Source of the DNA: a virus | Direction: 5' to 3' (one strand) | IMG/VR virus record: IMGVR_UViG_3300033145_001595 | Coordinates: 1 to 64,000 of that record | Length of the DNA stretch: 64,000 nucleotides | Part shown: positions 1 through 64,000 of the stretch, in pieces | How positions within the stretch are numbered: the first letter of the stretch is position 1 | Layout of the letters: each line of letters begins with the position of its first letter | The notes under the pieces: generated by a model | Databases searched by the model: none | Told to the model about the DNA's origin: nothing | Seen by the model: only the letters and a program-made list of their open reading frames with translations | Position numbers and translations under genes: made by a program

Positions 1-70
1 CCACACAGATGTAGAAGTAGAAGTAGATGTAGAACGCCAACACCTGAATTGCAATAAGACACAGAAGTAG
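1..70. repeat. 3' end of a partial third copy of the repeated non-coding element (GTAGAW hexamer tract)
   Basis: gatgtagaagtagaagtagatgtagaac at 8-35 matches the tracts ending the elements at ~8990-9045 and ~16485-16514. Confidence 0.6.
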
Positions 71-110
71 ATTTCTCTACTCCTGTGCCTTATTTTTTGT
101 GCGGTCTTTA

Positions 111-392
111 CTACTGTCCGCACTCTGCACACACCTTGCAACTATCCGGGCTGCAAGTGGTTCCAATTTCCACAGACACGGTTCCTATGCGTAACGTGCT
201 CGCACAATTCCCGTTCTCTTTGTCCTTATCTGTCGATGGGGAAACGAAAATTATAGGCAAAGCCGCTTCATCTATCCCACCATAAGTAATAGCAAATCCC
301 TTTCCATGACTCTGCCGCTCAACTCTAAGCTCATTCACACCGTCATCCAACACTATCAAATCCTTCTCACTATCAAACAACATGCCCATCAC
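111..392 (-). CDS. hypothetical protein
   Basis: ORF directly downstream of promoter repeat 421-459. Confidence 0.6.
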   Translation of the reverse strand: MMGMLFDSEKDLIVLDDGVNELRVERQSHGKGFAITYGGIDEAALPIIFVSPSTDKDKENGNCASTLRIGTVSVEIGTTCSPDSCKVCAECGQ

Positions 393-420
393 CCCTTACC
401 AGAGAAACCATCCTTTGTTT

Positions 421-459
421 CATGCCTGCATTATACCATACTACAGGTCATTTGTCAAG
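421..459 (-). promoter_or_regulatory. early promoter repeat copy 1 (TTGACA-N17-TATAAT, extended -10)
   Basis: minus strand reads CTTGACAAATGACCTGTAGTATGGTATAATGCAGGCATG. Confidence 0.9.
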
Positions 460-540
460 AGAAATCTACCCACATCCTACAACTTGCCCCCTACTCCCGC
501 GCCTTATTTTTTGTGCGTTTTTGCTATACTATACAGATGC

Positions 541-963
541 TTACCCTACCAGAACAACGTCTCCGTGCTCTGCAAAATCTTCCGGGCTAGTGGGATACAA
601 GAGAGGGAACGCCCTGTATGTATCTGCACTCATTTCAAAAATGCGATTCTCCCCGTTCTTGTACTTGAACGTCGCACACACACTGCCACTTATCTGCCTA
701 GAAGCGGACCAGCGCACACCTAGCCCACTAGCCATCATTACCCGCTTACGTTCTTCTCGCTCTCCGTAATCTGTCTTTGCTTTGGCACACCCACACCTTA
801 TGTGAGCCTCTTTACTAAATCTATCAGCGTACCCCTTCCGGCATCTTGGACACGCCGCTACTGGCGGACAATTGTTAAACGGACATTTGTAGTTACGTAC
901 TTTACCCGACGCCCCGCATATGCTACAACACAACAAGCCCTTTGAATCATAAATATTTCCCAT
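541..963 (-). CDS. hypothetical Cys-rich protein, possibly Zn-binding
   Basis: CSIC, CP-x3-CP and CPRC motifs; GGAG RBS. Confidence 0.65.
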   Translation of the reverse strand: MGNIYDSKGLLCCSICGASGKVRNYKCPFNNCPPVAACPRCRKGYADRFSKEAHIRCGCAKAKTDYGEREERKRVMMASGLGVRWSASRQISGSVCATFKYKNGENRIFEMSADTYRAFPLLYPTSPEDFAEHGDVVLVG

Positions 964-975
964 TGTTTCTGCTCC

Positions 976-1317
976 CTATTCATCCATGTGACAAAGCAAA
1001 TCAATGTCCTCATTACTGAACAACTCAGGCGCAAGCTTGCCTAGTGTACATGGAGTCCAGTACCTATCACGTTCAACCAGTAAACCAAGCGGCCCACGTG
1101 CCACCGACAACTCAGACAAACTAAAACACCCAAGCTCCTTTTTGAATCCATCCACAAGACCAAAAAACGTGTCCACACCGTCAAACTCTGTGGCATACCA
1201 CGTCCAGGTCGAATCGGGCGTAAAAAACTTCACACGAATAACAGCCTGCGCACCAAGCCCTTCCTGACTATACAAAGCCGGTAATGCACGCCGATTTGCT
1301 TTCGTGAGTAACATCAT
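976..1317 (-). CDS. DUF2958-like protein
   Basis: LPALYSQE, VKFFTPDSTWTWYATE, FFGLVDG..ELG.FSLSEL and VERD motifs typical of DUF2958. Confidence 0.8.
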   Translation of the reverse strand: MMLLTKANRRALPALYSQEGLGAQAVIRVKFFTPDSTWTWYATEFDGVDTFFGLVDGFKKELGCFSLSELSVARGPLGLLVERDRYWTPCTLGKLAPELFSNEDIDLLCHMDE

Positions 1318-1339
1318 CTTATTTTCACCCCCAAGAGTA

Positions 1340-1403
1340 ACAAACTAAAGAAGGGGAAAGGTTAGATTCTGGAATGGCGCACACAGTATCCTAACCTTTC
1401 CCC
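1340..1403 (-). terminator. intrinsic terminator-like hairpin
   Basis: 13-bp perfect stem (1353-1365 with 1391-1403) followed on the minus strand by TTCTTTAGTTTGTT. Confidence 0.6.
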
Positions 1404-1410
1404 CCCTATG

Positions 1411-1566
1411 CTACTGTGCCCCCTTTGGCTTACGCCGATAGTCGGGTGAGCCTACTGCCATGATATGATGCCTACCAAGCTCATGCCCGGCACCCCGAAT
1501 ACAATAGCCGCACACCTTACAACGATTCGCCCTACCCTCTCCGTCCATCTTAGGTCTGTACACCAT
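1411..1566 (-). CDS. 51-aa hypothetical protein (not in the ORF track)
   Basis: hand translation MVYRPKMDGEGRANRCKVCGYCIRGAGHELGRHHIMAVGSPDYRRKPKGAQ*; GGAGTAG RBS; downstream of promoter copy 2. Confidence 0.65.
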   Translation of the reverse strand: MVYRPKMDGEGRANRCKVCGYCIRGAGHELGRHHIMAVGSPDYRRKPKGAQ

Positions 1567-1601
1567 TTTTACTACTCCTGTTCAAAGTACCCATCTCTGA
1601 C

Positions 1602-1640
1602 TATGCCTACATTATACCATACTACAGGTCATTTGTCAAG
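1602..1640 (-). promoter_or_regulatory. early promoter repeat copy 2
   Basis: same TTGACA/TATAAT core; supplies the stop codon of ORF 1629-1904. Confidence 0.9.
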
Positions 1641-1904
1641 GAAAATATCAAGATTTTCTACAGACACAATAGTTACATTACAATACGCAACACCCACAAT
1701 AGGCTCCATTTTTGCAACTATTTCCCTTTTCCTATCTTGCTTACGGGCAAGCCTATATGCTTCAGCAGAACTAAGCATACTTCGTGATGCCATATCTATC
1801 CAACAAGGGCCAAATGGGCGCGTTCCATCGCCACCAGTCTCTCGCACAACAGCAAAGAAATCATCCCCATCGACACTTGCAACTCTTTCCTTAGTCCATG
1901 CCAT
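1629..1904 (-). CDS. hypothetical protein
   Basis: GGAG RBS; ends ...LDK* inside the promoter repeat. Confidence 0.65.
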   Translation of the reverse strand: MAWTKERVASVDGDDFFAVVRETGGDGTRPFGPCWIDMASRSMLSSAEAYRLARKQDRKREIVAKMEPIVGVAYCNVTIVSVENLDIFLDK

Positions 1905-1910
1905 TGTCCG

Positions 1911-2156
1911 TTACTCCCTTTCTTGACGACGATAACCATAACGTCCGTATTCTGCTGCCTCAAATAAAGCATCTTCTACATCACGAACCGCCCAATCAAG
2001 TGCATTATACATTTTCTTCTTCTCAGCACATACTACTTCCGCTTCTGCCTTATCAAGCGTAACAAAATGAGCAGTATTATCATACCCGACAATGTACACA
2101 TTTTTCCCTTTGGGGTCAACCTTAGCCATTGTTTCTACTCCCTTCTTAATCCCCAC
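1911..2156 (-). CDS. hypothetical protein (likely start MAKVD)
   Basis: GGAGTAG RBS; packed in operon. Confidence 0.6.
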   Translation of the reverse strand: MGIKKGVETMAKVDPKGKNVYIVGYDNTAHFVTLDKAEAEVVCAEKKKMYNALDWAVRDVEDALFEAAEYGRYGYRRQERE

Positions 2157-2367
2157 TGACCTTCTTAGCTACTAGCCATGCTGGTATCCCCACAACGTCC
2201 ATAGGCCCCATACCACGCGCCTGAACGTTGCACACTGACCGGGGGCACCATATGCGCTTACCTACCAGTGACTCGGCTTGTGCGTCCCCGCCCGACCTTA
2301 CCAAAAACAAAACGGCCTTTGCAGTCTCTCGCTTTATGGTACCATAGACATTTACCAAATCTGCCAT
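2146..2367 (-). CDS. small conserved phage-type protein
   Basis: RETAKAVL...W.P.S...IPAWL pattern; start reassigned to MADLVNV because 2372-2623 occupies the upstream part. Confidence 0.6.
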   Translation of the reverse strand: MADLVNVYGTIKRETAKAVLFLVRSGGDAQAESLVGKRIWCPRSVCNVQARGMGPMDVVGIPAWLVAKKVSGD

Positions 2368-2371
2368 TGCC

Positions 2372-2623
2372 TTAGCCCCTGCAAGAGTAACCCTGCACAA
2401 ATGCCATAGCAGCTTCCATTCCCTGCACAGTCCCCAACACACCCCTAGAAAAGAAATAATCGGGTATAGACCCATCTCGCCGCAAAGGGAAAAACCTGTA
2501 ACACGGCGGACCATACTCAGAAACCCGCACACACACGGACAACCCCGCATCATACGAAGCGGCCACTAACCTTGTCCATTCCATCTTTATTCTTTCTGGC
2601 CTATCCATTGCCTTAGTCCCCAC
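2372..2623 (-). CDS. hypothetical protein
   Basis: ORF abutting the next gene. Confidence 0.55.
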   Translation of the reverse strand: MGTKAMDRPERIKMEWTRLVAASYDAGLSVCVRVSEYGPPCYRFFPLRRDGSIPDYFFSRGVLGTVQGMEAAMAFVQGYSCRG

Positions 2624-2681
2624 CGCCTATCAAATAAAAATGGATCACCAGCCGGTGCTCCATACCCGGCATTCGTGGCTA

Positions 2682-2721
2682 GCAAGGGGTAAAGGCCGGG
2701 ATTTTCCCGGCCTTCCCTTGC
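2682..2721 (-). terminator. orphan copy of the cassette stem-loop
   Basis: gcaagggg-taaaggccggg-atttt-cccggcctt-cccttgc; same GGCCGGG/CCCGGCC stem as at 3596-3625 and 4082-4110. Confidence 0.6.
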
Positions 2722-2781
2722 GCCTGCCTTGTGGCTTGCTACTCAAACAGCAAACACACCCGACAGACTTCGCGCGACTCA

Positions 2782-2982
2782 CTATGACGTTTCAACGTAC
2801 TTCATGGCAGTACACAACAGATTATTGTAATCACCCGACGTTGCTTCCTCTTCAAAATCCTTTGCACCTTCCGGGTGTCCGGCCCGCCTAAGCGCTTTCA
2901 TTACCCGCCCAATAATTGCAAATGCATTTCCATCTTCGCCAACAAGCTTTACTTCCACGTCCCCGTAAATCGGTTCTGCCAT
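2782..2982 (-). CDS. small conserved phage protein (GEDGNAF motif)
   Basis: VKLVGEDGNAFAIIG...SGDY motif; GGGAGTAGGAAA RBS. Confidence 0.75.
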   Translation of the reverse strand: MAEPIYGDVEVKLVGEDGNAFAIIGRVMKALRRAGHPEGAKDFEEEATSGDYNNLLCTAMKYVETS

Positions 2983-3020
2983 TTTCCTACTCCCTACTCA
3001 GAGTAACCGTCCCTTACTAT

Positions 3021-3059
3021 CATGCTTGCATTATACCATACTACAGGTCATTTGTCAAG
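3021..3059 (-). promoter_or_regulatory. early promoter repeat copy 3 (stem-loop upstream, 3060-3095)
   Basis: 39-bp core; hairpin abuts the -35 box. Confidence 0.9.
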
Positions 3060-3092
3060 GGAAAAGACCAGGAATTGGCCCGGCCTTCCCTT

Positions 3093-3230
3093 GACGACGG
3101 CCCACTATCCGGTTGCGCTACTGGACCGTCTAGTGTGCAGGAGCGAGGGCAACGCCCTCATTGCATACTAGAGAGCTAGACCCTAGTACGCCCGTCGTTT
3201 CCTCTCCTAGCTCGAAAGTTATCGACCCTA
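3093..3230 (+). ncRNA. candidate structured non-coding RNA or DNA element
   Basis: multi-stem junction; wobbles read G-U on the + strand in three stems. Confidence 0.4.
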
Positions 3231-3257
3231 GATATTCTCCCGCACCCTATTCCCTTT

Positions 3258-3521
3258 CTAATGTGTGTGTCCATGTACTCGCTGCATGGCCTTTGCACCC
3301 AATTGATTAGCTACCATAGTCCGCACCCGGAAATCCTCAGAATGCAGCAACTTATCTATTGCGCAATCATCGCAAAACCCGGCCCGGTCCCCATCCCAAT
3401 TCGAGATTCCGGCCTTTCCTGCAACGTCCGTTACCTTAGCGGACAAACTCAACAATTGCGTTTCAAGGCGCTTGATCGCGGCCACCCGTTCCGTCTCCGC
3501 TGCCATATAATCACAAGGCAT
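3258..3521 (-). CDS. hypothetical protein
   Basis: GGAG RBS; downstream of promoter copy 4. Confidence 0.65.
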   Translation of the reverse strand: MPCDYMAAETERVAAIKRLETQLLSLSAKVTDVAGKAGISNWDGDRAGFCDDCAIDKLLHSEDFRVRTMVANQLGAKAMQRVHGHTH

Positions 3522-3556
3522 TTCCGTTGCTCCTATCCAGAGTATCCGTTCCTGAC

Positions 3557-3595
3557 TATGAACGTATTATACCATACTACAGGTCAAATGTCAAG
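3557..3595 (-). promoter_or_regulatory. early promoter repeat copy 4 (stem-loop 3596-3625)
   Basis: CTTGACATTTGACCTGTAGTATGGTATAAT. Confidence 0.9.
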
Positions 3596-3644
3596 GGAAA
3601 AGGCCGGGGAAAACCCGGCCCCCCTTACTCCTAATCCCCTTCTC

Positions 3645-4004
3645 TTATCCGGGCGGGACGGGTAACATTTGTGGCCATTCATTATCATCGGCCAAGTACC
3701 CATGATAGGCGTTTGTCTCACCTGTTCCACAATCGTAAACGAGTATGCCCGCATCCCCATGACTATCATCATCTTTCGGCGGAATCTGCGCAAGGGGCGG
3801 AAACACACCAAGCGACAGATTACCCGGAATGTCAATATGAAATTGACCTGTCAACCGAGCAACGCTATATGATAAATCCCCCTGCCGCATACCGGGAATG
3901 GCATCGCGTAACATGCTCAGTGCTTCGGACCCGCGCCAATGAACATATACTGTGCATCCGATTTCGTCACCATTCTTTACACTAATCAAGCACCTATCAC
4001 CCAT
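3645..4004 (-). CDS. conserved phage-type hypothetical protein (MGDR...YxHW)
   Basis: MGDRCLI and VYVHWRG motifs; cassette RBS. Confidence 0.7.
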   Translation of the reverse strand: MGDRCLISVKNGDEIGCTVYVHWRGSEALSMLRDAIPGMRQGDLSYSVARLTGQFHIDIPGNLSLGVFPPLAQIPPKDDDSHGDAGILVYDCGTGETNAYHGYLADDNEWPQMLPVPPG

Positions 4005-4042
4005 TTTCCTACTCCCGTCTAGAGTAACCTACCCATCCCATC

Positions 4043-4081
4043 ATGGAATACATTATACCATACTACAGGTCATTTGTCAAG
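4043..4081 (-). promoter_or_regulatory. early promoter repeat copy 5 (stem-loop 4082-4110)
   Basis: 39-bp core. Confidence 0.9.
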
Positions 4082-4113
4082 GAGAAAGGCCGGGAAAATC
4101 CCGGCTTTGCGCC

Positions 4114-4341
4114 TTAACGGTTTATCCGTTCAATCGGTATAAGCTCATCTAACTTATTCCGAACACTGTACGCTGCATTGATCTGGTCATTACGTTTGAA
4201 TACCACTGTTCCGTCTTGTAGCATCGACTCTGTAGGACTGCTATCAAGCACAGTATCAGAGAATAGCGCGTCACTAACAAGTCGATCTAACACTTTAACT
4301 TCTTCCAGAGTCAATTCCAAGACCAATTTGTCAATACTCAT
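4114..4341 (-). CDS. hypothetical protein
   Basis: cassette leader and RBS. Confidence 0.65.
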   Translation of the reverse strand: MSIDKLVLELTLEEVKVLDRLVSDALFSDTVLDSSPTESMLQDGTVVFKRNDQINAAYSVRNKLDELIPIERINR

Positions 4342-4379
4342 TTTCCTACTCTCGTCTAGAGTAACCTACCCATCCCTAT

Positions 4380-4418
4380 CATGCCTGCATTATACCATAC
4401 TACAGGTCATTTGTCAAG
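4380..4418 (-). promoter_or_regulatory. early promoter repeat copy 6
   Basis: 39-bp core; the TGA in the -35 box is the stop of ORF 4414-4650. Confidence 0.9.
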
Positions 4419-4650
4419 GGGAAAGACTAGCAAAAAAGCATTCCGAAAGCCCCCTCTCATTTGGATTACAAGATGCCGCATTTACATTATCTATTGCAAC
4501 CACTGGCCAATGTCCCGATCCTTCTGGCAACACCATTTCAATCGCATCTTCTGGAGTATCCGCTCGCACCACCTTGCGAAATAATTCCAACATCTTGCCC
4601 TTGCTCCGTTCTACTGTATGCGACACAATAAACTTTTTGACTGCCATCAC
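4414..4650 (-). CDS. hypothetical protein
   Basis: AAGGAG RBS; stop lies within the repeat. Confidence 0.6.
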   Translation of the reverse strand: MMAVKKFIVSHTVERSKGKMLELFRKVVRADTPEDAIEMVLPEGSGHWPVVAIDNVNAASCNPNERGLSECFFASLSP

Positions 4651-4666
4651 TTACTCCTTACATTTA

Positions 4667-5209
4667 CTAAATTGTAGCGTCTACTAACTCCCTACGGACC
4701 CGTTGCAACTTCCACCTTGATAGCCCTAAATACTGTGCAACCAGTACCGGAAATGTCTTGCGCTTGTTGCTAGTGTCCCTACAGATAGCCTGCAATTCCG
4801 GCGGTGGGTCAAGCGCACACTGCAAGAACGCTTCCGCCCTATCACTTAGTGTGCCAGTGTCATGGCGAAAGAACAACGCTACGTCCCGCCCATCCCGTGA
4901 GATACGCACCGGCACGTCTGAACACGTCAAAGCGGTCACTACCGGCCCTACATCGGGTAATGCCTGCACACTGCGTAGCATAGCCTTTCGCAAAATATTA
5001 TGAAACTGCCTAATTAGACACGTATTCAGGTAGGTATTAAATGTGGCTTTCCCGCTTGGATTCCACGTTACCCTCACCCTATGCAGTACTATATTCCCTT
5101 CACTGATTAAATCGTCCAGCGACCAGATACCACGTCTTGTACCCATTTTTCGTAAACAAATCTTTGCCTGTATTTCAATGATTTTATCAGCCGTTACTAC
5201 CTTTGCCAT
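4667..5209 (-). CDS. sigma70 region-2-like protein (putative phage sigma factor)
   Basis: DDLISEGNIVL...WNPSGKATFNTY...IRQFHNILRK resembles sigma regions 2.2-2.4; HTH-like C-terminus (VAQYLGLSRWKL). Confidence 0.65.
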   Translation of the reverse strand: MAKVVTADKIIEIQAKICLRKMGTRRGIWSLDDLISEGNIVLHRVRVTWNPSGKATFNTYLNTCLIRQFHNILRKAMLRSVQALPDVGPVVTALTCSDVPVRISRDGRDVALFFRHDTGTLSDRAEAFLQCALDPPPELQAICRDTSNKRKTFPVLVAQYLGLSRWKLQRVRRELVDATI

Positions 5210-5211
5210 AC

Positions 5212-5346
5212 TTACTTAACCTTTCCACACACAGTACACCGCCAATAAGTAGCGTGTTCCTTTGGCTTACACTCATTATGAACACGCATACCTTGCCCGT
5301 ACCGCTGATCCTGCCATTTATGCTTACATGTACATTGCCGTATCAT
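5212..5346 (-). CDS. small Zn-ribbon-like protein
   Basis: MIRQCTCKH..QD..YG...RVHN...WRCTVCG; the longer ORF start overlaps a hairpin. Confidence 0.6.
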   Translation of the reverse strand: MIRQCTCKHKWQDQRYGQGMRVHNECKPKEHATYWRCTVCGKVK

Positions 5347-5370
5347 GCTCAACACCTTTCGCCCGTCAAA

Positions 5371-5398
5371 GAAAGGAAAGGGCGGGTTTCCCCGCCCC
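5371..5398 (-). terminator. intrinsic terminator-like hairpin
   Basis: GGGCGGG/CCCGCCC stem followed by TTTCCTTTC on the minus strand, after the stop at 5410. Confidence 0.6.
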
Positions 5399-5409
5399 AC
5401 TATTTTTAC

Positions 5410-6354
5410 CTACACTGGCGGCATTTCAAAATCATCGGCCAGTTCATCAACATCCGCCGGTACTTCGGCGTCTGTATTCTCCCCGTTGCCATTTTCCTTT
5501 TTCCATGCTGCCAGTGCTTCCTCATCTATATGGTTCCCCACACCATCATTCTTGTGTGCAGTCACCCCCGCGTAATAGTCCACATAAGCCGTGTCACGTT
5601 CGTCTGGCATCATTTCGATGCCGTCTGGCGCAACATAACCGGGCAACGAGAACTCTTGATTCAGGTCAAGAGTAATTTCCGCAAAGGCGATTCTTGCGGT
5701 CTCAACTTCCGCAATTTTTTCATCCCAAGCGGCCAATTCTTCGCCCGCTTTCTTGCTCGCCCGCGTAATTGCCCGTGCCGTTTTCTTAGCGGCCTGCATG
5801 GCGCTGGAAAGCTTACCAGCGGTCGATGCCTCGAACATCGACTCTATACCGGCGGCCCCCCGCATTGTGTCTCTGAGCGCCTTGACGTCCGCCCGTTCAA
5901 TGGCATCCGCCATTTTGTTAAGCGTTTGTTGCGCACTAGAGATAATGGCGTTTGCTGCCGATCCTTCGTCGCCAGCAAGCAGAAACGTTATGAACCCGCC
6001 CGAAATGCTGGTAAACTTTGACGTGGAATTATGCAGATTGATAATTGTACGCGCGGCGCTAATCGCTTCCTGCAATTCCGCCCCCCTGGACATCGGAACG
6101 TACGTCCCCGCGTACACCGAATAGCCCAAACTTTTGACACCATTTTTGGCGTCAAACACGGCCTTTGCAACGGCCTTGTGTTCGTCGACATTGGCTATAC
6201 GCTTGTTAGTGTGCCAGTCACCCGTAAGCACTCGGTCAACGTCCACAACTTCGTTGCGGTCGCTAACTTTCATACTCACACACCCGTGATTGTGAATATC
6301 CGCCACAACCAACCATCCCGATTTCAAAACTGCACTAGGTCTAACAGTTCCCAT
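5410..6354 (-). CDS. hypothetical helical protein with acidic C-terminus
   Basis: 314-aa ORF; cassette RBS. Confidence 0.75.
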   Translation of the reverse strand: MGTVRPSAVLKSGWLVVADIHNHGCVSMKVSDRNEVVDVDRVLTGDWHTNKRIANVDEHKAVAKAVFDAKNGVKSLGYSVYAGTYVPMSRGAELQEAISAARTIINLHNSTSKFTSISGGFITFLLAGDEGSAANAIISSAQQTLNKMADAIERADVKALRDTMRGAAGIESMFEASTAGKLSSAMQAAKKTARAITRASKKAGEELAAWDEKIAEVETARIAFAEITLDLNQEFSLPGYVAPDGIEMMPDERDTAYVDYYAGVTAHKNDGVGNHIDEEALAAWKKENGNGENTDAEVPADVDELADDFEMPPV

Positions 6355-6397
6355 TTTCCTACTCCCAGCTAAAGTAACTTGTCCATCCCTTTCCCAT

Positions 6398-6436
6398 CAT
6401 GCCTGCATTATACCATACTACAGGTCGTTTGTCAAG
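6398..6436 (-). promoter_or_regulatory. early promoter repeat copy 7
   Basis: 39-bp core with one substitution; supplies the stop of 6432-6698. Confidence 0.9.
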
Positions 6437-6698
6437 GGGAAAGTCGATCATCACATACTGGCGTAATGTACTGAATAGTCGGCATTATCCGAGCAACGCC
6501 AACAATTGTCTGCCCTTCCGAAGGCCCCGACTCCTCTTCGTCAATTACCAAAGCCGTTCTAAGAGCGAAGTTTTCGCTAACATAGCTTTTTGCTCGCATG
6601 TCCACACAGCACACGCCAGTTTCGTCTATCCGGCGTACTACTACAAAAAAATCAACCATAGCAATCTCATCCACCGCAATCTTTTTTTCATCGCCCAT
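6432..6698 (-). CDS. hypothetical protein
   Basis: cassette RBS; stop lies in the -35 box. Confidence 0.6.
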   Translation of the reverse strand: MGDEKKIAVDEIAMVDFFVVVRRIDETGVCCVDMRAKSYVSENFALRTALVIDEEESGPSEGQTIVGVARIMPTIQYITPVCDDRLSP

Positions 6699-6736
6699 TT
6701 TCCTACTCCCGTCTAAAGTAACTTCGCCCTTCCCAT

Positions 6737-6775
6737 CATGCCTGCATTATACCATACTACAGGTCAAATGTCAAG
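6737..6775 (-). promoter_or_regulatory. early promoter repeat copy 8 (stem-loop 6776-6806)
   Basis: 39-bp core; GGCCGAG-cttc-CTCGGCC hairpin. Confidence 0.9.
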
Positions 6776-6813
6776 GGAAAAGGCCGAGCTTCCTCGGCCC
6801 CCCTTGCCCCCAT

Positions 6814-8343
6814 TCAGGACAAATCAAACTCCGGCGTACCGTTACCCGCAACTTTCTTAGTTGTTGCAGATCGGGCATTGCCGTTTGCCCATTCCATCAA
6901 CTCACCAATTTTGGTACTCTGCGAGCGGGATATGGGCACCATCTGTTGCAATTCTTGTACAACCGATTCGGTTGTAACCGGCGCGTCATTTTCGTACTGT
7001 GTATACAGTGCGGCCTTGATCGCCGCTTCTATCTCTGCGCCCGTGTACCCATTCGATTGCTCTGCAAGTACTCCAGCGTCCACGTCCCCACACTGCGCAA
7101 ACTTTCCTGAAAGCACCTTAGCGATTTCCGCCCTTTCTGTAATATTTGGGAGATTAACAAAGAATACATCATCCCATCTTCCGGCCCTCATAAACTCCGG
7201 CGGCAACTTGCTCACGTCATTAGCCGTCGCTACCACAAAAACACTCGCTGTGCGCTCTTGCATCCAAGTGAGAAATGTAGCGAATACCCGTTGGCTAGTG
7301 CCCGCATCGCCCTCTGCGCCAAAACCCGATTTTTCGATTTCGTCAAGCCACAACACACAAGGTGCAATAGTTTCCGCTATTTGCAGCGCCGTCCGAACCG
7401 TTTGTTCTGACTCCCCTACCCATTTACTGAACAAGGCACCAATGTCAAGACGCACAAGAGGCACACCCCAAGATGCCGAAACACACTTAGCCGTCAAGCT
7501 CTTGCCACAACCGGGCACGCCCACCAGCAACACGCCCTTTGGTGCGGGCAATCCATACTCGCGGCCCGCTGGCGTAAATCCTGCATGTCGCTTTTTGAGC
7601 CACGACTTTAGCCCGTCAAGCCCACCAACATCGTTCATGCCATTTTTATTCACTTCCTGCCATTCAAGGCCCGTATCCCTAATCGCGTTTTTCTTTTCCT
7701 CTGCAATCAAGGTGGGCTCAAACCGCTTCAGCGATACAAGCGATTTTGCCAGACCGATAGCCACCTGATTACCCGTCAAACCCACTGCAGCGTCAATAAT
7801 TGCTTCTCTGTTTCCATTCTCAGCCGCTTCCTTTTTTGCACTTTCAGGTGCAATTTCTAGCAAGCGATCCAGAATCTCGGACAGTTCCCCGCGATCCGGC
7901 AATGGCCATGCGATTTGTGTGCAGGGCAGTCCCGACTCTGGCGGTGCGGTGTCGACTACCACTACCTGCAATGCGGACGGTCCTGGACGTGCCGGTATGT
8001 AACGGTTAAGGTCTTTTGTTTGTCTCAGAGTAATCGGATCGGAAAGCCACTGTGACAAATCCCGCATAATAAGCGCAATTCGCTGATCGGATGCAAGGCA
8101 AAACTTTATTGCTTCCGCTGGCGATTCGCTTTGGGGCTTAACAGATTTTCCGTCAATGTCGACAATGCCCCCGGTAACAGACCAAAGCCACACCTTATAG
8201 TTCAATTTAAGGCAAACGCTAGTGACTGCCCGTTCTACGCGCATTTCCTCAGTAGTAGTTGCCCAAATCAAACCCGCCTTTGAGCGCATAGCAATTTCCA
8301 AATCCTGAATTGCCCCGCGTTTCAGATCATCAACCGTTACCAT
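6814..8343 (-). CDS. Ycf46/SpoVK-type AAA+ ATPase
   Basis: DVGGLDGLKSWL, Walker A GVPGCGKS, SKWVGESE, Walker B WLDEIEK, VATAN...LPPEFMRAGRWD. Confidence 0.9.
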   Translation of the reverse strand: MVTVDDLKRGAIQDLEIAMRSKAGLIWATTTEEMRVERAVTSVCLKLNYKVWLWSVTGGIVDIDGKSVKPQSESPAEAIKFCLASDQRIALIMRDLSQWLSDPITLRQTKDLNRYIPARPGPSALQVVVVDTAPPESGLPCTQIAWPLPDRGELSEILDRLLEIAPESAKKEAAENGNREAIIDAAVGLTGNQVAIGLAKSLVSLKRFEPTLIAEEKKNAIRDTGLEWQEVNKNGMNDVGGLDGLKSWLKKRHAGFTPAGREYGLPAPKGVLLVGVPGCGKSLTAKCVSASWGVPLVRLDIGALFSKWVGESEQTVRTALQIAETIAPCVLWLDEIEKSGFGAEGDAGTSQRVFATFLTWMQERTASVFVVATANDVSKLPPEFMRAGRWDDVFFVNLPNITERAEIAKVLSGKFAQCGDVDAGVLAEQSNGYTGAEIEAAIKAALYTQYENDAPVTTESVVQELQQMVPISRSQSTKIGELMEWANGNARSATTKKVAGNGTPEFDLS

Positions 8344-8375
8344 TCTCCTACTCCCATCAGAGTACCCGCCTTGAC

Positions 8376-8414
8376 CATGCCCGTATTATACCATACTACA
8401 GGTCATTTGTCAAG
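8376..8414 (-). promoter_or_regulatory. early promoter repeat copy 9
   Basis: 39-bp core; supplies the stop of 8403-8648. Confidence 0.9.
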
Positions 8415-8648
8415 AAAAATATCCATAAGCTTTCTATTTTTATTCCGCACAATGAGTTTTGCACACGTCCGGCAGTAATGCCCGACAACACACTGTTTTG
8501 TTGACAAAGGGGCGTCATAAAGAACCCAAATACCCTTTAACACTTTTACGATATACTGTGGATAAACACCCCCCTGCATACGCCACCATGTACCACAACT
8601 ATCGCACCTAATAAAATCACATGCGTCTTTTCGTGCCACTTTTTCCAT
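8403..8648 (-). CDS. hypothetical Zn-finger-like protein
   Basis: CDSC and CRTC motifs; ends IFLDK* in the repeat. Confidence 0.6.
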   Translation of the reverse strand: MEKVARKDACDFIRCDSCGTWWRMQGGVYPQYIVKVLKGIWVLYDAPLSTKQCVVGHYCRTCAKLIVRNKNRKLMDIFLDK

Positions 8649-8686
8649 CTTTACTTGCTCCTGTAAAGCCCGCTGTCCCTTGCTTC

Positions 8687-8725
8687 CATGCCCGTATTAT
8701 ACCACAGCATAGACAACCTGTCAAG
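8687..8725 (-). promoter_or_regulatory. early promoter repeat copy 10 (divergent spacer)
   Basis: CTTGACAGGTTGTCTATGCTGTGGTATAATACGGGCATG. Confidence 0.8.
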
Positions 8726-8743
8726 CAAAAAACTTTTTACTCC

Positions 8744-9050
8744 AAAGATGGTAAAAATAGCTACTTACAATCTACCCCGTCCTGTGTGTATAATACTCTG
8801 AACACACAAGCACCAACCAGCCCCACATCTTACAAGGCAATTATGGTGCAACAAAGAAAATATAAGATACGCACCATAAATAGTAATTGTGGTGCAATAG
8901 TGTAGTTGCAGTGTAAATAGAAAATATTGCGCAACAAATAAGATACAGGATGTGCCTCCCAAATTTTTTCACACACACACGATGCCACACAAATGTAGAT
9001 GTAGAAGTAGACGAGCGCGATACCTCACAAATGTAGATGTAGAACCACAC
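8744..9050 (+). repeat. repeated ~300-bp non-coding element, copy B
   Basis: collinear with 16251-16515: gtgtataatactctgaacacacaa, gtgcaacaa, atacgcacc, aaatagtaattgt, tagttgca, GTAGAW tract. Confidence 0.8.
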
Positions 9051-9061
9051 ACCCAAATTAT

Positions 9062-9313
9062 TTACTCCACATCAGGTTGCATCAACTCAGGATGATCCAT
9101 TTCTATTTTACGAACATACCCCTTAACACCCATAGTACCATTTAGTATTGCATGTCTTGGAACTGCTTTACCAGTACACCACCTATGAACTGACGCCCAC
9201 GTAACACCTATCTCATTAGCAACATCCTCTTGTGTGTGACCTACTGCTTTCCTAGCCCTATCAAGCCTCTCAGGTGTAAACTCAAAATCATCAATATTCC
9301 TATCTACTCTCAT
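9062..9313 (-). CDS. XRE-family helix-turn-helix protein
   Basis: ARKAVGHTQEDVANEIGVTWASVHRWCTGK. Confidence 0.85.
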   Translation of the reverse strand: MRVDRNIDDFEFTPERLDRARKAVGHTQEDVANEIGVTWASVHRWCTGKAVPRHAILNGTMGVKGYVRKIEMDHPELMQPDVE

Positions 9314-9341
9314 AATTGTTCCTTCCTATACAAACCCTAAA

Positions 9342-9524
9342 CTACTTATCCACCTTTTGCCATATAACCCTACGCGACCCCAAACATTGCACTTGTTCAT
9401 ATCCTTCCTGCAACGCTGTTTGAAATGTCAAATGGTACCCAATAATAGTAAATACCAACACAAAAGCTAACGACATAATAAATGTAACAATAATTACCAA
9501 CCAAAACTTTTCTTCACTATTCAT
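9342..9524 (-). CDS. small membrane protein
   Basis: single hydrophobic N-terminal segment. Confidence 0.6.
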   Translation of the reverse strand: MNSEEKFWLVIIVTFIMSLAFVLVFTIIGYHLTFQTALQEGYEQVQCLGSRRVIWQKVDK

Positions 9525-9527
9525 TAC

Positions 9528-9788
9528 TTACCTCTTTAATGTTAACGGAGCACGCACGATTGGAAACAGCCACGCTTTCTCAGTCTGCCCACGTAACTCA
9601 AAGTCTTTGGCACAGTCCGCGCACAAGGACATTGCACCTTGTTCCCCATCATCTCCTGATTCTTTTTCCACTGCAATAAATACGGGAAGCTTACCACATT
9701 GCCTTGGCGGAGAAATCCCAAGAGTAAACGGACTACTACCAAACCATCGCTGACAATGTAATACGTTAGTAGGATCAAGCTTATCCAT
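9528..9788 (-). CDS. hypothetical protein
   Basis: AGGAG RBS; packed in operon. Confidence 0.6.
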   Translation of the reverse strand: MDKLDPTNVLHCQRWFGSSPFTLGISPPRQCGKLPVFIAVEKESGDDGEQGAMSLCADCAKDFELRGQTEKAWLFPIVRAPLTLKR

Positions 9789-9798
9789 TACTTATCTC

Positions 9799-10143
9799 CT
9801 AAATATAAAAAGAAACTACTTTACGAGAATGCACCCAAGGACGACGCCAAAAAAATGGTACAGGCACCGCAACCAATAACCTACACCATACTATACCCAT
9901 ACTCACCTGCCACATCGACCCGTAATCACAAATTGATAATACACACCATTCATGCACAATGGGATGAAAAGAAAAGAACAAACTACCTCGTACATTAAAC
10001 AAATTCAAATACCATACCCCTGTACCACCACGACCCCAATCAAAAAATAATGAAGTAGCCCGTGTACGTGTTCCTTCTACATCCAAACCTTTCGACACAA
10101 GAAGCTGCTCAAACTCTTTACGATCCATCATTAGTGTAGCCAT
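9799..10143 (-). CDS. hypothetical protein
   Basis: packed in operon. Confidence 0.55.
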   Translation of the reverse strand: MATLMMDRKEFEQLLVSKGLDVEGTRTRATSLFFDWGRGGTGVWYLNLFNVRGSLFFSFHPIVHEWCVLSICDYGSMWQVSMGIVWCRLLVAVPVPFFWRRPWVHSRKVVSFYI

Positions 10144-10451
10144 TACTTACCTCTTTCCCCCAACGACTCAGTTAATGCATCCATTGCACGCGCCACTAGA
10201 CCCACCACATGCCCCTTACGTATCCAACCCTTAACCTCGGCATAGGCAAGAGCCGTCTCTAACGGACCATCCTGACGTAACGATACCGAGTAATTGCCAA
10301 CTTCGAGACCTCCCGTTCCATCATTCACAATCTCAACAACAGCCAAATTCATACCAGGATTATCCTCTCCGGGTGAGTATAAATCAATCATCACTCGCAA
10401 CATCACCAGTCTCCTCTCCAAACCATTCACATAACCAATCACATAATCCAC
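10143..10451 (-). CDS. hypothetical protein (likely start MLRVMID)
   Basis: EIVNDGTG...GNY motif; GGAG RBS before the internal Met. Confidence 0.6.
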   Translation of the reverse strand: MDYVIGYVNGLERRLVMLRVMIDLYSPGEDNPGMNLAVVEIVNDGTGGLEVGNYSVSLRQDGPLETALAYAEVKGWIRKGHVVGLVARAMDALTESLGERGK

Positions 10452-10554
10452 AGATCGCTAGCATCACTATCGGAATCACAGGAAGCAATGCAGCTATTAG
10501 AATCTGCCCCGAAGTCAAATCCTCACCCTGCATCGCCAGTCTCCTTTTTATAAC

Positions 10555-11139
10555 TCATTTTTCTTTTCTACAGTATGGCACTACCCCATTCAAACCATAA
10601 ATATACTGTGCCCCATCTATATACAACTTAACGCACTTAGGGGCTGGTTGCCCAGGAACAAGGGGCTCTGTACTCGTAACAAAGCATGACTCAGATTCCA
10701 ATTTAGGCTCCGGAGCCAACGTATACCCACTAGTCATAACACAAGGCCACCACCGACCATGAGCATTATCATATTCAAATTTTTCCGTTGCCCCATTCCA
10801 CCGACAGGGCGCTTCCTCATACATCACATTACCCCCACCTTTAGCTACCAACACAGCCTCCCCCAACGTCATAATACCAACTCTTATATCACTCGGTACT
10901 GATTCCATATCAGGGGTAAGCAAATTCCAACAATACTCTTTACTATGTGTACCATCCCAAGAAGATTCTATTACCCACTTTGCTTCTACAACACCAGCAA
11001 CCAAAACTTCAAATATATCCTCTGTGTCCTTACACTTACGATGAATAGCAATAGTACTAGCATTATACGCATACGCCCCACCTGCCAAAGCTATCTTCAT
11101 TGTCTCACCATTCAACATTTTACTTACCCCCATAAACAA
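10555..11139 (-). CDS. hypothetical protein
   Basis: long ORF in the operon. Confidence 0.6.
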   Translation of the reverse strand: MFMGVSKMLNGETMKIALAGGAYAYNASTIAIHRKCKDTEDIFEVLVAGVVEAKWVIESSWDGTHSKEYCWNLLTPDMESVPSDIRVGIMTLGEAVLVAKGGGNVMYEEAPCRWNGATEKFEYDNAHGRWWPCVMTSGYTLAPEPKLESESCFVTSTEPLVPGQPAPKCVKLYIDGAQYIYGLNGVVPYCRKEK

Positions 11140-11341
11140 GAATAAGAGTAATAATCACCAGACCAAACCCAATGACTGCATGAAACGTAGCACGCGGAAT
11201 ATCATCCGCTATCAAACAACAACAGGCCACTACAATATTACCCAAAGCAACAGCCATACCAGTAAGCACTATTGGTAGTAATATGTTCATATTTTCTACC
11301 TTTCTTTTATGTAATTCGCTTATTGCATCTACGGGCCACAT
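11120..11341 (-). CDS. small membrane protein
   Basis: two hydrophobic segments. Confidence 0.5.
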   Translation of the reverse strand: MWPVDAISELHKRKVENMNILLPIVLTGMAVALGNIVVACCCLIADDIPRATFHAVIGFGLVIITLILVYGGK

Positions 11342-11726
11342 TACGTTGAGCTTCCTTCTTACGATTCCTATGCCTTCTTGTTGGTGGAGGCATTCTCTTT
11401 CTTTTCATTTTTCATTTCCCCCTCAAATATTAGGCCCACTATCCTCCCAAATCGCCACGCCGATCAACGTCGGTAAGGAAACAACGCGGCCAAGACGGCA
11501 TACGGACCCGCCCGTTCTCGTTCAGCGAATCCTCAACCTCCCGTATGGCCCACATTGCAGTTAACACCCCGGAAATATTCCGGTTGCCCACAGCTTCCAT
11601 CAAGGAACGGTGTGCCTCAACCAACTTACACAAAAGATGAATCGTCCTATCACTCATTTGTAATCCCTCCCAATTGAATATGAGCGCCCTACATTTCACG
11701 AGGCCCCCTTTGTCTGCGTGTGCGGC

Positions 11727-11830
11727 TTGGGATGGCCGGATTCGAACCGGCGATGCGTGTTGACGAAGCACGCTGATTTCGAGTCAACGTAGCTAGCGTG
11801 ATCCGGGTTTGTCCACTTCCCCACACCCCA
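11727..11830 (-). tRNA. atypical tRNA-Ser(CGA)-like gene with ~15-nt insertion
   Basis: acceptor TGGGGTG/CATCCCA; D-arm GGG-AAGTGGACAAA-CCC; anticodon arm GTTGA-CTCGAAA-TCAGC; long variable arm; T-arm GCCGG-TTCGAAT-CCGGC; no encoded CCA. Confidence 0.7.
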
Positions 11831-11933
11831 TGCCGCACGCTTCACAATGACGGGCACTCCTTGACGCTGTCCACCCTCTTCCCCTGAGTGGGTGCCGGCG
11901 CGACAGTCGCAGCGGGCCATTACCTTTCTCTAT

Positions 11934-11972
11934 CATGCCTGCATTATACCATACTACAGGTCATTTATCAAG
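11934..11972 (-). promoter_or_regulatory. early promoter repeat copy 11 (TTGATA variant)
   Basis: 39-bp core upstream of the tRNA-like gene. Confidence 0.85.
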
Positions 11973-11983
11973 GGAAATCCAGT

Positions 11984-12418
11984 CTACTTTCGCTTTCTGC
12001 GCCGTCTAACTATAGGCTGTACATCAACACTAACATTTTCTCTACGCCTGCGCCGTCTAATTATTGGCATAGCTATAGACTTCTCTGATTTCACTCTCTC
12101 CACTACATCGAGATCAAACGGCACAAATGAACTACCATCATTTATTGTTTTCTCATTCACCCATTGCTTGTACTCTACTAAAGTATTGAATCCCATAATC
12201 CTAACATAGATTAGAGCAAGGTCTTTATTTTTCATAAACCGTCTACTTCCAGGTTCACACCGAATATGCCTAACCTTACCCCCTGGGAGACGAGTACCTA
12301 CCAACTCAATGCAACCAGTAATGCGACTGATCCGTCTACCTACAGGCTTACCACACACGTAGCAAATCTGTTTTTCTTTCAAACTTTCGGCAATTTCCAA
12401 ATTAGTCATTTTCGCCAT
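11984..12418 (-). CDS. hypothetical basic protein
   Basis: CYVC...HIRC motif; Arg-rich C-terminus. Confidence 0.65.
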   Translation of the reverse strand: MAKMTNLEIAESLKEKQICYVCGKPVGRRISRITGCIELVGTRLPGGKVRHIRCEPGSRRFMKNKDLALIYVRIMGFNTLVEYKQWVNEKTINDGSSFVPFDLDVVERVKSEKSIAMPIIRRRRRRENVSVDVQPIVRRRRKRK

Positions 12419-12424
12419 TTATTT

Positions 12425-12616
12425 TTAATCCTTTACTTCCCATTGCCATTCACCCGTAGCATGGTCATATCCGGCAACACCTTGTTCTATGGCCTGTGTT
12501 TCCATATTTCTTTCCCCCCGATTTATACCCACAGCCGTGCCAATAAAAAAACCAACAACACCCATAATCACACCTATCACAATTATAGCACCCATATCCA
12601 TATCATCCATTATCAC
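12425..12616 (-). CDS. small membrane protein
   Basis: TM segment followed by AIEQGVA.Y...TGEW.W. Confidence 0.65.
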   Translation of the reverse strand: MIMDDMDMGAIIVIGVIMGVVGFFIGTAVGINRGERNMETQAIEQGVAGYDHATGEWQWEVKD

Positions 12617-12636
12617 TACTCCTTTTAGAATTTAGA

Positions 12637-13917
12637 TTACGTACCTTCCTGCCAACCTGCCATGTAATCCTTCTGCCGCGTAGTCAACTTATCAATGTCA
12701 ATACCCATTGTCCCTAACTTCAACTCAGCTACCAATTTGTCAATGTGGATAGGAACGGAATAGACACCTGCCTTGGGTTCAAATTCCGTTCCCAACTCCT
12801 TAGTATACACAGCGTACTCCGACGTTAACGCCTGCACAGCGAAACTCATATCCATTACAGACGATGGGTGCCCCTCGGCAGCGGCCAAGTTCACAAGCCG
12901 CCCCTCTGCAAGAAGATAAATTCTTGTACCATGACCTGTCTCATACTCTTCTACGTTCTCTGCCTTCACTTCAAAATCATTCGACATTTCTACAAGATCA
13001 TCAATATTTATTTCAACATTGAAATGACCAGAGTTTGCAACTATCGCACCATCTTTCATCCGAGAAAAATGCTCTCGCCTTATCACATCAGCATTACCCG
13101 TCACAGTCACAAAAAGATCACCGTCCGGGACTGCTTCTTCCATCGTAGTCACTCGGAAACCATCCATAACGGCCTCCAACGCCCGCAACGGATCAACTTC
13201 CGTTACAGTAACATGAGCACCCATACCCTTCATACGACTAGCAAGGCCACGCCCACACATGCCATAACCAGCCACCACAACGTTCATTCCGGCTATCAGC
13301 GCACCCGTGCAACGTATAATACCGTCGACAGTACTCTGTCCAGTACCATAGCGATTGTCAAACAGGTGCTTGGTCATTGCGTCATTGACAGCGAACACAG
13401 GAAACAGAAGCATACCTGCACTCTCCATAGCCCGCAAACGATTCACACCTGTAGTAGTCTCTTCCATACTAGCTATTACATCAGTAGCCAATTCTTTACG
13501 TTCGGACAGAATAGCCGTCACAAGATCAGCACCATCGTCTATTGTAATATTTGGCTTATTGTCCAGTACACTGGTAATATGATTGTAATAAGTTTCATTT
13601 GTCTCACCATGCCGTGCAAATACAGGTATACCCCAATAATCCACCAACGCCGCAGCCACATCATCCTGTGTACTAAGGGGATTTGACCCACACAGTACTA
13701 TGTCCGCACCGCCAGCCTTCAAAGCCCGTGCCAAATTTGCAGTCTCAGCAGTTATATGCAAACAAGCCGAAATCCGCAAACCGGCAAACGGCCTCTCTGT
13801 CTCAAAGCGATCACGCACCATAGCCAAAACCGGCATGGACTTATTTGCCCACTCGATTCTTCGCAAACCACCTTTAGCCAACGACATATCCTTTACATCG
13901 TACTTACTCTGTTCCAT
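12637..13917 (-). CDS. ahcY: adenosylhomocysteinase (SAH hydrolase)
   Basis: MPVL, ACLHITAET, SNPLSTQD, DDGAD, EETTTGV, TKHLFDNRYGTGQS, GYGMCG, NSGHFNVEI, EGRLVNLAAAEGHPS.VMDMSF. Confidence 0.97.
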   Translation of the reverse strand: MEQSKYDVKDMSLAKGGLRRIEWANKSMPVLAMVRDRFETERPFAGLRISACLHITAETANLARALKAGGADIVLCGSNPLSTQDDVAAALVDYWGIPVFARHGETNETYYNHITSVLDNKPNITIDDGADLVTAILSERKELATDVIASMEETTTGVNRLRAMESAGMLLFPVFAVNDAMTKHLFDNRYGTGQSTVDGIIRCTGALIAGMNVVVAGYGMCGRGLASRMKGMGAHVTVTEVDPLRALEAVMDGFRVTTMEEAVPDGDLFVTVTGNADVIRREHFSRMKDGAIVANSGHFNVEINIDDLVEMSNDFEVKAENVEEYETGHGTRIYLLAEGRLVNLAAAEGHPSSVMDMSFAVQALTSEYAVYTKELGTEFEPKAGVYSVPIHIDKLVAELKLGTMGIDIDKLTTRQKDYMAGWQEGT

Positions 13918-13918
13918 T

Positions 13919-14272
13919 TTAATTATACTTTCTATGTCGATTAGGAGAATTCAAAGCCCGACGCAACCTACGTCGGAAGTTTTTAAGAACACGAACAGCA
14001 TCAACATCAAAAGTCTGACCAGAATGAACATAAAAAATATCACTACAAGCATCAACAATTTCATTAAACATCTCACCCGATACACCACTACATCTACGCT
14101 TAAGTATACATTGGTGGCACCCATATTCATTACACAGCGGAAATGGCTCTTCCCCCAAAAACTCACTTTTGCGAATACTTTTTACTGTAAAAGCCTCAAG
14201 AAGCTTTTCAATATCACCCTTCTTAACCCTAATTCTATCCTCAATCTTTCTACCAAACATTCCAATCCACAT
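13919..14272 (-). CDS. hypothetical protein
   Basis: packed in operon; Cys cluster. Confidence 0.55.
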   Translation of the reverse strand: MWIGMFGRKIEDRIRVKKGDIEKLLEAFTVKSIRKSEFLGEEPFPLCNEYGCHQCILKRRCSGVSGEMFNEIVDACSDIFYVHSGQTFDVDAVRVLKNFRRRLRRALNSPNRHRKYN

Positions 14273-14274
14273 TT

Positions 14275-14517
14275 TTATTTCCTTTCCTTATTATGAATAA
14301 TACACACCTGTTCACCAATAGCATCCTGGACCAAACGCCCATGCTCCACAGACAATCCAAGCCCACCCCGACCCGTCCCCGTCAAGAATCCCCAACCACG
14401 TACATCAAATATCCGTGTCACACTTCCTTTGTGCATAATATAGATAAACCCACCCATCTTATCAAACTGCCATTCAACATTCATTACACAATTGAAAGCC
14501 TCAGTTTCCCCAATCAC
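14275..14517 (-). CDS. hypothetical phage protein (RGWG.LTG motif)
   Basis: DVRGWGFLTGTGRGGLGL. Confidence 0.6.
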   Translation of the reverse strand: MIGETEAFNCVMNVEWQFDKMGGFIYIMHKGSVTRIFDVRGWGFLTGTGRGGLGLSVEHGRLVQDAIGEQVCIIHNKERK

Positions 14518-14523
14518 AATTAT

Positions 14524-14754
14524 TTACTTTCCTTCCTTAGATTCAGGAGAAAACATACGCCCACAATCCCTACATCCACTCCAACCATCATTAGAGGACC
14601 AACGACGATTAGACGGATGAGAACACCTTTTCCTTCGCTCACACATAAGCGTTTCTATCAGACCCGTTTTATAGCACACAAGACATTGACCTTTTTGACG
14701 ACCACCAGCATACCACTCACGAATACGCGAATGATCGCATGTCTTTTGATTCAT
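14524..14754 (-). CDS. small Cys/His-rich protein
   Basis: two C.H...C..C units. Confidence 0.6.
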   Translation of the reverse strand: MNQKTCDHSRIREWYAGGRQKGQCLVCYKTGLIETLMCERRKRCSHPSNRRWSSNDGWSGCRDCGRMFSPESKEGK

Positions 14755-14767
14755 AATTATTTTACCC

Positions 14768-15040
14768 CTATGACTTTGGAACCAACTTCCTCAAACTCAA
14801 ACTTTCCAAAGTTCTTTCAAGGTGATTCCTAGCAGTATATGAATCAAATATTAAGTCTTGCTCCAACCTACCAGCCGCAAAACCATGCTTAATCCCAATA
14901 GACAAACTCATCCTAACTCTACGATCAATTTTAACGGCATCATCTACTACATCCTCCAACTCAGTAAGCAACTTACTAGCACGCCGATAAAATCTTTCCA
15001 CATCATTTTCTATGTAAGCCATTTTCCAATCTCCCATCAA
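14768..15040 (-). CDS. hypothetical protein
   Basis: first gene after promoter copy 12. Confidence 0.6.
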   Translation of the reverse strand: MMGDWKMAYIENDVERFYRRASKLLTELEDVVDDAVKIDRRVRMSLSIGIKHGFAAGRLEQDLIFDSYTARNHLERTLESLSLRKLVPKS

Positions 15041-15060
15041 GAGTAACCATCCCTTACCAT

Positions 15061-15099
15061 CATGCCTGCATTATACCATACTACAGGTCATTTGTCAAG
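15061..15099 (-). promoter_or_regulatory. early promoter repeat copy 12
   Basis: 39-bp core; the -35 TGA is the stop of 15095-15892. Confidence 0.9.
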
Positions 15100-15892
15100 G
15101 AAATTCTGGCTCAAGGTCTATACCAAGTTCCTGCAAATGATGAAAAACATCTGTCAACTTTTCCAAAGGAATATTAAACTTCACTTGTATCTCAGTACCA
15201 ACCGGACGGACAATCTTTGTTACGCCCCCACTACTACCAAGTCGATCAGCAATCTTAACATCTACTATAACCTTGAAATCAGCCGCTGCTTGTTCCTGTG
15301 TTTTCTTCTCTGCTTCCTTCTTTGCACAACGCTCCGCATGGTCAACACGCTGCTGAATAGACTCACGAATCTTTTCCCAATTAAACGAACCATCCTTTCG
15401 CATTGGAAAACTTTTATGATTAAAAACTCTACGCCTCCCATTTCGATAAGAACGATTATACTCAGTAACCGGCTCCAAAACGATACGCTTATTGTACGAC
15501 TCATAATGGAACCAATGATTAGCATTTGGAATATCGAAAACCTTCTCTCTTATAATTTCTATCAAAGCATCCTCAATAACAGCTTCTACTCTTCCTTTTT
15601 CCTCTACTATAGCTTCAGCATTCGCACTATCAAGTATTCGCTGCATTGCCTTATAAGAATAACCAATACGATTTTTCTGCACAATAGCATCCCGTATTAT
15701 ACCATACGACAATTCAACATCAAGAAGTTCAAAAAGATTTCTAACCACTTCATACTCACTCTCTGCCTCAACTCTATCCCCCTCAAATTCTGCAATATAA
15801 TGTTCTTCTACAATAAGAAAACCATTCCGACTTTCCGGTACATACGTAATGTCTATAGAAATACGCTGCACACCATCTGATCCCATTACCAT
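15095..15892 (-). CDS. hypothetical protein
   Basis: start moved to 15892 (AAAGGGG RBS, downstream of GTGTATAAT at 15941-15949). Confidence 0.7.
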   Translation of the reverse strand: MVMGSDGVQRISIDITYVPESRNGFLIVEEHYIAEFEGDRVEAESEYEVVRNLFELLDVELSYGIIRDAIVQKNRIGYSYKAMQRILDSANAEAIVEEKGRVEAVIEDALIEIIREKVFDIPNANHWFHYESYNKRIVLEPVTEYNRSYRNGRRRVFNHKSFPMRKDGSFNWEKIRESIQQRVDHAERCAKKEAEKKTQEQAAADFKVIVDVKIADRLGSSGGVTKIVRPVGTEIQVKFNIPLEKLTDVFHHLQELGIDLEPEFP

Positions 15893-15940
15893 AATAAAGC
15901 CCCTTTCTTTTGAGGAACCTAATCCCGCATTATCTATAGT

Positions 15941-15949
15941 ATTATACAC
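15941..15949 (-). promoter_or_regulatory. class-2 promoter motif GTGTATAAT
   Basis: TTACAA-N18-TATAAT; motif also intergenic at 8786(+), 16195(-), 16292(+), 26307(-), 28421(+) and 32658(+). Confidence 0.6.
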
Positions 15950-15974
15950 CTAACATATGTCAGTTTGTAAGCAG

Positions 15975-16018
15975 AAAAAGAAAAACCCCGTGACTTTCTC
16001 TAACTAGCCACGAGGTTT
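15975..16018 (-). terminator. intrinsic terminator
   Basis: AAACCTCGTGG...TCACGGGGTTT followed by TTCTTTTT. Confidence 0.65.
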
Positions 16019-16250
16019 CTCAACTTCATCACTCTGCTCAAAATGCAACATTTTTTAGTGTTGGGCCTACCAACTTACGTGAGTTCACATTTTCAATCCC
16101 CCTTGATTACACTCCCTTATCGATTATCCGCACTTCCATATTTCGGAAGTAATTCCTACCCCTACAAGGGGCACCCGTTCATACTCGACACTCTATTATA
16201 CACCTACCTATAACCAATTTGCCAACGAATTCCAAGAAAAACACCACACC

Positions 16251-16515
16251 AAGAATAGTAAAAATATCTATTGCATTCATATAGAGACAGCGTGTATAAT
16301 ACTCTGAACACACAAAATACACCATACATAAACAAATATAGTGCAACAATTGAAATATAAAATACGCACCTTAAATAGTAATTGTTGTATAACAATATAG
16401 TTGCAACTCAAATATAAATTATTACACAACAAGAAAAATATAAGAAATCTCACGCGCTCACTCACCCGTACGCACAATCCCATACAGAAGTAGAAGTAGA
16501 TGTAAATGTAGAACT
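16251..16515 (+). repeat. repeated non-coding element, copy C
   Basis: collinear with 8744-9050. Confidence 0.8.
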
Positions 16516-16521
16516 TTTCAA

Positions 16522-17478
16522 TCAAATATAATCAGCATCATCTATCATAGCATAAAGCGCATCCTTACCCAACGTATCAGGGTCTTGCCCAACCGGAAGT
16601 CTCAGCACCTTCACTTTTGTAAACAACACTATGTCTCTAGCAACAGAAAGACTTTTAATATATGCATCAGAATCCCAAGCAATCACAACCTCTGTCACAT
16701 CATGTGCGCAAATAACACATTTCTGAAGAAACGAAATATTAGTTCCAAATGTAGCACAAGCCTCATCCCCAATTCTCCACACATCCAATGGCCCCTCAAC
16801 AAGAATCATCCTGCCGCCGCCACTCCACTTGTCCAAACCGTACAAAATTCCACGCTTGCTTAAACTGCCCATCGTATTAACGTACCTAGACCTATCCACA
16901 CCAGCAAGAAGGCAGCGCCCCACGTAAGCCACCACGTCATTATCATCCCGTATAGGTAGGATGAGACGTTGAGACCACTTATCACCGGATAGGGGCGCAT
17001 AGCCTGCTTCATACTTCTCACACAATTCAAATGTAAACTCACGTAAAATAAGAAATTTACAAACCAAAAAAGGTATTCTATCCCCATCTATTGGTCCTTC
17101 GTAGGGCACGTACTCATTGATTTCCTCAACTTCTTGTAATGCATCAACATCCTTCTTTTTACTTAATATTTCAGTAACGGCACTTACTACATCCACGCCC
17201 TCATACCGCATTTCATCTTCAATTGCGTCCTCAAAAGCTTCCTTACTCATTCCATCCAACAACTTTGAAACAAGAATCCAAACCGGGCCTGCTTTCCCGC
17301 ATCGCCAACAAGTAAAATTACTACCAGTGTCCAAAAATATTCCTAGATGATACCCGTCCTCATCATTACACCAAGGACAGCAAACACCGATACAGCGTTG
17401 AGTTATATTTTTATGAGAATCCACCCAATCTATGCCATTTTCATCAAAGAAGGCTTTTACTCTATCTATTCTCGCCAT
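16522..17478 (-). CDS. DNA primase (Zn finger plus TOPRIM)
   Basis: CPWC...H...CWRC; RLILPI, LVEGPLD, WDSD, DPD. Confidence 0.85.
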   Translation of the reverse strand: MARIDRVKAFFDENGIDWVDSHKNITQRCIGVCCPWCNDEDGYHLGIFLDTGSNFTCWRCGKAGPVWILVSKLLDGMSKEAFEDAIEDEMRYEGVDVVSAVTEILSKKKDVDALQEVEEINEYVPYEGPIDGDRIPFLVCKFLILREFTFELCEKYEAGYAPLSGDKWSQRLILPIRDDNDVVAYVGRCLLAGVDRSRYVNTMGSLSKRGILYGLDKWSGGGRMILVEGPLDVWRIGDEACATFGTNISFLQKCVICAHDVTEVVIAWDSDAYIKSLSVARDIVLFTKVKVLRLPVGQDPDTLGKDALYAMIDDADYI

Positions 17479-17479
17479 A

Positions 17480-18229
17480 TTACCTTACCCCTCTTCTTTT
17501 TATAAGACACAAAGAATGATGATAAGCAACATTCAACCACGCAAGAAATTCATTCTCCGTCATTGCCTGTTTAGCAATATTACAATTTTTACAACATGGT
17601 ACACAATTATCTATAATATAGCCTTTAGTATTATCGCGTCGATCAACACCATTAAACAAATGCCCTAGTTTTCTTTGGTAAGGACTTTGTGGTAACATAG
17701 ATGGTTTTGCACCACAATAATAACACGACTGCTTGACCAAAGAAGCAAATTCTTCAAGTGAAATAGCAAATTCAATTTTACGCCTTTTAGCACTTCTTTT
17801 ATAACTATTCCAAATTGTGCGTTCTGCGGCAAAAACTCGTAAATGCCCACATCCACAACTTTTCGTAACACCACTTACAAGACTACAAGACCTCACACAT
17901 TTTTCATTTCCACAATCACAGCGACAAAGCCATAGAATATTTCCTCCTTTATCTTTTATTATAGATTCAGTAAGCACAACCAATTTACCAAAACGCTGTC
18001 CAGTAAGTTCTTTACGTGGGCGCCCTTTCCTAATACACCCACAACTTTTCGCAATACCACGTCGAAGACTACCGGCACACACATATTTTTCAGTTCCACA
18101 ATCACAACAACATAACCATAAAGTACTGCCGTTAACACTTTTATGTTCATCAAGCACAACCCATTTACCAAAACGTTGTCCGGTAAGGTCTATTATTTTA
18201 CGACTCATATCATTCTTTCCCATTAACAC
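17480..18229 (-). mobile_element. HNH homing endonuclease
   Basis: two LTGQRFGK...WLC.CDCG...SCGC repeats; C-terminal CYYCG...GVDRRDN.KGY...NCVPCCKNCN. Confidence 0.85.
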
Positions 18230-18932
18230 GCGACATAAGATTTTTCACAAACCGCCTACGATACCCAAGTTTCATAACTATATGCAAAAAGAAATCAAAA
18301 CCCTTCCATATCCACGGATATTTTGAACCGTAAGCAAAATGCTGAACATACGGATTTGGAATCCCCCGCCGATAGCACTCCGATATAATCAACCAATTGA
18401 TCTTACAATTAGTTTTCAATGGACTACTCCGCTTCATTGACAACACACCCATAGAAGCCAACGCATGTCGTTTTGTCAAATCAGAAGTTGAGGACTTCAA
18501 CTGCCTAAACTGCACACTACTATTTGAATCATTTTCTAATCGATTGCCCAACGTCACGCCATCCGCCTCTGTAACTCCCAACCATATATCCGTTGCTCCA
18601 ACACAACCAGCAACAACTATCAACTCATTATGAATGATCTCAGAACAAGGAACACAAAATGTTTTAATAGGATTACACCACGTACTACCCAAGGCTTGCC
18701 GGTACACACAATTAAATAATTCCACTGCTGGACTCAACACCAACAATGGAACACCCAACGCATCACAAACCATGTTAGCATTTTCCAATGCAATTGGAGA
18801 CTGATAACCAGTGTCCACAAACACACACAAAATATTAAGTTTTAACTTACAAAGAATGTAAGCTACCCAAGCACTATCCTTACCACCAGATAATCCCACT
18901 ATCGTAACCGGAGAGGCGTCTGTAGAAATCAC
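18210..18932 (-). CDS. PP-loop (N-type) ATP pyrophosphatase
   Basis: VGLSGGKDS, VFVDTG, FCVPC. Confidence 0.75.
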   Translation of the reverse strand: MISTDASPVTIVGLSGGKDSAWVAYILCKLKLNILCVFVDTGYQSPIALENANMVCDALGVPLLVLSPAVELFNCVYRQALGSTWCNPIKTFCVPCSEIIHNELIVVAGCVGATDIWLGVTEADGVTLGNRLENDSNSSVQFRQLKSSTSDLTKRHALASMGVLSMKRSSPLKTNCKINWLIISECYRRGIPNPYVQHFAYGSKYPWIWKGFDFFLHIVMKLGYRRRFVKNLMSRVNGKE

Positions 18933-18947
18933 TGTACCGATCTCCCC

Positions 18948-19292
18948 TTATTTTATACTATAATTGCCAGCCTGCCGGTCCTTCAACTCTCCCAACTTAC
19001 TCGAATTCCAACCCTTTATCTTAGCAAAATAACCAACTATGCGCGACACGTGGTCCACATCCCGCCCATTCTTAACAAATGTTATTACCTGCTTCCATTC
19101 CATATCACCCAAAACATCAGCCCGTACATGAACACACTGTTCATCAGTAGCATCATGTGGATTCGGCCAGTGCAGCCACCATCCATCATGCCCATCATAA
19201 ATACCCTCTGCCCATAAAATACCAGAATTTTCACACATACTAATCAATTCATCTTGTGTCATAAATACTTTCTCCAAAGTCCCTTTAACCAT
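18948..19292 (-). CDS. stand-alone NrdD C-terminal glycyl-radical-domain protein
   Basis: SRIVGYF...WNSSKLGELKDR; start at 19292 or 19262 because a separate small ORF occupies 19306-19431. Confidence 0.75.
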   Translation of the reverse strand: MVKGTLEKVFMTQDELISMCENSGILWAEGIYDGHDGWWLHWPNPHDATDEQCVHVRADVLGDMEWKQVITFVKNGRDVDHVSRIVGYFAKIKGWNSSKLGELKDRQAGNYSIK

Positions 19293-19305
19293 ATTTACAA
19301 TTTCA

Positions 19306-19431
19306 TTATCTTTGATTACTTCTTCGTCCCTGTCCAGTCTTTCGAGTAGTCGCACAACCCCCGCGACCTCTATTTGCTCTACGCCCCTGTCCACTCCCAT
19401 CCCGCTTCGGAACTCCCTTACGTGCTGCCAT
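19306..19431 (-). CDS. 41-aa Arg/Gly-rich microprotein (not in the ORF track)
   Basis: MAARKGVPKRDGSGQGRRANRGRGGCATTRKTGQGRRSNQR*; GAAAGGTGG RBS. Confidence 0.6.
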   Translation of the reverse strand: MAARKGVPKRDGSGQGRRANRGRGGCATTRKTGQGRRSNQR

Positions 19432-19503
19432 TACTTACCACCTTTCACTTAATTTGGTCTATTAGCTACATTCATCTTATTCTACCACAAACGATAGACC
19501 AAA

Positions 19504-19773
19504 TCACAGTCTCATACCTATCTTTCTTGATATAATATTCCGTATAAATTTACTAAACCTTACCCACAGCTTCGGACTAAAATATTCACAATCTCCTCTC
19601 AAATTCAAATCTGAACACAATAACAAATTTAAACTAAATTTACAGTAATCCCGACAATTGTACATGAAAACTGGACCCACTCCACTACACCGTCTATTCG
19701 AGTATTTACAATTTGAACATAACTTTTCTATCCTATTCATGTTCATACCTATTCTTCCAAATCCCCAATCCAT
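19504..19773 (-). CDS. Cys-rich hypothetical protein
   Basis: CSNCKY...C...NLRGDCEYF. Confidence 0.55.
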   Translation of the reverse strand: MDWGFGRIGMNMNRIEKLCSNCKYSNRRCSGVGPVFMYNCRDYCKFSLNLLLCSDLNLRGDCEYFSPKLWVRFSKFIRNIISRKIGMRL

Positions 19774-19982
19774 ACCTGTGTTCCATCTGGCAAAGTCTCC
19801 ACCGCACCACTAGCTTTCCCGACAAACCACGTATCTCCATGTAAAACTCTCAATACGTGCCCCAAATTATTATCAATAACACTCCGATATGGCAACACTT
19901 TGCGCCTACGTAATGCACGCCGTGCGTATAACAAATCTCTATAAGCCCGCATCATTCGCTTTTCAGCACGCATTCGAGTCAC
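19749..19982 (-). CDS. hypothetical protein
   Basis: packed in operon. Confidence 0.5.
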   Translation of the reverse strand: MTRMRAEKRMMRAYRDLLYARRALRRRKVLPYRSVIDNNLGHVLRVLHGDTWFVGKASGAVETLPDGTQVWIGDLEE

Positions 19983-19994
19983 CCCCTTTATAAT

Positions 19995-20258
19995 TTAACA
20001 ACACATACCCCATGTCACCTTACTCGGATGGGGCGGACCATATATTTCCGGGTTGGCATTATGAAACGCCCGACGTGTATAATAAAACTTATCATTACAA
20101 CCATCACTAGCAACCGTCATTGGCCGCACCATATCACCCAAATCATCTATTTCCAACACCCCGACCGTACAACTACCAATCCCCTCTGGCTTAAAACTTC
20201 TCCACCACCTACAGTTTGAACACCGCTTCTCTGGTATATTCATATCCGCCATATCCAT
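19995..20258 (-). CDS. Cys-rich hypothetical protein
   Basis: CSNCRWW...GSC...GC. Confidence 0.55.
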   Translation of the reverse strand: MDMADMNIPEKRCSNCRWWRSFKPEGIGSCTVGVLEIDDLGDMVRPMTVASDGCNDKFYYTRRAFHNANPEIYGPPHPSKVTWGMCC

Positions 20259-20266
20259 TTTTCACC

Positions 20267-20857
20267 TTACCCCCTTCTCCTCATAATTGTTATATAATTA
20301 CGCTTTAATATGCTAATCACCCTCATTACACAATTTGTTCCAGTATGAAGTCCAACGCACCCTCGCCACGACCATTCTTTTTTTGACCACATAGGAGTAG
20401 TAGTATCAAGCCAGATTAAAAATCCTCCAGGAGCTACAACTTTTGAAATCTCTTTTACTGCTAATCTTTTGTTAAACGAAGGTGTACCATATATTTTACG
20501 CGCCTTATCATTGTAAGGCGGATCAGCTATAACAGTATTATATCTATGAAATGGCAACAAACTACCTATATCCATCACATCACCTACAACATCAGCCTTA
20601 CGATCCGGGGATGAATCAAATGTTGTACCCCTTCCATCTATGACACCACCAGAGAAAACATGCAGCCTAGGTGTCTCAGGAAATAAAGCATAAATACGTT
20701 CAAGAAATGAATTCGGGTAAGAACCATACAACGGATTTATTCTTTTGTAATTATTGCCAATTAGCCACATCCCGTACAGTTTTTCGCCAGACACCTGCAA
20801 TGGTGGATAGTCTGGAAAAGCTCTTACATAGTTATTTGCCCTATCAATTGCACGCAT
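20267..20857 (-). CDS. putative N6-adenine methyltransferase
   Basis: LHVFSG (motif I-like) and IADPPY. Confidence 0.7.
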   Translation of the reverse strand: MRAIDRANNYVRAFPDYPPLQVSGEKLYGMWLIGNNYKRINPLYGSYPNSFLERIYALFPETPRLHVFSGGVIDGRGTTFDSSPDRKADVVGDVMDIGSLLPFHRYNTVIADPPYNDKARKIYGTPSFNKRLAVKEISKVVAPGGFLIWLDTTTPMWSKKEWSWRGCVGLHTGTNCVMRVISILKRNYITIMRRRG

Positions 20858-21521
20858 TTATTCCATGCCCCCTTCTGTAAGCAATATAAATATCATCGTA
20901 AATGCCGCCCCAATTGTTAACATGACTTTTTATTCTACTAACTTTCCATTTTTCCAACTCATGTGCAAAATTATCATCCCCACAACAACCATCCATTTCA
21001 CCTATGTACACCATCTTTCTTCCATCACAATTCTTAAACATTGTCAATACATCATAACCAAAACTCTCACTATATGGTGGCCAGGACAATAACAATGTTC
21101 TATCCGAGTAATCCGCTATCTTTTCATAACTACCCTTTTCAACTTTATGCCATGCACCAATATTCGTCATTGTACTCCATGAATAATCATCAAAGCACTT
21201 TACATCTGTACCCATCTGTTCCAAAAGATACGCCAAATAACCAGTACCAGCCCCTATTTCAATAAACGGACCATGCTGTGCTATCTCACGTACATTTTCT
21301 TTTGTGTAAATGGTATACCCATAATTCTTTACGCCTTCTTCTCTTTGCCTAAATGACGTATGCGTAGGAAGATAGAAATTAACAATAGACCTATCTCGCC
21401 CCTCTTGTTTATTAAGCTCTTCCTCACACTTACGTACAGCAGCCACAAAAAACTCAAAATAAGGATTATCGAACTTTTTTTCTTCTTCGTTCAATTTTCT
21501 TCTCCGGCTCCAAAGGACCAA
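20844..21521 (-). CDS. class I SAM-dependent methyltransferase (WPPY variant)
   Basis: IEIGAGTGY; LLSWPPY; YIGE. Confidence 0.7.
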   Translation of the reverse strand: MVLWSRRRKLNEEEKKFDNPYFEFFVAAVRKCEEELNKQEGRDRSIVNFYLPTHTSFRQREEGVKNYGYTIYTKENVREIAQHGPFIEIGAGTGYLAYLLEQMGTDVKCFDDYSWSTMTNIGAWHKVEKGSYEKIADYSDRTLLLSWPPYSESFGYDVLTMFKNCDGRKMVYIGEMDGCCGDDNFAHELEKWKVSRIKSHVNNWGGIYDDIYIAYRRGHGINACN

Positions 21522-22320
21522 AAATATAACTCATAATATACTCTTCATTTATTTCATAACCTATACTATTTCTACCCAAATCCGAAGCAGCCTGCATTGT
21601 AATACAACTACCGGCAAATGGGTCCAAAACAAGTTCTCCAACAAAACTATACATCTTTATTAACCTATGAGGAATTTCCAATGGAAATGCTGCCGGATGA
21701 ATTGATTGTCTCTGACCGGGTATCTTCCACATTCCTCTAAACCACTCGCTACGCTGCTTCTTAGTTAATATACTGTTATCCACAACCAATTTGTCAGTAG
21801 GTTTCCGCCATTTCCCAGGTTTTCTAAAAAGCAAAATATATTCATGCTCATACGTAACATGCCCGTCTTTTGGATAATAAGTGGACCCCATCCACGAACC
21901 ACCACCAGTTGTTTTTGTAGTAGATATTTTATTCCATATAATATTGCCCATGAACAAAAAATTTGTTGATCTACAAATACCACAAATAACATCGGCATGT
22001 ATTGGAACGACCTGATACTTCCCAAATACAGACGCCCTCAAAAACTGATCCCCAATAACAATTGCCATACGACATCCAGGTTTAAGGACTCGCTCGCACT
22101 CCATAAACACTTTAGTTAATGCAATTAAATACTCCTCATACGTCTGCCCACTACCTATTTGATGCCTTACCCCATAATCTTTTATTGTCCAATAAGGCGG
22201 CGAAGTCACAACCAAGTCTATTTGCTCATCCCCGATTTCAGGCATACTACGGGAATCACCAAATATAACCTTAATATGATTGCCCTTTATTTCACTTTTT
22301 AATTTTACCCTATTTATCAT
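21466..22320 (-). CDS. beta-class N4-cytosine/N6-adenine DNA methyltransferase
   Basis: VTSPPY, HPAAFP, VLDPFAGS, IGYEI. Confidence 0.9.
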   Translation of the reverse strand: MINRVKLKSEIKGNHIKVIFGDSRSMPEIGDEQIDLVVTSPPYWTIKDYGVRHQIGSGQTYEEYLIALTKVFMECERVLKPGCRMAIVIGDQFLRASVFGKYQVVPIHADVICGICRSTNFLFMGNIIWNKISTTKTTGGGSWMGSTYYPKDGHVTYEHEYILLFRKPGKWRKPTDKLVVDNSILTKKQRSEWFRGMWKIPGQRQSIHPAAFPLEIPHRLIKMYSFVGELVLDPFAGSCITMQAASDLGRNSIGYEINEEYIMSYIFGPLEPEKKIERRRKKVR

Positions 22321-23815
22321 CTTTAAGATTATTACCTCTCACATAATCAAGAACTACTTGAGCTATTTGTTTTTTACTCCCAAGAGCCTGCATAATACGA
22401 TAATCAATTGAATCATTTTCATCATTACCAACTAACAAATCAAAATACACACACTTACGAGTTTGACCGGCACGGTAAATGCGCCCCTCAGATTGCTCTC
22501 TGTGGATCATGTTAAAAGAATTTGAATAGTACACAATAGTTGACGCAAACTGTAAGTTAATACCCTCTCCCCCACATGCAGGATGGGCTACAAGAACACG
22601 TACATTTTTATCTTCTCTAAACTCCCGAATCTGTGCTGGTTTATTTTTTACTTCACTACGCACAGACTTAAAAGGAACTTTTAAGCGCCTCAACATTCCC
22701 TCAATCATACGACCCTCTTCAACAAATTGATGATAAATTATAAACTTACCATCTATTTCATCAATCAACTTTTCAAGTGCCCGTAACTTCGGATTGGAAT
22801 TGAGCCTCTTTGTTACACCATCAACAATCAAAAACCCACCCGTTACTTGAGCAAGTTTTATACATAAAGTCATAAGGGCAGCTTGATTTTTTCCTGACTC
22901 TACCTCATCACGAGCTTTATCTATTAATTCATCCGTTAACTTTGCTTGTTCAGTTGTCATTCTAATATTTAAAGTCTCATAAGTCCGCTCTGGTAAATCA
23001 AAACAATCCTGTCTTTCATAACGAATAGTTTTATCAGAAACTCTACTCAATATTTTCTCTAATGATCCCTTTCTCAACACCCAATCAAACCCACGTTTCT
23101 TAAAATATGTGTTTACATACGCCCAATAGTTCGTTCCGAGAGTTGCACCGTTGTCTAGCACGCTAAACTCTGCCCACAAGTCCCTCTGGTCACGTGTAAG
23201 AGGAGTTCCGGTCATAACTATGGCATAACGAGCATGTTTCCCCAAAGCCCGGCACAGCAGCGTTACGAGCGCCTTAGGATTTTTACATCTATGTACCTCA
23301 TCTACAACAATACAATCGTACATAGAAGAAAGTACGGCAAAATCATCCACAACAGTTTTGTTTACTTTCCGCCTCACACCCTTTTCAATCACAAGTTTTT
23401 GAACCTTCTTACCCCACAACGTTTGCAACCCCTCATAATTTATAATATGAAGTGGAGTATCCATATTCTGCTTCAACAACCGCTGTGCCTTAGTACCTGT
23501 CAACAAAGAATATTTAAAATCTGTATGTTCCTCTATTTGTTCTTTCCACGAATCTATTACAGGATTCGGACACACAACAAGAACATTCTTACACCCCCAT
23601 ATAGTCAATGCTGTATACAAAGCAAGCCACGTTTTACCAGTGCCCACGTCCAACCAATAAGCAACTTTTTCCTTATCTACACTCCAAACAAGACAACGAG
23701 CCTGATGCTCCATAGGTGAGGACAAAAAAGAAAATGGCTGTAACACATAATCAATAACCGCAGCATCCGCTGCTTTTATTGCTGCACTACTAACCATGTC
23801 ATCACTCACTCCCAA
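22310..23815 (-). CDS. SNF2-family helicase
   Basis: DVGTGKT, VDEVH, MTGTP, GEGINLQ, QSEGRIYRAGQ. Confidence 0.9.
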   Translation of the reverse strand: MGVSDDMVSSAAIKAADAAVIDYVLQPFSFLSSPMEHQARCLVWSVDKEKVAYWLDVGTGKTWLALYTALTIWGCKNVLVVCPNPVIDSWKEQIEEHTDFKYSLLTGTKAQRLLKQNMDTPLHIINYEGLQTLWGKKVQKLVIEKGVRRKVNKTVVDDFAVLSSMYDCIVVDEVHRCKNPKALVTLLCRALGKHARYAIVMTGTPLTRDQRDLWAEFSVLDNGATLGTNYWAYVNTYFKKRGFDWVLRKGSLEKILSRVSDKTIRYERQDCFDLPERTYETLNIRMTTEQAKLTDELIDKARDEVESGKNQAALMTLCIKLAQVTGGFLIVDGVTKRLNSNPKLRALEKLIDEIDGKFIIYHQFVEEGRMIEGMLRRLKVPFKSVRSEVKNKPAQIREFREDKNVRVLVAHPACGGEGINLQFASTIVYYSNSFNMIHREQSEGRIYRAGQTRKCVYFDLLVGNDENDSIDYRIMQALGSKKQIAQVVLDYVRGNNLKDDK

Positions 23816-25194
23816 CTCCTTTTAGTAGATTCAGACCATAACACCATCTGACCTATTTGTGGGTATGTACCAATATTACACCTAGCCCCTTGTGGACCAC
23901 TTCTATTTGCAACAACAACAATTGTAGATTCATTTTCTGCTTCTTGCTCATCTGTGCAACAAACAGCCAAAGCTATATCCACATTACCCGCTTTACGCCT
24001 ATCATTAGCAAAATCTTTTATTGTAACATTACTCTTTTTAACTGCTGCATCCGGCACCTGTGTGGCTGTTATTACAAGAATATTACGTTCATCTGCCAAT
24101 CGTTTATGATAAATATATGTTTCATTAAGTTGGTGCCGTAATTCTGTCCGAGAATTTATTGGCTTCTGAATATCTGCATAATCATTTATTAAAACATCTG
24201 GAACTATACCAAAACTTTCCAAATATTCAAGATACCTATCAACTTCTAACATATCTGCCATACCCATAGGATATTTTTTAATAACAAGCCTACCACCAAA
24301 TCTAGTCATAATTCCACGAGCTTTACTAACTGCATCCTTATCAAATGTTGAACCCGGACGTATATCTTCTAAGTCAAAAGTACCACTATCCTGATCGAAA
24401 ATCTTTACTGTTATTGACTCTGGCTCTTTAATACTAGCCAATGATCCTATTGCCATATCATAACGCTGTTCAACTTCCTCCAATGTCATTTCATGTGAAA
24501 TATGCACTACAGTCAATCCACGCATAAGAGCGGTCACGCCCAAATGCACACAAGCCCACGACTTTTTACCCTTGTATGACCCCATGATACACACAAACTG
24601 ACCACGCTTATACCCACCAAGGCTATCATCTATAGGGCTACCAAACCCCGTTTTCATTAAATATTCTTGCCTAGACCCACGCAACCTAAGAGGCAACTCA
24701 TTTTTTAGATAGTCCAATCCTATCTCAAATGTTGGAATACCCGATTTTAAAGCCTTTGCCATTAAGGCTTCTGCTTCCTGCACATCCCCCCTAGAAATAA
24801 GCTCTGCAAACTTAATAGCTGATTGTTCTAAGGTGCGCTTGCGCACAAATGTAGAAATCTTTCCTACCACATAATCAATGTCTGGACTTGGTAATTTTCG
24901 TATCTTCTGAATATAATTAATATAAGACTCATGTTCTTCTTTTTTTTGGGAAAGAATAAACTCAACAACTTCTGTATGAAAATTATTTCCAGGTGCCTTT
25001 CTATACTCTTTATAATAATCAATACAAACCCTAAATATATTTGCTGCTATTCGCGTCCCCAAAAGTTTAGGGGTCATAACCGGAGGTAGCACCAACTTGA
25101 GAAACTCATCACTCTCTATAGCTAAACGCAATATGCAATCCTGCAAATGCCCGCCTAGCCTTTCATCATAATCTTGCGCCATACACACCACCAA
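23806..25194 (-). CDS. DnaB-like replicative helicase
   Basis: GSYKGKKS, ISHEM, INDYAD, TATQ, NRSG. Confidence 0.85.
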   Translation of the reverse strand: MVVCMAQDYDERLGGHLQDCILRLAIESDEFLKLVLPPVMTPKLLGTRIAANIFRVCIDYYKEYRKAPGNNFHTEVVEFILSQKKEEHESYINYIQKIRKLPSPDIDYVVGKISTFVRKRTLEQSAIKFAELISRGDVQEAEALMAKALKSGIPTFEIGLDYLKNELPLRLRGSRQEYLMKTGFGSPIDDSLGGYKRGQFVCIMGSYKGKKSWACVHLGVTALMRGLTVVHISHEMTLEEVEQRYDMAIGSLASIKEPESITVKIFDQDSGTFDLEDIRPGSTFDKDAVSKARGIMTRFGGRLVIKKYPMGMADMLEVDRYLEYLESFGIVPDVLINDYADIQKPINSRTELRHQLNETYIYHKRLADERNILVITATQVPDAAVKKSNVTIKDFANDRRKAGNVDIALAVCCTDEQEAENESTIVVVANRSGPQGARCNIGTYPQIGQMVLWSESTKRSWE

Positions 25195-25223
25195 TTCTAA
25201 AGTAATGCAAAGTAATAGCTATT

Positions 25224-26252
25224 TCATCCAAGAACTGCTGGAATTTTCACTTCACTATTTCTTTCCCTTATCGCTATTTTCAACCTATCACCCCAAACAT
25301 TTTCCCATAACAAAGCACCAGAGCCAAAGTGCTTCTTTATGTCCTTTCTATTTGCATACGCACCACAAACATTATCTGCCGTATACATAATACAAGAAAT
25401 AAAAGTCTGCTTCGGTATAAACCCCTTTTCGCCCCCCGAAATAAGCAAATACGTTGCCTCTACCTTCCTAGCCACTTTTGAAAAAGTTATCCAATGCCGA
25501 TCATGGGTTGATCCTGGCGTATCGTACGCTGGATATTCTACATCCCCCAATGCAACCTTTGCATACGTATCTGCAACCATTTTTGTTGTTTCTGGAAACT
25601 CGTCAAAGGCGGGATCATAAGCATAATCACGCTGTGACGGAGTTTTCCCACCAGTTCCAATACCAGCAGACCAAGCCCAAGACGGCATTTTATTTCCTCT
25701 TGTTATAGCTGCAATAAAAGACTTCGCCCAACCGGACAAGTCTTTAAATTGCCTATCTACTTTATCAAGACTACATTCTATAAAATAGGCTTCCATAGAC
25801 TTTTCTATTTTTTCATCAGACAACTTATCAAATAATCCATCCAATGCTTCCTTGCATCCTTCCTTCATTTCCCAAATAGAATAACGCCTATTTGACGTAC
25901 CACGAGCCCCGTCATGAGAAGGCAACTCAGCAGACTTATTCCATCTTGCCACAATCCATTTATGCTTATCTGTTAACACCAAATCGTACCTATTTCCAAT
26001 CTTCCTACCACCACCGCGCCCCCGACGAGCTACAGCTTTCTCGGACTTAACCAAGTTCACAGATATTGCCCCAAGCCTACCAACCGGAACGGAGGTAATA
26101 AACTCAACGTCAGCCTTTCCAGACCACGAACCAGTTTCTACTATTTTTAACGCGCCCCTTGTTGGGATAGACACTTTTATTTTAGTATCCCCAATAGCCA
26201 TTAAAATAACTACAGGTTCACCCAAACTCTTTTGTTCAAATAGACTAGCCAT
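25224..26252 (-). CDS. hypothetical protein, possibly replication initiator or helicase loader
   Basis: first gene of the replication operon; start moved to 26252 (GAAAGG RBS, downstream of GTGTATAAT at 26307). Confidence 0.55.
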   Translation of the reverse strand: MASLFEQKSLGEPVVILMAIGDTKIKVSIPTRGALKIVETGSWSGKADVEFITSVPVGRLGAISVNLVKSEKAVARRGRGGGRKIGNRYDLVLTDKHKWIVARWNKSAELPSHDGARGTSNRRYSIWEMKEGCKEALDGLFDKLSDEKIEKSMEAYFIECSLDKVDRQFKDLSGWAKSFIAAITRGNKMPSWAWSAGIGTGGKTPSQRDYAYDPAFDEFPETTKMVADTYAKVALGDVEYPAYDTPGSTHDRHWITFSKVARKVEATYLLISGGEKGFIPKQTFISCIMYTADNVCGAYANRKDIKKHFGSGALLWENVWGDRLKIAIRERNSEVKIPAVLG

Positions 26253-26703
26253 ATTAATCCTTTCATTTTCCCATCGAATAACACACGGCGGTTCCGCTGC
26301 CATTCCATTATACACCCAACCCCTGCAAAGATGAGAACGCAAACCAAGGAATACCAAGTTTCCCTAAATTGTATAAAAACATACCAAATACTGACAAACG
26401 CCCTATCATATGTTAGGTTGCCATTATAAGGAGTATACGCGAGCGCGTTATTAGTAAGTACAATTAAATGAGTTTATAAACTTATAAGTACTGTATGATG
26501 TTTTTTCTAGTTTATCGAAGATAAATAATAGTTAGTTAATTGGTACGCGTACACACGGGTACAGTAATGGTACAAGGAAAAACCCCGACCGGAATTGTAG
26601 CATGTAGTACAACTATGCCAACCATACTATTTATTGCGCCATATAGTAATGTTTGTAAAAAATCAAAGAAAACTGTAGATTTCTATTAGATTTTGAGCGG
26701 CTG

Positions 26704-27381
26704 ATGCGTATAATAGTATGGCAGGCGGGAATGGGTTCCGCCAAAACAACTTATAGAAGAAAGGTGAAAACGATGTTTGATGTTGATAGTGGAGTAGAAG
26801 AGCTTGACGGAGTGGATGAGGATGTGAACGATTCGGCAGTTGACGAAATGATTGAAGAGTCTTTGACAGATGGGGAAGTTGAGGCCGAGGAAACTGAGGC
26901 CGATACTGCAAGCGAAGAGTGCCCGGCTTTTGGCACTGGTTATGCACCCGATGAAGTTTCTTGTAAGGAGTGCGAAACAGATTATCCTGAAGAGTTTGCA
27001 AAGTGCAAGGCTGCAACTGAGGCAAATGATAGTAATATTGCATCTGAACCTGAAGATGCCCCGGAACCGGAAGAAGTGGAAGTTGGGTCAGGTCCGGCAG
27101 TAGATGCACCAGATGATGCAGATGTACCGCTTACAGAGGAGACAGAGGAGGCACCTAAGCCGCCTAAGAAGGCTCCTAAGAAGTCCCGTATTATTTGTTT
27201 GTGCGAGATTTTGAAAGATAATGAGCCACATACGCTTGACGAGATTTGTAGTCGAACGTGTGAAATGTCACCTACGCTTGCGCCTAATGGCCATGCGGTC
27301 TGTTTCCTTACTTTCTTGAAGTTGCTCGTAACGCTCGGCACTGTTGAGCGAACAGGGGATGAATACCAAATGGTTGTGTAA
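26704..27381 (+). CDS. acidic protein with CPAFG...C..C motif and winged-helix-like C-terminus (likely start MFDVD)
   Basis: Asp/Glu-rich N-terminus; AAGGTG RBS before the internal Met. Confidence 0.65.
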   Translation: MRIIVWQAGMGSAKTTYRRKVKTMFDVDSGVEELDGVDEDVNDSAVDEMIEESLTDGEVEAEETEADTASEECPAFGTGYAPDEVSCKECETDYPEEFAKCKAATEANDSNIASEPEDAPEPEEVEVGSGPAVDAPDDADVPLTEETEEAPKPPKKAPKKSRIICLCEILKDNEPHTLDEICSRTCEMSPTLAPNGHAVCFLTFLKLLVTLGTVERTGDEYQMVV

Positions 27382-27390
27382 TCCCTTGTA

Positions 27391-27652
27391 AAGGTGGTGT
27401 GATAGACACACCACCTTGCAGTAGGGTGGTGTGATTTAGACAGGCACCATCACACCATCTTAGATGGGGGGAAGGGGTCTCATGCATTTTCAGTCCCTTC
27501 CCCCAAAGGTGAAAGTTCTTATTAGGTGTTTTTGTTTACATCCGGTGATAGTGGATAACTTTGTTAATATCCGCTGTTAATAGAAAGGCAGTGTTCAGCC
27601 AAGCCTAGGTGGCTCTTTTCATAGAAAAGAAAAACTGCCTTTCTATATTTTT
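27391..27652 (+). other. intergenic cluster of five hairpins, the last terminator-like
   Basis: stems at 27391-27417, 27423-27460, 27466-27504, 27551-27574 and 27580-27646. Confidence 0.55.
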
Positions 27653-27665
27653 AAGGTAACAAAGC

Positions 27666-27989
27666 ATGGATAAACAAATAAAAAAAACAAGAAAGTCTCA
27701 TGTAAGACCGGGGGCTTTGTGGAAAGATAAGTCAACTTGGAAAAAGCGTGATTTCCTTATTGACGTATTACTGCTTGGAACTGCTGAAACTAGACAAACT
27801 CTTATTAAAAAAATAGGATCAGTATTTGCGTATTCGTCCATTTTAGATAATTCTCGTGTTGTTGGTAGGTATGTACAATTCCTCATAAAGCTTGGTGTTC
27901 TTGAGTTAGTGGGGGAAAATCAGTTTCGTATAAAGCCTCATGTTTTAGAGGCTTTAAAAACAGAAAAGGGAGGTAGTAAAAATGCGTAA
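27666..27989 (+). CDS. basic winged-helix-like protein
   Basis: VQFLIKLGVLE resembles the C-terminus of 26704-27381. Confidence 0.55.
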   Translation: MDKQIKKTRKSHVRPGALWKDKSTWKKRDFLIDVLLLGTAETRQTLIKKIGSVFAYSSILDNSRVVGRYVQFLIKLGVLELVGENQFRIKPHVLEALKTEKGGSKNA

Positions 27990-28395
27990 TTATTTTAAGT
28001 ACGGATTTAAGTTAGCATTATTATTTTGTGCAGGGCTTTTCTTTTGCATGTCAGTTATTGTTTCTCGTAGTAGCTATTTAGAAAGTGTAGCACTACCAGA
28101 TTTGCATATCTTTTTTAGTGCTGTGTTCTTTGGGCTTGCCGTTTTAACTACTAGTGCTTTTATTATTATTAAAGCACTAGATGCTAGTGAGTTACCGGCG
28201 GCTGAACTTATTGTTATGAATTCTGAAATGATGGATTATAATGAGCTTCTTTCTGAATTTGCCGACGTACAAACAGCCACAATGGAAAGTATGGAAAGAA
28301 GCCAAAAAGAGTTTATCATGCTTATTGCAGATGAACTAGAATGTAGGCATTATGTCCTCGAAAAGGATGATGATGATTCCGAACAAGAAGTGTAA
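27982..28395 (+). CDS. membrane protein with two TM segments
   Basis: two hydrophobic segments; GGAGG RBS. Confidence 0.65.
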   Translation: MRNYFKYGFKLALLFCAGLFFCMSVIVSRSSYLESVALPDLHIFFSAVFFGLAVLTTSAFIIIKALDASELPAAELIVMNSEMMDYNELLSEFADVQTATMESMERSQKEFIMLIADELECRHYVLEKDDDDSEQEV

Positions 28396-28473
28396 ATAGT
28401 TTTAATGTTATAAGTACCATGTGTATAATACAGTAGCATTAACACCCTGGAACTATAGGAGAAGAATCATACA

Positions 28474-28995
28474 ATGTCTGACAAACTTAGTTACGCCAAC
28501 TATTCAACACAAATAATAGCTTCTCCTATAGGCCCTGGGTGTGAAATAGAAATATCTGATTTTGTAGCATTCGATGCAAACAAGGGTGCATTTATTCCAA
28601 TGAACACAACAACTGGACTATTCATGGCTGGTGTGGCTATGTCTAGTAATTCAATTCATAAATCTCTTGCAGGTAGTGGTGTTCCTAATAGTAACCAAGT
28701 ATATTTATCTTTAGAGGGACAGTACCTTTGCATTTTTAATCATCCACTTTCTTCGGAAATGTTACTTAAACGTGTATATGCCAGTAAGTTTTTACCGGAA
28801 CATGCAAGATTTGTATCAAACAAAACAAGAGGCGTTGAACTAGATATTCGTGGTGCTACTTCTGCATATGTTGGTAATCTTGTTGAGATTGTAAAACCCG
28901 AACCAAACAGTGGTCAAGAAAGATTACTCATAGAAAATAATTTTGATTTAGGTTTCGTTAGAATAAATGCAGCTATAGCTCAAGGAAGAAGGTAA
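28474..28995 (+). CDS. hypothetical protein
   Basis: AGGAG RBS after a class-2 promoter. Confidence 0.65.
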   Translation: MSDKLSYANYSTQIIASPIGPGCEIEISDFVAFDANKGAFIPMNTTTGLFMAGVAMSSNSIHKSLAGSGVPNSNQVYLSLEGQYLCIFNHPLSSEMLLKRVYASKFLPEHARFVSNKTRGVELDIRGATSAYVGNLVEIVKPEPNSGQERLLIENNFDLGFVRINAAIAQGRR

Positions 28996-28996
28996 A

Positions 28997-30154
28997 ATGG
29001 CACTATTAAATAGATTTAGTTTGGAAGTTCAACTAAAACAATTACTTCCAATAGTAAGTAAAAGTGAAGATTTTATAGCTTACATGTACGCCTATGTAAA
29101 ACCTGATGGCAATGTAGCAGTACAAAATGGTGAAACATTTTTATGTATGGTAATGCATATACCAGAATTTGTTGGACTGTGTGACGAAACATTTGGGGTG
29201 CCTTTAAAAGCTTTACATAGAACTATAGTAGGACAAAAGAAATACAAAGAAATTGATATTTCAGTAGACAAAGATTCACTCGCTTTTATAACTAAAACAC
29301 CAACACATTTTTCATCCTTGCCTATAACCATAAATGATAGTACTGTAAATATTAAACAAATTGAATACACACCAAAAAGTAATAGTTGGAAAAGTCCCCC
29401 ACTTACGCTTAGTTGGATGTTCAAGGTAGCCCTGAACACAGTTCTACCCGTATCCGACATTGCTCGTGGAGTAGAGTTCTGTTCTGTGTGTTGGGGACCG
29501 TCAGGCGTAATCAGCACGAACAGACAGTGCATAACGTGGTGTCCAGACAACTCAACATTTACAATTACACCAGACACAGAAATCTTAATTCCACAAGAAA
29601 TAGCAGCTAAAGTAGTAGCTATGGGCGACCCGGAACATTTTGCCATAGAGAATAATATGATTTACTTTTCTTATGGTAAATTAGGGCACATAGCCTCACC
29701 ATTATTGGTTGGCACATTTCCGGAAAGGTGGCGAGATTATTACTCGTTTGGTGAGAATGAAGATGATACTGCTGAAAATTGTATAATATTATCAAGGGGT
29801 ATAAAAGCTCAACTTAAACTTGTTGGAAAGTTTGCTGAAAAAACTGCACGGGATCAGGCTATGTTTGCTAGGTTAAAGGTAACAGAAGAAAAACCTAATA
29901 GCATGAGTGTTTCCTTTGTTGACAATATAAAAACAATACAAGAAATTGTTGTCATTGATAATCCATATAAATGCACATTTGATATAAAACTGAATGCATC
30001 ACAGTTGGCTAATTTCTTGTTAACTTGTGACCGAATGTATGTACATTCGACCGCTAATATAAGTAATGAACCAGTGAAACGTCACATAATACATTTGACA
30101 GTAGAGGATCAATCAGTAAAAATAATAATGGCTATTGAACCTTATGACGATTAA
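28997..30154 (+). CDS. DNA sliding clamp (DnaN beta-like), divergent
   Basis: 385 aa; STNRQCI, LLVGTFP.W and LNASQL resemble beta-clamp motifs; lies next to polymerase and clamp loader. Confidence 0.6.
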   Translation: MALLNRFSLEVQLKQLLPIVSKSEDFIAYMYAYVKPDGNVAVQNGETFLCMVMHIPEFVGLCDETFGVPLKALHRTIVGQKKYKEIDISVDKDSLAFITKTPTHFSSLPITINDSTVNIKQIEYTPKSNSWKSPPLTLSWMFKVALNTVLPVSDIARGVEFCSVCWGPSGVISTNRQCITWCPDNSTFTITPDTEILIPQEIAAKVVAMGDPEHFAIENNMIYFSYGKLGHIASPLLVGTFPERWRDYYSFGENEDDTAENCIILSRGIKAQLKLVGKFAEKTARDQAMFARLKVTEEKPNSMSVSFVDNIKTIQEIVVIDNPYKCTFDIKLNASQLANFLLTCDRMYVHSTANISNEPVKRHIIHLTVEDQSVKIIMAIEPYDD

Positions 30155-30164
30155 AGGAGTGTAA

Positions 30165-32633
30165 ATGTCAAATGCATTCTTTTTTGACGAAGAAGAAATT
30201 ATTCCGCGTAGGCTTAGACGATCTGGCCGTTCATGGGCAAAACGTTCTATGCATGAGGAAAATTGTAGTACATGCGCTAATCACACAAAATGCAAAACTC
30301 CCAAGATGCTACCACGAGGCAAGGGAAACTCTGGTGTAGCCATAGTCCTAAGTATGCCAACAAAGATTGATGATGCAGAAGGTAAACCACTAACAGGTGT
30401 CGCTGGATCAAGATTAAAATCAATCTTTCGTAAAATAGGAATGCGTAGCATAGACGAAGAATTCAAAGTTTTGTATGCTATTCCATGTTACTCCCCAAAT
30501 GATAACAAGAGCATTCTATCTAAAAAATGTGCTAACAAACTGACTAAGCATCTTAAGGAGATAGAACCAACACTAATAATAACTGTTGGGGAAACAGCCC
30601 TTAATTCTGTAATGGGTAGAAAAGTATCTGTATTCCGAACACGGGGCAAACTGCTTATCAGTAAGATATACAACTGTTTCGTTATGCCGGTAACACGATT
30701 AGAGTCATTGACTGAGGATACTGGTAAAATTGATCCTGATGATTCTTATCGTGTAATGTATTTAGATATAAAAAAAGCATTGCAAGCCAATTTATCTTCC
30801 AATTGTACAGTAGAGAGCAGAACAATAGATGAAATACGAGGTAATATTATTGTTGATGATGTACCGTTAGCAATAAAACTACTTGAAAAAATGTCTTACA
30901 GCACAGTGCCCGTGTGCTTCGATTATGAAACCAACCAACTGAGTCCATTTAAAGGTGAACCAAAAATAATACTTATGGGTCTATCTACTACACCCAAAGT
31001 TGGTTATAGTATTTATGTACCAAACCCAATCTCACAAAACCTGAAAGATGCAATACAAAGTTTTCTACTAAGTGATTGTTCCAAAATAGCACAAAATGCA
31101 ACATTTGAAACTATGTGGAGTAAAGTAATATTTGGTATTTATCCTAATAATATCAATACTGATACTATGTTACAGGAACACGTAGTAGATGAACGTCAAG
31201 GTACAAAAAGTTTAAATTCAATGGCATTTACATATTGTGGCTCTACTTACAAAGAAGAACATGGTCCAGCAACTTCCATTGAACAAACTGCAAGTGACGC
31301 GGCATACAATAGTCTTGATTGTAGGTATCCTATACTCATTGACAGACTACAAAAGGCCCAACTTGACCCCAACACCAACCGGGGAAGTCAACTGCTTGTA
31401 CAGGCCGTACCCGCCCTTGCAAGAATGACAGTTAAGGGTATTTGTGTATCTCCTAAACGTTTATTGAAATTAAAGAAAAAAGCCACAGAGTCTATAGAAG
31501 CATCAAAAAAGCTTATATTACAAAGTAATGCTGCAATAAGAACAGAGAACACACTAGGTAAAATGTTTGCATTTACAGACGAAGATATACGAACAATGTT
31601 TTATACTGTTTTTGGACTTAAACCAACAGTCCTTACAAATAAAACAAAACAACCAGCTATAGGTATAGAAGCTCTAGAAGAAGCTGCAAAAAATGCAGAT
31701 AATAAAGAAGCACAAAAAATAATTGGTATTATGAAAAGTCGTAGAGAATGGGAAAAAATACTATCTACTTACATAAATCCATTCTTGGCCATGAGAGATA
31801 GTAAAGATTTACTACATCCAGAGTTTTTGCTGCACACAACCAGAACGTTTAGGAGTAGTGGCAAAAATCCAAATATGCAAAATGTGCCTAATCACGGAAA
31901 ATTTGCAAAAGACATTAGACAATGCATAATTCCAAAGTTAGACGTATTTGCTGAATGCGATTATTCTGGCATGGAAGTGCGGATTATTGCTAGCGTGTCC
32001 GGTGATAGGAACTTACTTGACGATCTTTGGAATAATGTTGATCTTCATAGACTATGGGCATCCCGTATTTACGGTAAGCCGGAGTCTGAAATAACTAAAG
32101 ATCAAAGATACAATGGTAAAAATGCATTTGTATTTCCTATGTTCTACGGTTCATCTTGGCGTAGAATGACAGGACCACCTTTGTTTCTTAAAGAGGGTAG
32201 GGCACGAGAATTGATTAGAATGTTTTGGGATAGATATAGTAATGTGCGTAAATGGCAGGATAGCAAGAAAAAAGAATATACTAAAAAAGGCTACATTACA
32301 CTTGTTAGTGGATTCAAACGACATGGACCTATATCAATAACACAAATAGGTAATACTCCTGTTCAGGGACCAGCATTTCATGTGTTATTGGACGGAATAA
32401 TTAAAATTCATAAAGAAATGTTACGTAAATCTTATAATTCACATATGGTAGGAGAAACACATGATAGTATTTTATTTGATTGTGACTTAAATGAATTTAA
32501 TAATGTTATTAAAATGTCAACACAAATACTAAAGAAAACTCCTAGTTGGTTGCCAACTCCTGTACCGTTAGATGTTGAATGGTCCTTTGGTGTGGATTGG
32601 GGAAGCATGGAAGAGTTCAAGATAGGTAAGTAA
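30165..32633 (+). CDS. family A DNA polymerase with N-terminal UDG family-4-like domain
   Basis: CSTC...GKPLTGVAG..L (UDG-like); CFDYET exonuclease; DYSGMEVR, RYNGK...FPMFYG, THDS. Confidence 0.9.
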   Translation: MSNAFFFDEEEIIPRRLRRSGRSWAKRSMHEENCSTCANHTKCKTPKMLPRGKGNSGVAIVLSMPTKIDDAEGKPLTGVAGSRLKSIFRKIGMRSIDEEFKVLYAIPCYSPNDNKSILSKKCANKLTKHLKEIEPTLIITVGETALNSVMGRKVSVFRTRGKLLISKIYNCFVMPVTRLESLTEDTGKIDPDDSYRVMYLDIKKALQANLSSNCTVESRTIDEIRGNIIVDDVPLAIKLLEKMSYSTVPVCFDYETNQLSPFKGEPKIILMGLSTTPKVGYSIYVPNPISQNLKDAIQSFLLSDCSKIAQNATFETMWSKVIFGIYPNNINTDTMLQEHVVDERQGTKSLNSMAFTYCGSTYKEEHGPATSIEQTASDAAYNSLDCRYPILIDRLQKAQLDPNTNRGSQLLVQAVPALARMTVKGICVSPKRLLKLKKKATESIEASKKLILQSNAAIRTENTLGKMFAFTDEDIRTMFYTVFGLKPTVLTNKTKQPAIGIEALEEAAKNADNKEAQKIIGIMKSRREWEKILSTYINPFLAMRDSKDLLHPEFLLHTTRTFRSSGKNPNMQNVPNHGKFAKDIRQCIIPKLDVFAECDYSGMEVRIIASVSGDRNLLDDLWNNVDLHRLWASRIYGKPESEITKDQRYNGKNAFVFPMFYGSSWRRMTGPPLFLKEGRARELIRMFWDRYSNVRKWQDSKKKEYTKKGYITLVSGFKRHGPISITQIGNTPVQGPAFHVLLDGIIKIHKEMLRKSYNSHMVGETHDSILFDCDLNEFNNVIKMSTQILKKTPSWLPTPVPLDVEWSFGVDWGSMEEFKIGK

Positions 32634-32712
32634 CAAGTAGCACATTAGGCGCTTCATGTGTATAATAGGGTAGTAAGCAACTCCTTAAACACTATAAAAA
32701 GAAAGAGATACT

Positions 32713-33669
32713 ATGCTTTATCAAGAAGCTAGACCAGAATCGTTTGAGGAAGTAGCGGGAAATGATGGGATAAAAATACAATTACTGCGTGCGCTTGAAC
32801 AAACAAATCATCCACATGCATTTTTATTCTATGGTCCGACTGGTTGTGGCAAAACAACATTAGCAAGAATTGTAGCCTCTATTGTTAGCGGAAACAATCA
32901 ATCAGCAGTAATTGAAATTAATAGTGCGCAAGCAAGAGGCATAGACACCGTTAGACAAGTACAAAAAGAACAAAACTTTCTTCCACTTGGAGGTGGAAAT
33001 AGAATCGTTATTTTTGATGAAGCACATGGTCTTACTTCACAAGCACAAAATTGTTTATTGAAAATACTTGAGGACATTCCGGCACATCAGTATTATATTT
33101 TAACTAGCACAGTGCCAGAAAAGATAATTACAACTATACGCAATCGCTGTGCGCAATTTGGAGTAAGTAACCTTAAAGATGTGGATATGACCGAAGTTAT
33201 TACAATGGCTGCTGAAAAATGGAACAAACTTCAAGACAAAGACAATAACTTAACTGTTGATGTTATAAATTTCATTATCACAGCAGCAGCAGGATGTCCA
33301 CGCCGAGCAGTGATGTTAGTAGAACAAGTTATAACATTAAGCCCAAATGAAGCAGCAGATGCTATTCAACGAGTAACCCAAGAAACAACAGATGTAAAAA
33401 TACTATGTAAAGTATTGTTAACAATAAATCCATCACGAGAAAACCTATCAATAATAAAAAAGTTTGTAAAACTCTTATCACAAGTAGAGACAGAACCAGA
33501 AACAATACGTCGTCAAATTCTTGGTTATATGGAAGCTGTAATACGTAACAGTGATAGTATAGCTTTAGTAGAATCAGCTATGAATGCACACGATAAGTTT
33601 ATAGAAGCAGACACATTCAGAAACGGAAAATATGCCATAGCCGGGGCTGCAATGGCATTACGTAATTAG
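32713..33669 (+). CDS. clamp loader AAA+ subunit (DnaX-like)
   Basis: LYQEARP.SFEEV.G, GPTGCGKTT, FDEAH, TIRNRC. Confidence 0.9.
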   Translation: MLYQEARPESFEEVAGNDGIKIQLLRALEQTNHPHAFLFYGPTGCGKTTLARIVASIVSGNNQSAVIEINSAQARGIDTVRQVQKEQNFLPLGGGNRIVIFDEAHGLTSQAQNCLLKILEDIPAHQYYILTSTVPEKIITTIRNRCAQFGVSNLKDVDMTEVITMAAEKWNKLQDKDNNLTVDVINFIITAAAGCPRRAVMLVEQVITLSPNEAADAIQRVTQETTDVKILCKVLLTINPSRENLSIIKKFVKLLSQVETEPETIRRQILGYMEAVIRNSDSIALVESAMNAHDKFIEADTFRNGKYAIAGAAMALRN

Positions 33670-33707
33670 TAAATAAGCCCATACCCAACAATGGAAGGGG
33701 AGTAAGA

Positions 33708-34772
33708 ATGACTGAAGGTAGAATGGCGTCGATTAAAGGAGCAATTAGTAACAAGGAGCGAGGCTCTAAAGGTATTCCTGATTACATTGATGTTAAAATC
33801 TTGGATGCACATAACTTGGGCATTTACAAGGCTAAGGATGATGATAATTTCATATCAATCATTCCACCAAAAGACCCAAATGCATATTTTGGTATAGAAA
33901 TTTGGCCTCATTTTAACGTAGGTTTTAATAATAAAGCCTTTTTGTGTCCTCGTATGATGTCTGATGGAAAAGAACGATGCCCACTGTGTGAGGAAAATAG
34001 GCGCCTTCGGGAAAATGGTAATGAAGATGATAAAGAACTACTTAAAACCACTAATGCTTGGCCACCGCGTTGGTTGTTCTTTGTAATTGATACTGAATCG
34101 GAAGAAACAGAAAAGAAAGGTGTCATGCTATATGACGCCCCAATGACAGTTAACAATGAAATTCTTACTCTGTCCAGGGATCGTAGGTCCGGTGCTGTTA
34201 TTGACTTATCTGATCCGCAGGCAGGTAGAACACTTACATTCACAAAAACAGGTAAACAGGTTTCTACTCGTTATACGTCATTCAGAATTTTAGATGATGG
34301 CCAACCGTTCATACCGGATTGGATGGACATGGTAGTTCCTCTTGCGGATGTTATCTCAATAAAGTCTTATGAGGAAATTCTTGAAGCATTTGGTGGTGGT
34401 GTTACAAAAACAAATGTAACTAATAGGTCTGATGAATACGCTGATGGTGAGCAAGTTGAAACACGAGCACGAAGTAGGACTAGAGTTGTACCTGATGAAG
34501 TTGATGCAGAATATGATGATGGTCCTATTGTAGAAGCAACAGCTAGAGTATCGGCTATTGAAGATACTAATGATGATGTATCAACTAGAAGCAGAGGTAA
34601 TCGAAGTCGAGATAGAGCACGACCTTCTAGGGAACGTTCTGTTCTTACAGAACCCACTGAAGATCAAACAATAGGTGACGATGAAATCCCTTTTGAAGGT
34701 ACTGCTGTAGACGATAGTTTGGAAGAGGCCCGTAGTAGACTTAAAGAACAACTTGCTGAAAAAGAAGGATAA
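33708..34772 (+). CDS. single-stranded DNA-binding protein (gp32-like)
   Basis: H...C...CPLC Zn site; DLSDP..G...K.G...T.Y; acidic tail. Confidence 0.7.
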   Translation: MTEGRMASIKGAISNKERGSKGIPDYIDVKILDAHNLGIYKAKDDDNFISIIPPKDPNAYFGIEIWPHFNVGFNNKAFLCPRMMSDGKERCPLCEENRRLRENGNEDDKELLKTTNAWPPRWLFFVIDTESEETEKKGVMLYDAPMTVNNEILTLSRDRRSGAVIDLSDPQAGRTLTFTKTGKQVSTRYTSFRILDDGQPFIPDWMDMVVPLADVISIKSYEEILEAFGGGVTKTNVTNRSDEYADGEQVETRARSRTRVVPDEVDAEYDDGPIVEATARVSAIEDTNDDVSTRSRGNRSRDRARPSRERSVLTEPTEDQTIGDDEIPFEGTAVDDSLEEARSRLKEQLAEKEG

Positions 34773-34847
34773 TTCACTACTATCTGTGGTGGTACGGTAT
34801 AGAGCCCTGCCACCAAAGCTTGAAAAAAATGAAAGGGCAAGTAAATA

Positions 34848-35396
34848 ATGGATATAAATGATTCTACTATTGACCTTGAATGTATAGAGTATGATCCAAT
34901 TAATTTTTTACAAGGGCTAAAAATTAACCTAAATGCTTTACATGAAGATATGGCTGAACATTCTTCTTTAGTTGAAAAAGTTGGAAACTTACTAGCTACA
35001 GCAAAGCTAAATGTAGCAAAAGTAAAAATAAATAGAGATTTACGACGAGCAGAAATAGGTCTACGAATCAGAGCAAATCCAGAAACATTTAGTTTAACAA
35101 AAGCAACAGAAGGAGCCATAAATCAATGTGTTGAAGTTGAAACAAAACAATATGACTTAGAATTAGCAGAACATACTAATGTGCGTGACAAGTTAGAAGC
35201 ACTGGCAACTGCATTTGAACATAGGCGTTCTATGTTAAATAACGAAGTTAGTCTTTTCAATGCTTCCTATTGGGGAACAAGCGATGTATCCGGTGGAGCG
35301 AAGGAAGAAAAGAATTCAGGTATGATTGACAAAATACGAAAAGTACGTGGAGGAGAAGATATAGTAAAAGGCGGAATACGGCATAGAATATCTTAG
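34848..35396 (+). CDS. coiled-coil protein, possibly UvsY-like
   Basis: helical; KATEGAI...ALATAFEHRRSML; follows SSB. Confidence 0.5.
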   Translation: MDINDSTIDLECIEYDPINFLQGLKINLNALHEDMAEHSSLVEKVGNLLATAKLNVAKVKINRDLRRAEIGLRIRANPETFSLTKATEGAINQCVEVETKQYDLELAEHTNVRDKLEALATAFEHRRSMLNNEVSLFNASYWGTSDVSGGAKEEKNSGMIDKIRKVRGGEDIVKGGIRHRIS

Positions 35397-35406
35397 GAGA
35401 AAACCA

Positions 35407-36363
35407 ATGGGTAATTTAGAGCAAAGAGGTATGTACAACGAAATATCTGGCAAGCTACTAAGCTACCCTAAAGTTTGGGCGCTTGGGCATCCTAAAGTAG
35501 CAGAAGTATTCCAAGACCCTGTAGAAGTACAGGAAAAGTTAGATGGGTCACAATTTAGCTTTGCAGAATTTAGTGGTGGGCGACTTTGGATACGTTCTAA
35601 AAATGCAGTCATTGACCCAAACAACCCACCGGAGATGTTCGCTAAGGCGGTTGCAACAATATGTAAAGCGTCTGAGGATAAAAATTTAATGCCTGATGTA
35701 ATCTATCGTGCAGAGGCTTTTAGAGGCCCACATCACAATCATTTGACTTATGATAGAGTACCTGAAGGTAACATGGCGCTATTTGATGTTATGACTGGTA
35801 TTGAAACATATTGTTCATATGAAATGATGAAATCTTTAGCTCTTAAAATGGGAATAGAGGCTACAAGAAGTTTTGGTATTCGTACTATTACCGCCTTATC
35901 AGATATTGAGTATTTGTTAAAAGAAATTAGTATACTAGGTGGACCACAAATAGAGGGCTTAGTTTTCAAAAGTTTTACTTTATTTACTGATACAGGTAAA
36001 CCAATGTTTGCAAAATTGGTACGTCCAGAATTCAAAGAAAGACAAAGAGTATCTTGGAAAACAGCAAACCCAGGACCAGTTGACATTATAAATAAAATAG
36101 CTGATACTTTTTCTACTGAACCAAGATGGCGTAAGTCTGTGCAACATCTTAATGAATCAGGAAAATTAGAACATGCCCCAAAGGACATTGGAATACTTAT
36201 TAAAACTTTGACAAATGATGTTAAAGAAGAATGTGAAGAAGAAATAAAAACTGCTTTGTTTAATTGGGCTTGGGGTAAAATTAAACGCCGTATAACCAGA
36301 AATGTGCCAGAATGGTACAAAGAACTTCTCTTGAAGCAGCAATTTGAAAGGAAAGAAGAATAA
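35407..36363 (+). CDS. ATP-dependent RNA ligase family nucleotidyltransferase
   Basis: motifs EKLDGSQ (I), RAE (III), LFDV (IIIa), EGLVFK (IV), AKLVRPEFKE (V). Confidence 0.75.
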   Translation: MGNLEQRGMYNEISGKLLSYPKVWALGHPKVAEVFQDPVEVQEKLDGSQFSFAEFSGGRLWIRSKNAVIDPNNPPEMFAKAVATICKASEDKNLMPDVIYRAEAFRGPHHNHLTYDRVPEGNMALFDVMTGIETYCSYEMMKSLALKMGIEATRSFGIRTITALSDIEYLLKEISILGGPQIEGLVFKSFTLFTDTGKPMFAKLVRPEFKERQRVSWKTANPGPVDIINKIADTFSTEPRWRKSVQHLNESGKLEHAPKDIGILIKTLTNDVKEECEEEIKTALFNWAWGKIKRRITRNVPEWYKELLLKQQFERKEE

Positions 36364-36691
36364 TGAGCATTCGAGTTCATCCAAAAAATCCTAAAATTGG
36401 AACAGTCGGCATATTTTCGGAAGATGATGTGCAACTAAAAGTCCAATTAGTCGATGACAGTTCGGACGACGAGGCCATTCAATACTCTTTTAAGATACTG
36501 AAGATAGTACAACGTAGCCACATCTACAAAAACAGCGGACAAGTCGGAGAAACCTTCTCTGTATTCGCTGTACGAGGCGACTATGCCTATAGTGGCATGT
36601 GGTGCTTCAAAGTTCTAGAAGAAAAAATGAGATGAATAAAATACTAAAACTTCTCTTGAAGCAACAATTTGAAAGGAAAGAAGAATAATGA
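36323..36691 (+). repeat. 44-bp direct repeat (36323-36366 and 36648-36691) flanking one gene
   Basis: aacttctcttgaagcaRcaatttgaaaggaaagaagaataatga, one mismatch. Confidence 0.9.
36363..36635 (+). CDS. hypothetical protein
   Basis: lies between the direct repeats. Confidence 0.6.
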   Translation: MSIRVHPKNPKIGTVGIFSEDDVQLKVQLVDDSSDDEAIQYSFKILKIVQRSHIYKNSGQVGETFSVFAVRGDYAYSGMWCFKVLEEKMR

Positions 36692-36936
36692 TTAACTTCA
36701 GACAAAAAGGTACAGATATTATTATAGATGTAAAAACAGGTACAGATATACCTAAAAGTTTATGGCATTTTTATTTTAATGTAAAATATGAAGCTGCTGC
36801 TTCAATTGTAGTTAATTATCTAAATCAACGATTATGGAATCTAGTAAGAACAGCACGGCAGAACGCATATGAAAAGGGTTATCAAGCTGGACGTAACCAT
36901 ACAAAACGGCAAACATACTTTGACGGAAATCTTTAA
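36688..36936 (+). CDS. hypothetical protein
   Basis: AYEKGYQAG motif; RBS supplied by the repeat. Confidence 0.6.
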   Translation: MINFRQKGTDIIIDVKTGTDIPKSLWHFYFNVKYEAAASIVVNYLNQRLWNLVRTARQNAYEKGYQAGRNHTKRQTYFDGNL

Positions 36937-36948
36937 AAAGGAAGTATA

Positions 36949-37323
36949 ATGAGTGATCTTGACGAGAAGCGGCTGGCGAAGGTGTGTCCGGGGGCGGCGA
37001 AGGTTTACTGGCGCACAAAGGGGGAGCCCAGGACCGTGACACTAGGCGGATATGTCTGGATCGGAGTAAACGAGGTGCGGGCCATCGGCAAGCGGCTGGT
37101 AGAGTTGGCGGACGAGCGGGATAGCGCATCGTATTTGGCGAAAGCTGCTGCTGACAGACTCGATCACAAGATGGTGGCCCTTGCCGAACGTGAGCGCGAC
37201 GCTGCCCTTGCTAGCGCGAAAAAGGCCAAAACAGAATGTGAACAACTAAAAAAGGAAATTATATATCTTACACGAATACAATGTGAAATAAATGCTATAA
37301 TCTTTAACAAAGAAAATACATAA
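36949..37323 (+). CDS. hypothetical protein
   Basis: GC-rich 5' part; coiled-coil C-terminus. Confidence 0.55.
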   Translation: MSDLDEKRLAKVCPGAAKVYWRTKGEPRTVTLGGYVWIGVNEVRAIGKRLVELADERDSASYLAKAAADRLDHKMVALAERERDAALASAKKAKTECEQLKKEIIYLTRIQCEINAIIFNKENT

Positions 37324-37324
37324 T

Positions 37325-38380
37325 ATGGAAAAAAGACGAACAAATAAAAATATTACAGATGTTATAGAAAAATCAAACCTAGTAATTCCAGATATTGAAC
37401 GGGTAAATGAAATACAACCACCAACAGCATTCCTAAGCACAGGTTGTACCATACTAGACCTTGCTATTGCCAATCAGCTACCCGGAGGCTTCGCTGTAGG
37501 GCGCGTATCCCACATATACGGACCTGAGTCTACAGCAAAGAGTGTTATCGCCCAAGAGCCTCTAGGGGATGCTCAAAGAAGGGGGGGAGAAGCTTGGTTT
37601 GAAGATGTTGAATGGACGCTTGACGGGGATAGATCACCTTTGTTTGGACTTGATACAAATAGTTCTACATTTCACTATGAACATCCTGAAACAATAGGTG
37701 AATTATTTGATAAAATGATAAATACTGCCCTAAAAGAACGTACAACAGATTCACCACCAGGGGCAATGGCAATAGATAGTCTTAGTGCATTGCCGAGTGA
37801 AATAGAAATAAAAGAGGATGTGGAAAAATCAGGATATGGAACGACACGAGCAAGACAACTTAGTAAAGCATTCAGAAAATACTTATGGAAATTAAGTCAA
37901 GCAAACATGGCTCTTCTATTCATTGACCAAACACGCGACGATATAGTAGGATTTGGCAAGTACACAGTATCCGGGGGGAAGGCGCTACGATTTTATTCGT
38001 CAACAAGACTATTACTTGAACATGCTCTTAGACTAAAAAATAAGAATGAACGTGTAATAGGAGTAAAGATACGATTTTCTGTAGAGAAAAATAAAATTGC
38101 TCCTCCATTTAGACAAGGAACATTTAGGCTTTTATTTGATTATGGTATAGACGATATTGGTACAAATCTTGAATGGCTCAAAGAAAATTACCCAACTGAG
38201 GACAAAGTAAAAAAAGGAGCTTGGTATCCATTTGGTGAGAAAAAATTAGGACCAGGATTAAACAAGGCATGTAAGACTATAGAAGATAATAACCTAGAGG
38301 AAGAACTAAGACAGGAGGTTTATCGTGTCTGGAAAGAAGTCTACAGAACCGCAGAACGAAAGACAAAGCAACGAGAATAA
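37325..38380 (+). CDS. recA: RecA/UvsX-like recombinase
   Basis: STG...LDLAI, GPESTAKS, IDSLSAL, SGGKALRFYSS.R, KNKIAPPF. Confidence 0.9.
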   Translation: MEKRRTNKNITDVIEKSNLVIPDIERVNEIQPPTAFLSTGCTILDLAIANQLPGGFAVGRVSHIYGPESTAKSVIAQEPLGDAQRRGGEAWFEDVEWTLDGDRSPLFGLDTNSSTFHYEHPETIGELFDKMINTALKERTTDSPPGAMAIDSLSALPSEIEIKEDVEKSGYGTTRARQLSKAFRKYLWKLSQANMALLFIDQTRDDIVGFGKYTVSGGKALRFYSSTRLLLEHALRLKNKNERVIGVKIRFSVEKNKIAPPFRQGTFRLLFDYGIDDIGTNLEWLKENYPTEDKVKKGAWYPFGEKKLGPGLNKACKTIEDNNLEEELRQEVYRVWKEVYRTAERKTKQRE

Positions 38381-38741
38381 TGAAAAAGAAATTTCCGAAG
38401 AACTTGTAATGAAACTATTATCTATGCAATCTAGTGAAACTGAGGAAAAAGAAATAAGTTCCGATTTGCCTTCAGTAAATATATTAAAACACATAATTCT
38501 AAAATGGTGTGGTGATGTTGCTATTACATGGTTATTTGGTGAGGGAGATGGACCATTTGGAGAATTTCATGCACTTATATGGGATAAAGCTACGTATAAA
38601 AATAAAACAGTCATTAAGTTTATAACAAAACCAGAAGAACTGACCCATGATTTTAAAGGTACAAATTCACAAGGCAACTTAATGGGAGGATTTACGCCGG
38701 AATGTTGGTTAGTTAAAAAGGAAGAAGGTGAGAAATACTAA
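38325..38741 (+). CDS. hypothetical protein
   Basis: packed in operon. Confidence 0.5.
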   Translation: MSGKKSTEPQNERQSNENNEKEISEELVMKLLSMQSSETEEKEISSDLPSVNILKHIILKWCGDVAITWLFGEGDGPFGEFHALIWDKATYKNKTVIKFITKPEELTHDFKGTNSQGNLMGGFTPECWLVKKEEGEKY

Positions 38742-39331
38742 TGGCTATTCTAAAACCAATAGTATTTATGGGTATTGATCCAGGACTTGATGGAGCTTTA
38801 GTAGTAATTAGTGGAACAAAAATAGTTGCTAGTAGGGTTGTACCAATAATTGCACCGTTTACAACCAAAAAAAGCAAAACAAAAAAAAGGGACTATAACT
38901 TACGTGGAATGGTAGAAATAGTAAACAATATAAAAAAAGAATATACTATTGCCTTAACTGTTTTAGAAAAAGGTCGTGCAATGCCAGGACAAGGAGTAAC
39001 TTCAATGTTTCGTTTTGGCATGGGATGTGGTATATGGATAGGCATTCTAAGTGCTCTTAATATTCCTTTTATCGAAGTTGTACCTAGTGTATGGCATAAA
39101 ACTATATGTGCAGGAATTAGTGGGGATGCAAAAATAAAAGCATACCATGTAGCTTCAAACCGATTTCCAAATAACGATTTCACAAAATCAAATAGGGCTC
39201 GTACACCACATTCCGGGAAGGTTGATGCTACTTGTATAGCTCTTTATGCAAAAAATGTATTTGGTTTTACAACAGAACTTGACGAAGCTTACCCACCAGA
39301 AGAAATAGTAAGAAGGGCAAAAAAATGTTAA
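38741..39331 (+). CDS. RuvC-like Holliday junction resolvase
   Basis: GIDPGLDGA, VLE, GVTSMFRFG, VPSVW, DA..IA. Confidence 0.85.
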   Translation: MAILKPIVFMGIDPGLDGALVVISGTKIVASRVVPIIAPFTTKKSKTKKRDYNLRGMVEIVNNIKKEYTIALTVLEKGRAMPGQGVTSMFRFGMGCGIWIGILSALNIPFIEVVPSVWHKTICAGISGDAKIKAYHVASNRFPNNDFTKSNRARTPHSGKVDATCIALYAKNVFGFTTELDEAYPPEEIVRRAKKC

Positions 39332-39412
39332 AAAGTGTAATCAAATATAACAATAATAATTGCAAAGTATCTATTACCGTAATTACTATTAAATATAAAT
39401 AAGGAAATAAAT

Positions 39413-40258
39413 ATGTACACTTGGCGCAAAGACATAGCATCATGGCGAATGGGGCGGGCGCTCTATCTGAGTGTGCCGTTCACGTGGTTGCTTACCAAGG
39501 CGCGACACATGGCCCAACAGCACAAGGGGCCGGTATTCGCGGGCGGGCCAGCAGTGATGCTAATGCCGGACACCATGTGCGATGTGGCGGATATCGAAAC
39601 CCCACCGCCCGTACCGCCGATTATCATGCATAATCCGATGGCTACATTCACTACTAGAGGATGTCCGAACGCCTGTCCATTTTGTGCAGTACCAAAAATA
39701 GAGGGAAGTTTTCGTGAGTTACGCAACTGGCCAGTACGACCCATTGTATGTGATAATAACTTACTATCGTCAAGCCGAGTACACTTCGATCGAGTGATTA
39801 ATGCGCTAAAGACAATGCCGTGGGTAGACTTCAACCAGGGTTTGGACGCAAGGTTATTCAAGCCGCACCACGCCGACCGGCTGGCGGAACTGCGACACGT
39901 GAAGGTGCGGTTTGCGTTCGACCACAGAAGTACGGAGAACAAGGTGGCCGATGCGGTGGCCCTGACAAGACGGAAGGGCTTAAAGAATATTTCCATCTAC
40001 TGTCTGATAGGGTTCCGGGACACGCCGGAGGATGCGCGTTACCGGCTGGAGAAGGTGAGGAGTTGGGGAATACGACCGAATCCGATGCGGTATCAACCAC
40101 TGGATGCAATAAAAAAGAATAATTATGTAGCCCCTAATTGGACAGATTATGAATTATGTCGTATGATGCGATATTATAGTAGATTGTGTTGGTTAGAACA
40201 TATTCCGTATAAGGACTATAAACACACCGTAACAAAAACATTACTATTTAACCCCTAA
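39413..40258 (+). CDS. radical SAM protein
   Basis: TRGCPNACPFC; DNNL, DFNQGLDAR, RFAFD, YCLIGF. Confidence 0.9.
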   Translation: MYTWRKDIASWRMGRALYLSVPFTWLLTKARHMAQQHKGPVFAGGPAVMLMPDTMCDVADIETPPPVPPIIMHNPMATFTTRGCPNACPFCAVPKIEGSFRELRNWPVRPIVCDNNLLSSSRVHFDRVINALKTMPWVDFNQGLDARLFKPHHADRLAELRHVKVRFAFDHRSTENKVADAVALTRRKGLKNISIYCLIGFRDTPEDARYRLEKVRSWGIRPNPMRYQPLDAIKKNNYVAPNWTDYELCRMMRYYSRLCWLEHIPYKDYKHTVTKTLLFNP

Positions 40259-40295
40259 TAAGATTAAATATGCAGAACAAAAGGAATACAAGAAA

Positions 40296-41354
40296 ATGTT
40301 AAAAAGTATACAATTAGAAAACTTTCAAGACCATGAACAAACGAATATAAAATTTGATCCAATGATAACTGTCATAACCGGAAATAGTAATTCCGGTAAG
40401 ACTGCTATCATTCGTGGATTAGAGTGGGTTAGAACTAGCAGACCACGTGGTAATGCCATGATTAGGCATGGTAGTAATGGTAATTGTAAAGTAGTTATTA
40501 CTGTAAGTGATGTTAATGAAGAACAAGTTACAAGAGTAAAAAGTAAAAAGATAAATAGGTTTATTGTTGGTAACACAACCCTTAATGCCGTTGGCGCAAA
40601 TGTACCAAACGTTGTACAAGATATAATAAATCTTAATGATATAAACATACAACGACAGTTAAGTAGTCCATTTATGATTATGGATGCTCCTGGTCAAGTA
40701 GCAAAAATAATCAATAGTGCCATATCACTTGATGACATGACAGCTTGCCAAAGAGAGGCATCCAAACGATTAAATAAAGCTACCACTACATTGGAACAAA
40801 CAAAGAACCACGTAACAGACACAAAACAAGCAATTAAAGTTTTGTCCCCACAAGTAAAAAAAATGGCTTCATTGGTTGCAGCTTGTAAAAAGGCAAGAGT
40901 ATCATTAAATAATGTAGCTGTTACAATAAAGAAGTTGCGAAGTAAAATAGAAGATGTTAAAAAAATTAAAAGCCTGCTCCAAGACATTAACATAGTTGCA
41001 ATAACCGAAGTTATAGTTAAATGTGGAATACTTGTAAGTAATCATGATATAGTAGAAAAATTACAAAGTAGGATAGAGGATGTTAAAAAAGCTAAGAAAA
41101 GAATTAGTAACATTAACGTAACCACAGTAATCGAAGTTCCGGCTAGATGTGAGACGCTTATAAACAGTCATGTTATGGTAAAAACTCTAATACGCCTTAT
41201 ACATGATGGTAAGCAAGCATTCCAAGCAGAAAAAGAAGCTGAACATACTTCTGTAAGAAAAATTTCAGACGTTGGACGTAAACTAAATGGAGCCATATGT
41301 CCAACCTGCAATAGAACTATAGACATAGATACACTAGAACATATCTTAGAGTAA
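40296..41354 (+). CDS. SbcC/Rad50 N-terminal half
   Basis: LENFQDH, GNSNSGKT, coiled coil, terminal CPTC zinc hook. Confidence 0.85.
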   Translation: MLKSIQLENFQDHEQTNIKFDPMITVITGNSNSGKTAIIRGLEWVRTSRPRGNAMIRHGSNGNCKVVITVSDVNEEQVTRVKSKKINRFIVGNTTLNAVGANVPNVVQDIINLNDINIQRQLSSPFMIMDAPGQVAKIINSAISLDDMTACQREASKRLNKATTTLEQTKNHVTDTKQAIKVLSPQVKKMASLVAACKKARVSLNNVAVTIKKLRSKIEDVKKIKSLLQDINIVAITEVIVKCGILVSNHDIVEKLQSRIEDVKKAKKRISNINVTTVIEVPARCETLINSHVMVKTLIRLIHDGKQAFQAEKEAEHTSVRKISDVGRKLNGAICPTCNRTIDIDTLEHILE

Positions 41355-41401
41355 TCATTGTTGCACTACCTATGTGTGTAATACAGTAAAGAGAGGATAC
41401 A

Positions 41402-42397
41402 ATGAAAATAGGAATACTAGGGGATGTTCATGCAAGAATGCGACCACCCGGTGGGCGGGTGGAAAAAGATTGGTTTAGTCTATTCAAAGCTAAGTTTAGT
41501 GAGGCAATGGGTATTTTTGAAGAAAATGATTGTGGTGTAATTATACAACCTGGGGACTTATTTGATTCTCCTTCTCCCTCAAATGAAGTTACTCATTTCA
41601 TTATTAAACTTATAAAACGAGCAAACTTATTTGGTGGTCAAGAGTTTTTTACTGTACTCGGACAACATGATGTTCATTTCCATAATGTTGATTTTCCAAA
41701 CAAAACCACTACTGGTATTCTAGAAGCAGCCGGATGTGTTACTATACTAAACAATAAACCTGTTTCTGCGCTTGCTCCTGAATTTTCCAATATACATTTC
41801 TATGGAGCATCCTGGGGAATAGACCCACCAAAACTCAAACCGGGGGATACGGGTGGCGTAAACGTGTTAGTGGCTCATGCACACGTTGGGAATGTACCAT
41901 TGTTTCCGGGACACGTACTTGCTACACCAAGTCAGTACGCAAGGAAAAATAAAGATTTTGATTTGATATGTCTTGGTGACTATCATTATCCGTACAACTC
42001 AACAGTCAAGTGGAGGGGTGTTAGCAGAGTACCACAAACCTTTGTAATCAATGCTGGTTGTATGTTTAGAATGCGCAATACAGAACGAGAACAAAAACAT
42101 ATACCGTCTGTTATTATATTTGATACTGACACAGGAATAGCACACAAACATATTCTTGAATCAGCCCCGAAAGGAGACGTATTTGTGAGCACTGAAAATA
42201 ATAACAATGTTTCTGACCATCCTGCATTAGATGAATTCATTGCAGGATTATCAAAGCACAATGACGATTTATTTGGAGATGGTAAGAATCCCTTGTCATT
42301 TCATGTTAGGTTGGAAACAATTTTAGATAAAGAAAATGCAAGCAAAGAGGTAAGAGAAGAAGTATCAAAAATTCTAAAAGAGGTAGGAGCTAAATAA
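41402..42397 (+). CDS. SbcD/Mre11 metallophosphoesterase nuclease
   Basis: GDVH, GDLFD, GQHD, GDYH, NAG. Confidence 0.85.
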   Translation: MKIGILGDVHARMRPPGGRVEKDWFSLFKAKFSEAMGIFEENDCGVIIQPGDLFDSPSPSNEVTHFIIKLIKRANLFGGQEFFTVLGQHDVHFHNVDFPNKTTTGILEAAGCVTILNNKPVSALAPEFSNIHFYGASWGIDPPKLKPGDTGGVNVLVAHAHVGNVPLFPGHVLATPSQYARKNKDFDLICLGDYHYPYNSTVKWRGVSRVPQTFVINAGCMFRMRNTEREQKHIPSVIIFDTDTGIAHKHILESAPKGDVFVSTENNNNVSDHPALDEFIAGLSKHNDDLFGDGKNPLSFHVRLETILDKENASKEVREEVSKILKEVGAK

Positions 42398-42666
42398 TGT
42401 ATACGGTAAGACAAATAGAACAAATCAAAGAGGATGCTGCGGAAGCTATTAACTCTTACAACAGAGCCGTTGGCAGACATGAGGCTGCCGTAAAAAGTTT
42501 AGTAAGTTTCTTATCTGATAATAACATAGTAGACACTCCAACAGGTGAATTAAAGGAAGCAGAGGTCGCACTTGCTGTACTCACAGAGAAACTAGAGAAA
42601 GAAAGCAAAGCGTTTGAGGCACTTATCAAGGAAATAGATGAATTTAAAGAAACATTACCTGAGTAA
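42397..42666 (+). CDS. small coiled-coil protein
   Basis: heptad pattern; lies inside the Mre11/Rad50 locus. Confidence 0.6.
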   Translation: MYTVRQIEQIKEDAAEAINSYNRAVGRHEAAVKSLVSFLSDNNIVDTPTGELKEAEVALAVLTEKLEKESKAFEALIKEIDEFKETLPE

Positions 42667-42671
42667 ATAAA

Positions 42672-43331
42672 ATGACCAACAACATACAAACCAAAAGAAC
42701 TTTCTCTGAAATGTATAATTTTCTTGATACATTTGAAGATGACCTAAAAGAATCAAAAATAATGCTAAAATTGCTTAAAGAAAATTTAGGCAAAATGGAG
42801 GGTCAACTTACAAATCTTGAAAATACTGTAACCTATATCGAACAGGCGCGTGATTGCATCATGTTAGCAGTTGGTGCTACACAAACTGAAGTATGCGGTT
42901 TCATTGAAGATTTAGTAACTTTGGCTCTTCAATCTGTATTCGGACCTGAATATGGTTTCTGTTTAAAATTATCAGAAAAAAGAGGACAACTTGAAATAGA
43001 ACCTATTATTCTATGGCAAAATGATAAGTTTTCACCAAGAACGGATGTTGGAGGGGGTGTAATAGATGTTGTTAGCTTTGCAATGCGTATTGTTTTATGG
43101 GCACTTACAAATAACAAAACAAATCCAACATTTATATTAGACGAACCGTTCAAACATCTTAGTAGTGAATACGTGGAAGCAGCTTCCAGTATGCTTAGAA
43201 AGGTATCAAGTTTATTAAAAGTTCAAATAATCATGGTAAGCCATAATACTATGTTGACTGCCGCCGCCGATATGCATTATGCTGTAACTCGTTCAGGAAA
43301 GGGTATAGCAACAGTAGAACGAAAAAAGTAG
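42672..43331 (+). CDS. SbcC/Rad50 C-terminal half
   Basis: VGGG signature, ILDEPF Walker B, IMVSH. Confidence 0.85.
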   Translation: MTNNIQTKRTFSEMYNFLDTFEDDLKESKIMLKLLKENLGKMEGQLTNLENTVTYIEQARDCIMLAVGATQTEVCGFIEDLVTLALQSVFGPEYGFCLKLSEKRGQLEIEPIILWQNDKFSPRTDVGGGVIDVVSFAMRIVLWALTNNKTNPTFILDEPFKHLSSEYVEAASSMLRKVSSLLKVQIIMVSHNTMLTAAADMHYAVTRSGKGIATVERKK

Positions 43332-43344
43332 AAAGTGTTATGTA

Positions 43345-44103
43345 ATGGCGGGTAAACGACGGAAAACTACGGGGAGTCCCAAAACCCCACCAAAATCCCC
43401 AAAGACTGGTAGTAGCCGGAGAGTTCCCATCGCTCCCGGTTTAGAACAGTCTACTTCCGTCGAGCCCGCCCCATCTTTACAAGAACAAGAGCAAGAACAA
43501 AATGATGGTATTGTACAAGCCCTTTCTAATTCATCAAACATTATTGAACCCCCTATTGGACCTGTTGACCCTAACGATCCACCTATAAAAATGCCAAAAA
43601 CTTATTCAGCCGCTCGTATGTTAACAATACTTGAATCAATTGAAGGTGGACTAACATTAACTCATACATTAAGAGTACTAGGACTTACTAGAGTATTTGC
43701 ATATTGGCGAGAAAAAACACCAAAATTTATAGACGCTTTAATTGCTAGAGCAGAAAGTGTTTTTATAAAAACAAACATAGCTAGAATAAATAAAGCTGGT
43801 CAAAAATATTGGCAAGCAAATGCATGGTTACTTGAACGAAGATTCCCAAGTCAATTCTCACAGCAAAGAGGCGTCCCCGGAAAAGGTGGTGACAAGATAG
43901 GTCCAGTTAATATTGTATTTGTTTCCTCTGTTCCAAGACCCTATAAAACTATACAAAATCGTAGTAGACAATTTGGTGAACGTGGTAAAGGGCCAGAAGA
44001 GGTAGAAAATGAAAATAATGAGATTATGGAAATAATAGATGCTAACGCTAAAATAATAACTAATATTCCTAGACGTTCTTTACCAGAAGGTAATGAAGAA
44101 TAA
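43345..44103 (+). CDS. terminase small subunit (putative)
   Basis: WQANAWLLERRFP motif; directly upstream of TerL. Confidence 0.7.
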   Translation: MAGKRRKTTGSPKTPPKSPKTGSSRRVPIAPGLEQSTSVEPAPSLQEQEQEQNDGIVQALSNSSNIIEPPIGPVDPNDPPIKMPKTYSAARMLTILESIEGGLTLTHTLRVLGLTRVFAYWREKTPKFIDALIARAESVFIKTNIARINKAGQKYWQANAWLLERRFPSQFSQQRGVPGKGGDKIGPVNIVFVSSVPRPYKTIQNRSRQFGERGKGPEEVENENNEIMEIIDANAKIITNIPRRSLPEGNEE

Positions 44104-46595
44104 TGGCGCAAGAAATAGATGAATTTGATATACAAGAAGCACCAGATGGGAAACTAATAGTAGACTTCGCATCTGCTTATACACCAAATCCCCGTCAAGC
44201 TATAGCCCATACAGCAGAGCCAAGATACGTATTATTTGGTGGCGCTATGGGAGGGGGCAAGTTTGGTCCTCTTTCTAGCACCGTATTTACACCCTTTGGC
44301 CCCAAGAAAATGGGTAACATAAAAGTAGGAGATTTAGTTTCTTGCCCTGATGGAACAAATGCAAATGTAATAAAAATATGGCCGCAAGGAATACAACAAC
44401 TTTACAAAGTAACTTTTTCTGATGGATCAAGTACACGAGTAGGCAGAGACCATCTTTGGACGTATAAAAAAGCAATGGGACGTTCTAAAATGAACTGCAC
44501 ATTACTTACGAAAGATAGAAAAATTTTAATAGATCATGCCCAAACAAACACTACTGAATTTCTAATGGATCATCTTAACAGCCGACACGAACGTAAAACT
44601 CCTTACTGGCCTTTAATTCCAATGACAGAACCTGTTCAGTTTACACCGGGATACAGAAATAAAGAAGTCTCTGTACCTATCCATCCCTATGTATTAGGAG
44701 TTCTATTGGGTGATGGATGTATAACAAATAAAAATTCATTAAATATAACAACAGGTGATACTGAAATTATAGAATTTATTCGTAATGATTGTCAGTACCA
44801 AGATATTAATACCTATACTTATCCTAATACTCCTACATCTTCCAATAAATATAGTATAAAATTTAATGGCAGAAGTAAGACTGTAATAGTTTGTGGATTA
44901 AAAAGACTTAATTTACTCGGCACCAAATCTAATACCAAGTTCATTCCAGAAGCCTATATGCACGCTTCCCTTGAAGATAGGTGGGCATTAGTTAATGGAA
45001 TGATGGATACGGATGGGTCGGCTTGGGAAAAAAATGGTCGTTGCACATGGTCGTCTGTTTCTAAAAAAATGGCCGATCAATTCCGTTGGGTACTAATGAG
45101 TCTTGGCTTCCGAGCTAACATAGTAGCAAGCGAAGGTTCCTACAAAAAGGACAATGGGGAAAAAGTTATTTGTAAGATGTCCTATGAACTTAATATTCAA
45201 GGACGCTACAAAGACAAACTATTCCGACTACCAAGAAAAATAGCTAAAACAGACCAGCGTTATAATGGCAAGCACGTAGACGACAACCCAGTACTCCGTA
45301 GAATGGTAAGCATTGAACCGGACGGTATGGAAGAGTGCCAGTGCATCACTATTAATCACCCCTATGGTCTGTACCTAACAGACGACTTTATCGTTACACA
45401 CAACAGCGTCTGGCTGTGTGCAGAAAGCATCCAATTATGCCTCGACTTCCCCGGTAATCGTGGATTTCTATGCAGGCACGAAAATATTACTTTTAGTAAA
45501 ACAACATTATTAACTTTATTAGAAATTTTACCTACAAATGGTGTAACTAAACACGATAAAAAAGATCAGTACATAGAATTTGTAAATGGTAGTAGACTAT
45601 ATTATGGTGGATTGCGTCCTACTCAAAGTCAAAGACCATTAGATAGAATTAAAAGTTGGGATTTAGGTTTCTTTGGTATTGACGAAGCCTCTGAAACACA
45701 ACGTGATTATTTCTTAATGTTGTGTACTCGTTTAAGACGCAAAGGTGTACCATCTACAGCATACAAAGGTTTATTAACAAGTAACCCTGAACCGGGATGG
45801 GTGAAGCAAGACTTTGTAGATCAACCAATGGAAAATAGCATTTTCATTCCTGCATTGCCTAGAGACAACCCAAAGCTACCAGACGACTATGAGGACCAAT
45901 TGAAGTCTGCCTTTGGTCAGACTAAGGGTTGGGTTGAACGTTACTTAGAGGGCGACTGGAACGCTCCTATGGGGCTAGCCGGGGAGTTCTACGTGTTCTC
46001 GTGGTCAATGATCCAACAAGCCGCACGAATAGACTTAATGTCTACGTTAGAGCCTGTAGAAATGGGTATTGATGTTGCTCGTAGTGGTTCCGATAAAACT
46101 GTTATGTATTTAAGACGCGGACCAAATGCACAGTTATTAGTAGACGATCATATAACTGATACAATGGCAGTAGCAGAACTCGCAAAGTCGCTTATTGAGC
46201 GGTATAATCCTAGTGTAGTAAGGGTGGATGCTATCGGTATAGGTGCTGGTGTTTACGATAGGCTTCATCAATTTTATCCTGAAGATGATCGTATTGTAGA
46301 ATTTGTAGCTGGTAGTACTGCGGTTGAAAGTGAAAGATTTTTTAATGCTCGTAGTGAAATTGCTTGGTTAATTCGGGAACGGGCAGAACGTGGAGAAATT
46401 AGTATACCCGATGATCCAGAATTACATGGACAAATGACTGCACTGAGATATAAATTAAGAGCAGATAAAAAAATACAAATAGAAGGAAAAGAAGATATGA
46501 GAAAGAGGGGTATGCGTAGCCCCGATAAATTTGATGCGTTATGTTTGACTTTTGGTGGTGGGAAACAGGGTGAACTTTTTATAGCATTTGGGTGA
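44103..46595 (+). CDS. terminase large subunit containing an intein
   Basis: GGAMGGGK|S, IDEASE, TSNP, DNPKL, GIDVARSGSD, DAIGIG, SPDKFDA. Confidence 0.92.
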   Translation: MAQEIDEFDIQEAPDGKLIVDFASAYTPNPRQAIAHTAEPRYVLFGGAMGGGKFGPLSSTVFTPFGPKKMGNIKVGDLVSCPDGTNANVIKIWPQGIQQLYKVTFSDGSSTRVGRDHLWTYKKAMGRSKMNCTLLTKDRKILIDHAQTNTTEFLMDHLNSRHERKTPYWPLIPMTEPVQFTPGYRNKEVSVPIHPYVLGVLLGDGCITNKNSLNITTGDTEIIEFIRNDCQYQDINTYTYPNTPTSSNKYSIKFNGRSKTVIVCGLKRLNLLGTKSNTKFIPEAYMHASLEDRWALVNGMMDTDGSAWEKNGRCTWSSVSKKMADQFRWVLMSLGFRANIVASEGSYKKDNGEKVICKMSYELNIQGRYKDKLFRLPRKIAKTDQRYNGKHVDDNPVLRRMVSIEPDGMEECQCITINHPYGLYLTDDFIVTHNSVWLCAESIQLCLDFPGNRGFLCRHENITFSKTTLLTLLEILPTNGVTKHDKKDQYIEFVNGSRLYYGGLRPTQSQRPLDRIKSWDLGFFGIDEASETQRDYFLMLCTRLRRKGVPSTAYKGLLTSNPEPGWVKQDFVDQPMENSIFIPALPRDNPKLPDDYEDQLKSAFGQTKGWVERYLEGDWNAPMGLAGEFYVFSWSMIQQAARIDLMSTLEPVEMGIDVARSGSDKTVMYLRRGPNAQLLVDDHITDTMAVAELAKSLIERYNPSVVRVDAIGIGAGVYDRLHQFYPEDDRIVEFVAGSTAVESERFFNARSEIAWLIRERAERGEISIPDDPELHGQMTALRYKLRADKKIQIEGKEDMRKRGMRSPDKFDALCLTFGGGKQGELFIAFG
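44262..45404 (+). mobile_element. class-3 intein with LAGLIDADG homing endonuclease (381 aa)
   Basis: inserted in Walker A (GGGK/S); block B DHLW, block F CQCI, block G VTHN; LGVLLGDG and NGMMDTDG. Confidence 0.88.
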
Positions 46596-47467
46596 TAAAA
46601 ATGCCTATGCCAAATATCTATAAAGATAATATAAAATACAATTATGATGTAAATGCTATAGTTGATATGTACAATGAAATTGAACGTATTGTACAAATGA
46701 ATAGTAATCTATTATTAGATGCTACAGGAATAGCAGGTTTATGTGAGATAATAAAAAAATGTTATCCACAACTTTCAACAAATGCAGTAATGAACCTTAT
46801 TGAAATATATAGTGTAGCTTATTATGATGAAGAATATCTTACAGCAGAGGAACCAAATGAAATTACCTACATAGACACCAAAGCGAAAGAACTAAAGTGG
46901 AATACTGAATACTTAAAAAAAAGTCAAATTGCCATAAATAACTGGCTTGGTGAAACGAAAAAGGAAAGAATCTTTGACCCCAAAAAAATAGAAAAAGCAT
47001 TCAAAATTCCACCACTAAACACTATATCAAATGTTCCTAGACCAGAAAGTTTTCCAACTGATACGTACGAGGCACTTAATACCCCAAAAGCGCAAGAGGC
47101 CCTAAATGAACTATTAACAAACGCCGCAAAACGTAAACGAACCCCCGGTATGGCCACGGAAAGAAAAAAGGTGGATAAAGGCACAGATGTAGAAATTACA
47201 GAACAATACTTAGCATCTATAATGCGAGATATGTCTTGTGTGGTAAAAATAGATGGTACAGTTTATTATGGAATGATAACACAATACACTGTTGACCAAC
47301 CAACCGGGGGGGTGCTTGAATATACAATAGAATTTGTTGTTATGGATATAACTACTACAATGGATAATAATAAAACACCAACAATAGAAATGGCAGAGCC
47401 AAAAAAGTTTATAACAGGTTTTGATAAAAGACTAAGCAATCTAGAACTGGAGATAGATGATGTCTAA
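46592..47467 (+). CDS. hypothetical protein
   Basis: long ORF. Confidence 0.6.
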   Translation: MIKMPMPNIYKDNIKYNYDVNAIVDMYNEIERIVQMNSNLLLDATGIAGLCEIIKKCYPQLSTNAVMNLIEIYSVAYYDEEYLTAEEPNEITYIDTKAKELKWNTEYLKKSQIAINNWLGETKKERIFDPKKIEKAFKIPPLNTISNVPRPESFPTDTYEALNTPKAQEALNELLTNAAKRKRTPGMATERKKVDKGTDVEITEQYLASIMRDMSCVVKIDGTVYYGMITQYTVDQPTGGVLEYTIEFVVMDITTTMDNNKTPTIEMAEPKKFITGFDKRLSNLELEIDDV

Positions 47468-47792
47468 TACAGATGCAAAAGTTTTAAATATGAAACTTAT
47501 AGCAGAAATGCTTCCAGATAACAGAGCTTTAGTAAATATAGGTTCTGACGAAGTTCTTCCTCTCATGATATTTAAAACAAAATTTGAAACAGATCGCCCA
47601 ACTCGTATGACACAAACTATGAATGATCCCATAGGTACACCAATATATGAATCGTCAACTAATAAAATTACAATAAGATGTGTACAAATTACTAATAATA
47701 ATATAACCATCAAACAACCAAAAAAAGAACTCCAAAAAAAGGCATCAACTTTACAATATGAACAAATGTTTGATAATTTAGAAATAGAATAA
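47457..47792 (+). CDS. hypothetical protein
   Basis: packed in operon. Confidence 0.55.
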   Translation: MMSNTDAKVLNMKLIAEMLPDNRALVNIGSDEVLPLMIFKTKFETDRPTRMTQTMNDPIGTPIYESSTNKITIRCVQITNNNITIKQPKKELQKKASTLQYEQMFDNLEIE

Positions 47793-47811
47793 ACCAGTAG
47801 AAAGGACAAAA

Positions 47812-48216
47812 ATGCTTAATGACAGTTATGCAGACAGACGTTGTACAGTTCTTTTTTCCCGTGAATGTTTAGCGGAACTTTTGAATCTTCCCCAAGGTGC
47901 TATTATTACTAATGTACAATGGGAAGATAAGAGAAGAATTTTTATTATGAGTATCGAGAACATTCCCTTTGGTTCCAAACCAGATGACGGAGCACCTGTA
48001 GAATTTGATGGAGTTACTGTTGTACATACACCACATCATATTGTACATTGGCCTGCACCAGCAGCAACCGTCAACTCTCCAATAGTTCAATTGAGAGATC
48101 ACCAGAATACAGACCCGTCTAACAATAACCAAGCACCTAGTTTATCAGGATTTAATCTTGGCGCGGTATTAGAAATGCAACTACCAACTAACACAGATGA
48201 GGAGTCAAATGAGTAA
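47812..48216 (+). CDS. hypothetical protein
   Basis: AAAGGA RBS. Confidence 0.55.
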   Translation: MLNDSYADRRCTVLFSRECLAELLNLPQGAIITNVQWEDKRRIFIMSIENIPFGSKPDDGAPVEFDGVTVVHTPHHIVHWPAPAATVNSPIVQLRDHQNTDPSNNNQAPSLSGFNLGAVLEMQLPTNTDEESNE

Positions 48217-49102
48217 TGAATATTATATAGATTCACTACCTTACCAACAAGATTTATTAGCAGATTCTACAAAATGGAATGCCCTACTCATTTTAGATGC
48301 ATGTAGATATGATTATCTAAAAGACGAAATAGATAGTATCAATAAAAGTTCACCAGATAGTGTACAAAAAGTACAGGTTTCCCCTGTAAGGACATTTACA
48401 CATACTACTATTTTGTGGATGTATTCTGTAATGCCCATTTTTGCAAGAAGAAAAGTTAGATATTATACTGCTAACCCACAAACAAATATTCAACTAAAAA
48501 AACATTATCCAAGAATACCAGTAGAATCAATTTGGGATAAAGGTTGGTGGCGAACAACGCGCCTAAGTATACCATCTGTAAATCCCTGGACTGTAAACGG
48601 TTGGGTACTAGCAGACCTACAACATAGAATACAGAAAGGAGCTTATCCTATAGTCGTACACTACATACAACCTCACTTCCCGGCAATAGGTGAACCACCA
48701 ATGAAGGTAGGAGCATGGGGTACAATTACAAATCCTTTTTCAAAAGCTACTAAGGATGAATGCCCACAACCATTAAAAGAATTAGCAAATGGTGTTATCA
48801 CTATAGAACAGTACCGAGAAGCATATCGGGGAAACGTGCGCCTTGTTGCTGAGGCTGCATTGGCACTGGCCAATAACATAAAAGGTCCAGTTATTATAAC
48901 TGCTGACCACGGGGAGGCTTTAGGAGAATATGAAGAACGAGAAGATGGACAAAAGGTAATGCGTATAGGACATTCAGACAGGTACAAACAACTTAATAAT
49001 GAACTATTAGTTGTACCATGGATTGTTGTTAATCCAACGCCGGATGAGCGGACTGAAGAAGAAAAAATGCATGAAAGATTAAATGCCCTAGGATATGAAT
49101 AA
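48197..49102 (+). CDS. alkaline phosphatase/sulfatase superfamily protein
   Basis: LDACRYD, HYIQPHFP, TADHGE, IGH, VPW, ERLNALGY. Confidence 0.8.
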   Translation: MRSQMSNEYYIDSLPYQQDLLADSTKWNALLILDACRYDYLKDEIDSINKSSPDSVQKVQVSPVRTFTHTTILWMYSVMPIFARRKVRYYTANPQTNIQLKKHYPRIPVESIWDKGWWRTTRLSIPSVNPWTVNGWVLADLQHRIQKGAYPIVVHYIQPHFPAIGEPPMKVGAWGTITNPFSKATKDECPQPLKELANGVITIEQYREAYRGNVRLVAEAALALANNIKGPVIITADHGEALGEYEEREDGQKVMRIGHSDRYKQLNNELLVVPWIVVNPTPDERTEEEKMHERLNALGYE

Positions 49103-49113
49103 GGAGAAATAAA

Positions 49114-49338
49114 ATGCGTAAACACAACTCAAGAGAAATTACATTTTATTCAGCGTCTATACGTAATGAAGTAATTCGGATTAGTAATAAGCTTATTTCA
49201 GTTGGTTGTAAAATTATTGCTGTTACTTTTGCAGATGATAGGGGAATGGGACATCCTAATTATACAATTTGGACATTACTGCCCGCATCAAAAGGAAGGG
49301 ATGAAATTACAGAAGAAATAAGAAATATTGAAGAATGA
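49114..49338 (+). CDS. hypothetical protein
   Basis: AAGGAG RBS. Confidence 0.55.
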   Translation: MRKHNSREITFYSASIRNEVIRISNKLISVGCKIIAVTFADDRGMGHPNYTIWTLLPASKGRDEITEEIRNIEE

Positions 49339-49474
49339 GTTACATTAAACGACAAATAGATAATCGTATGTATGGGGAGTTTAGAAGAAATCAACCCATA
49401 ATATTTAAGAAAAAGGAACCTGTAAAAAAAGTAATTAAACAGGTTCCTAAAAAAGAAACTTCTAACTGGTTACT

Positions 49475-50449
49475 TTAGTACTCCCCATATGGTGTCCTAC
49501 TCATTTTGGCAGAATCCAACCTAGGAAAGACAAACTTCTGCAAAAATTCCATTGACGAGAACTTAGAAATGGATACCATATGTGCCCTCTCCCCCCGAAT
49601 ACCCGGAGAATTTAATATGTCTTTCCAGTCCTCAGCCCAATGCCTACCGTATCGTTCTTTCAACCCTGCACACCAAAAATTCTCATAAATACTATCATCA
49701 AATAAAATCCTAGACGAATACACCCTATTAATTACCTCATGCCACTTAGGCGTGCTATGTGGACCAAATCCCTTTATACCATGAAAATGATGGGCTTTTG
49801 TATCAACTAATATAGGCACATCTGCAAACCAAGCCTTCATACACATAGTAGCATCGCTGTAAGACCAATAGCCGGGCAAATTGGCCCATCCATTAAGGTA
49901 ATCATACACTGCCTTCTTCATGGTCATACCACACGCATACGAGCCATTACGTCGTTGGTAATGAACAGGATGCTTATTCACTGACATGTACCATCGCCAT
50001 TTACTTGCAGCAAACGTAAATCCACCTCCATAGTTCGTTCCTCTGACCGGAAGGTCCGGTAGTGGTGTCCAGGGGTCGGTAAGTCTGTGCTGTGTCAATC
50101 CAGGTGTTATGATACTGTCTGGATGCTCATTAACGGATGCCTCTAATGATTCAAAGAAGCCGGGAGTTGGCCATACATGGGCATCTATGAAACAAATAGT
50201 ATCTCCAGTACTAAGTTGTGCTCCCATCCTTCTACAATTTGAAACTCCCCCACGAGTTTCTTTTAATATAGGAAGGAACGTAGGATAACGATCTGCAAAA
50301 CCTAAAAGAATTTCTCTTGTTTTGTCTGTTGAACAATCATCTATAATTATTAACTCGTGTGGGGACTCCGGTAAAACATCACATATAGCCTGCATCGACC
50401 GGGGAAGCCATTTTGCTTCATTATAAGTAGGTATGACAATGCTTAACAT
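49475..50449 (-). CDS. GT-A glycosyltransferase (GT2/ppGalNAc-T-like)
   Basis: SIVIPTYNE, IDDCSTD, FIDAH, GYWSYSD. Confidence 0.85.
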   Translation of the reverse strand: MLSIVIPTYNEAKWLPRSMQAICDVLPESPHELIIIDDCSTDKTREILLGFADRYPTFLPILKETRGGVSNCRRMGAQLSTGDTICFIDAHVWPTPGFFESLEASVNEHPDSIITPGLTQHRLTDPWTPLPDLPVRGTNYGGGFTFAASKWRWYMSVNKHPVHYQRRNGSYACGMTMKKAVYDYLNGWANLPGYWSYSDATMCMKAWFADVPILVDTKAHHFHGIKGFGPHSTPKWHEVINRVYSSRILFDDSIYENFWCAGLKERYGRHWAEDWKDILNSPGIRGERAHMVSISKFSSMEFLQKFVFPRLDSAKMSRTPYGEY

Positions 50450-51687
50450 TATTCTTCTCCAGTGTAAAACTTAACAATAGTGTTAACAACATATTTAACT
50501 TTTTCACGCGGAATAGTAGGCCACATAGGCAAAGATAAAATTCTTTCGGACATATGATCTGTAATTGCAAATTCATTTGTAATTTCAGTATTATTATTTC
50601 TTGTTTTGTACATAGGCATTGTATGTAATGGATTAGGATAGTGAACACCTGTATGCACATCATGTTCTTTCAAGTAACTGACAAGTTTATCTCGCTGTTC
50701 AGCTAAAATAACAAAATGATGATAAACTGAATCATAATTTGTATTTGACAAACTATTATATTTAATATGGTCATTGCCAACAAAACTTATTGGTATACGA
50801 TGTTTAAGAAAATAATGATAATACCATTGTGCTACCACTTTTCTTTTTAAGTTATTATATGAAAGTTTAGTTAATTTTCTTATTAATACAGCAGCTTGAA
50901 ATTCATCAAGTCTACTATTATAACCAAGTAACGTATGTTCATTTTTTGCAGATTGTCCATGATGTTGTAACTGTTTTATTTTTAAAGCAACAAAATCAGC
51001 AAAACTAGAAGATTCCACATTGTTTACTGTAATTACACCACCATCTCCATAACAACCTAAATTCTTTATTGGCCCACAACTAAAACAACCAATGTCCCCA
51101 ACACTTCCAAGTTTTTGTATTGGTTTGTTATTACTATTATTAAAATAACACCCACCATGTGCATGAGAACAATCCTCAATTAAAAACAATTTATGATTGT
51201 CCGCTATTTCCCGTAAACACGTAACAGGTTCAATATGATAAGAAGCATTTGAACTTACCCAAGTATAAATATCAGCAGGGATACCATGCATATGAACAAC
51301 TAAAATAGCTTTTGTTCTCTTTGTTATTTTACTAATAACTTCTTCCACATTAGGGCCACACGATACCCTATCCACGTCAACTAAAATAGGTGTGGCTCCA
51401 ACATGATAGATAGCTTCCAGGTCTGCCGCGAAAGCATTGTCCTGTAGGATTACCTCATCACCAGAACCTATGCCAAGAGCCAGCATTCCAAGGATAAGCG
51501 CATCTGTACCGCTTGCAACACCTACGGCGTATGTGGAACCTATGTACTCTGCAAATCGTGTCTGAAAGGCTGACAGATACGGACCTTTGAGTAGACGACC
51601 AGAATTCATTATATTAGTCAAGTCATTACTAATTTCATTTTTAATATAATCATCTTCTACTGATAAATCTAATAAAGGCACATACAT
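50449..51687 (-). CDS. DegT/DnrJ/EryC1/StrS sugar aminotransferase
   Basis: SGTDAL, VHMHG, IEDCSHAHG, PIKNLGCYGDGG, GYNSRLDE. Confidence 0.92.
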   Translation of the reverse strand: MYVPLLDLSVEDDYIKNEISNDLTNIMNSGRLLKGPYLSAFQTRFAEYIGSTYAVGVASGTDALILGMLALGIGSGDEVILQDNAFAADLEAIYHVGATPILVDVDRVSCGPNVEEVISKITKRTKAILVVHMHGIPADIYTWVSSNASYHIEPVTCLREIADNHKLFLIEDCSHAHGGCYFNNSNNKPIQKLGSVGDIGCFSCGPIKNLGCYGDGGVITVNNVESSSFADFVALKIKQLQHHGQSAKNEHTLLGYNSRLDEFQAAVLIRKLTKLSYNNLKRKVVAQWYYHYFLKHRIPISFVGNDHIKYNSLSNTNYDSVYHHFVILAEQRDKLVSYLKEHDVHTGVHYPNPLHTMPMYKTRNNNTEITNEFAITDHMSERILSLPMWPTIPREKVKYVVNTIVKFYTGEE

Positions 51688-51705
51688 TTTTACACTCTTT
51701 TCTAT

Positions 51706-52761
51706 TTATGAATTTATGTCTGTAACATTAAAATTCTTACGTTCTAATGCATCACAAACGAGAAAGGTAGCCGGTGCTGCATCTGATATGGAGCATAGTG
51801 GTGTGGCATCATGGCGAACACAATCATAAAAATTCTCATAAATATCTACTGATTCAACAGTTTCTCCAATACTTAAAATAGGAGCTTCACCTTTACTATG
51901 AACCTCAATATAATTTTGTGTAACAGTAATAGTTTCTCCACCATAACTACGAATTGTAATAGTGGGAGTTCCATTTTTATCCATAACTGTAGAACCAGAA
52001 TAAACAAATTCTATTTGTTTTCTTTCAGAAGATATTTGACAACTTATATTTGCTTTATCATCCATTTCTAAGCCAATACAATTTTTCCTTATTTTGTAAA
52101 AATAAGCTCGTATATCATCAAAAGAAAAACCACCAGAAAGTTCACATACACCAGCAAGCCATAGTCCTAATTGAATCCAATGAATACCTTGATTCATAGT
52201 AGAACCATCAAACAAATCCATACCATTAAAGGCACGCTTACCAAACCATTGAGAATTATCATAATAAGCATTTTCTCTACGACAGGGTACTATTATTTTT
52301 ATACTTTCTACTGAATCTTGATTTTCAAAGATATTTTTTTCAATATAAAGTTTAGCAGCCTGTGCTGTTTTATCTCCCATATGATGATACCCAATACATA
52401 ATTTACTTCCTTCATGTTTACGCATTACTTCTTTTATTTTGCATACTCCTACTATATTAGGAGCTAAAGGTTTTTCACAGAAAACAGCAACACCCCTACT
52501 AAGAAAATATTTTACTATTTTTTCATTTAATGCATAAGGTACTGAAACAAAAACAGCTTCAAGTTTGGGATCACTAGGGAAACTAGCAATTTTTTCATAA
52601 TCATATACTCGCTTTGGTCCATGTATATGTCTTTTAGAAGAATCACATACAGAAATAACATTAAAATTCAATGAGTTCTCAAGAGCATTATAATGTGTAT
52701 GACCCCTCTTGCCCATTCCTATAACTGCTACATTAACTGGCTTACCATTACTCGTTCCCAT
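51706..52761 (-). CDS. Gfo/Idh/MocA NAD-dependent oxidoreductase
   Basis: VIGMGKRG, CEKPLA, NQGIH. Confidence 0.85.
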   Translation of the reverse strand: MGTSNGKPVNVAVIGMGKRGHTHYNALENSLNFNVISVCDSSKRHIHGPKRVYDYEKIASFPSDPKLEAVFVSVPYALNEKIVKYFLSRGVAVFCEKPLAPNIVGVCKIKEVMRKHEGSKLCIGYHHMGDKTAQAAKLYIEKNIFENQDSVESIKIIVPCRRENAYYDNSQWFGKRAFNGMDLFDGSTMNQGIHWIQLGLWLAGVCELSGGFSFDDIRAYFYKIRKNCIGLEMDDKANISCQISSERKQIEFVYSGSTVMDKNGTPTITIRSYGGETITVTQNYIEVHSKGEAPILSIGETVESVDIYENFYDCVRHDATPLCSISDAAPATFLVCDALERKNFNVTDINS

Positions 52762-52779
52762 CTGTCTGCCCTCTCTATC

Positions 52780-53559
52780 TTATACTGTAAAGTAAGGGGT
52801 AACTACGTTCAAGTACATCTCCCAAAGAAGTTGCTCTACCTCAATATCTACTTTTGTACTATCCCATTGCACTATACCAATTCCAGTTGCCCACGGTCTA
52901 AGCTTCCTATCCCATTCATCTATACCTATAGTTTTATAAATAATGCCTTGCTTATCAAAAACATTTGTTAACCTACCCCAAGCACGTTTAACAAGCTTCG
53001 TTCTACCTACATCGTGAAAGCCAATGACACCACCATCCACAACATATTTACGAAATGCTAAATAATCATGTACAACATGATTAGTTTTATGACACCCATC
53101 AATATAAAGAAATTGACACATTCCAAATTTAGTTGCTATTATTTGCGCTCGGGGATCAACTGAATTACCAACAAATTGTTCTACATAAATTCCAGATGTC
53201 CTCATATAATCTAAAGCTCTATACAAAGGAGCAGTAGCATGTTTTCTATCACATAAATCTATTGATAAAAAACTACAAGTACGTGTAGGATCAAATAAAC
53301 TATTAAATGCTAATCCGGTTCCACCACAGTAAGAACCAATTTCAATAATTTTACAAACCTTATGACCTAAATTTGTTTCAATAATTTCATTTACCATTTG
53401 GCATAAACGCACTAATTGACTAGTATCATGTCTAATTTCACATTCAAGCTCATCTGCTTTATTTACCATGTCCATAACACGATGTGCTATATCCAAAGAA
53501 CCATAATCTTTTCTGTTTAATTCACCCCGTAAATCAAGTGACTCTTTTTGAGTAACCAT
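52780..53559 (-). CDS. Methyltransf_24-like SAM methyltransferase (sugar O-methyltransferase-like)
   Basis: IEIGSYCGGT, YIDGCH, GGVIGFHD. Confidence 0.8.
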   Translation of the reverse strand: MVTQKESLDLRGELNRKDYGSLDIAHRVMDMVNKADELECEIRHDTSQLVRLCQMVNEIIETNLGHKVCKIIEIGSYCGGTGLAFNSLFDPTRTCSFLSIDLCDRKHATAPLYRALDYMRTSGIYVEQFVGNSVDPRAQIIATKFGMCQFLYIDGCHKTNHVVHDYLAFRKYVVDGGVIGFHDVGRTKLVKRAWGRLTNVFDKQGIIYKTIGIDEWDRKLRPWATGIGIVQWDSTKVDIEVEQLLWEMYLNVVTPYFTV

Positions 53560-54498
53560 TTAACATTCCTTTCCTATTTTTTCAAAATACATTCCAACAC
53601 GTCCTGTTGAAAGTCGCCTTGTAAACCTACCAAACTCTTTATCACGATCTTCTAATTTACTAATAAATTCTAATAATTTCATATAAACTACTTCTAATCT
53701 ATCCATTGTAAAATCAACATAATTATCTTCAAGGTACGGTATCAAAGGATACCCATTACCAAAATCTACATTCTTTTCTTTCCAAAGTCGTCCAGCTTTT
53801 GCATCAGCTTTACCAGACCGACACAAGTGTTTTAATCCATCGTAAATTCTATATACATAAGTATATGCATCAAATGGTGGATTTGGATGATGAATAATTT
53901 TATTTCTTTTATGGTAATCCATAATAAGCGGTAATTCAATACTTCTATTACCTACTTTGTAAGGAACACTAGTACCCGCTCTAAAAATCATTTGACCATC
54001 ATACCTACCAGTGCGTATATCAAGTGGTTTCCATTTTGGTGATGGAACATACTTTGGATCACGCATCCTCCAAGCAGCTTCATATTTAACACATTCCATA
54101 TCTTCATTATCAAGTAATTTTCCAACTCCATATTCAAGATGCCACGGAAGATAAATATCATCATCTTCCCAATGTGCAATAAAGTCTGTTTCAGCATTAT
54201 CTAACAATGATTGTTTTTTATTACTAAGTTGTTCGTACTCATCACTATTAACTATTCGTATAGCCTTTTTAGTAGCAACATATTCATATTCGTACTGTGG
54301 CTCTCCTACATCATCAGTATAAAGCACAAGCGGCGTAGGTGCATCATTACCAATGACCAGTGTAGACATTCCGGGATAGCCCTGAGACAAAAACGATGCT
54401 ATAGCATCTCGTACTTTATCATGTCTACCATATGTAGGACAGATACAAGTAACATGAGGCCAGTAGTAATGCTCAAAAAGTCTTTTTTTCAATGGCAT
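53560..54498 (-). CDS. GT2-family glycosyltransferase
   Basis: CPTYGR, NDA, HWEDDDIYLPWH. Confidence 0.8.
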   Translation of the reverse strand: MPLKKRLFEHYYWPHVTCICPTYGRHDKVRDAIASFLSQGYPGMSTLVIGNDAPTPLVLYTDDVGEPQYEYEYVATKKAIRIVNSDEYEQLSNKKQSLLDNAETDFIAHWEDDDIYLPWHLEYGVGKLLDNEDMECVKYEAAWRMRDPKYVPSPKWKPLDIRTGRYDGQMIFRAGTSVPYKVGNRSIELPLIMDYHKRNKIIHHPNPPFDAYTYVYRIYDGLKHLCRSGKADAKAGRLWKEKNVDFGNGYPLIPYLEDNYVDFTMDRLEVVYMKLLEFISKLEDRDKEFGRFTRRLSTGRVGMYFEKIGKEC

Positions 54499-54507
54499 AT
54501 TATTGTA

Positions 54508-55398
54508 TTACCACTTTTCCAATCCAAGAGAAAGTTGAATTTTTGTATTTACCCTTGCTGCTACTTCTTCTGGAAGTCTAGCAACATCATATAAAGATTT
54601 ACCAAACCGTTCAAACATAGGTCGCAAATGATAAATTGCCCAATCCTTAAGCATAGAACTTGTCATTACTGGCACTAGATAATTATTCCCAAAATCCTTA
54701 TTCTTTGCAGAATATAATCTTTGTATTCGTAAATTAGGAGCATTACTACCAATTTTATGTAAATGTCTTACATCATCATGTCGTCTGTATATGTAACTAT
54801 ACATTTCTTTTGTTACACTACCGGATGGTGCTAATAACGTTCCTTTTTCCTTGAAAGCATGAGCAACCATTCTTGGTACACGTCGTTCTAAATTTGAATC
54901 ATATTCTATTTGAGTACCATTAATATAAATCATTTGCCCATCAAATCTCTGTCTGTAAAGAGACTCAGCCTTTTCCTCTCCAGGCTTACCACCACAGAAC
55001 CATGCTACTCGTGGCTTAACACATTCACTACCCTCAGTATTAGCATAATGTTCTAAGTAAGGAATCCAAGTACTAAAATGCCAAGGAAGAAATAAATCAT
55101 CATCATCCCAATGCGCCAATAAATCAGTATCAGAAATATCTACTAATTCCTGTCTTTTAGCTCCCAATGTTTTACAACGTTCACCGCGATTGAAAATATT
55201 TATTCTTGACCCATCTGACAATTGTATCGTATTCTCATTACCATAAGAAAGTTTAATTGGAACTTCAGCATCATTAATAATATTCATTTCTTTATGGCCT
55301 TCATACTCTTGCAGTATGAAGCAAGCAGCAGAATCCCGTAGCCGGTGAAACCTACCATACGTCGGGCACATAGCTGTTACTGAATGTAACTTGCTCAT
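54508..55398 (-). CDS. GT2-family glycosyltransferase (paralog of 53560-54498)
   Basis: CPTYGR, LGAKR, HWDDDDLFLPWH; shares DGQMI and KN.DFGN. Confidence 0.8.
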   Translation of the reverse strand: MSKLHSVTAMCPTYGRFHRLRDSAACFILQEYEGHKEMNIINDAEVPIKLSYGNENTIQLSDGSRINIFNRGERCKTLGAKRQELVDISDTDLLAHWDDDDLFLPWHFSTWIPYLEHYANTEGSECVKPRVAWFCGGKPGEEKAESLYRQRFDGQMIYINGTQIEYDSNLERRVPRMVAHAFKEKGTLLAPSGSVTKEMYSYIYRRHDDVRHLHKIGSNAPNLRIQRLYSAKNKDFGNNYLVPVMTSSMLKDWAIYHLRPMFERFGKSLYDVARLPEEVAARVNTKIQLSLGLEKW

Positions 55399-56033
55399 GC
55401 TGTAAATCCCTTTCTTCTACGGGTAATAATTTTTTTTGCAACAAGAACATCATATTCCTTATGCTGTACAAAATGAAAAATCTGTGTTGCCCAACCATTT
55501 TTTGATAAAAAGTAATCTATAATTGTTTGTATGTTATACTGATTCCATAATATACATTTCTTATTCGGGTGGGAAACGCCTACACGCTCACCCTCCTCAT
55601 AGTTAATACCATTGAAAAAAGAAGCTATAATGATTTTAGGATTTATTGCTATTGCCCAATCAAAAAATTCATCAATACTATTCAAATGCTCAACTACAGC
55701 AAAAGCACAAACTAAATCTATATTACGATTACCTGACATACGGAAAGAACTAATATTTCTAAAATCATTATGAATGAATCTACTATTACAATGAGGCCAA
55801 AGTTGATCGCATGTACTTTCTGATTTACAAACATCTATGTTTGTATAAGTTCCACCAGTAGGTAACATTTTAGGAATAGGACTATAATTACCACCTACTT
55901 CAATTACACGAGAAACATTATTATTACTAATAACTTCTTTTACAAACTTCCAAGCATCCTTATGCCTTCTAATCATACGAACATATTTTTTACTATCACG
56001 GCTCTGCCAATAATCAATTTCTGCTTTTTCCAT
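55395..56033 (-). CDS. class I SAM-dependent methyltransferase
   Basis: VIEVGG, YTNIDV, AVVEHL. Confidence 0.65.
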   Translation of the reverse strand: MEKAEIDYWQSRDSKKYVRMIRRHKDAWKFVKEVISNNNVSRVIEVGGNYSPIPKMLPTGGTYTNIDVCKSESTCDQLWPHCNSRFIHNDFRNISSFRMSGNRNIDLVCAFAVVEHLNSIDEFFDWAIAINPKIIIASFFNGINYEEGERVGVSHPNKKCILWNQYNIQTIIDYFLSKNGWATQIFHFVQHKEYDVLVAKKIITRRRKGFTA

Positions 56034-56045
56034 GTTGCCCCTTTT

Positions 56046-57419
56046 CTACTTTTCAGCAATAACGGCAAAATCTTTTCCAAGCATGTAACTTTTAACTACA
56101 TTAAAATTTGCTTTTTCAAAAAGATTCAAAACATCAGAACAGCATTGCATTGTATGGCAATGATCCCCCTTAAAGCTAATGCCACCCTTAAACTCAATAG
56201 GCACAACAATCATAGCGTACCCACCAGATTTCAAGACTCGTTTTACCTCTGAGAGCACTTGAACGGGATCATGACAATGCTCAAGATTATGAAATTCAGT
56301 AACAGCCCGAAATGTATTATCTTCATACCTACTAAGATCATGTGCATCACCCTGTTCAACTGGACGCCCATTATCATAAGCCCACTTAGCAGACCAAGGA
56401 GACAACTCAATACCATGAATAGTATTATATTCAAATCCACATTCCATTAAATAATTTAATACATATCCATCCCTAGAACCTATGTCCAATAAAGGAAGAT
56501 CTTCCCTTTCCAAATAACCTTCCTCGTCCAAAAACTCTAAGAAACTATTAACATCACGCCTTTGTCTCTTCTTATCAGGATACCAGTCCCTACCCGGCGA
56601 ACGCTTTGCTTGGTATGCTACATAAGCAGCTTGTCCACTTGGCTTTGCTAAACCTAAATCAGTATCCAAAGTTAATGCTACTTCGGGCTCTTTCCAAATA
56701 GCCTTTCGGAAAAAAATTTCTTCTTGAACTACTCTATGTTCTTTCATCCAACTTTTTTCCGAATCCACCTTAACCTGCATTTTTATTAGTTTCAAATTTT
56801 CTTCTTGATTACTGGAAAGGCAAAGAAATAATTCTTTTTCTTTCACTTCCCCATCAATTCCAATAACTGTACGCATAAATTCTTCTTTGAACAAGGCTTC
56901 AAAAGTCATATCTTCAAAATAAGCTGTATGAATAAAATAATCATTATGTATTGATCTATAATAAATTGTAGAACGTGCTTCATTAATAAATATGTCAGAA
57001 ACACTATACACTTTAACACCACTAAAATAAGCTTTAAGTCCAATTGCTATACAATCACCATCATACTCAGATTCAGGTAATTGACATGGAGCAAGTTTTT
57101 CAACAACATTTTTATTCATAAAAATCAATGGTCCAAACGGTGCTTGTACTCGTAAAAACCTGTAAGGCTTACCTTTCCGAGTAGGAAGTGGTTCTTCGGT
57201 AAATTCAGTATGAATTAATGTACTTAAACTCCAATTAGCATTATTTACTATAGTCTTTGATTCATCATTTGCTAAACGTATAATAGTAGGTACTAAAACA
57301 TGATCCTGTTCTTTAGCAACAACTATCATGGCACTAATAGTATCTAAATCATAAGTACCATTATCAAGATTTTTAACATCACCAGCAATAGCACCCCAAT
57401 CATAAAATCTAATACCCAT
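56046..57419 (-). CDS. degenerate GT-like N-domain plus class I methyltransferase
   Basis: C-terminal LDIGSRDG, GIELS, GDAH, LEHCHDP, VLKSGG; N-terminal IAIGLKAYFSG echoes the GT paralogs. Confidence 0.75.
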   Translation of the reverse strand: MGIRFYDWGAIAGDVKNLDNGTYDLDTISAMIVVAKEQDHVLVPTIIRLANDESKTIVNNANWSLSTLIHTEFTEEPLPTRKGKPYRFLRVQAPFGPLIFMNKNVVEKLAPCQLPESEYDGDCIAIGLKAYFSGVKVYSVSDIFINEARSTIYYRSIHNDYFIHTAYFEDMTFEALFKEEFMRTVIGIDGEVKEKELFLCLSSNQEENLKLIKMQVKVDSEKSWMKEHRVVQEEIFFRKAIWKEPEVALTLDTDLGLAKPSGQAAYVAYQAKRSPGRDWYPDKKRQRRDVNSFLEFLDEEGYLEREDLPLLDIGSRDGYVLNYLMECGFEYNTIHGIELSPWSAKWAYDNGRPVEQGDAHDLSRYEDNTFRAVTEFHNLEHCHDPVQVLSEVKRVLKSGGYAMIVVPIEFKGGISFKGDHCHTMQCCSDVLNLFEKANFNVVKSYMLGKDFAVIAEK

Positions 57420-57421
57420 TT

Positions 57422-60400
57422 TTATTTACCTTTCGAATCATAATTAATACTCAAAAATTCCATAAAATCCTCTGCATGTGTTCCCCCACCTGCTTTTCCA
57501 AGCATAGCAAAGAAATCTCCATCTGTCTTTCCATAGGCCTCTTTAAGTTTTGTCCAAATAGCACGCGCTTTCTGAACCTCTTCAGACTTCAAAAAAGTAT
57601 CTATCCTATCATCATAACCATGCTCAAGAAGATATGGCTTAAAATACTCATAAGCTACATCACCAAAGAACAAATAATGAATAAGATGAGCATTCATTAA
57701 TGTACCCACATGAGGAACGTCCATAGTACCCTTTTTGTACATATGCTCAAAAGTAATATCTCTAGACGCATACATAGGTACTCCTATAATCCAAGCAGCT
57801 AAACCTATGTACTGTTCATTGTACGCCCACAGTCCAGGTAAGGTAGGCCAGCCCCCAAGTCGATTTAACACCTTTTTGCTCATAACGTAACCAGCCCCAA
57901 TAATAGCATCACGTCGAATAAAAGGAGTATCCGGCTTAGTGGTGATATGAGAATTAAGAATACCCCATTTGGGTTTAAGAGAGAATCGCGCTCCATACGT
58001 ACGAGCTTCTGACTTCTTAGCATTACCAAGATTACAAACATTTACTACCACAATACCGTCTTTCTCCTGAGCATGTGCTGCCGCCCATTCAATACCATAT
58101 TGTGTAATAACCCTCTGGTGACAATCCATAACACAGATCATTTCACCACGAGCAACAGAAATAGCCTCTGCCCTACTCCTAGAAACACCAATACGCTCAG
58201 TATGCCTAATTATACGAATCCTATCCTGTATATCTGCCCTCCAATGTCCGGCAAGCTTTGGACGAATATTGTCTGCAATATTATCCGGGATGCTTCCATC
58301 GGTAGAGGCATCATCAACAAGAATAATTTCAAACCTAGTTTGTCCACTATTGATAATGGATCGTAATGTTAATTCGACTTCTTTACCCTCATTATAGGCA
58401 GTAAGAATAACAGAAATCGGTAGTACCTTTTTAATAGACTGATTATGCTCTCCACAGGTTTCAGTAGGTACTCGCAGAACATCACGGAAGAATTCAGCAT
58501 CAGAATGAATTCTACCTTTCTGCCAATGGCCCGTCTCGTAAAGTTTACCTGCCTTCATAGCTTCTAAAGTACTGCGGTGTTCGGGACTTATTTGATTTAT
58601 GTAATGAGGTTCCCAAACATTTTCATATGTTTCCCGATCAAACAAAGCAAGATGGGAAGCAAGATGGTTTAGATTCAAGTCACTTGTTGGAGGATAACCC
58701 CAAGGCGGCTCTTTACTACCCTTTGCAGCTTCAGACCTATAAAGATGCCGCACAGTGTACTTGGGGAAACAATAGCATTCAACTCCATGTAACCATGCCC
58801 ACGAATTCAATGCCGATTCTTCATAACCCCATTTGCCATTGATAGACGGCCAACGTGTAAGATCATCAAAAATCTCACGAGGCACAAAATAACAAGCTCC
58901 TAAAACACCCGTTGTTAATTCTGGATCAGTACCTTTAGTTCTATAATAAGAACATCCAATTTTACCATCCCTATGATAATTAAGTTTTGCCCCCCAACCT
59001 TGAGGACCACCAAACATTGCAGCTACTCCGGGACAGGCGATAGCGTGCTTTTCTAAGACGAACCCACCTATCTCATGCCACATTCCCTTTGGATAGCGCA
59101 TATGAGCATCTGAGCTAACTACTACCCGACCACGCGCGGCTGCAAAGCCAATGTTTCTTGCCATGCCAGCACCAACAGATTTTTTCAATGTGATTACTAT
59201 AACATAGGCATTATTAGTATTATACTTGTTCAAACCCTCACATGACCCATCTGTAGACGCATCATCCACTACGATTACCTCCAACGGGCCTGTAGTGGCC
59301 GCTATGGCACTTTCAACAGTCTTAGCAACCTCTTCCCCCTCATTCATAGAAGCATACACCACAGACACCATAAAATCAGATTTCATAGTAGTAAATGACT
59401 CATCTGTATGTGGCGGGGGTGCTACACCGGGGAGCACGCCGAAGGGATGGGTTTTCCTATCCTTAACACGTTCTTCTGCGGTTGGAAGGGGTCCAACTTT
59501 TTCCACTGTATTTGTTTTTACTATTTCCTTTTTTGGAGTTAGTCGCATGTTTACTGGTTGCTCCTGTTCTATACCATTATTAAGTAATCGAGTTACCTCA
59601 GAAAATACTATTCTACTTATTTGACAAAAATCTTCATACGGTGTAATAGTCGTAATTTTTTTACCCGTTGTTGGGTCTGTGCTAATAACAATTCTATTAC
59701 CACACATAAGATCAACAAAACATGGACAATTACATGTTGGGGCACATTCACAATCTTGACATTGAGCATTAGTAGGGAAAGGTGTAATTTTATCATAAAT
59801 AGTAGTAGCTGGATTATTTAGTTCTGCTACATTAACACCATTTTTTAAGTCACCAATTTTATAAAAGTTTCTTCCATCTATAGCTGCTTTATAGCACCCA
59901 AAAATATCACCAGATGCATTTACGGCACACCTACTACTTGCTACACCACAACTACCACAATTATTACCCTTTTTACATATCTCTGCACCCTTATATGTAA
60001 ATGTGTACGATCCATTCAGAAAACTAAGGCGCTTGCCCTTTAATGAACTACTATTAAGAAAAGAATCAGCACACTCACGTATTTGCAAATCTAACGTAGA
60101 ATAAAACTCAGACGGCCATTCTGGCTCAATACATATGAATTCCACTTCTACCAAATCTGTAAAACTAAGTAAATGCAAAGCACTTTTTGCCATATCAACA
60201 ATAGTAGCTTGGGTAACAACCATCTTAATAGTAGGATGCAACCCAAGCAAACGCATATCTTTCAATGCAGAATGTGCAACACCAAACTTTACACCATTCT
60301 TATGCACTGAATTTATTGATTCATCCCCATCTACATGAGCTTCTACAATAATATTATGTTCTTTAAGAAATGCAATCTTTTCCCCATCCATATTCTGCAA

Positions 60401-60790
60401 ATTAGTTTTTACTGTTATCTCTGCATCAAGGTCTAAAACATTACTAATATTACGAGCAGTAGATAAAAGAAAAGAAGTAACTGTAAAATTCAACAAAGGT
60501 TCTTGACCAAGAAAATTTATCTTAATCTTCCTCTTCTCTTTTTTAATAAGAACTATATTATCTTTTTCCTTTTTCTCCTCTTCCTTTTCTTCCACAATCT
60601 TTTCCGCAGCTACAGAAGCTATATGCATATTCAAAAACCACGTAATAGCATTAGCAAAATTAGTTTGAATCTTCTCTGCGGATGCCGGAGCATTGTCTGG
60701 CCCGCTCTTGTTCGTACAGTAATCACACGTCAAGTTACAACCCCATTGAAAAACTAAATCCAGTTCTGTAGGTAAAAACCTATCAACCAT
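57422..60790 (-). CDS. radical SAM/SPASM domain fused to two ppGalNAc-T-like GT-A domains
   Basis: CNLTCDYC; SPASM C...GDIFGC...CQDC...C.C.C; two NEG.E...DDASTDGS...DAH/DCH...WGYEE/WAYNE domains; start at 60790 with GGAG RBS. Confidence 0.88.
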   Translation of the reverse strand: MVDRFLPTELDLVFQWGCNLTCDYCTNKSGPDNAPASAEKIQTNFANAITWFLNMHIASVAAEKIVEEKEEEKKEKDNIVLIKKEKRKIKINFLGQEPLLNFTVTSFLLSTARNISNVLDLDAEITVKTNLQNMDGEKIAFLKEHNIIVEAHVDGDESINSVHKNGVKFGVAHSALKDMRLLGLHPTIKMVVTQATIVDMAKSALHLLSFTDLVEVEFICIEPEWPSEFYSTLDLQIRECADSFLNSSSLKGKRLSFLNGSYTFTYKGAEICKKGNNCGSCGVASSRCAVNASGDIFGCYKAAIDGRNFYKIGDLKNGVNVAELNNPATTIYDKITPFPTNAQCQDCECAPTCNCPCFVDLMCGNRIVISTDPTTGKKITTITPYEDFCQISRIVFSEVTRLLNNGIEQEQPVNMRLTPKKEIVKTNTVEKVGPLPTAEERVKDRKTHPFGVLPGVAPPPHTDESFTTMKSDFMVSVVYASMNEGEEVAKTVESAIAATTGPLEVIVVDDASTDGSCEGLNKYNTNNAYVIVITLKKSVGAGMARNIGFAAARGRVVVSSDAHMRYPKGMWHEIGGFVLEKHAIACPGVAAMFGGPQGWGAKLNYHRDGKIGCSYYRTKGTDPELTTGVLGACYFVPREIFDDLTRWPSINGKWGYEESALNSWAWLHGVECYCFPKYTVRHLYRSEAAKGSKEPPWGYPPTSDLNLNHLASHLALFDRETYENVWEPHYINQISPEHRSTLEAMKAGKLYETGHWQKGRIHSDAEFFRDVLRVPTETCGEHNQSIKKVLPISVILTAYNEGKEVELTLRSIINSGQTRFEIILVDDASTDGSIPDNIADNIRPKLAGHWRADIQDRIRIIRHTERIGVSRSRAEAISVARGEMICVMDCHQRVITQYGIEWAAAHAQEKDGIVVVNVCNLGNAKKSEARTYGARFSLKPKWGILNSHITTKPDTPFIRRDAIIGAGYVMSKKVLNRLGGWPTLPGLWAYNEQYIGLAAWIIGVPMYASRDITFEHMYKKGTMDVPHVGTLMNAHLIHYLFFGDVAYEYFKPYLLEHGYDDRIDTFLKSEEVQKARAIWTKLKEAYGKTDGDFFAMLGKAGGGTHAEDFMEFLSINYDSKGK

Positions 60791-60825
60791 TCTCCATTCT
60801 CCTAAGTTACACAGAAATTGCCCAT

Positions 60826-61200
60826 CTACTCTATTACACACCTAGCTCTAACATAAAAGCGACAAAGAAAATTGCAACTACGGGCAGAAAGCTCATATCC
60901 ATATCTAGCTGGATGTTTACACCGAAATCGCCTAGAACAACACAGTCCTGTTTCCTCAGCATCTTTACACATTCCAGCAGTGGATGCAATGGTATCATGG
61001 ATATTTGGTCTTTTTGATAGGTAGTTGTCATTGTTTATAGGCAGACCGTAAGGACAGTCAAAATCTACATTAACTATGTCAGAAAAAATCTTACACTTTT
61101 CTTCACGCCATAATCTCATTTGACGACAAACATGAACAGCTTTTTTGCCCTTACATATTTGAGCACAAACTTCCTCACGAAATAATCTTATTCTTCTCAT
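60826..61200 (-). CDS. Cys-rich protein (12 Cys in 124 aa)
   Basis: directly upstream of the radical SAM/SPASM fusion. Confidence 0.6.
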   Translation of the reverse strand: MRRIRLFREEVCAQICKGKKAVHVCRQMRLWREEKCKIFSDIVNVDFDCPYGLPINNDNYLSKRPNIHDTIASTAGMCKDAEETGLCCSRRFRCKHPARYGYELSARSCNFLCRFYVRARCVIE

Positions 61201-61203
61201 GGC

Positions 61204-62835
61204 CTATGGTGAATCTCTACCCCCTAAAGCACTCAAACCCGGCATCCCATCAAACCCGTCAAACCCAACAACTATTTCTGTAGATACATCTTCAGCCCCT
61301 ATAGCAACTTTTACCATATTTTGTGACACAGTAGAAGGAACTGTGGCATATGCCCCATAAGGATTTGGAACATCAAAATCTGGTATTGCCAAACTAGTTC
61401 TAGACATAGGAACTAAATACATATTAGCATTACCTTTATTATAACTAGGATAAGATATACTAGAAGCATTTGAATAAATAGTACGCTTAAACATTTCAAG
61501 TAAATGATAATATGTATTAGGATCATCTGTCGGTTCCCACAGCGTAGTAACAATCCAAATATCTATATCATCCGCATCTATACCATCCCATTCTATTTTG
61601 TATAAACCATATGAAAGTGTTTCTGTTAAATGTACTCCCTCATTATTACCATTAGTATAAATACCATAACCAGCTACATAGGCAGCAGTGCTAGAAATAA
61701 AATTAACATATAATTGTTGCTGTGTTTCAAACATACGATAAATCTGATTATTTGGCACATTAAAAGGAAGCCCACATTGTTTAATTGCATTTACATCACA
61801 ATTAAAAAAAGTATTAGTAAACTGAACTTGCCAACTACTACCACCCACATTTTGTACTAAAACAGTGCGTATACCAAGTCCACCCACACCTGGATACCCA
61901 GGACGAGCGGTTAAATGTCCCCACAAATTTATTTTTACTACTGGCTGCCCAGCCTCTATTTGCCAACTATAATCATTAGAACCAACAGCAATAAATCGCC
62001 CATCTTCAGTATATTGAATAAATCTATCTCCCTGAGTATAACTTGAATAATAACCAGGAACTTCTTGCTGCCAAACCCCCGGCCCATCAGCCGTCATATC
62101 AGTTGTCCAAAATGAATATCCAAGTGTATCTGTATTATACAATATTTTTGCAGCCTGACCTGCCCTATTAAAACAAAATCCTCGTTTACCACATTCTAAT
62201 GATACAGGTGTTTTCATATTACCTGCCCCATCTATACCCGTCCAATATAAATCCGTTTCATACGGCCATGCCGGGAGGGTAAACGGATTTGCTTTCCATG
62301 CAATGCCAATTGACTTGCCTGAATCACCAAAATATCTAAGTTGAGTTACTTCAGTAACATAAACATCACTTTCAAAATCACGTGGATATGGACCAAAAAC
62401 TTTTGGCATCCAATTCGCTCCCGTATGATTCCATTCGCACAAAGAAGGAAATTGATAATTTGTATCCCACCATTCACAACCACCTAAATTTGTATAACCA
62501 ATATAACTACTAGCTGTAACATCTGTTTGGTGGTAAAAAGAATATTCAAATGGATATTTTACCCCACCATCTGTTTGAACACTTAACTTTTCAAAATAGC
62601 CTCCAAATGCAGAAATATATCCACTAGGCCATTCCATAAGTAATACTTCTTTTACAGTTCCATCATTCAAAGCTATATCCATTACATCTTCATCAAATTC
62701 TCCACTAGTAAATAATGGATATAAACAAAGCCACCCACTATTTTTTTGTAATTGAAGAACATTACCTGAAATACAAGACGGATAATCACCTGTACCATCC
62801 CACCAAACTCGACCCGTTGCCCAATAATCTGCCAT
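61204..62835 (-). CDS. probable virion/tail protein
   Basis: 543 aa rich in G/S/T/Y/W, beta-rich; co-oriented with a structural-type neighbour. Confidence 0.5.
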   Translation of the reverse strand: MADYWATGRVWWDGTGDYPSCISGNVLQLQKNSGWLCLYPLFTSGEFDEDVMDIALNDGTVKEVLLMEWPSGYISAFGGYFEKLSVQTDGGVKYPFEYSFYHQTDVTASSYIGYTNLGGCEWWDTNYQFPSLCEWNHTGANWMPKVFGPYPRDFESDVYVTEVTQLRYFGDSGKSIGIAWKANPFTLPAWPYETDLYWTGIDGAGNMKTPVSLECGKRGFCFNRAGQAAKILYNTDTLGYSFWTTDMTADGPGVWQQEVPGYYSSYTQGDRFIQYTEDGRFIAVGSNDYSWQIEAGQPVVKINLWGHLTARPGYPGVGGLGIRTVLVQNVGGSSWQVQFTNTFFNCDVNAIKQCGLPFNVPNNQIYRMFETQQQLYVNFISSTAAYVAGYGIYTNGNNEGVHLTETLSYGLYKIEWDGIDADDIDIWIVTTLWEPTDDPNTYYHLLEMFKRTIYSNASSISYPSYNKGNANMYLVPMSRTSLAIPDFDVPNPYGAYATVPSTVSQNMVKVAIGAEDVSTEIVVGFDGFDGMPGLSALGGRDSP

Positions 62836-62857
62836 TATTGTATTTTACCTTTTTATC

Positions 62858-63925
62858 TTACGGAAGTTCCCTTAAACACATTCTGCCAGCCGGTTCTCCA
62901 CCAGCTATTCCAGTAGCATTCACATAAACAGAAAGAAAGTTTCCGGGATCGTCTCTCAAATGGCATGGAATGAATGTGAAAAGTAATGATTCTGGATCAG
63001 TTTTACCTAGTATTCCATAAGAACCGTTTCTTATCATCAGGTCAGGTGCGCGATAAACTTTGAAAGAACTACCCACTACAACACCATCATTGCCACAATA
63101 CTTTACATCATACTGTACTTCATTTGCAGTCATATCCTCTTGTGCTTTTATTAAAGTACCTATTTTACCGCTGCTGTTACATGGGATAAGTACTGGATAC
63201 AAGGAAGCTGGATTTGTTTTTCCAATAAATGCATATTCATCTGTTAATATTATAATTCCAGGGGGTCGATAAACATCAAAAGCAACTCCCACTACAACAC
63301 CAGTAGCATTACAGTATTTTACTTCATAAGCTATACCATCAACTGTCATGTCCTCTTGAGCTTTTACCAAACTACCTATAGTACTACTTGAACCTGCACC
63401 GGGAGCGAATAGAACGGCGTTGTAAGTAACTCCACCATATACTTTCTCACCAAGATTTATTAATGGACCATCATCTTGTGCTTGAACAACAGTACTACCA
63501 TTTGTAGAACCCAATCTATCACCTACAGCAACATCAAGACCTTGAACAAGACAAGCTCCATAGATATACACCCATCCCGCATAACCATCATCAATACGCT
63601 GATCTGTAATTCCTACAAACTCTAAATTATCTGCTGTAGGAGTATCAAAAGTTGGAAATATTTTAGAATTATCTCCTGTTACTATCCCATCAAGTTCTAC
63701 TAACTGTGCTATATCTATAGTTCCACCAGAAGTATTTTGTGCCATAATCCGGGACTGCATAGAAGGCCAACCAAAAATACCATTTGTTGATGCAATTATA
63801 GAATTTGTCCTAATACCATCTACTATTAAGTTCAAATCCTTTGCCATTATAGGATCGCCACTTTCATAGGAAGCTGGTAAGGACGCTGCCTGTGCCATTG
63901 GGCGAACTGATTCTCTATCTGACAT
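62858..63925 (-). CDS. probable virion protein with tandem ~72-aa repeat
   Basis: GDPIMAKDLN, QNTSG; IGxLxKAQEDMT...KYC...GKT.P...IPC occurs twice. Confidence 0.55.
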   Translation of the reverse strand: MSDRESVRPMAQAASLPASYESGDPIMAKDLNLIVDGIRTNSIIASTNGIFGWPSMQSRIMAQNTSGGTIDIAQLVELDGIVTGDNSKIFPTFDTPTADNLEFVGITDQRIDDGYAGWVYIYGACLVQGLDVAVGDRLGSTNGSTVVQAQDDGPLINLGEKVYGGVTYNAVLFAPGAGSSSTIGSLVKAQEDMTVDGIAYEVKYCNATGVVVGVAFDVYRPPGIIILTDEYAFIGKTNPASLYPVLIPCNSSGKIGTLIKAQEDMTANEVQYDVKYCGNDGVVVGSSFKVYRAPDLMIRNGSYGILGKTDPESLLFTFIPCHLRDDPGNFLSVYVNATGIAGGEPAGRMCLRELP

Positions 63926-64000
63926 TATTATATTCCTTATAACGGTAAAGCTGTAAAGTCCTCTTCAGGATATACATCTGCATAAAATGTAATACTTAAC

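What the first reader, a model, noticed from the sequence alone, without database searches (positions are those of the whole stretch)
421..15099. Array of gene cassettes delimited by 12 near-identical promoter repeats
Seen: the 39-bp repeat CTTGACAAATGACCTGTAGTATGGTATAATGCAGGCATG (minus strand) at 421, 1602, 3021, 3557, 4043, 4380, 6398, 6737, 8376, 8687, 11934 and 15061. The 17-nt spacer, which normally drifts, is almost invariant, and the unit continues into a shared leader and RBS (GGGAGTAGGAAAATG). Many copies drive a single small gene. Established: T4-type promoter-early-stem-loop (PeSL) cassettes promote modular shuffling of early genes. Inference: an integrase-free, integron-like accessory gene array in which the repeats serve both as expression signals and as recombination sites (the phage encodes RecA, SSB and Mre11/Rad50). 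The cargo is a good pool of host-takeover and anti-defence candidates.
Basis: partly seen in the sequence, partly recalled or inferred. Interest (0 to 1): 0.82.

Follow-up and report, generated by a model that had tools for sequence, protein, structure and literature searches.

The report
Phage early-gene promoter-terminator cassette array
An uncultured 103-kb phage puts twelve almost identical strong host-type promoters, some fused to terminators and a shared leader, in front of its early accessory genes; this is a new example of the known PeSL kind of phage cassette array, not a new kind of system.

Summary
Twelve minus-strand TTGACA-17-TATAAT promoters lie in the first 15.1 kb of a 102,928-bp IMG/VR phage contig, and none lie elsewhere in it. 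In 11 copies a 20-nt block (spacer positions 4-17 plus the -10) never varies, while the adjacent positions vary by 15-41%. One copy (8687-8725) shares only the hexamers. Four copies are fused to a related GC hairpin terminator, eight carry a related leader/RBS, and six drive one gene each.

I read this as the host-sigma-driven early region of the phage, built from PeSL-like terminator-promoter-leader units. Exchange inside the repeat is supported from within the contig. Unit P3594 has the left flank of P6774 and the right flank of P8413/P1639, and left and right flanks are statistically unlinked. Cargo GC3 is 0.49 against 0.27 for the backbone. Orphan and eroded units are also present.

"Integron-like" is only an analogy: there is no tyrosine integrase and no attC-like site, and every cassette has its own promoter. 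The sharp invariant island also points to selection on the spacer, possibly a factor-binding site.

No relatives could be fetched, so the gain/loss test was not run. This scan has already found PeSL-like arrays in many other phages.

The parts
15061..15099 (-). Promoter unit P15098 (exact 39-mer). It heads a 7-gene operon that includes SAH hydrolase. The upstream ORF stops in its -35.
11934..11972 (-). Promoter unit P11971 (-35 is TTGATA). It is followed by a ~280-nt structured non-coding leader with a tRNA-like element, then 8 small genes.
8687..8725 (-). Promoter P8724. The hexamers and the bases after the -10 are shared, but the spacer is unrelated. It is the 3' end of a ~300-bp repeated non-coding element. 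Drives one 81-aa gene.
8376..8414 (-). Promoter unit P8413 (leader type B). Drives the AAA+ ATPase gene alone.
6737..6775 (-). Promoter unit P6774 (TTGACATTT variant, leader type A), preceded by the hairpin terminator at 6782-6803. Drives one 88-aa gene.
6398..6436 (-). Promoter unit P6435. Heads the operon with the 314-aa protein and the sigma-70 region-2-like 180-aa protein.
4380..4418 (-). Promoter unit P4417 (exact 39-mer). Drives one 75-aa gene.
4043..4081 (-). Promoter unit P4080, preceded by the hairpin terminator at 4089-4105. Drives one 119-aa gene. Its leader is 90% identical to that of P4417.
3557..3595 (-). Promoter unit P3594, the mosaic unit. Its left flank (hairpin 3602-3624 plus TTGACATTT) matches P6774 and its right flank (leader type B) matches P8413/P1639. 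Drives one 87-aa gene.
3021..3059 (-). Promoter unit P3058, preceded by the hairpin at 3066-3085. Heads a 66-aa gene, then an orphan hairpin, then three more genes.
1602..1640 (-). Promoter unit P1639 (leader type B). About 25 nt of its left flank is shared with P8413, giving both upstream ORFs the tail DIFLDK.
421..459 (-). Promoter unit P458 (exact 39-mer), the last unit before the contig end. Drives a ~90-aa gene.
2694..2712 (-). Orphan terminator hairpin of the same family, followed by an eroded promoter-like stretch (TTGCTA ... GTATGG, -10 lost).
1315..1406 (-). Long hairpin (1353-1406) followed directly by an orphan leader/RBS (1315-1340) with no promoter, ahead of the DUF2958-like gene.
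6814..8343 (-). Cargo: AAA+ ATPase (509 aa, PF00004, phrog_8638). The only cargo gene with homologues in the 53 other metagenome and IMG/VR phage loci examined.
4667..5209 (-). Cargo: 180-aa protein with a sub-threshold sigma-70 region-2 match. Candidate phage sigma factor for the next transcription stage.
12637..13917 (-). Cargo: S-adenosylhomocysteine hydrolase (426 aa). Its closest genomic relatives are 67-69% identical, in Brocadiaceae MAGs.
9062..9313 (-). Cargo: 83-aa XRE-type helix-turn-helix protein. I assigned the Pfam/PHROG HTH hit to this ORF by reading the sequences.
11727..11830 (-). Cargo: tRNA-like RNA with a 7-bp acceptor stem and a perfect T arm but an aberrant anticodon region, lying in the leader of P11971.
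8744..9057 (-). Repeated ~300-bp non-coding element. A second copy lies at 16200-16515, and the start of a third lies at 1-35, the contig end. It divides the array into blocks.

Best explanation
This is the early (host-RNA-polymerase-dependent) accessory region of a large uncultured phage. Twelve consensus housekeeping-sigma promoters (TTGACA, 17 nt, TGnTATAAT; probable start at the invariant CA seven bases after the -10) fire in the same direction. Each drives one to nine mostly small genes through a related 34-55-nt leader and a strong RBS. Four units carry a related GC-rich hairpin plus T-tract directly upstream that insulates them from the preceding cassette. Where there is no hairpin, the upstream ORF simply runs into the unit and stops there. 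The cargo includes a sigma-like protein, which would hand transcription on to later genes, plus an XRE regulator, an AAA+ ATPase, SAH hydrolase, a tRNA-like RNA and about 30 unknowns. Because the same 29-39 bp is repeated in direct orientation, it also serves as a patch of homology. The phage's own RecA, SSB and Mre11/Rad50 machinery can exchange, delete or insert cassettes there, as in the PeSL elements of T4-type phages. What is shown: the repeats, their architecture, and one clear mosaic unit. What is inferred: promoter activity, early timing, ongoing shuffling and the roles of the cargo.
For: All 12 promoters score 11-12 of 12 with an extended -10, are co-oriented, and are confined to 15.1 kb of the 103-kb contig. 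Each has a fixed-distance leader and RBS before an ATG. Related hairpin/T-tract terminators abut four units. Five upstream ORFs end inside the unit. The cargo is mostly small unknowns plus the sigma-like, HTH and AAA+ proteins. Recombination genes are present. Mosaic evidence: the left flank of P3594 equals that of P6774 and its right flank equals that of P8413/P1639, so the breakpoint lies in the invariant core. Across-core four-gamete incompatibility is 57/110, the same as when flanks are dealt at random (45 +/- 9). Left-flank sites, by contrast, are linked (14 against 27 +/- 3.4). Leader and upstream similarity are uncorrelated (Mantel r 0.07). Cargo GC3 is 0.49 at 1-8.4 kb and 0.37 at 8.4-15.1 kb, against 0.26-0.28 for the backbone. 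Orphan and eroded units occur. No cargo gene other than the AAA+ ATPase has a homologue next to that gene in other phages. The architecture matches published PeSLs (PMC2839356, PMC4122927) and the promoter-dense SPO1 host-takeover module (PMC6873191).
Against: There are no transcription data. No relative carrying the repeat was found in IMG/VR, JGI metagenomes, GenBank phages or 31 Brocadiaceae genomes, so gain or loss of cassettes at the units is not shown. Only 4 of the 12 units have a clear terminator (P4417 has a weaker candidate). The invariant block is a sharp island: 0% variation, next to positions varying by 15-18%. That fits selection on the spacer better than recombinational homogenisation. 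The lack of linkage between flanks may partly reflect that left flanks are the ends of unrelated upstream genes. The host is unknown. The contig is a metagenome assembly that ends inside a repeat, so cassette order is not independently verified.
Confidence: 0.7

Rival explanations
1. The invariant spacer is kept by selection, not by recombination. The 20-nt block GACCTGTAGTATGG+TATAAT, possibly with the bases after it, would be the binding site of one factor that switches all 11 promoters together. Candidates are the array's XRE-type HTH protein, another phage early-shutoff protein, or a host protein. Recombination at the units would then be a by-product. This does not exclude the main explanation.
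For: Spacer positions 4-17 show 0 of 154 non-consensus cells, while spacer positions 1-3, the 10 nt after the -10 and the leader vary by 15%, 18% and 41%. The region from the spacer to +9 is an imperfect palindrome (ATGACCTGTAGTAT/ATAATGCAGGCAT), and its single strand folds better than 195 of 200 shuffles. An XRE HTH gene lies in the array. From my own knowledge, repeated operators at many phage early promoters are known: the conserved inverted repeats of phiC31 and the stoperators of cluster A mycobacteriophages.
Against: The right half of the palindrome is much less conserved than the left (18% against 0%), which is unlike a symmetric operator. No binding data exist, and no relatives are available for a covariation test. 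The shuffle statistic is weak (z -2.25).
Confidence: 0.35
2. A true site-specific cassette system, integron-like. A dedicated recombinase, for example the resolvase-type serine recombinase at 91.7-92.4 kb, would recognise the repeat core and excise or insert cassettes as circles.
For: The repeats are direct, sharply bounded and invariant, and a small serine recombinase is encoded on the contig.
Against: The recombinase lies 77 kb away, next to virion genes and behind its own promoter. No tyrosine integrase was found. The core is a complete consensus promoter with no dyad of the hix, res or attC type around a central crossover dinucleotide. Every cassette has its own promoter, unlike integron cassettes.
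Confidence: 0.05
3. The promoters are read by the phage's own sigma-like protein rather than by the host housekeeping sigma, so the genes would be middle rather than early.
For: A sigma-70 region-2-like protein is encoded in the array, and the spacer invariance could reflect extra contacts.
Against: The hexamers, spacing and TG motif are a perfect housekeeping-sigma consensus. The sigma-like gene is itself driven by one of these promoters (P6435), so at least the first round needs the host sigma. The match to sigma is below threshold (23.7 bits against a cut-off of 24).
Confidence: 0.05
4. Assembly artefact: the order or number of cassettes is a chimera produced by the short repeats in a metagenome assembly.
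For: The contig begins inside a repeated ~300-bp element, and 39-53-bp repeats can confuse short-k assemblies.
Against: Each unit has distinct flanks that join continuously to ORFs reading into the unit. The repeats themselves would exist under any order. The identical stretch is shorter than the usual final k-mers and read lengths.
Confidence: 0.03

Closest known systems
PeSL (promoter-early stem-loop) cassettes in the hyperplastic regions of T4-type phages (Arbiol et al. 2010, PMC2839356; Comeau et al. 2014, PMC4122927)
   Same: Both are repeated composite units of a GC-rich (GGGG...CCCC) terminator hairpin and a strong sigma-70-type promoter, followed by an RBS. Both flank small, mostly unknown genes in an accessory region of a phage that has its own recombination machinery. 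In both, the units act as patches of homology for exchange.
   Different: This phage is not T4-type: it has a family A DNA polymerase and no close relative. Core identity is much tighter, with 20 nt invariant including the spacer. Only a third of the units carry the hairpin. A long shared leader is part of the unit. Indels between relatives and mini-circles, which define PeSL function, could not be examined.
Host-takeover module of Bacillus phage SPO1 (26 genes in a 12.4-kb terminal region; Stewart et al. 1998, cited in PMC6873191)
   Same: Both are a dense row of host-sigma early promoters and strong ribosome sites driving short operons of small genes at one end of the genome. The early-to-later transition uses phage sigma factors.
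   Different: No homology to SPO1 genes was detected. A terminal redundancy is not shown here, because the contig simply ends. As I recall, SPO1 promoters do not share an invariant spacer or leader.
Promoter reuse / putative mobile promoters in prokaryotes (Nijveen, Matus-Garcia, van Passel 2012, PMC3575422)
   Same: Highly similar promoter segments sit in front of non-homologous genes within one genome.
   Different: That work concerns cellular genomes and scattered copies. Here the copies form one co-oriented array with terminators and leaders in a phage.
Integrons
   Same: An array of co-oriented small gene cassettes separated by a repeated boundary sequence.
   Different: There is no IntI and no attC-type folded site. 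Each cassette has its own promoter instead of one common Pc.

Membership tests
PeSL cassettes (T4-type phages) | Repeated strong sigma-70-like early promoter in intergenic spaces | tested here: met
   12 sites score 11-12 of 12 with an extended -10 and are co-oriented. This is sequence-level evidence only.
PeSL cassettes (T4-type phages) | Adjacent stem-loop acting as terminator for upstream transcription | tested here: met
   Related GC hairpins with a T-tract abut P6774, P4080, P3594 and P3058, and there is a weaker one at P4417. The other 7 units have none.
PeSL cassettes (T4-type phages) | Lies in a hyperplastic region of small, non-conserved genes | tested here: inconclusive
   The cargo is mostly unknowns. 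Its GC3 is 0.49 against 0.27 for the backbone, and no cargo gene but the AAA+ ATPase is shared with other phage loci. Variability among relatives could not be examined.
PeSL cassettes (T4-type phages) | Insertions, deletions or replacements between close relatives with breakpoints in the motif; mini-circles | not testable with these tools
The one internal mosaic unit is indirect support.
PeSL cassettes (T4-type phages) | Carried by a T4-type myovirus | tested here: not met
   The DNA polymerase is family A with a UDG-like N-terminus, not the T4 family B type. The best matches to phage polymerases are 25% identity or less.
SPO1-type host-takeover module | Dense cluster of host-sigma early promoters driving small genes with strong RBS | tested here: met
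   12 promoters lie in 15.1 kb with 35 ORFs and one tRNA-like RNA, most ORFs under 150 aa.
SPO1-type host-takeover module | Located in the terminal redundancy | tested here: inconclusive
   The array runs to the contig end. The record is linear and estimated 84% complete. The other contig end carries a similar GC-rich row of small genes.
SPO1-type host-takeover module | Homology to SPO1 gp37-gp60 | tested here: not met
   Pfam and PHROG scans of 34 cargo proteins gave no SPO1-type family. This is a weak test.
Integron | IntI tyrosine recombinase | tested here: not met
   No PF00589 match in the 103-kb record, although the controls matched. The record is incomplete.
Integron | attC sites (imperfect inverted repeats that fold as single strands) and promoterless cassettes | tested here: not met
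   The core folds weakly (-5 and -2.6 kcal/mol) and is itself a promoter in every cassette.

The most novel reading that the evidence does not exclude
The 20-nt invariant island (spacer positions 4-17 plus the -10) would be the recognition element of a dedicated phage factor that acts on all eleven units at once. That factor could be a single early-shutoff or early-activation switch, such as the array's XRE protein or the sigma-like protein, or it could be a recombination helper. On this reading the array is one regulon whose boundary sequence is kept by selection while cassettes assort freely around it.
Probability: 0.25. Interest if true: 0.55.

Novelty: new member of a known kind. Interest (0 to 1): 0.35.

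Why it matters
This extends the promoter-terminator cassette design, first described in T4-type coliphages, to a deeply branching uncultured phage with no close relatives. The array gives a clean, compact list of about 35 early genes with predicted start sites. These are the natural candidates for host-takeover or counter-defence screens once a host is known. The sharp contrast between the invariant spacer and the freely assorting flanks makes one question testable: whether such repeats are kept by regulation or by recombination. It does not reveal a new kind of system, and this scan has already met similar arrays in many other phages.

Tried and rejected
Searches for relatives carrying the repeat all failed:
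- The 21-mer core in IMG/VR gave nothing.
- The 20-mer in JGI metagenomes gave 2 single chance hits with no -35.
- The 114-nt unit against GenBank phages gave nothing, as did the 16-kb array against GenBank phages.
- The core with 3 mismatches allowed gave nothing in 31 Brocadiaceae genomes.
- Earlier windows of this scan held no look-alike.

Protein routes to relatives also failed:
- AAA+ ATPase in IMG/VR: 31% identity or less.
- DNA polymerase in IMG/VR: 29% or less.
- The 59%-identical ATPase P0003 used as query in IMG/VR: 48% or less.

Other checks:
- Rfam found nothing in the array at either threshold.
- A leader hairpin that would hide the RBS (CTCT/GGAG) is weak: 4 pairs, -2.1 kcal/mol. 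I do not claim it.
- I first read the TRTG -16 motif as pointing to a Firmicutes host. I dropped this after the SAH hydrolase came out closest to Brocadiaceae MAGs. The host stays unknown.
- Similarity of units does not fall with distance along the array.
- Whole-cassette duplication is not the origin of the array. Only one pair of cargo genes is paralogous (6432-6698 and 1629-1904, 35% identity).
- Other phages carrying this ATPase show no comparable repeated 16-mers nearby.

Full report
**Where the window lies.** The window is bases 1-64,000 of a 102,928-bp IMG/VR virus record. The record is classed as linear and estimated 84% complete. The finding occupies the left end of that contig.

**The observation.** The 39-mer matches nine times with 0-2 mismatches, where shuffled sequence gives none.
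- A looser search adds the copies at 4043 and 3557, which differ only after the -10.
- The copy at 8687-8725 keeps TTGACA, TATAAT and the ten bases after the -10, but its spacer is unrelated.
- All twelve are TTGACA(TTGATA once)-17-TATAAT with TG before the -10, on the minus strand. No comparable site with this spacing exists in the other 88 kb.
- A degenerate copy (TTGATG-16-TATAAT, with 17 nt identical to P8413) lies inside a coding region at 15696-15723.

**Anatomy of the unit.**
- *Conservation profile.* With the 11 like copies anchored on the core, spacer positions 4-17 and the -10 show 0 of 220 non-consensus cells. The figures elsewhere are: -35, 1.5%; spacer positions 1-3, 15%; ten bases after the -10, 18%; ten bases before the -35 (a T-tract, TTTYCC), 26%; further out, 41-55%.
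- *Start site.* The CAT seven bases after the -10 is invariant and is the likely transcription start.
- *Leader.* The leader is 34-55 nt long and ends in GGGAGTAGGAAAATG or a near variant in eight units. It falls into at least two types: A (GCAGGCATGAT...GGTTACTCT) and B (..CAT[AG]GTCA...G[GA]TACT). Type A leaders are 72-90% identical to one another, against a background of 52 +/- 6%.
- *Terminators.* Four units (P6774, P4080, P3594, P3058) are preceded by related GC hairpins plus a T-tract.
- *Upstream ORFs.* Where there is no hairpin, the upstream ORF reads into the unit and stops at the TGA of TTGACA or of AATGACC. Two unrelated ORFs thereby acquire the same tail, DIFLDK.
- *Leader hairpin.* A hairpin pairing CTCT with the GGAG of the RBS is predicted, but it is weak.

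**Cargo.**
- Six promoters drive one gene each. The others drive 4-9.
- Recognisable cargo:

| Coordinates | Product |
|---|---|
| 6814-8343 | AAA+ ATPase |
| 12637-13917 | SAH hydrolase, 67-69% identical to Brocadiaceae MAG genes |
| 4667-5209 | 180-aa protein with a sub-threshold sigma-70 region-2 match |
| 9062-9313 | XRE-type HTH protein |
| 976-1317 | DUF2958 protein |
| 11727-11830 | tRNA-like RNA in the long leader of P11971 |

- The rest have no family.
- Only one cargo pair is paralogous, so the array did not grow by duplicating whole cassettes.

**Context.**
- Upstream on the same strand lie primase-like, SNF2 helicase and DNA methylase genes.
- The opposite arm encodes PolA, a clamp loader, a gp32-like SSB, RecA, Rad50-like and Mre11-like proteins, and a terminase.
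- No tyrosine recombinase is present. One resolvase-type serine recombinase lies at 91.7-92.4 kb.
- The right end of the contig (100.5-102.9 kb) has the same raised GC (0.48). It carries a row of eight small minus-strand genes behind a TTGACA-17-TAGGAT site with the same T-tract. The early region therefore probably continues across the unassembled gap.
- A ~300-bp non-coding element recurs at 16200-16515 and 8744-9057, and begins again at 1-35, where the contig stops. P8724 is the 3' end of this element, which explains its different spacer.

**Evidence for exchange at the repeats.**
- P3594 shares its left flank with P6774: the hairpin GGGGGGCCG.G...CGGCC, TTTTCCC and the TTGACATTT variant. 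Its right flank (ACG..CAT.GTCA, leader type B) is shared with P8413 and P1639. P6774 itself has a type A leader. All four combinations of left and right type exist, so at least one exchange took place within the invariant core.
- Across the core, 57 of 110 pairs of informative sites fail the four-gamete test. That is no fewer than when right flanks are dealt at random among the copies (45 +/- 9). Sites within the left flank are linked: 14 incompatible pairs against 27 +/- 3.4 expected, reached by 0.05% of shuffles.
- Leader and upstream similarities are uncorrelated.
- GC3 is 0.49 for genes at 1-8.4 kb and 0.37-0.38 at 8.4-15.1 kb. It is 0.33 in the replication genes and 0.26-0.28 in the rest of the genome. 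The cargo therefore looks imported.
- Decayed pieces show turnover of units: an orphan leader after a hairpin at 1315-1406, an orphan hairpin with an eroded promoter at about 2640-2720, and the in-ORF copy at 15696-15723.
- Caveat: left flanks are partly the 3' ends of unrelated genes, so some of the lack of linkage is expected even without recent exchange.

**What keeps the spacer invariant.** Recent copying or gene conversion would homogenise neighbouring positions as well. Instead the invariant block is bounded on both sides by positions that vary by 15-18%. That argues for selection on the block itself. The region from the spacer to +9 is an imperfect palindrome, and the single strand folds better than 195 of 200 shuffles. 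However, its right arm is far less conserved than its left. A factor-binding site is therefore plausible but not shown.

**Comparison with known systems.**
- The design matches PeSLs: strong sigma-70-like promoters joined to GGGG...CCCC stem-loop terminators in the accessory regions of T4-type phages. There, recombination between units explains the indels between close relatives and yields mini-circles (PMC2839356, PMC4122927).
- It also resembles the promoter-dense host-takeover module at the end of the SPO1 genome (PMC6873191).
- More generally it is an instance of promoter reuse in front of unrelated genes (PMC3575422).
- It is not an integron in any defining respect.
- This scan has already followed up PeSL-like arrays in several unrelated phages, so the kind is familiar.

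**Limits.**
- No relative with the repeat was found.
- Promoter activity, timing, host and cargo functions are all inferred.

**Verdict.** This is a new member of a known kind and of moderate interest.

Noticed in passing
window 11727-11933 (minus): P11971 is followed by about 280 nt of GC-rich non-coding RNA that holds a tRNA-like element. It has a 7-bp acceptor stem, a D arm and a perfect T arm (GCCGG-TTCGAAT-CCGGC), but an aberrant anticodon/variable region and no encoded CCA. ARAGORN finds it only with introns allowed or a lowered threshold. Rfam finds nothing.
   Followed up: partly
window 8744-9057, 16200-16515 and 1-35: A ~300-bp non-coding element (about 70-77% identical between copies) holds tandem CTACWT hexamers, AT-rich boxes (TTGTTGCAC..ATA) and back-to-back promoter-like sites. 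One of these sites, of the form TTACAA-18-(GTG)TATAAT, faces away from the early genes. The contig ends inside a third copy. The element could be a block header, an origin-like region or a regulatory region.
   Followed up: partly
contig 100,500-102,928 (L023 8500-10929): The right contig end has GC 0.48 and eight small minus-strand genes behind a TTGACA-17-TAGGAT site with the same T-tract and a GGGAGT RBS. The contig finishes in short tandem repeats (GGCCAGAGGCAAG...). This is probably the far end of the same early region.
   Followed up: partly
contig 91,749-92,441 (L024): A resolvase/invertase-type serine recombinase (PF00239, 90 bits) sits behind its own near-consensus promoter. It lies beside three tandem paralogues (93.1-94.5 kb) of the early-array gene 13919-14272, and a fourth paralogue lies at 97.7-98.1 kb.
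   Followed up: no
window 12637-13917: The phage SAH hydrolase is closest (67-69% aa, 65-71% nt) to genes of Candidatus Brocadiaceae (anammox) MAGs, ahead of a broad field of genomes at 60-64%. This is a weak hint about host or donor.
   Followed up: partly
window 3645-4004 and 5410-6354: Two otherwise unrelated cargo proteins end in a similar acidic motif: LADDNEWPQM... and ...ADDFEMPPV. The DNA is similar at 3665-3694 and 5412-5441.
   Followed up: no
window 44103-46595: The large terminase gene carries a LAGLIDADG-type insertion (an intein or homing-endonuclease domain).
   Followed up: no
window 30165-32633: The family A DNA polymerase has an N-terminal uracil-DNA-glycosylase-superfamily domain.
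   Followed up: no

Follow-up and report, generated by a model that had tools for sequence, protein, structure and literature searches.

The tail operon of an uncultured siphovirus-like tailed phage ends, after the tape-measure and tail-tip genes, in a cassette of sugar enzymes. Judged from its predicted proteins, this cassette is probably a cytoplasmic, phage-encoded factory for protein O-glycosylation, acting late on the phage's own virion proteins. The window that we analysed, a stretch of 64,000 nucleotides, belongs to a contig of 103 kb that is 84% complete and viral, and that includes genes for the terminase, portal, capsid and tape measure. Ten ORFs, all on the minus strand, fill positions 49475-61200 with intergenic gaps of -16 to +22 nt; the original prediction had the tight packing right and the number of genes, given as nine, one short.

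As had been predicted, the cassette lies downstream of structural genes: those for the tape measure, major capsid protein, protease and portal are all upstream of it on the same strand. Its start is four genes on from the tape measure; the gaps are minimal, and terminator-like sites are not in excess. A 543-aa gene, whose product found no match in Pfam and PHROG searches, follows the post-tape-measure genes and precedes the cassette. This gene packing suggests that the cassette is co-transcribed with the virion genes.

Table 1 Features of the cassette and its surroundings. Coordinates refer to the window unless preceded by G000.
Feature	Coordinates	Strand	Remarks
AhcY, S-adenosylhomocysteine hydrolase, 426 aa	12637..13917	(-)	early region; PF05221 matches over cut-off
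GT2 glycosyltransferase, 324 aa	49475..50449	(-)	PF00535 E 1.9e-27
DegT/DnrJ/EryC1 PLP sugar aminotransferase, 412 aa	50449..51687	(-)	Pfam E 7e-90
Gfo/Idh/MocA NAD-dependent sugar dehydrogenase, 351 aa	51706..52761	(-)	PF01408 E 3e-15
Methyltransf_24 class I methyltransferase, 259 aa	52780..53559	(-)	PF13578 E 4e-12
GT-A glycosyltransferase, 312 aa	53560..54498	(-)	weak PF00535 match
GT-A glycosyltransferase, 296 aa	54508..55398	(-)	paralogue of 312-aa GT, 34% identical
Class I SAM methyltransferase, 212 aa	55395..56033	(-)	Pfam only E 0.0096
Methyltransf_11 domain, 457-aa protein residues ~290-457	56046..56552	(-)	PF08241 E 1.1e-15
Degenerate GT-A-like N-terminal domain of 457-aa protein	56700..57419	(-)	
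GT domain 2 of 1139-aa protein	57602..58426	(-)	PF00535; DxH D906-C-H908, WAYNE
GT domain 1 of 1139-aa protein	58562..59374	(-)	PF00535; DxH D578-A-H580, WGYEE
Radical SAM/SPASM domain of 1139-aa protein	59612..60790	(-)	
Cys-rich basic protein, 124 aa, 12 Cys	60826..61200	(-)	
543-aa protein, no family assigned	61204..62835	(-)	tail-tip or fibre gene position
355-aa post-tape-measure tail gene	62858..63925	(-)	32%-identical L007 homologue
241-aa gene	G000 63937-64662		homologue in L007
Tape measure	G000 64678-66807	(-)	
UDP-sugar 4-epimerase, GalE-like	G000 82565-83542		beside portal gene, 21 kb from cassette

The same enzymes occur on four other metagenome contigs (L006, L007, L009 and L010), with identities of 26-65% between homologues. 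L006 and L010 have homologues of all nine cassette enzyme genes; L007 and L009 hold subsets within the reach of the contig, L009 being devoid of the 296-type GT. In L007, homologues of the 355-aa and 241-aa tail genes stand directly upstream of the cassette, so that the predicted synteny with tail genes extends to a relative. Since the enzymes recur on four contigs, once with matching upstream tail genes, a host-derived misassembly, one of the refutations that the prediction had set, is ruled out. A tblastn search of 50,697 phage records with the 1139-aa protein matched only two human-faecal fragments.

The cassette encodes five intact GT-A domains and a degenerate one, exactly as first read. 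The 103-kb genome has five Pfam GT2 matches, every one within these 11.7 kb, and plausible membrane helices are absent from all cassette proteins. The 1139-aa protein combines Radical_SAM with two GT2 domains (Pfam E 1e-42). Its GT domain 1, the best conserved region of the protein, matches ppGalNAc-Ts over ~250 residues; 215 residues of GT domain 2 align with ppGalNAc-T12 and -T2, placing its DCH on their DCH/DSH. Both DxH motifs are invariant among homologues of the protein and align with the metal-binding DxH of ppGalNAc-Ts. The separate 324-aa GT2, with homologues in L010 (51% identity) and L006, has a DxH (D89-A-H91) as well. At the position of the Gal/GalNAc-T motif WGGENxE the three domains read WGYEES, WAYNEQ and WSYSD, which is similar and non-canonical. 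The ppGalNAc-T matches are modest, with E-values of 1e-5 to 1e-7, and Pfam assigns the generic GT2 family. Altogether, the alignments support assigning these three domains to a soluble polypeptide GalNAc-transferase type. They share with the animal enzymes (CAZy GT27) the GT-A fold, the DxH metal motif, a WGGEN-like segment and alignment over the full catalytic domain. Contrary to GT27, the cassette has no type II membrane anchor, no passage through a secretory pathway and no ricin-type lectin domain (Ricin_B_lectin found no match in its proteins); its enzymes would act in the cytoplasm. PHROG labels the GT2 domains GtrB-like, and their NCBIfam matches, each scoring far under its cut-off, are GTs for EPS and teichuronic acid.

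The other two intact domains form a family of their own, with an invariant DDD motif (D112-D113-D114 in the 312-aa GT) and profile matches to PglI (E 2.6e-6 for the 312-aa GT) and SpsA. The 296-aa GT found no match by hmmscan against Pfam and a PF00535 match at E 4e-4 in the six-frame search; it is 34-42% identical to GT paralogues in L006 and L010. In the 457-aa protein, the N-terminal domain resembles residues ~935-1111 of the 1139-aa protein, that is, the C-terminal half of GT domain 2. Across five homologues no DxD or DxH is conserved there, and its Atlas leads are GT-A, ppGalNAc-T and PF11397 clusters, with scores <0.9.

Dense Ser/Thr(/Pro) tandem-repeat tracts are the substrates of GT27 enzymes, and candidate substrates of this kind are encoded in this genome. 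We searched the whole 103-kb genome for runs of at least 15 residues made of Ser, Thr or Pro. Every such run falls in one of four genes of a single minus-strand late operon, shared with the cassette, and the tracts are pure Ser/Thr, those of the tail-tube paralogues being 60 to about 200 residues long. Two of the genes encode tail-tube paralogues of 458 and 236 aa, adjoining a tract-free 128-aa copy; the tube core belongs to an authentic family of major tail proteins, and the 458-aa paralogue ends in a 14-Cys domain. The third product is a ConA-like protein of 324 aa encoded beside the capsid gene, and the fourth, of 572 aa, is encoded upstream of the portal gene. The major capsid protein is free of Ser/Thr tracts. 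In 633 kb of sequence from 66 IMG/VR loci that have tube relatives, we found neither a Ser/Thr-tailed tube nor a homologue of a cassette enzyme; a few tube relatives in databases do bear Ser/Thr tails. The co-occurrence of tracts and cassette was examined in one genome. We infer that the tracts are glycan acceptors; they could also be plain flexible spacers.

The cassette may make part of its own sugar supply. As had been read from the sequence, a Gfo/Idh/MocA dehydrogenase gene is adjacent to that of a DegT aminotransferase. The best PDB matches of the latter include DesV, QdtB, WlaRG-type enzymes, WbpE and NtdA, and it groups with C-3 aminotransferases (DesV, QdtB, WbpE, NtdA). For the dehydrogenase, the NCBIfam matches are inositol 2-dehydrogenase and UDP-GlcNAc 3-dehydrogenase, all below cut-off (36.6 bits against 450 for the latter). 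The same adjacency characterizes WbpB-WbpE (WlbA-WlbC), GnnA-GnnB and NtdC-NtdA; in contrast to WbpB-WbpE-type pairs, the NCBIfam equivalog scores here are far below cut-off and there is no partner N-acetyltransferase. Altogether, a C-3-type DegT enzyme beside a Gfo-family dehydrogenase fits the formation of a 3-amino sugar. The pathway is not self-contained, as it was once described: no sugar nucleotidyltransferase (NTP_transferase) was found, and since the cassette lacks one, NDP-sugars of the host would be needed; the UDP-sugar 4-epimerase is encoded at a distance.

All three methyltransferases of the prediction stand, two by Pfam and the 212-aa one by its model. Its AF2 model (mean pLDDT 64.7, pTM 0.72) has a class I O-methyltransferase-like fold, and the top Foldseek matches listed from the PDB are all methyltransferases (DhpI, Hen1, COMT, EvdMO1). 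Homologues of the 212-aa protein and of Methyltransf_24 share a single ORF in L009 and L006; the same probably holds for L007, where the contig ends inside the ORF. The Methyltransf_11 domain matches the methyltransferases 3l8d and LahSB in the PDB. The AhcY that was to recycle S-adenosylhomocysteine is real and may be linked to the cassette; MetK was not found in the genome.

The 1139-aa ORF (57422-60841) opens with GTG, and its likely start is Met18 at 60790. The predicted radical SAM/SPASM domain is borne out by an intact CX3CX2C (C35-x3-C39-x2-C42) and by a SPASM CX2CX5CX3C (C361, C364, C370, C374) that is invariant in all homologues. Its profile matches are to peptide and protein maturases only, over the full length with CteB (E 5.8e-32) and anSME (E 5.7e-22), and with the PapB family at E 5e-24 (85 bits against a cut-off of 340). 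By these matches it is a domain of the peptide-modifying (maturase) class, which the original prediction had left out of its interpretation. Unlike CteB, PapB and anSME, with which it shares CX3CX2C and the complete SPASM cysteine set, it is fused to two GTs and scores below the family cut-offs. Among database matches this fusion is confined to one small clade. No RRE domain was detected, as the alignment begins at CteB residue 98, past the N-terminal domain of CteB, and no recognisable leader peptide was detected. The radical SAM region is the least conserved in the protein and separate in L010, while the GT domains are near-invariant; in the P0008 homologue its motif looks degenerate, therefore radical SAM activity may be dispensable. 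No precursor peptide was identified, the Cys-rich 124-aa neighbour being a candidate only. This protein has no family that we could find and no further relatives of similar length. It is present in two of the three loci in which the sequence immediately before the radical SAM gene is visible; in L006 its homologue, 50% identical, is in frame with that gene, with no intervening stop.

There is a small chance that this fusion is instead a RiPP-like core, maturing and glycosylating a small Cys-rich peptide or protein on the model of glycocin S/O-glycosyltransferases coupled to sactipeptide or ranthipeptide maturases. This core would act on the 124-aa neighbour or on the Cys-rich domain that ends the long tube paralogue, with the tracts as minor acceptors at most. 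Kinship with CteB, PapB and anSME, the conserved 12-Cys protein encoded directly upstream, whose homologue in L006 shares the frame of the radical SAM gene, and the terminal 14-Cys domain all agree with this. However, no RRE domain or leader was detected, the Cys-rich protein is inconstant, the radical SAM part is the one that diverges and splits, and five GT domains with an amino-sugar pathway far exceed the needs of a glycocin.

A slim chance may be given to a target in the host envelope: a teichoic acid, capsule or O-antigen precursor modified from the cytoplasmic side, so that superinfection is blocked or the cell surface altered during infection, with the tracts as unrelated spacers. TarP, a prophage GT2 enzyme, modifies wall teichoic acid, and peripheral GT2 enzymes without membrane helices can use lipid-linked or teichoic-acid substrates. 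Gfo/DegT pairs are typical of envelope-glycan synthesis, and the PHROG and NCBIfam labels of the GT2 domains point the same way, the latter far below cut-off. Yet temperate serotype-converting Gtr systems bring a GtrA flippase, a membrane GtrB and GtrC, whereas the cassette has no flippase, polymerase, Gtr-type membrane protein or membrane helix, and no integrase was found in the contig; serotype conversion had looked unlikely from the start. A position at the end of a late tail operon is neither early nor that of a moron, and tracts limited to virion-operon proteins, like a peptide-type radical SAM domain, would be left unexplained. Even less probable is the alternative once offered by the original prediction, phage DNA hypermodified with a methylated amino-sugar glycan that evades restriction. 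Phages are known to have GTs that assemble diverse glycans on DNA (Pyle et al. 2024, as cited in PMC12619734), the cassette enzymes are soluble, and other functions directed at DNA, namely an N6/N4 DNA methylase and a PP-loop ATPase, are encoded in the genome. What weakens it is the lack, in the 103-kb contig, of a thymidylate-synthase-type hydroxymethylase (PF00303) to make the attachment base, as found in DNA glycosyl hypermodification systems, an absence that is not absolute because the contig is 84% complete. The similarity of the GT domains to protein O-GalNAc-transferases, the place of the cassette in the late tail operon, well away from replication genes, and the maturase class of the radical SAM domain also argue against DNA. 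Virion proteins thus stay the most likely target, as first proposed, with soluble ppGalNAc-T-type GTs and tracts on four late-operon proteins, whose genes are not within the coordinates that the original prediction covered.

To our knowledge, experimental proof that a phage sugar-coats its virion exists for mycobacteriophages only. It is established that their capsid and tail-tube proteins bear glycans at the C-termini, with Che8, Corndog and Myrna as examples (Freeman et al. 2023, as cited in PMC12619734 and PMC12363180). As those sources present them, the mycobacteriophage systems resemble ours in that phage-encoded GTs are the proposed source of O-glycans that sit on extensions at the C-termini of virion subunits, the tail tube among them, and in a surface-coat role, which we propose for our phage. 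In the same accounts the acceptors are short tails on a single capsid or tube subunit, whereas here they would be long tracts on extra tube paralogues, and the capsid protein glycosylated there at its C-terminus is here without a tract. The 3-amino-sugar pair, the three methyltransferases and the radical SAM/SPASM domain are additional in our phage, and neither Che8 gp110 nor Corndog gp38 shows detectable homology to the 1139-aa protein by tblastn (50,697 phage records).

Giant viruses encode multi-domain GT/methyltransferases and amino-sugar genes as well, and decorate their virions independently of host machinery: A064R of chlorovirus PBCV-1 is a GT-GT-methyltransferase, and mimivirus has sugar clusters for its fibrils. 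They differ in their eukaryotic hosts and in unrelated acceptors (capsid N-glycans, fibrils), and we know of no radical SAM component in their glycosylation clusters.

We now propose a pathway for glycosylation of the virion proteins by the cassette. The Gfo dehydrogenase and the DegT enzyme would convert a host UDP-hexose or UDP-HexNAc, through a 3-keto sugar, to a 3-amino-3-deoxy sugar donor, and the GalE-like epimerase near the portal gene may provide C4 epimers. The three DxH GT-A domains, acting as polypeptide GalNAc/GlcNAc-transferases, would place the first sugars on the poly-Ser/Thr tracts of two of the three tail-tube paralogues, the ConA-like protein and the 572-aa protein. The two DDD-type paralogues would extend the chains, and the three methyltransferases would cap sugar hydroxyl or amino groups, at sites that we can only presume. 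The radical SAM/SPASM domain may alter the protein substrate further, for instance by introducing a thioether cross-link into the Cys-rich domain that ends the long tube paralogue, or else by Ser/Cys oxidation or epimerisation. The virion would thereby acquire a bottle-brush coat, methylated and bearing amino sugars, that covers the tail and probably the head too. Because its tail operon holds both the sugar enzymes and four Ser/Thr-tract proteins, this virus very probably sugar-coats its particle.

Ten ORFs are packed into the cassette, with intergenic gaps of -16 to +22 nt. All lie on the minus strand, which has to be added to the original prediction, where nine genes were counted. Its description of the content holds nonetheless: Pfam, profile and fold checks confirm five intact GT-A domains and one degenerate one, three methyltransferases, a Gfo/DegT pair and a radical SAM/SPASM domain. 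These 11.7 kb account for all five Pfam GT2 matches in the genome.

Features of the cassette, the late operon and the replication block, with positions in the window or in the whole record (in brackets, the same positions in L002 and L003, two stretches of that record).
Feature	Position	Strand	Remarks
GC-rich start of the window	window 1-14000		first 8 kb with many short ORFs and a GC of 47-51%, against 33-41% in most of the remaining window
AhcY	window 12637-13917		
Family A DNA polymerase	window 30165-32633	plus	N-terminal uracil-DNA-glycosylase-superfamily domain (Pfam UDG, E 3.5e-8)
281-aa protein	window 39413-40258	plus	marginal Radical_SAM match (E 7e-5, below cut-off)
SbcC-like ATPase	window 40296-43331	plus	
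TerL, interrupted by intein	window 44103-46595	plus	LAGLIDADG_3 (Pfam, E 8e-8), weak Hom_end_hint
Inverted repeat, 8 bp, GGAACCTG ... CAGGTTCC	window 49416-49448		among small plus-strand ORFs
Cassette	window 49475-61200	minus	
Cassette, 324 aa		minus	GT2 (Pfam)
Cassette, 412 aa		minus	DegT (Pfam)
Cassette, 351 aa		minus	GFO_IDH_MocA (Pfam)
Cassette, 259 aa		minus	Methyltransf_24 (Pfam)
Cassette, 312 aa		minus	weak GT2 (Pfam)
Cassette, 296 aa		minus	no Pfam match
Cassette, 212 aa		minus	marginal methyltransferase match (Pfam)
Cassette, 457 aa		minus	Methyltransf_11, C-terminal third (Pfam)
Cassette, 1139 aa (fusion protein)		minus	Radical_SAM and two GT2 domains (Pfam)
Cassette, 124 aa		minus	12 Cys
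Tail-region genes, 241, 355 and 543 aa	between tape measure and cassette	minus	no assigned family
Tape measure	record 64678-66807	minus	after chaperone-sized ORFs; late operon
Three tandem tail-tube paralogues	record 67506-70023 (L002 7506-10023)	minus	late operon
Head-tail adaptor, tail terminator	after capsid gene, with tube paralogues	minus	late operon
HK97-type major capsid protein	record 74762-75895	minus	late operon
S78-type protease fusion	record 76722-78131	minus	late operon
Portal	record 80309-81769	minus	late operon
SDR sugar epimerase	record 82565-83542 (L003 2565-3542)	minus	late operon
Frame change in 572-aa gene	record 85200-85800 (L003 5200-5800)	minus	late operon

The 296-aa protein and the 312-aa glycosyltransferase are paralogues; their family keeps the motifs CPTYGR, NDA and HWEDDD and has profile matches to PglI (E 2.6e-6) and SpsA. 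We call the 212-aa protein a methyltransferase because a fold search matched where its profile did not: the model is a Rossmann methyltransferase, and all PDB fold matches among the top listed are methyltransferases, mostly O-methyltransferases. PDB sequence searches with its profile, and with the 259-aa methyltransferase, found nothing. In the 457-aa protein, the first 240 residues are similar to the C-terminal half of GT domain 2 of the fusion protein, and Atlas leads from them to GT-A, ppGalNAc-T and PF11397; neither DxD nor DxH is kept. Judged by these matches, this domain is the degenerate GT-A. The AF2 model of the whole 457-aa protein (pLDDT 40.9) is too poor for a fold search. For the Cys-rich 124-aa protein, relatives of similar length were not found.

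For both GT domains of the fusion protein, animal polypeptide GalNAc-transferases are the nearest solved structures in sequence and profile searches, matching over 215-250 residues. The matches are modest (E 1e-5 to 1e-7), and for GT domain 1 heparosan/chondroitin synthases score equally or slightly higher, matching just about 90 N-terminal residues. In GT domain 2, D906-C-H908 aligns with the metal motif (DCH/DSH) that GalNAc-T12 and -T2 carry, and "LWAYNEQ" with "VWGGENLE". GT domain 1 has D578-A-H580 and WGYEES, both invariant; the 324-aa glycosyltransferase has D89-A-H91 and WSYSD. Unlike the animal enzymes, the fusion GT domains have no lectin domain. Altogether, their sequences suggest that they would work like GalNAc-transferases, which is not to say that they are members of GT27.

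About ten proteins related to the 1139-aa one, with identities of 45-68%, came out of a database search, and four metagenome contigs (L006, L007, L009 and L010) carry the cassette. Homologues of all nine enzymes are present in L006 and L010; L007 and L009 have subsets as far as the contigs reach, the exception being the 296-type glycosyltransferase, missing from L009. Identities range from 26 to 65%, and some of the middle genes stand in a different order. L006 and L009, and probably L007, have the two small methyltransferases fused in a single ORF; L010 has a glycosyltransferase and the two methyltransferases fused in one ORF, and its radical SAM part is a separate gene with the CNFQCDYC motif intact. 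In L006, the Cys-rich ORF lies in frame with the radical SAM gene. Because ORFs are fused and split in this way across relatives, the parts of the cassette appear functionally linked.

The proposed check of synteny with tail genes gave a positive answer: homologues of the 241-aa and 355-aa genes that follow the tape measure lie directly upstream of the cassette in L007. A host-derived misassembly is rejected, since cassette GC (33-41%) and GC skew are the same as those of the flanking phage genes and L007 keeps the same tail genes beside the cassette. On sequence grounds, the cassette is a real, conserved phage module. IMG/VR contains no relative of the 1139-aa protein, representative genomes give distant GT2 matches only, and megablast of the region against GenBank phages gave no match.

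The record is linear (102,928 bp, of which the window covers bases 1-64000), with a CheckV completeness of 84%. Between about 49.4 kb and about 89.6 kb, every gene is on the minus strand; since no sheath gene is present, the particle is siphovirus-like. A plus-strand replication and packaging block (PolA, clamp loader, gp32-like, RecA, SbcCD, and TerS/TerL with a LAGLIDADG-type intein) converges on the cassette, its last position being 49102. The intein, LAGLIDADG/Hint-type, is flanked by the ATPase part of the terminase on one side and the nuclease part on the other. The SbcC-like ATPase looks split into an N-terminal 352 aa (AAA_23) and a C-terminal 219 aa (SMC_N end), with an SbcD-like nuclease gene and an 89-aa ORF in between. 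The inverted repeat sits in the 372-nt gap separating the convergent operons and could be a bidirectional terminator. A promoter/terminator scan found no enrichment over shuffles, and so speaks neither for nor against co-transcription of the cassette.

We scanned every ORF for Ser/Thr content and sought [STP] runs of at least 15 residues in six frames. Four proteins contain 30-residue windows that are 100% Ser/Thr, against a genome median of 23% for the best window, and the [STP] runs are confined to the same four genes, all in the late operon. Two are tail-tube paralogues: the 458-aa one carries, after its core, about 195 S/T/P residues in 13-residue repeats and an 85-residue end domain with 14 Cys; the 236-aa one, at record positions 67915-68625, adds 110 S/T residues to the core. 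The third copy (128 aa) is bare. Encoded two genes past the capsid gene, a 324-aa protein ends in a 65-residue S/T tail; its N-terminal domain is that of a large, phage-only family of ConA-like fold in which the tail is normally missing. The 572-aa protein, encoded upstream of the portal gene, has two tracts. All tracts are encoded by imperfect tandem repeats of 18-48 nt, and the four proteins are, from their composition, likely glycan acceptors. The second tract of the 572-aa gene leaves frame and reads HPQVVVV...; in the alternative frame the Ser/Thr/Pro tract goes on for about 130 residues, followed by non-repeat sequence. Either assembly introduced an indel into the repeat or the frameshift is real.

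The tube core represents a true family of major tail proteins, most relatives being about 125 aa long. A few bear Ser/Thr tails (P0047, P0100 and P0155, on contigs of 1-6 kb without genomic context). Tandem tube duplicates without tails also occur in three relatives (L014, L015 and L017). Across 66 IMG/VR loci with tube relatives (633 kb), none of the tubes is Ser/Thr-tailed, the sole run is one of 11 residues, and homologues of the cassette enzymes are absent; this joint absence is concordant and in the right direction, if weak. Co-occurrence of tracts and cassette was scored in the present genome only; of the fusion protein relatives, P0008 lies on a 92.7-kb Logan contig, P0006 and P0007 on contigs of 22.6 kb and 16 kb.

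The DegT enzyme ranks with the C-3 aminotransferases DesV, QdtB, WlaRG-type, WbpE and NtdA; the Gfo-family enzyme has sub-threshold matches only, to inositol 2-dehydrogenase and UDP-GlcNAc 3-dehydrogenase. Our best inference from these matches is that the pair would provide a route from a 3-keto to a 3-amino sugar. A sugar nucleotidyltransferase is absent from the genome, so host NDP-sugars would be needed. The SDR NAD-dependent sugar epimerase, closest to MoeE5 and to UDP-GlcA, UDP-GlcNAc and UDP-Glc 4-epimerases, is encoded next to the portal gene, at a distance of 21 kb from the cassette, and probably belongs to the same glycosylation system. The pathway had been described as self-contained; lacking a nucleotidyltransferase and with its epimerase this distant, the system is neither self-contained nor confined to the cassette. 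AhcY is present and MetK absent. A link between AhcY and the cassette methyltransferases is plausible but not specific, because the phage also encodes a DNA methylase.

In the radical SAM/SPASM domain, the SPASM cysteines CX2CX5CX3C are invariant in six homologues; the copy in the window also keeps an intact CX3CX2C. The profile matches CteB (E 5.8e-32) and anSME (E 5.7e-22); the NCBIfam radical SAM matches (PapB, nif11-type, QhpD, SCIFF, DynA and CcpM), all below cut-off, are all peptide or protein maturases. The radical SAM part is the least conserved region of the fusion, and CX3CX2C looks degenerate in P0008. Candidate substrates are the Cys-rich end domain of the 458-aa tube, the 124-aa neighbour or the tracts. 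The 281-aa protein of the replication block may, from its marginal match, be a second radical SAM enzyme.

We consider it reasonably probable that the cassette serves O-glycosylation of virion proteins. Modification of envelope glycans, with seroconversion, ranks low: every membrane component is missing from the cassette, no integrase was found, and a position in the late tail operon would be odd. None of the ten cassette proteins has a membrane-spanning segment. We rank DNA glycosylation low as well, since no hydroxymethylase was found in the contig (84% complete) and transferases of the protein-glycosylating type fit it poorly. A pathway centred on a RiPP explains part of the cassette: it accounts for the radical SAM domain as well as the Cys-rich neighbour, yet leaves the five GT domains, the amino-sugar pathway and the tracts unexplained.

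Virion O-glycosylation and radical chemistry could also be joined. In this speculative and rather unlikely scheme, the fusion protein would act as one machine, in which radical chemistry on a structural protein is coupled to mucin-type O-glycosylation of the Ser/Thr tract next to it. The radical step could either cross-link the Cys-rich end domain of the 458-aa tube by thioethers or oxidise or epimerise Ser/Cys within the tracts: a RiPP-style maturation applied to virion building blocks. A hetero-polymeric tail of three graded tube paralogues would thereby be coated in a cross-linked, methylated amino-sugar 'glycocalyx'.

To our knowledge, mycobacteriophages are the only phages in which virion glycosylation has been demonstrated to date, and two to four transferases are involved there. 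Four features set the present case apart: graded tube paralogues, the amino-sugar pair, three methyltransferases and the radical SAM/SPASM fusion. Among 50,697 phage records, relatives of the fusion protein are limited to two human-faecal fragments, DegT occurs in 16 and a homologue of the cassette Gfo-family enzyme in one. Literature searches did not turn up any account of a pairing between GT27-like phage enzymes and mucin-like virion proteins. For Che8, Corndog and Myrna, glycans made by phage glycosyltransferases have been established on the C-termini of capsid and tail-tube subunits (Freeman et al. 2023, as relayed in PMC12619734 and PMC12363180).

Our results suggest that environmental phages are able to operate an entire mucin-type glycosylation line in the cytoplasm. 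Rare-sugar synthesis of its own, methyl capping and a radical SAM step would all be part of it, and its targets would be dedicated Ser/Thr-brush versions of the tail-tube protein. The cassette offers concrete, clonable substrate-enzyme pairs. If confirmed, it would provide a toolkit for dense protein O-glycosylation compatible with the bacterial cytoplasm, natural GT27-like initiation outside eukaryotes, a new substrate class for SPASM enzymes, and a revised view of how phage surfaces interact with hosts, mucus, proteases and particles.
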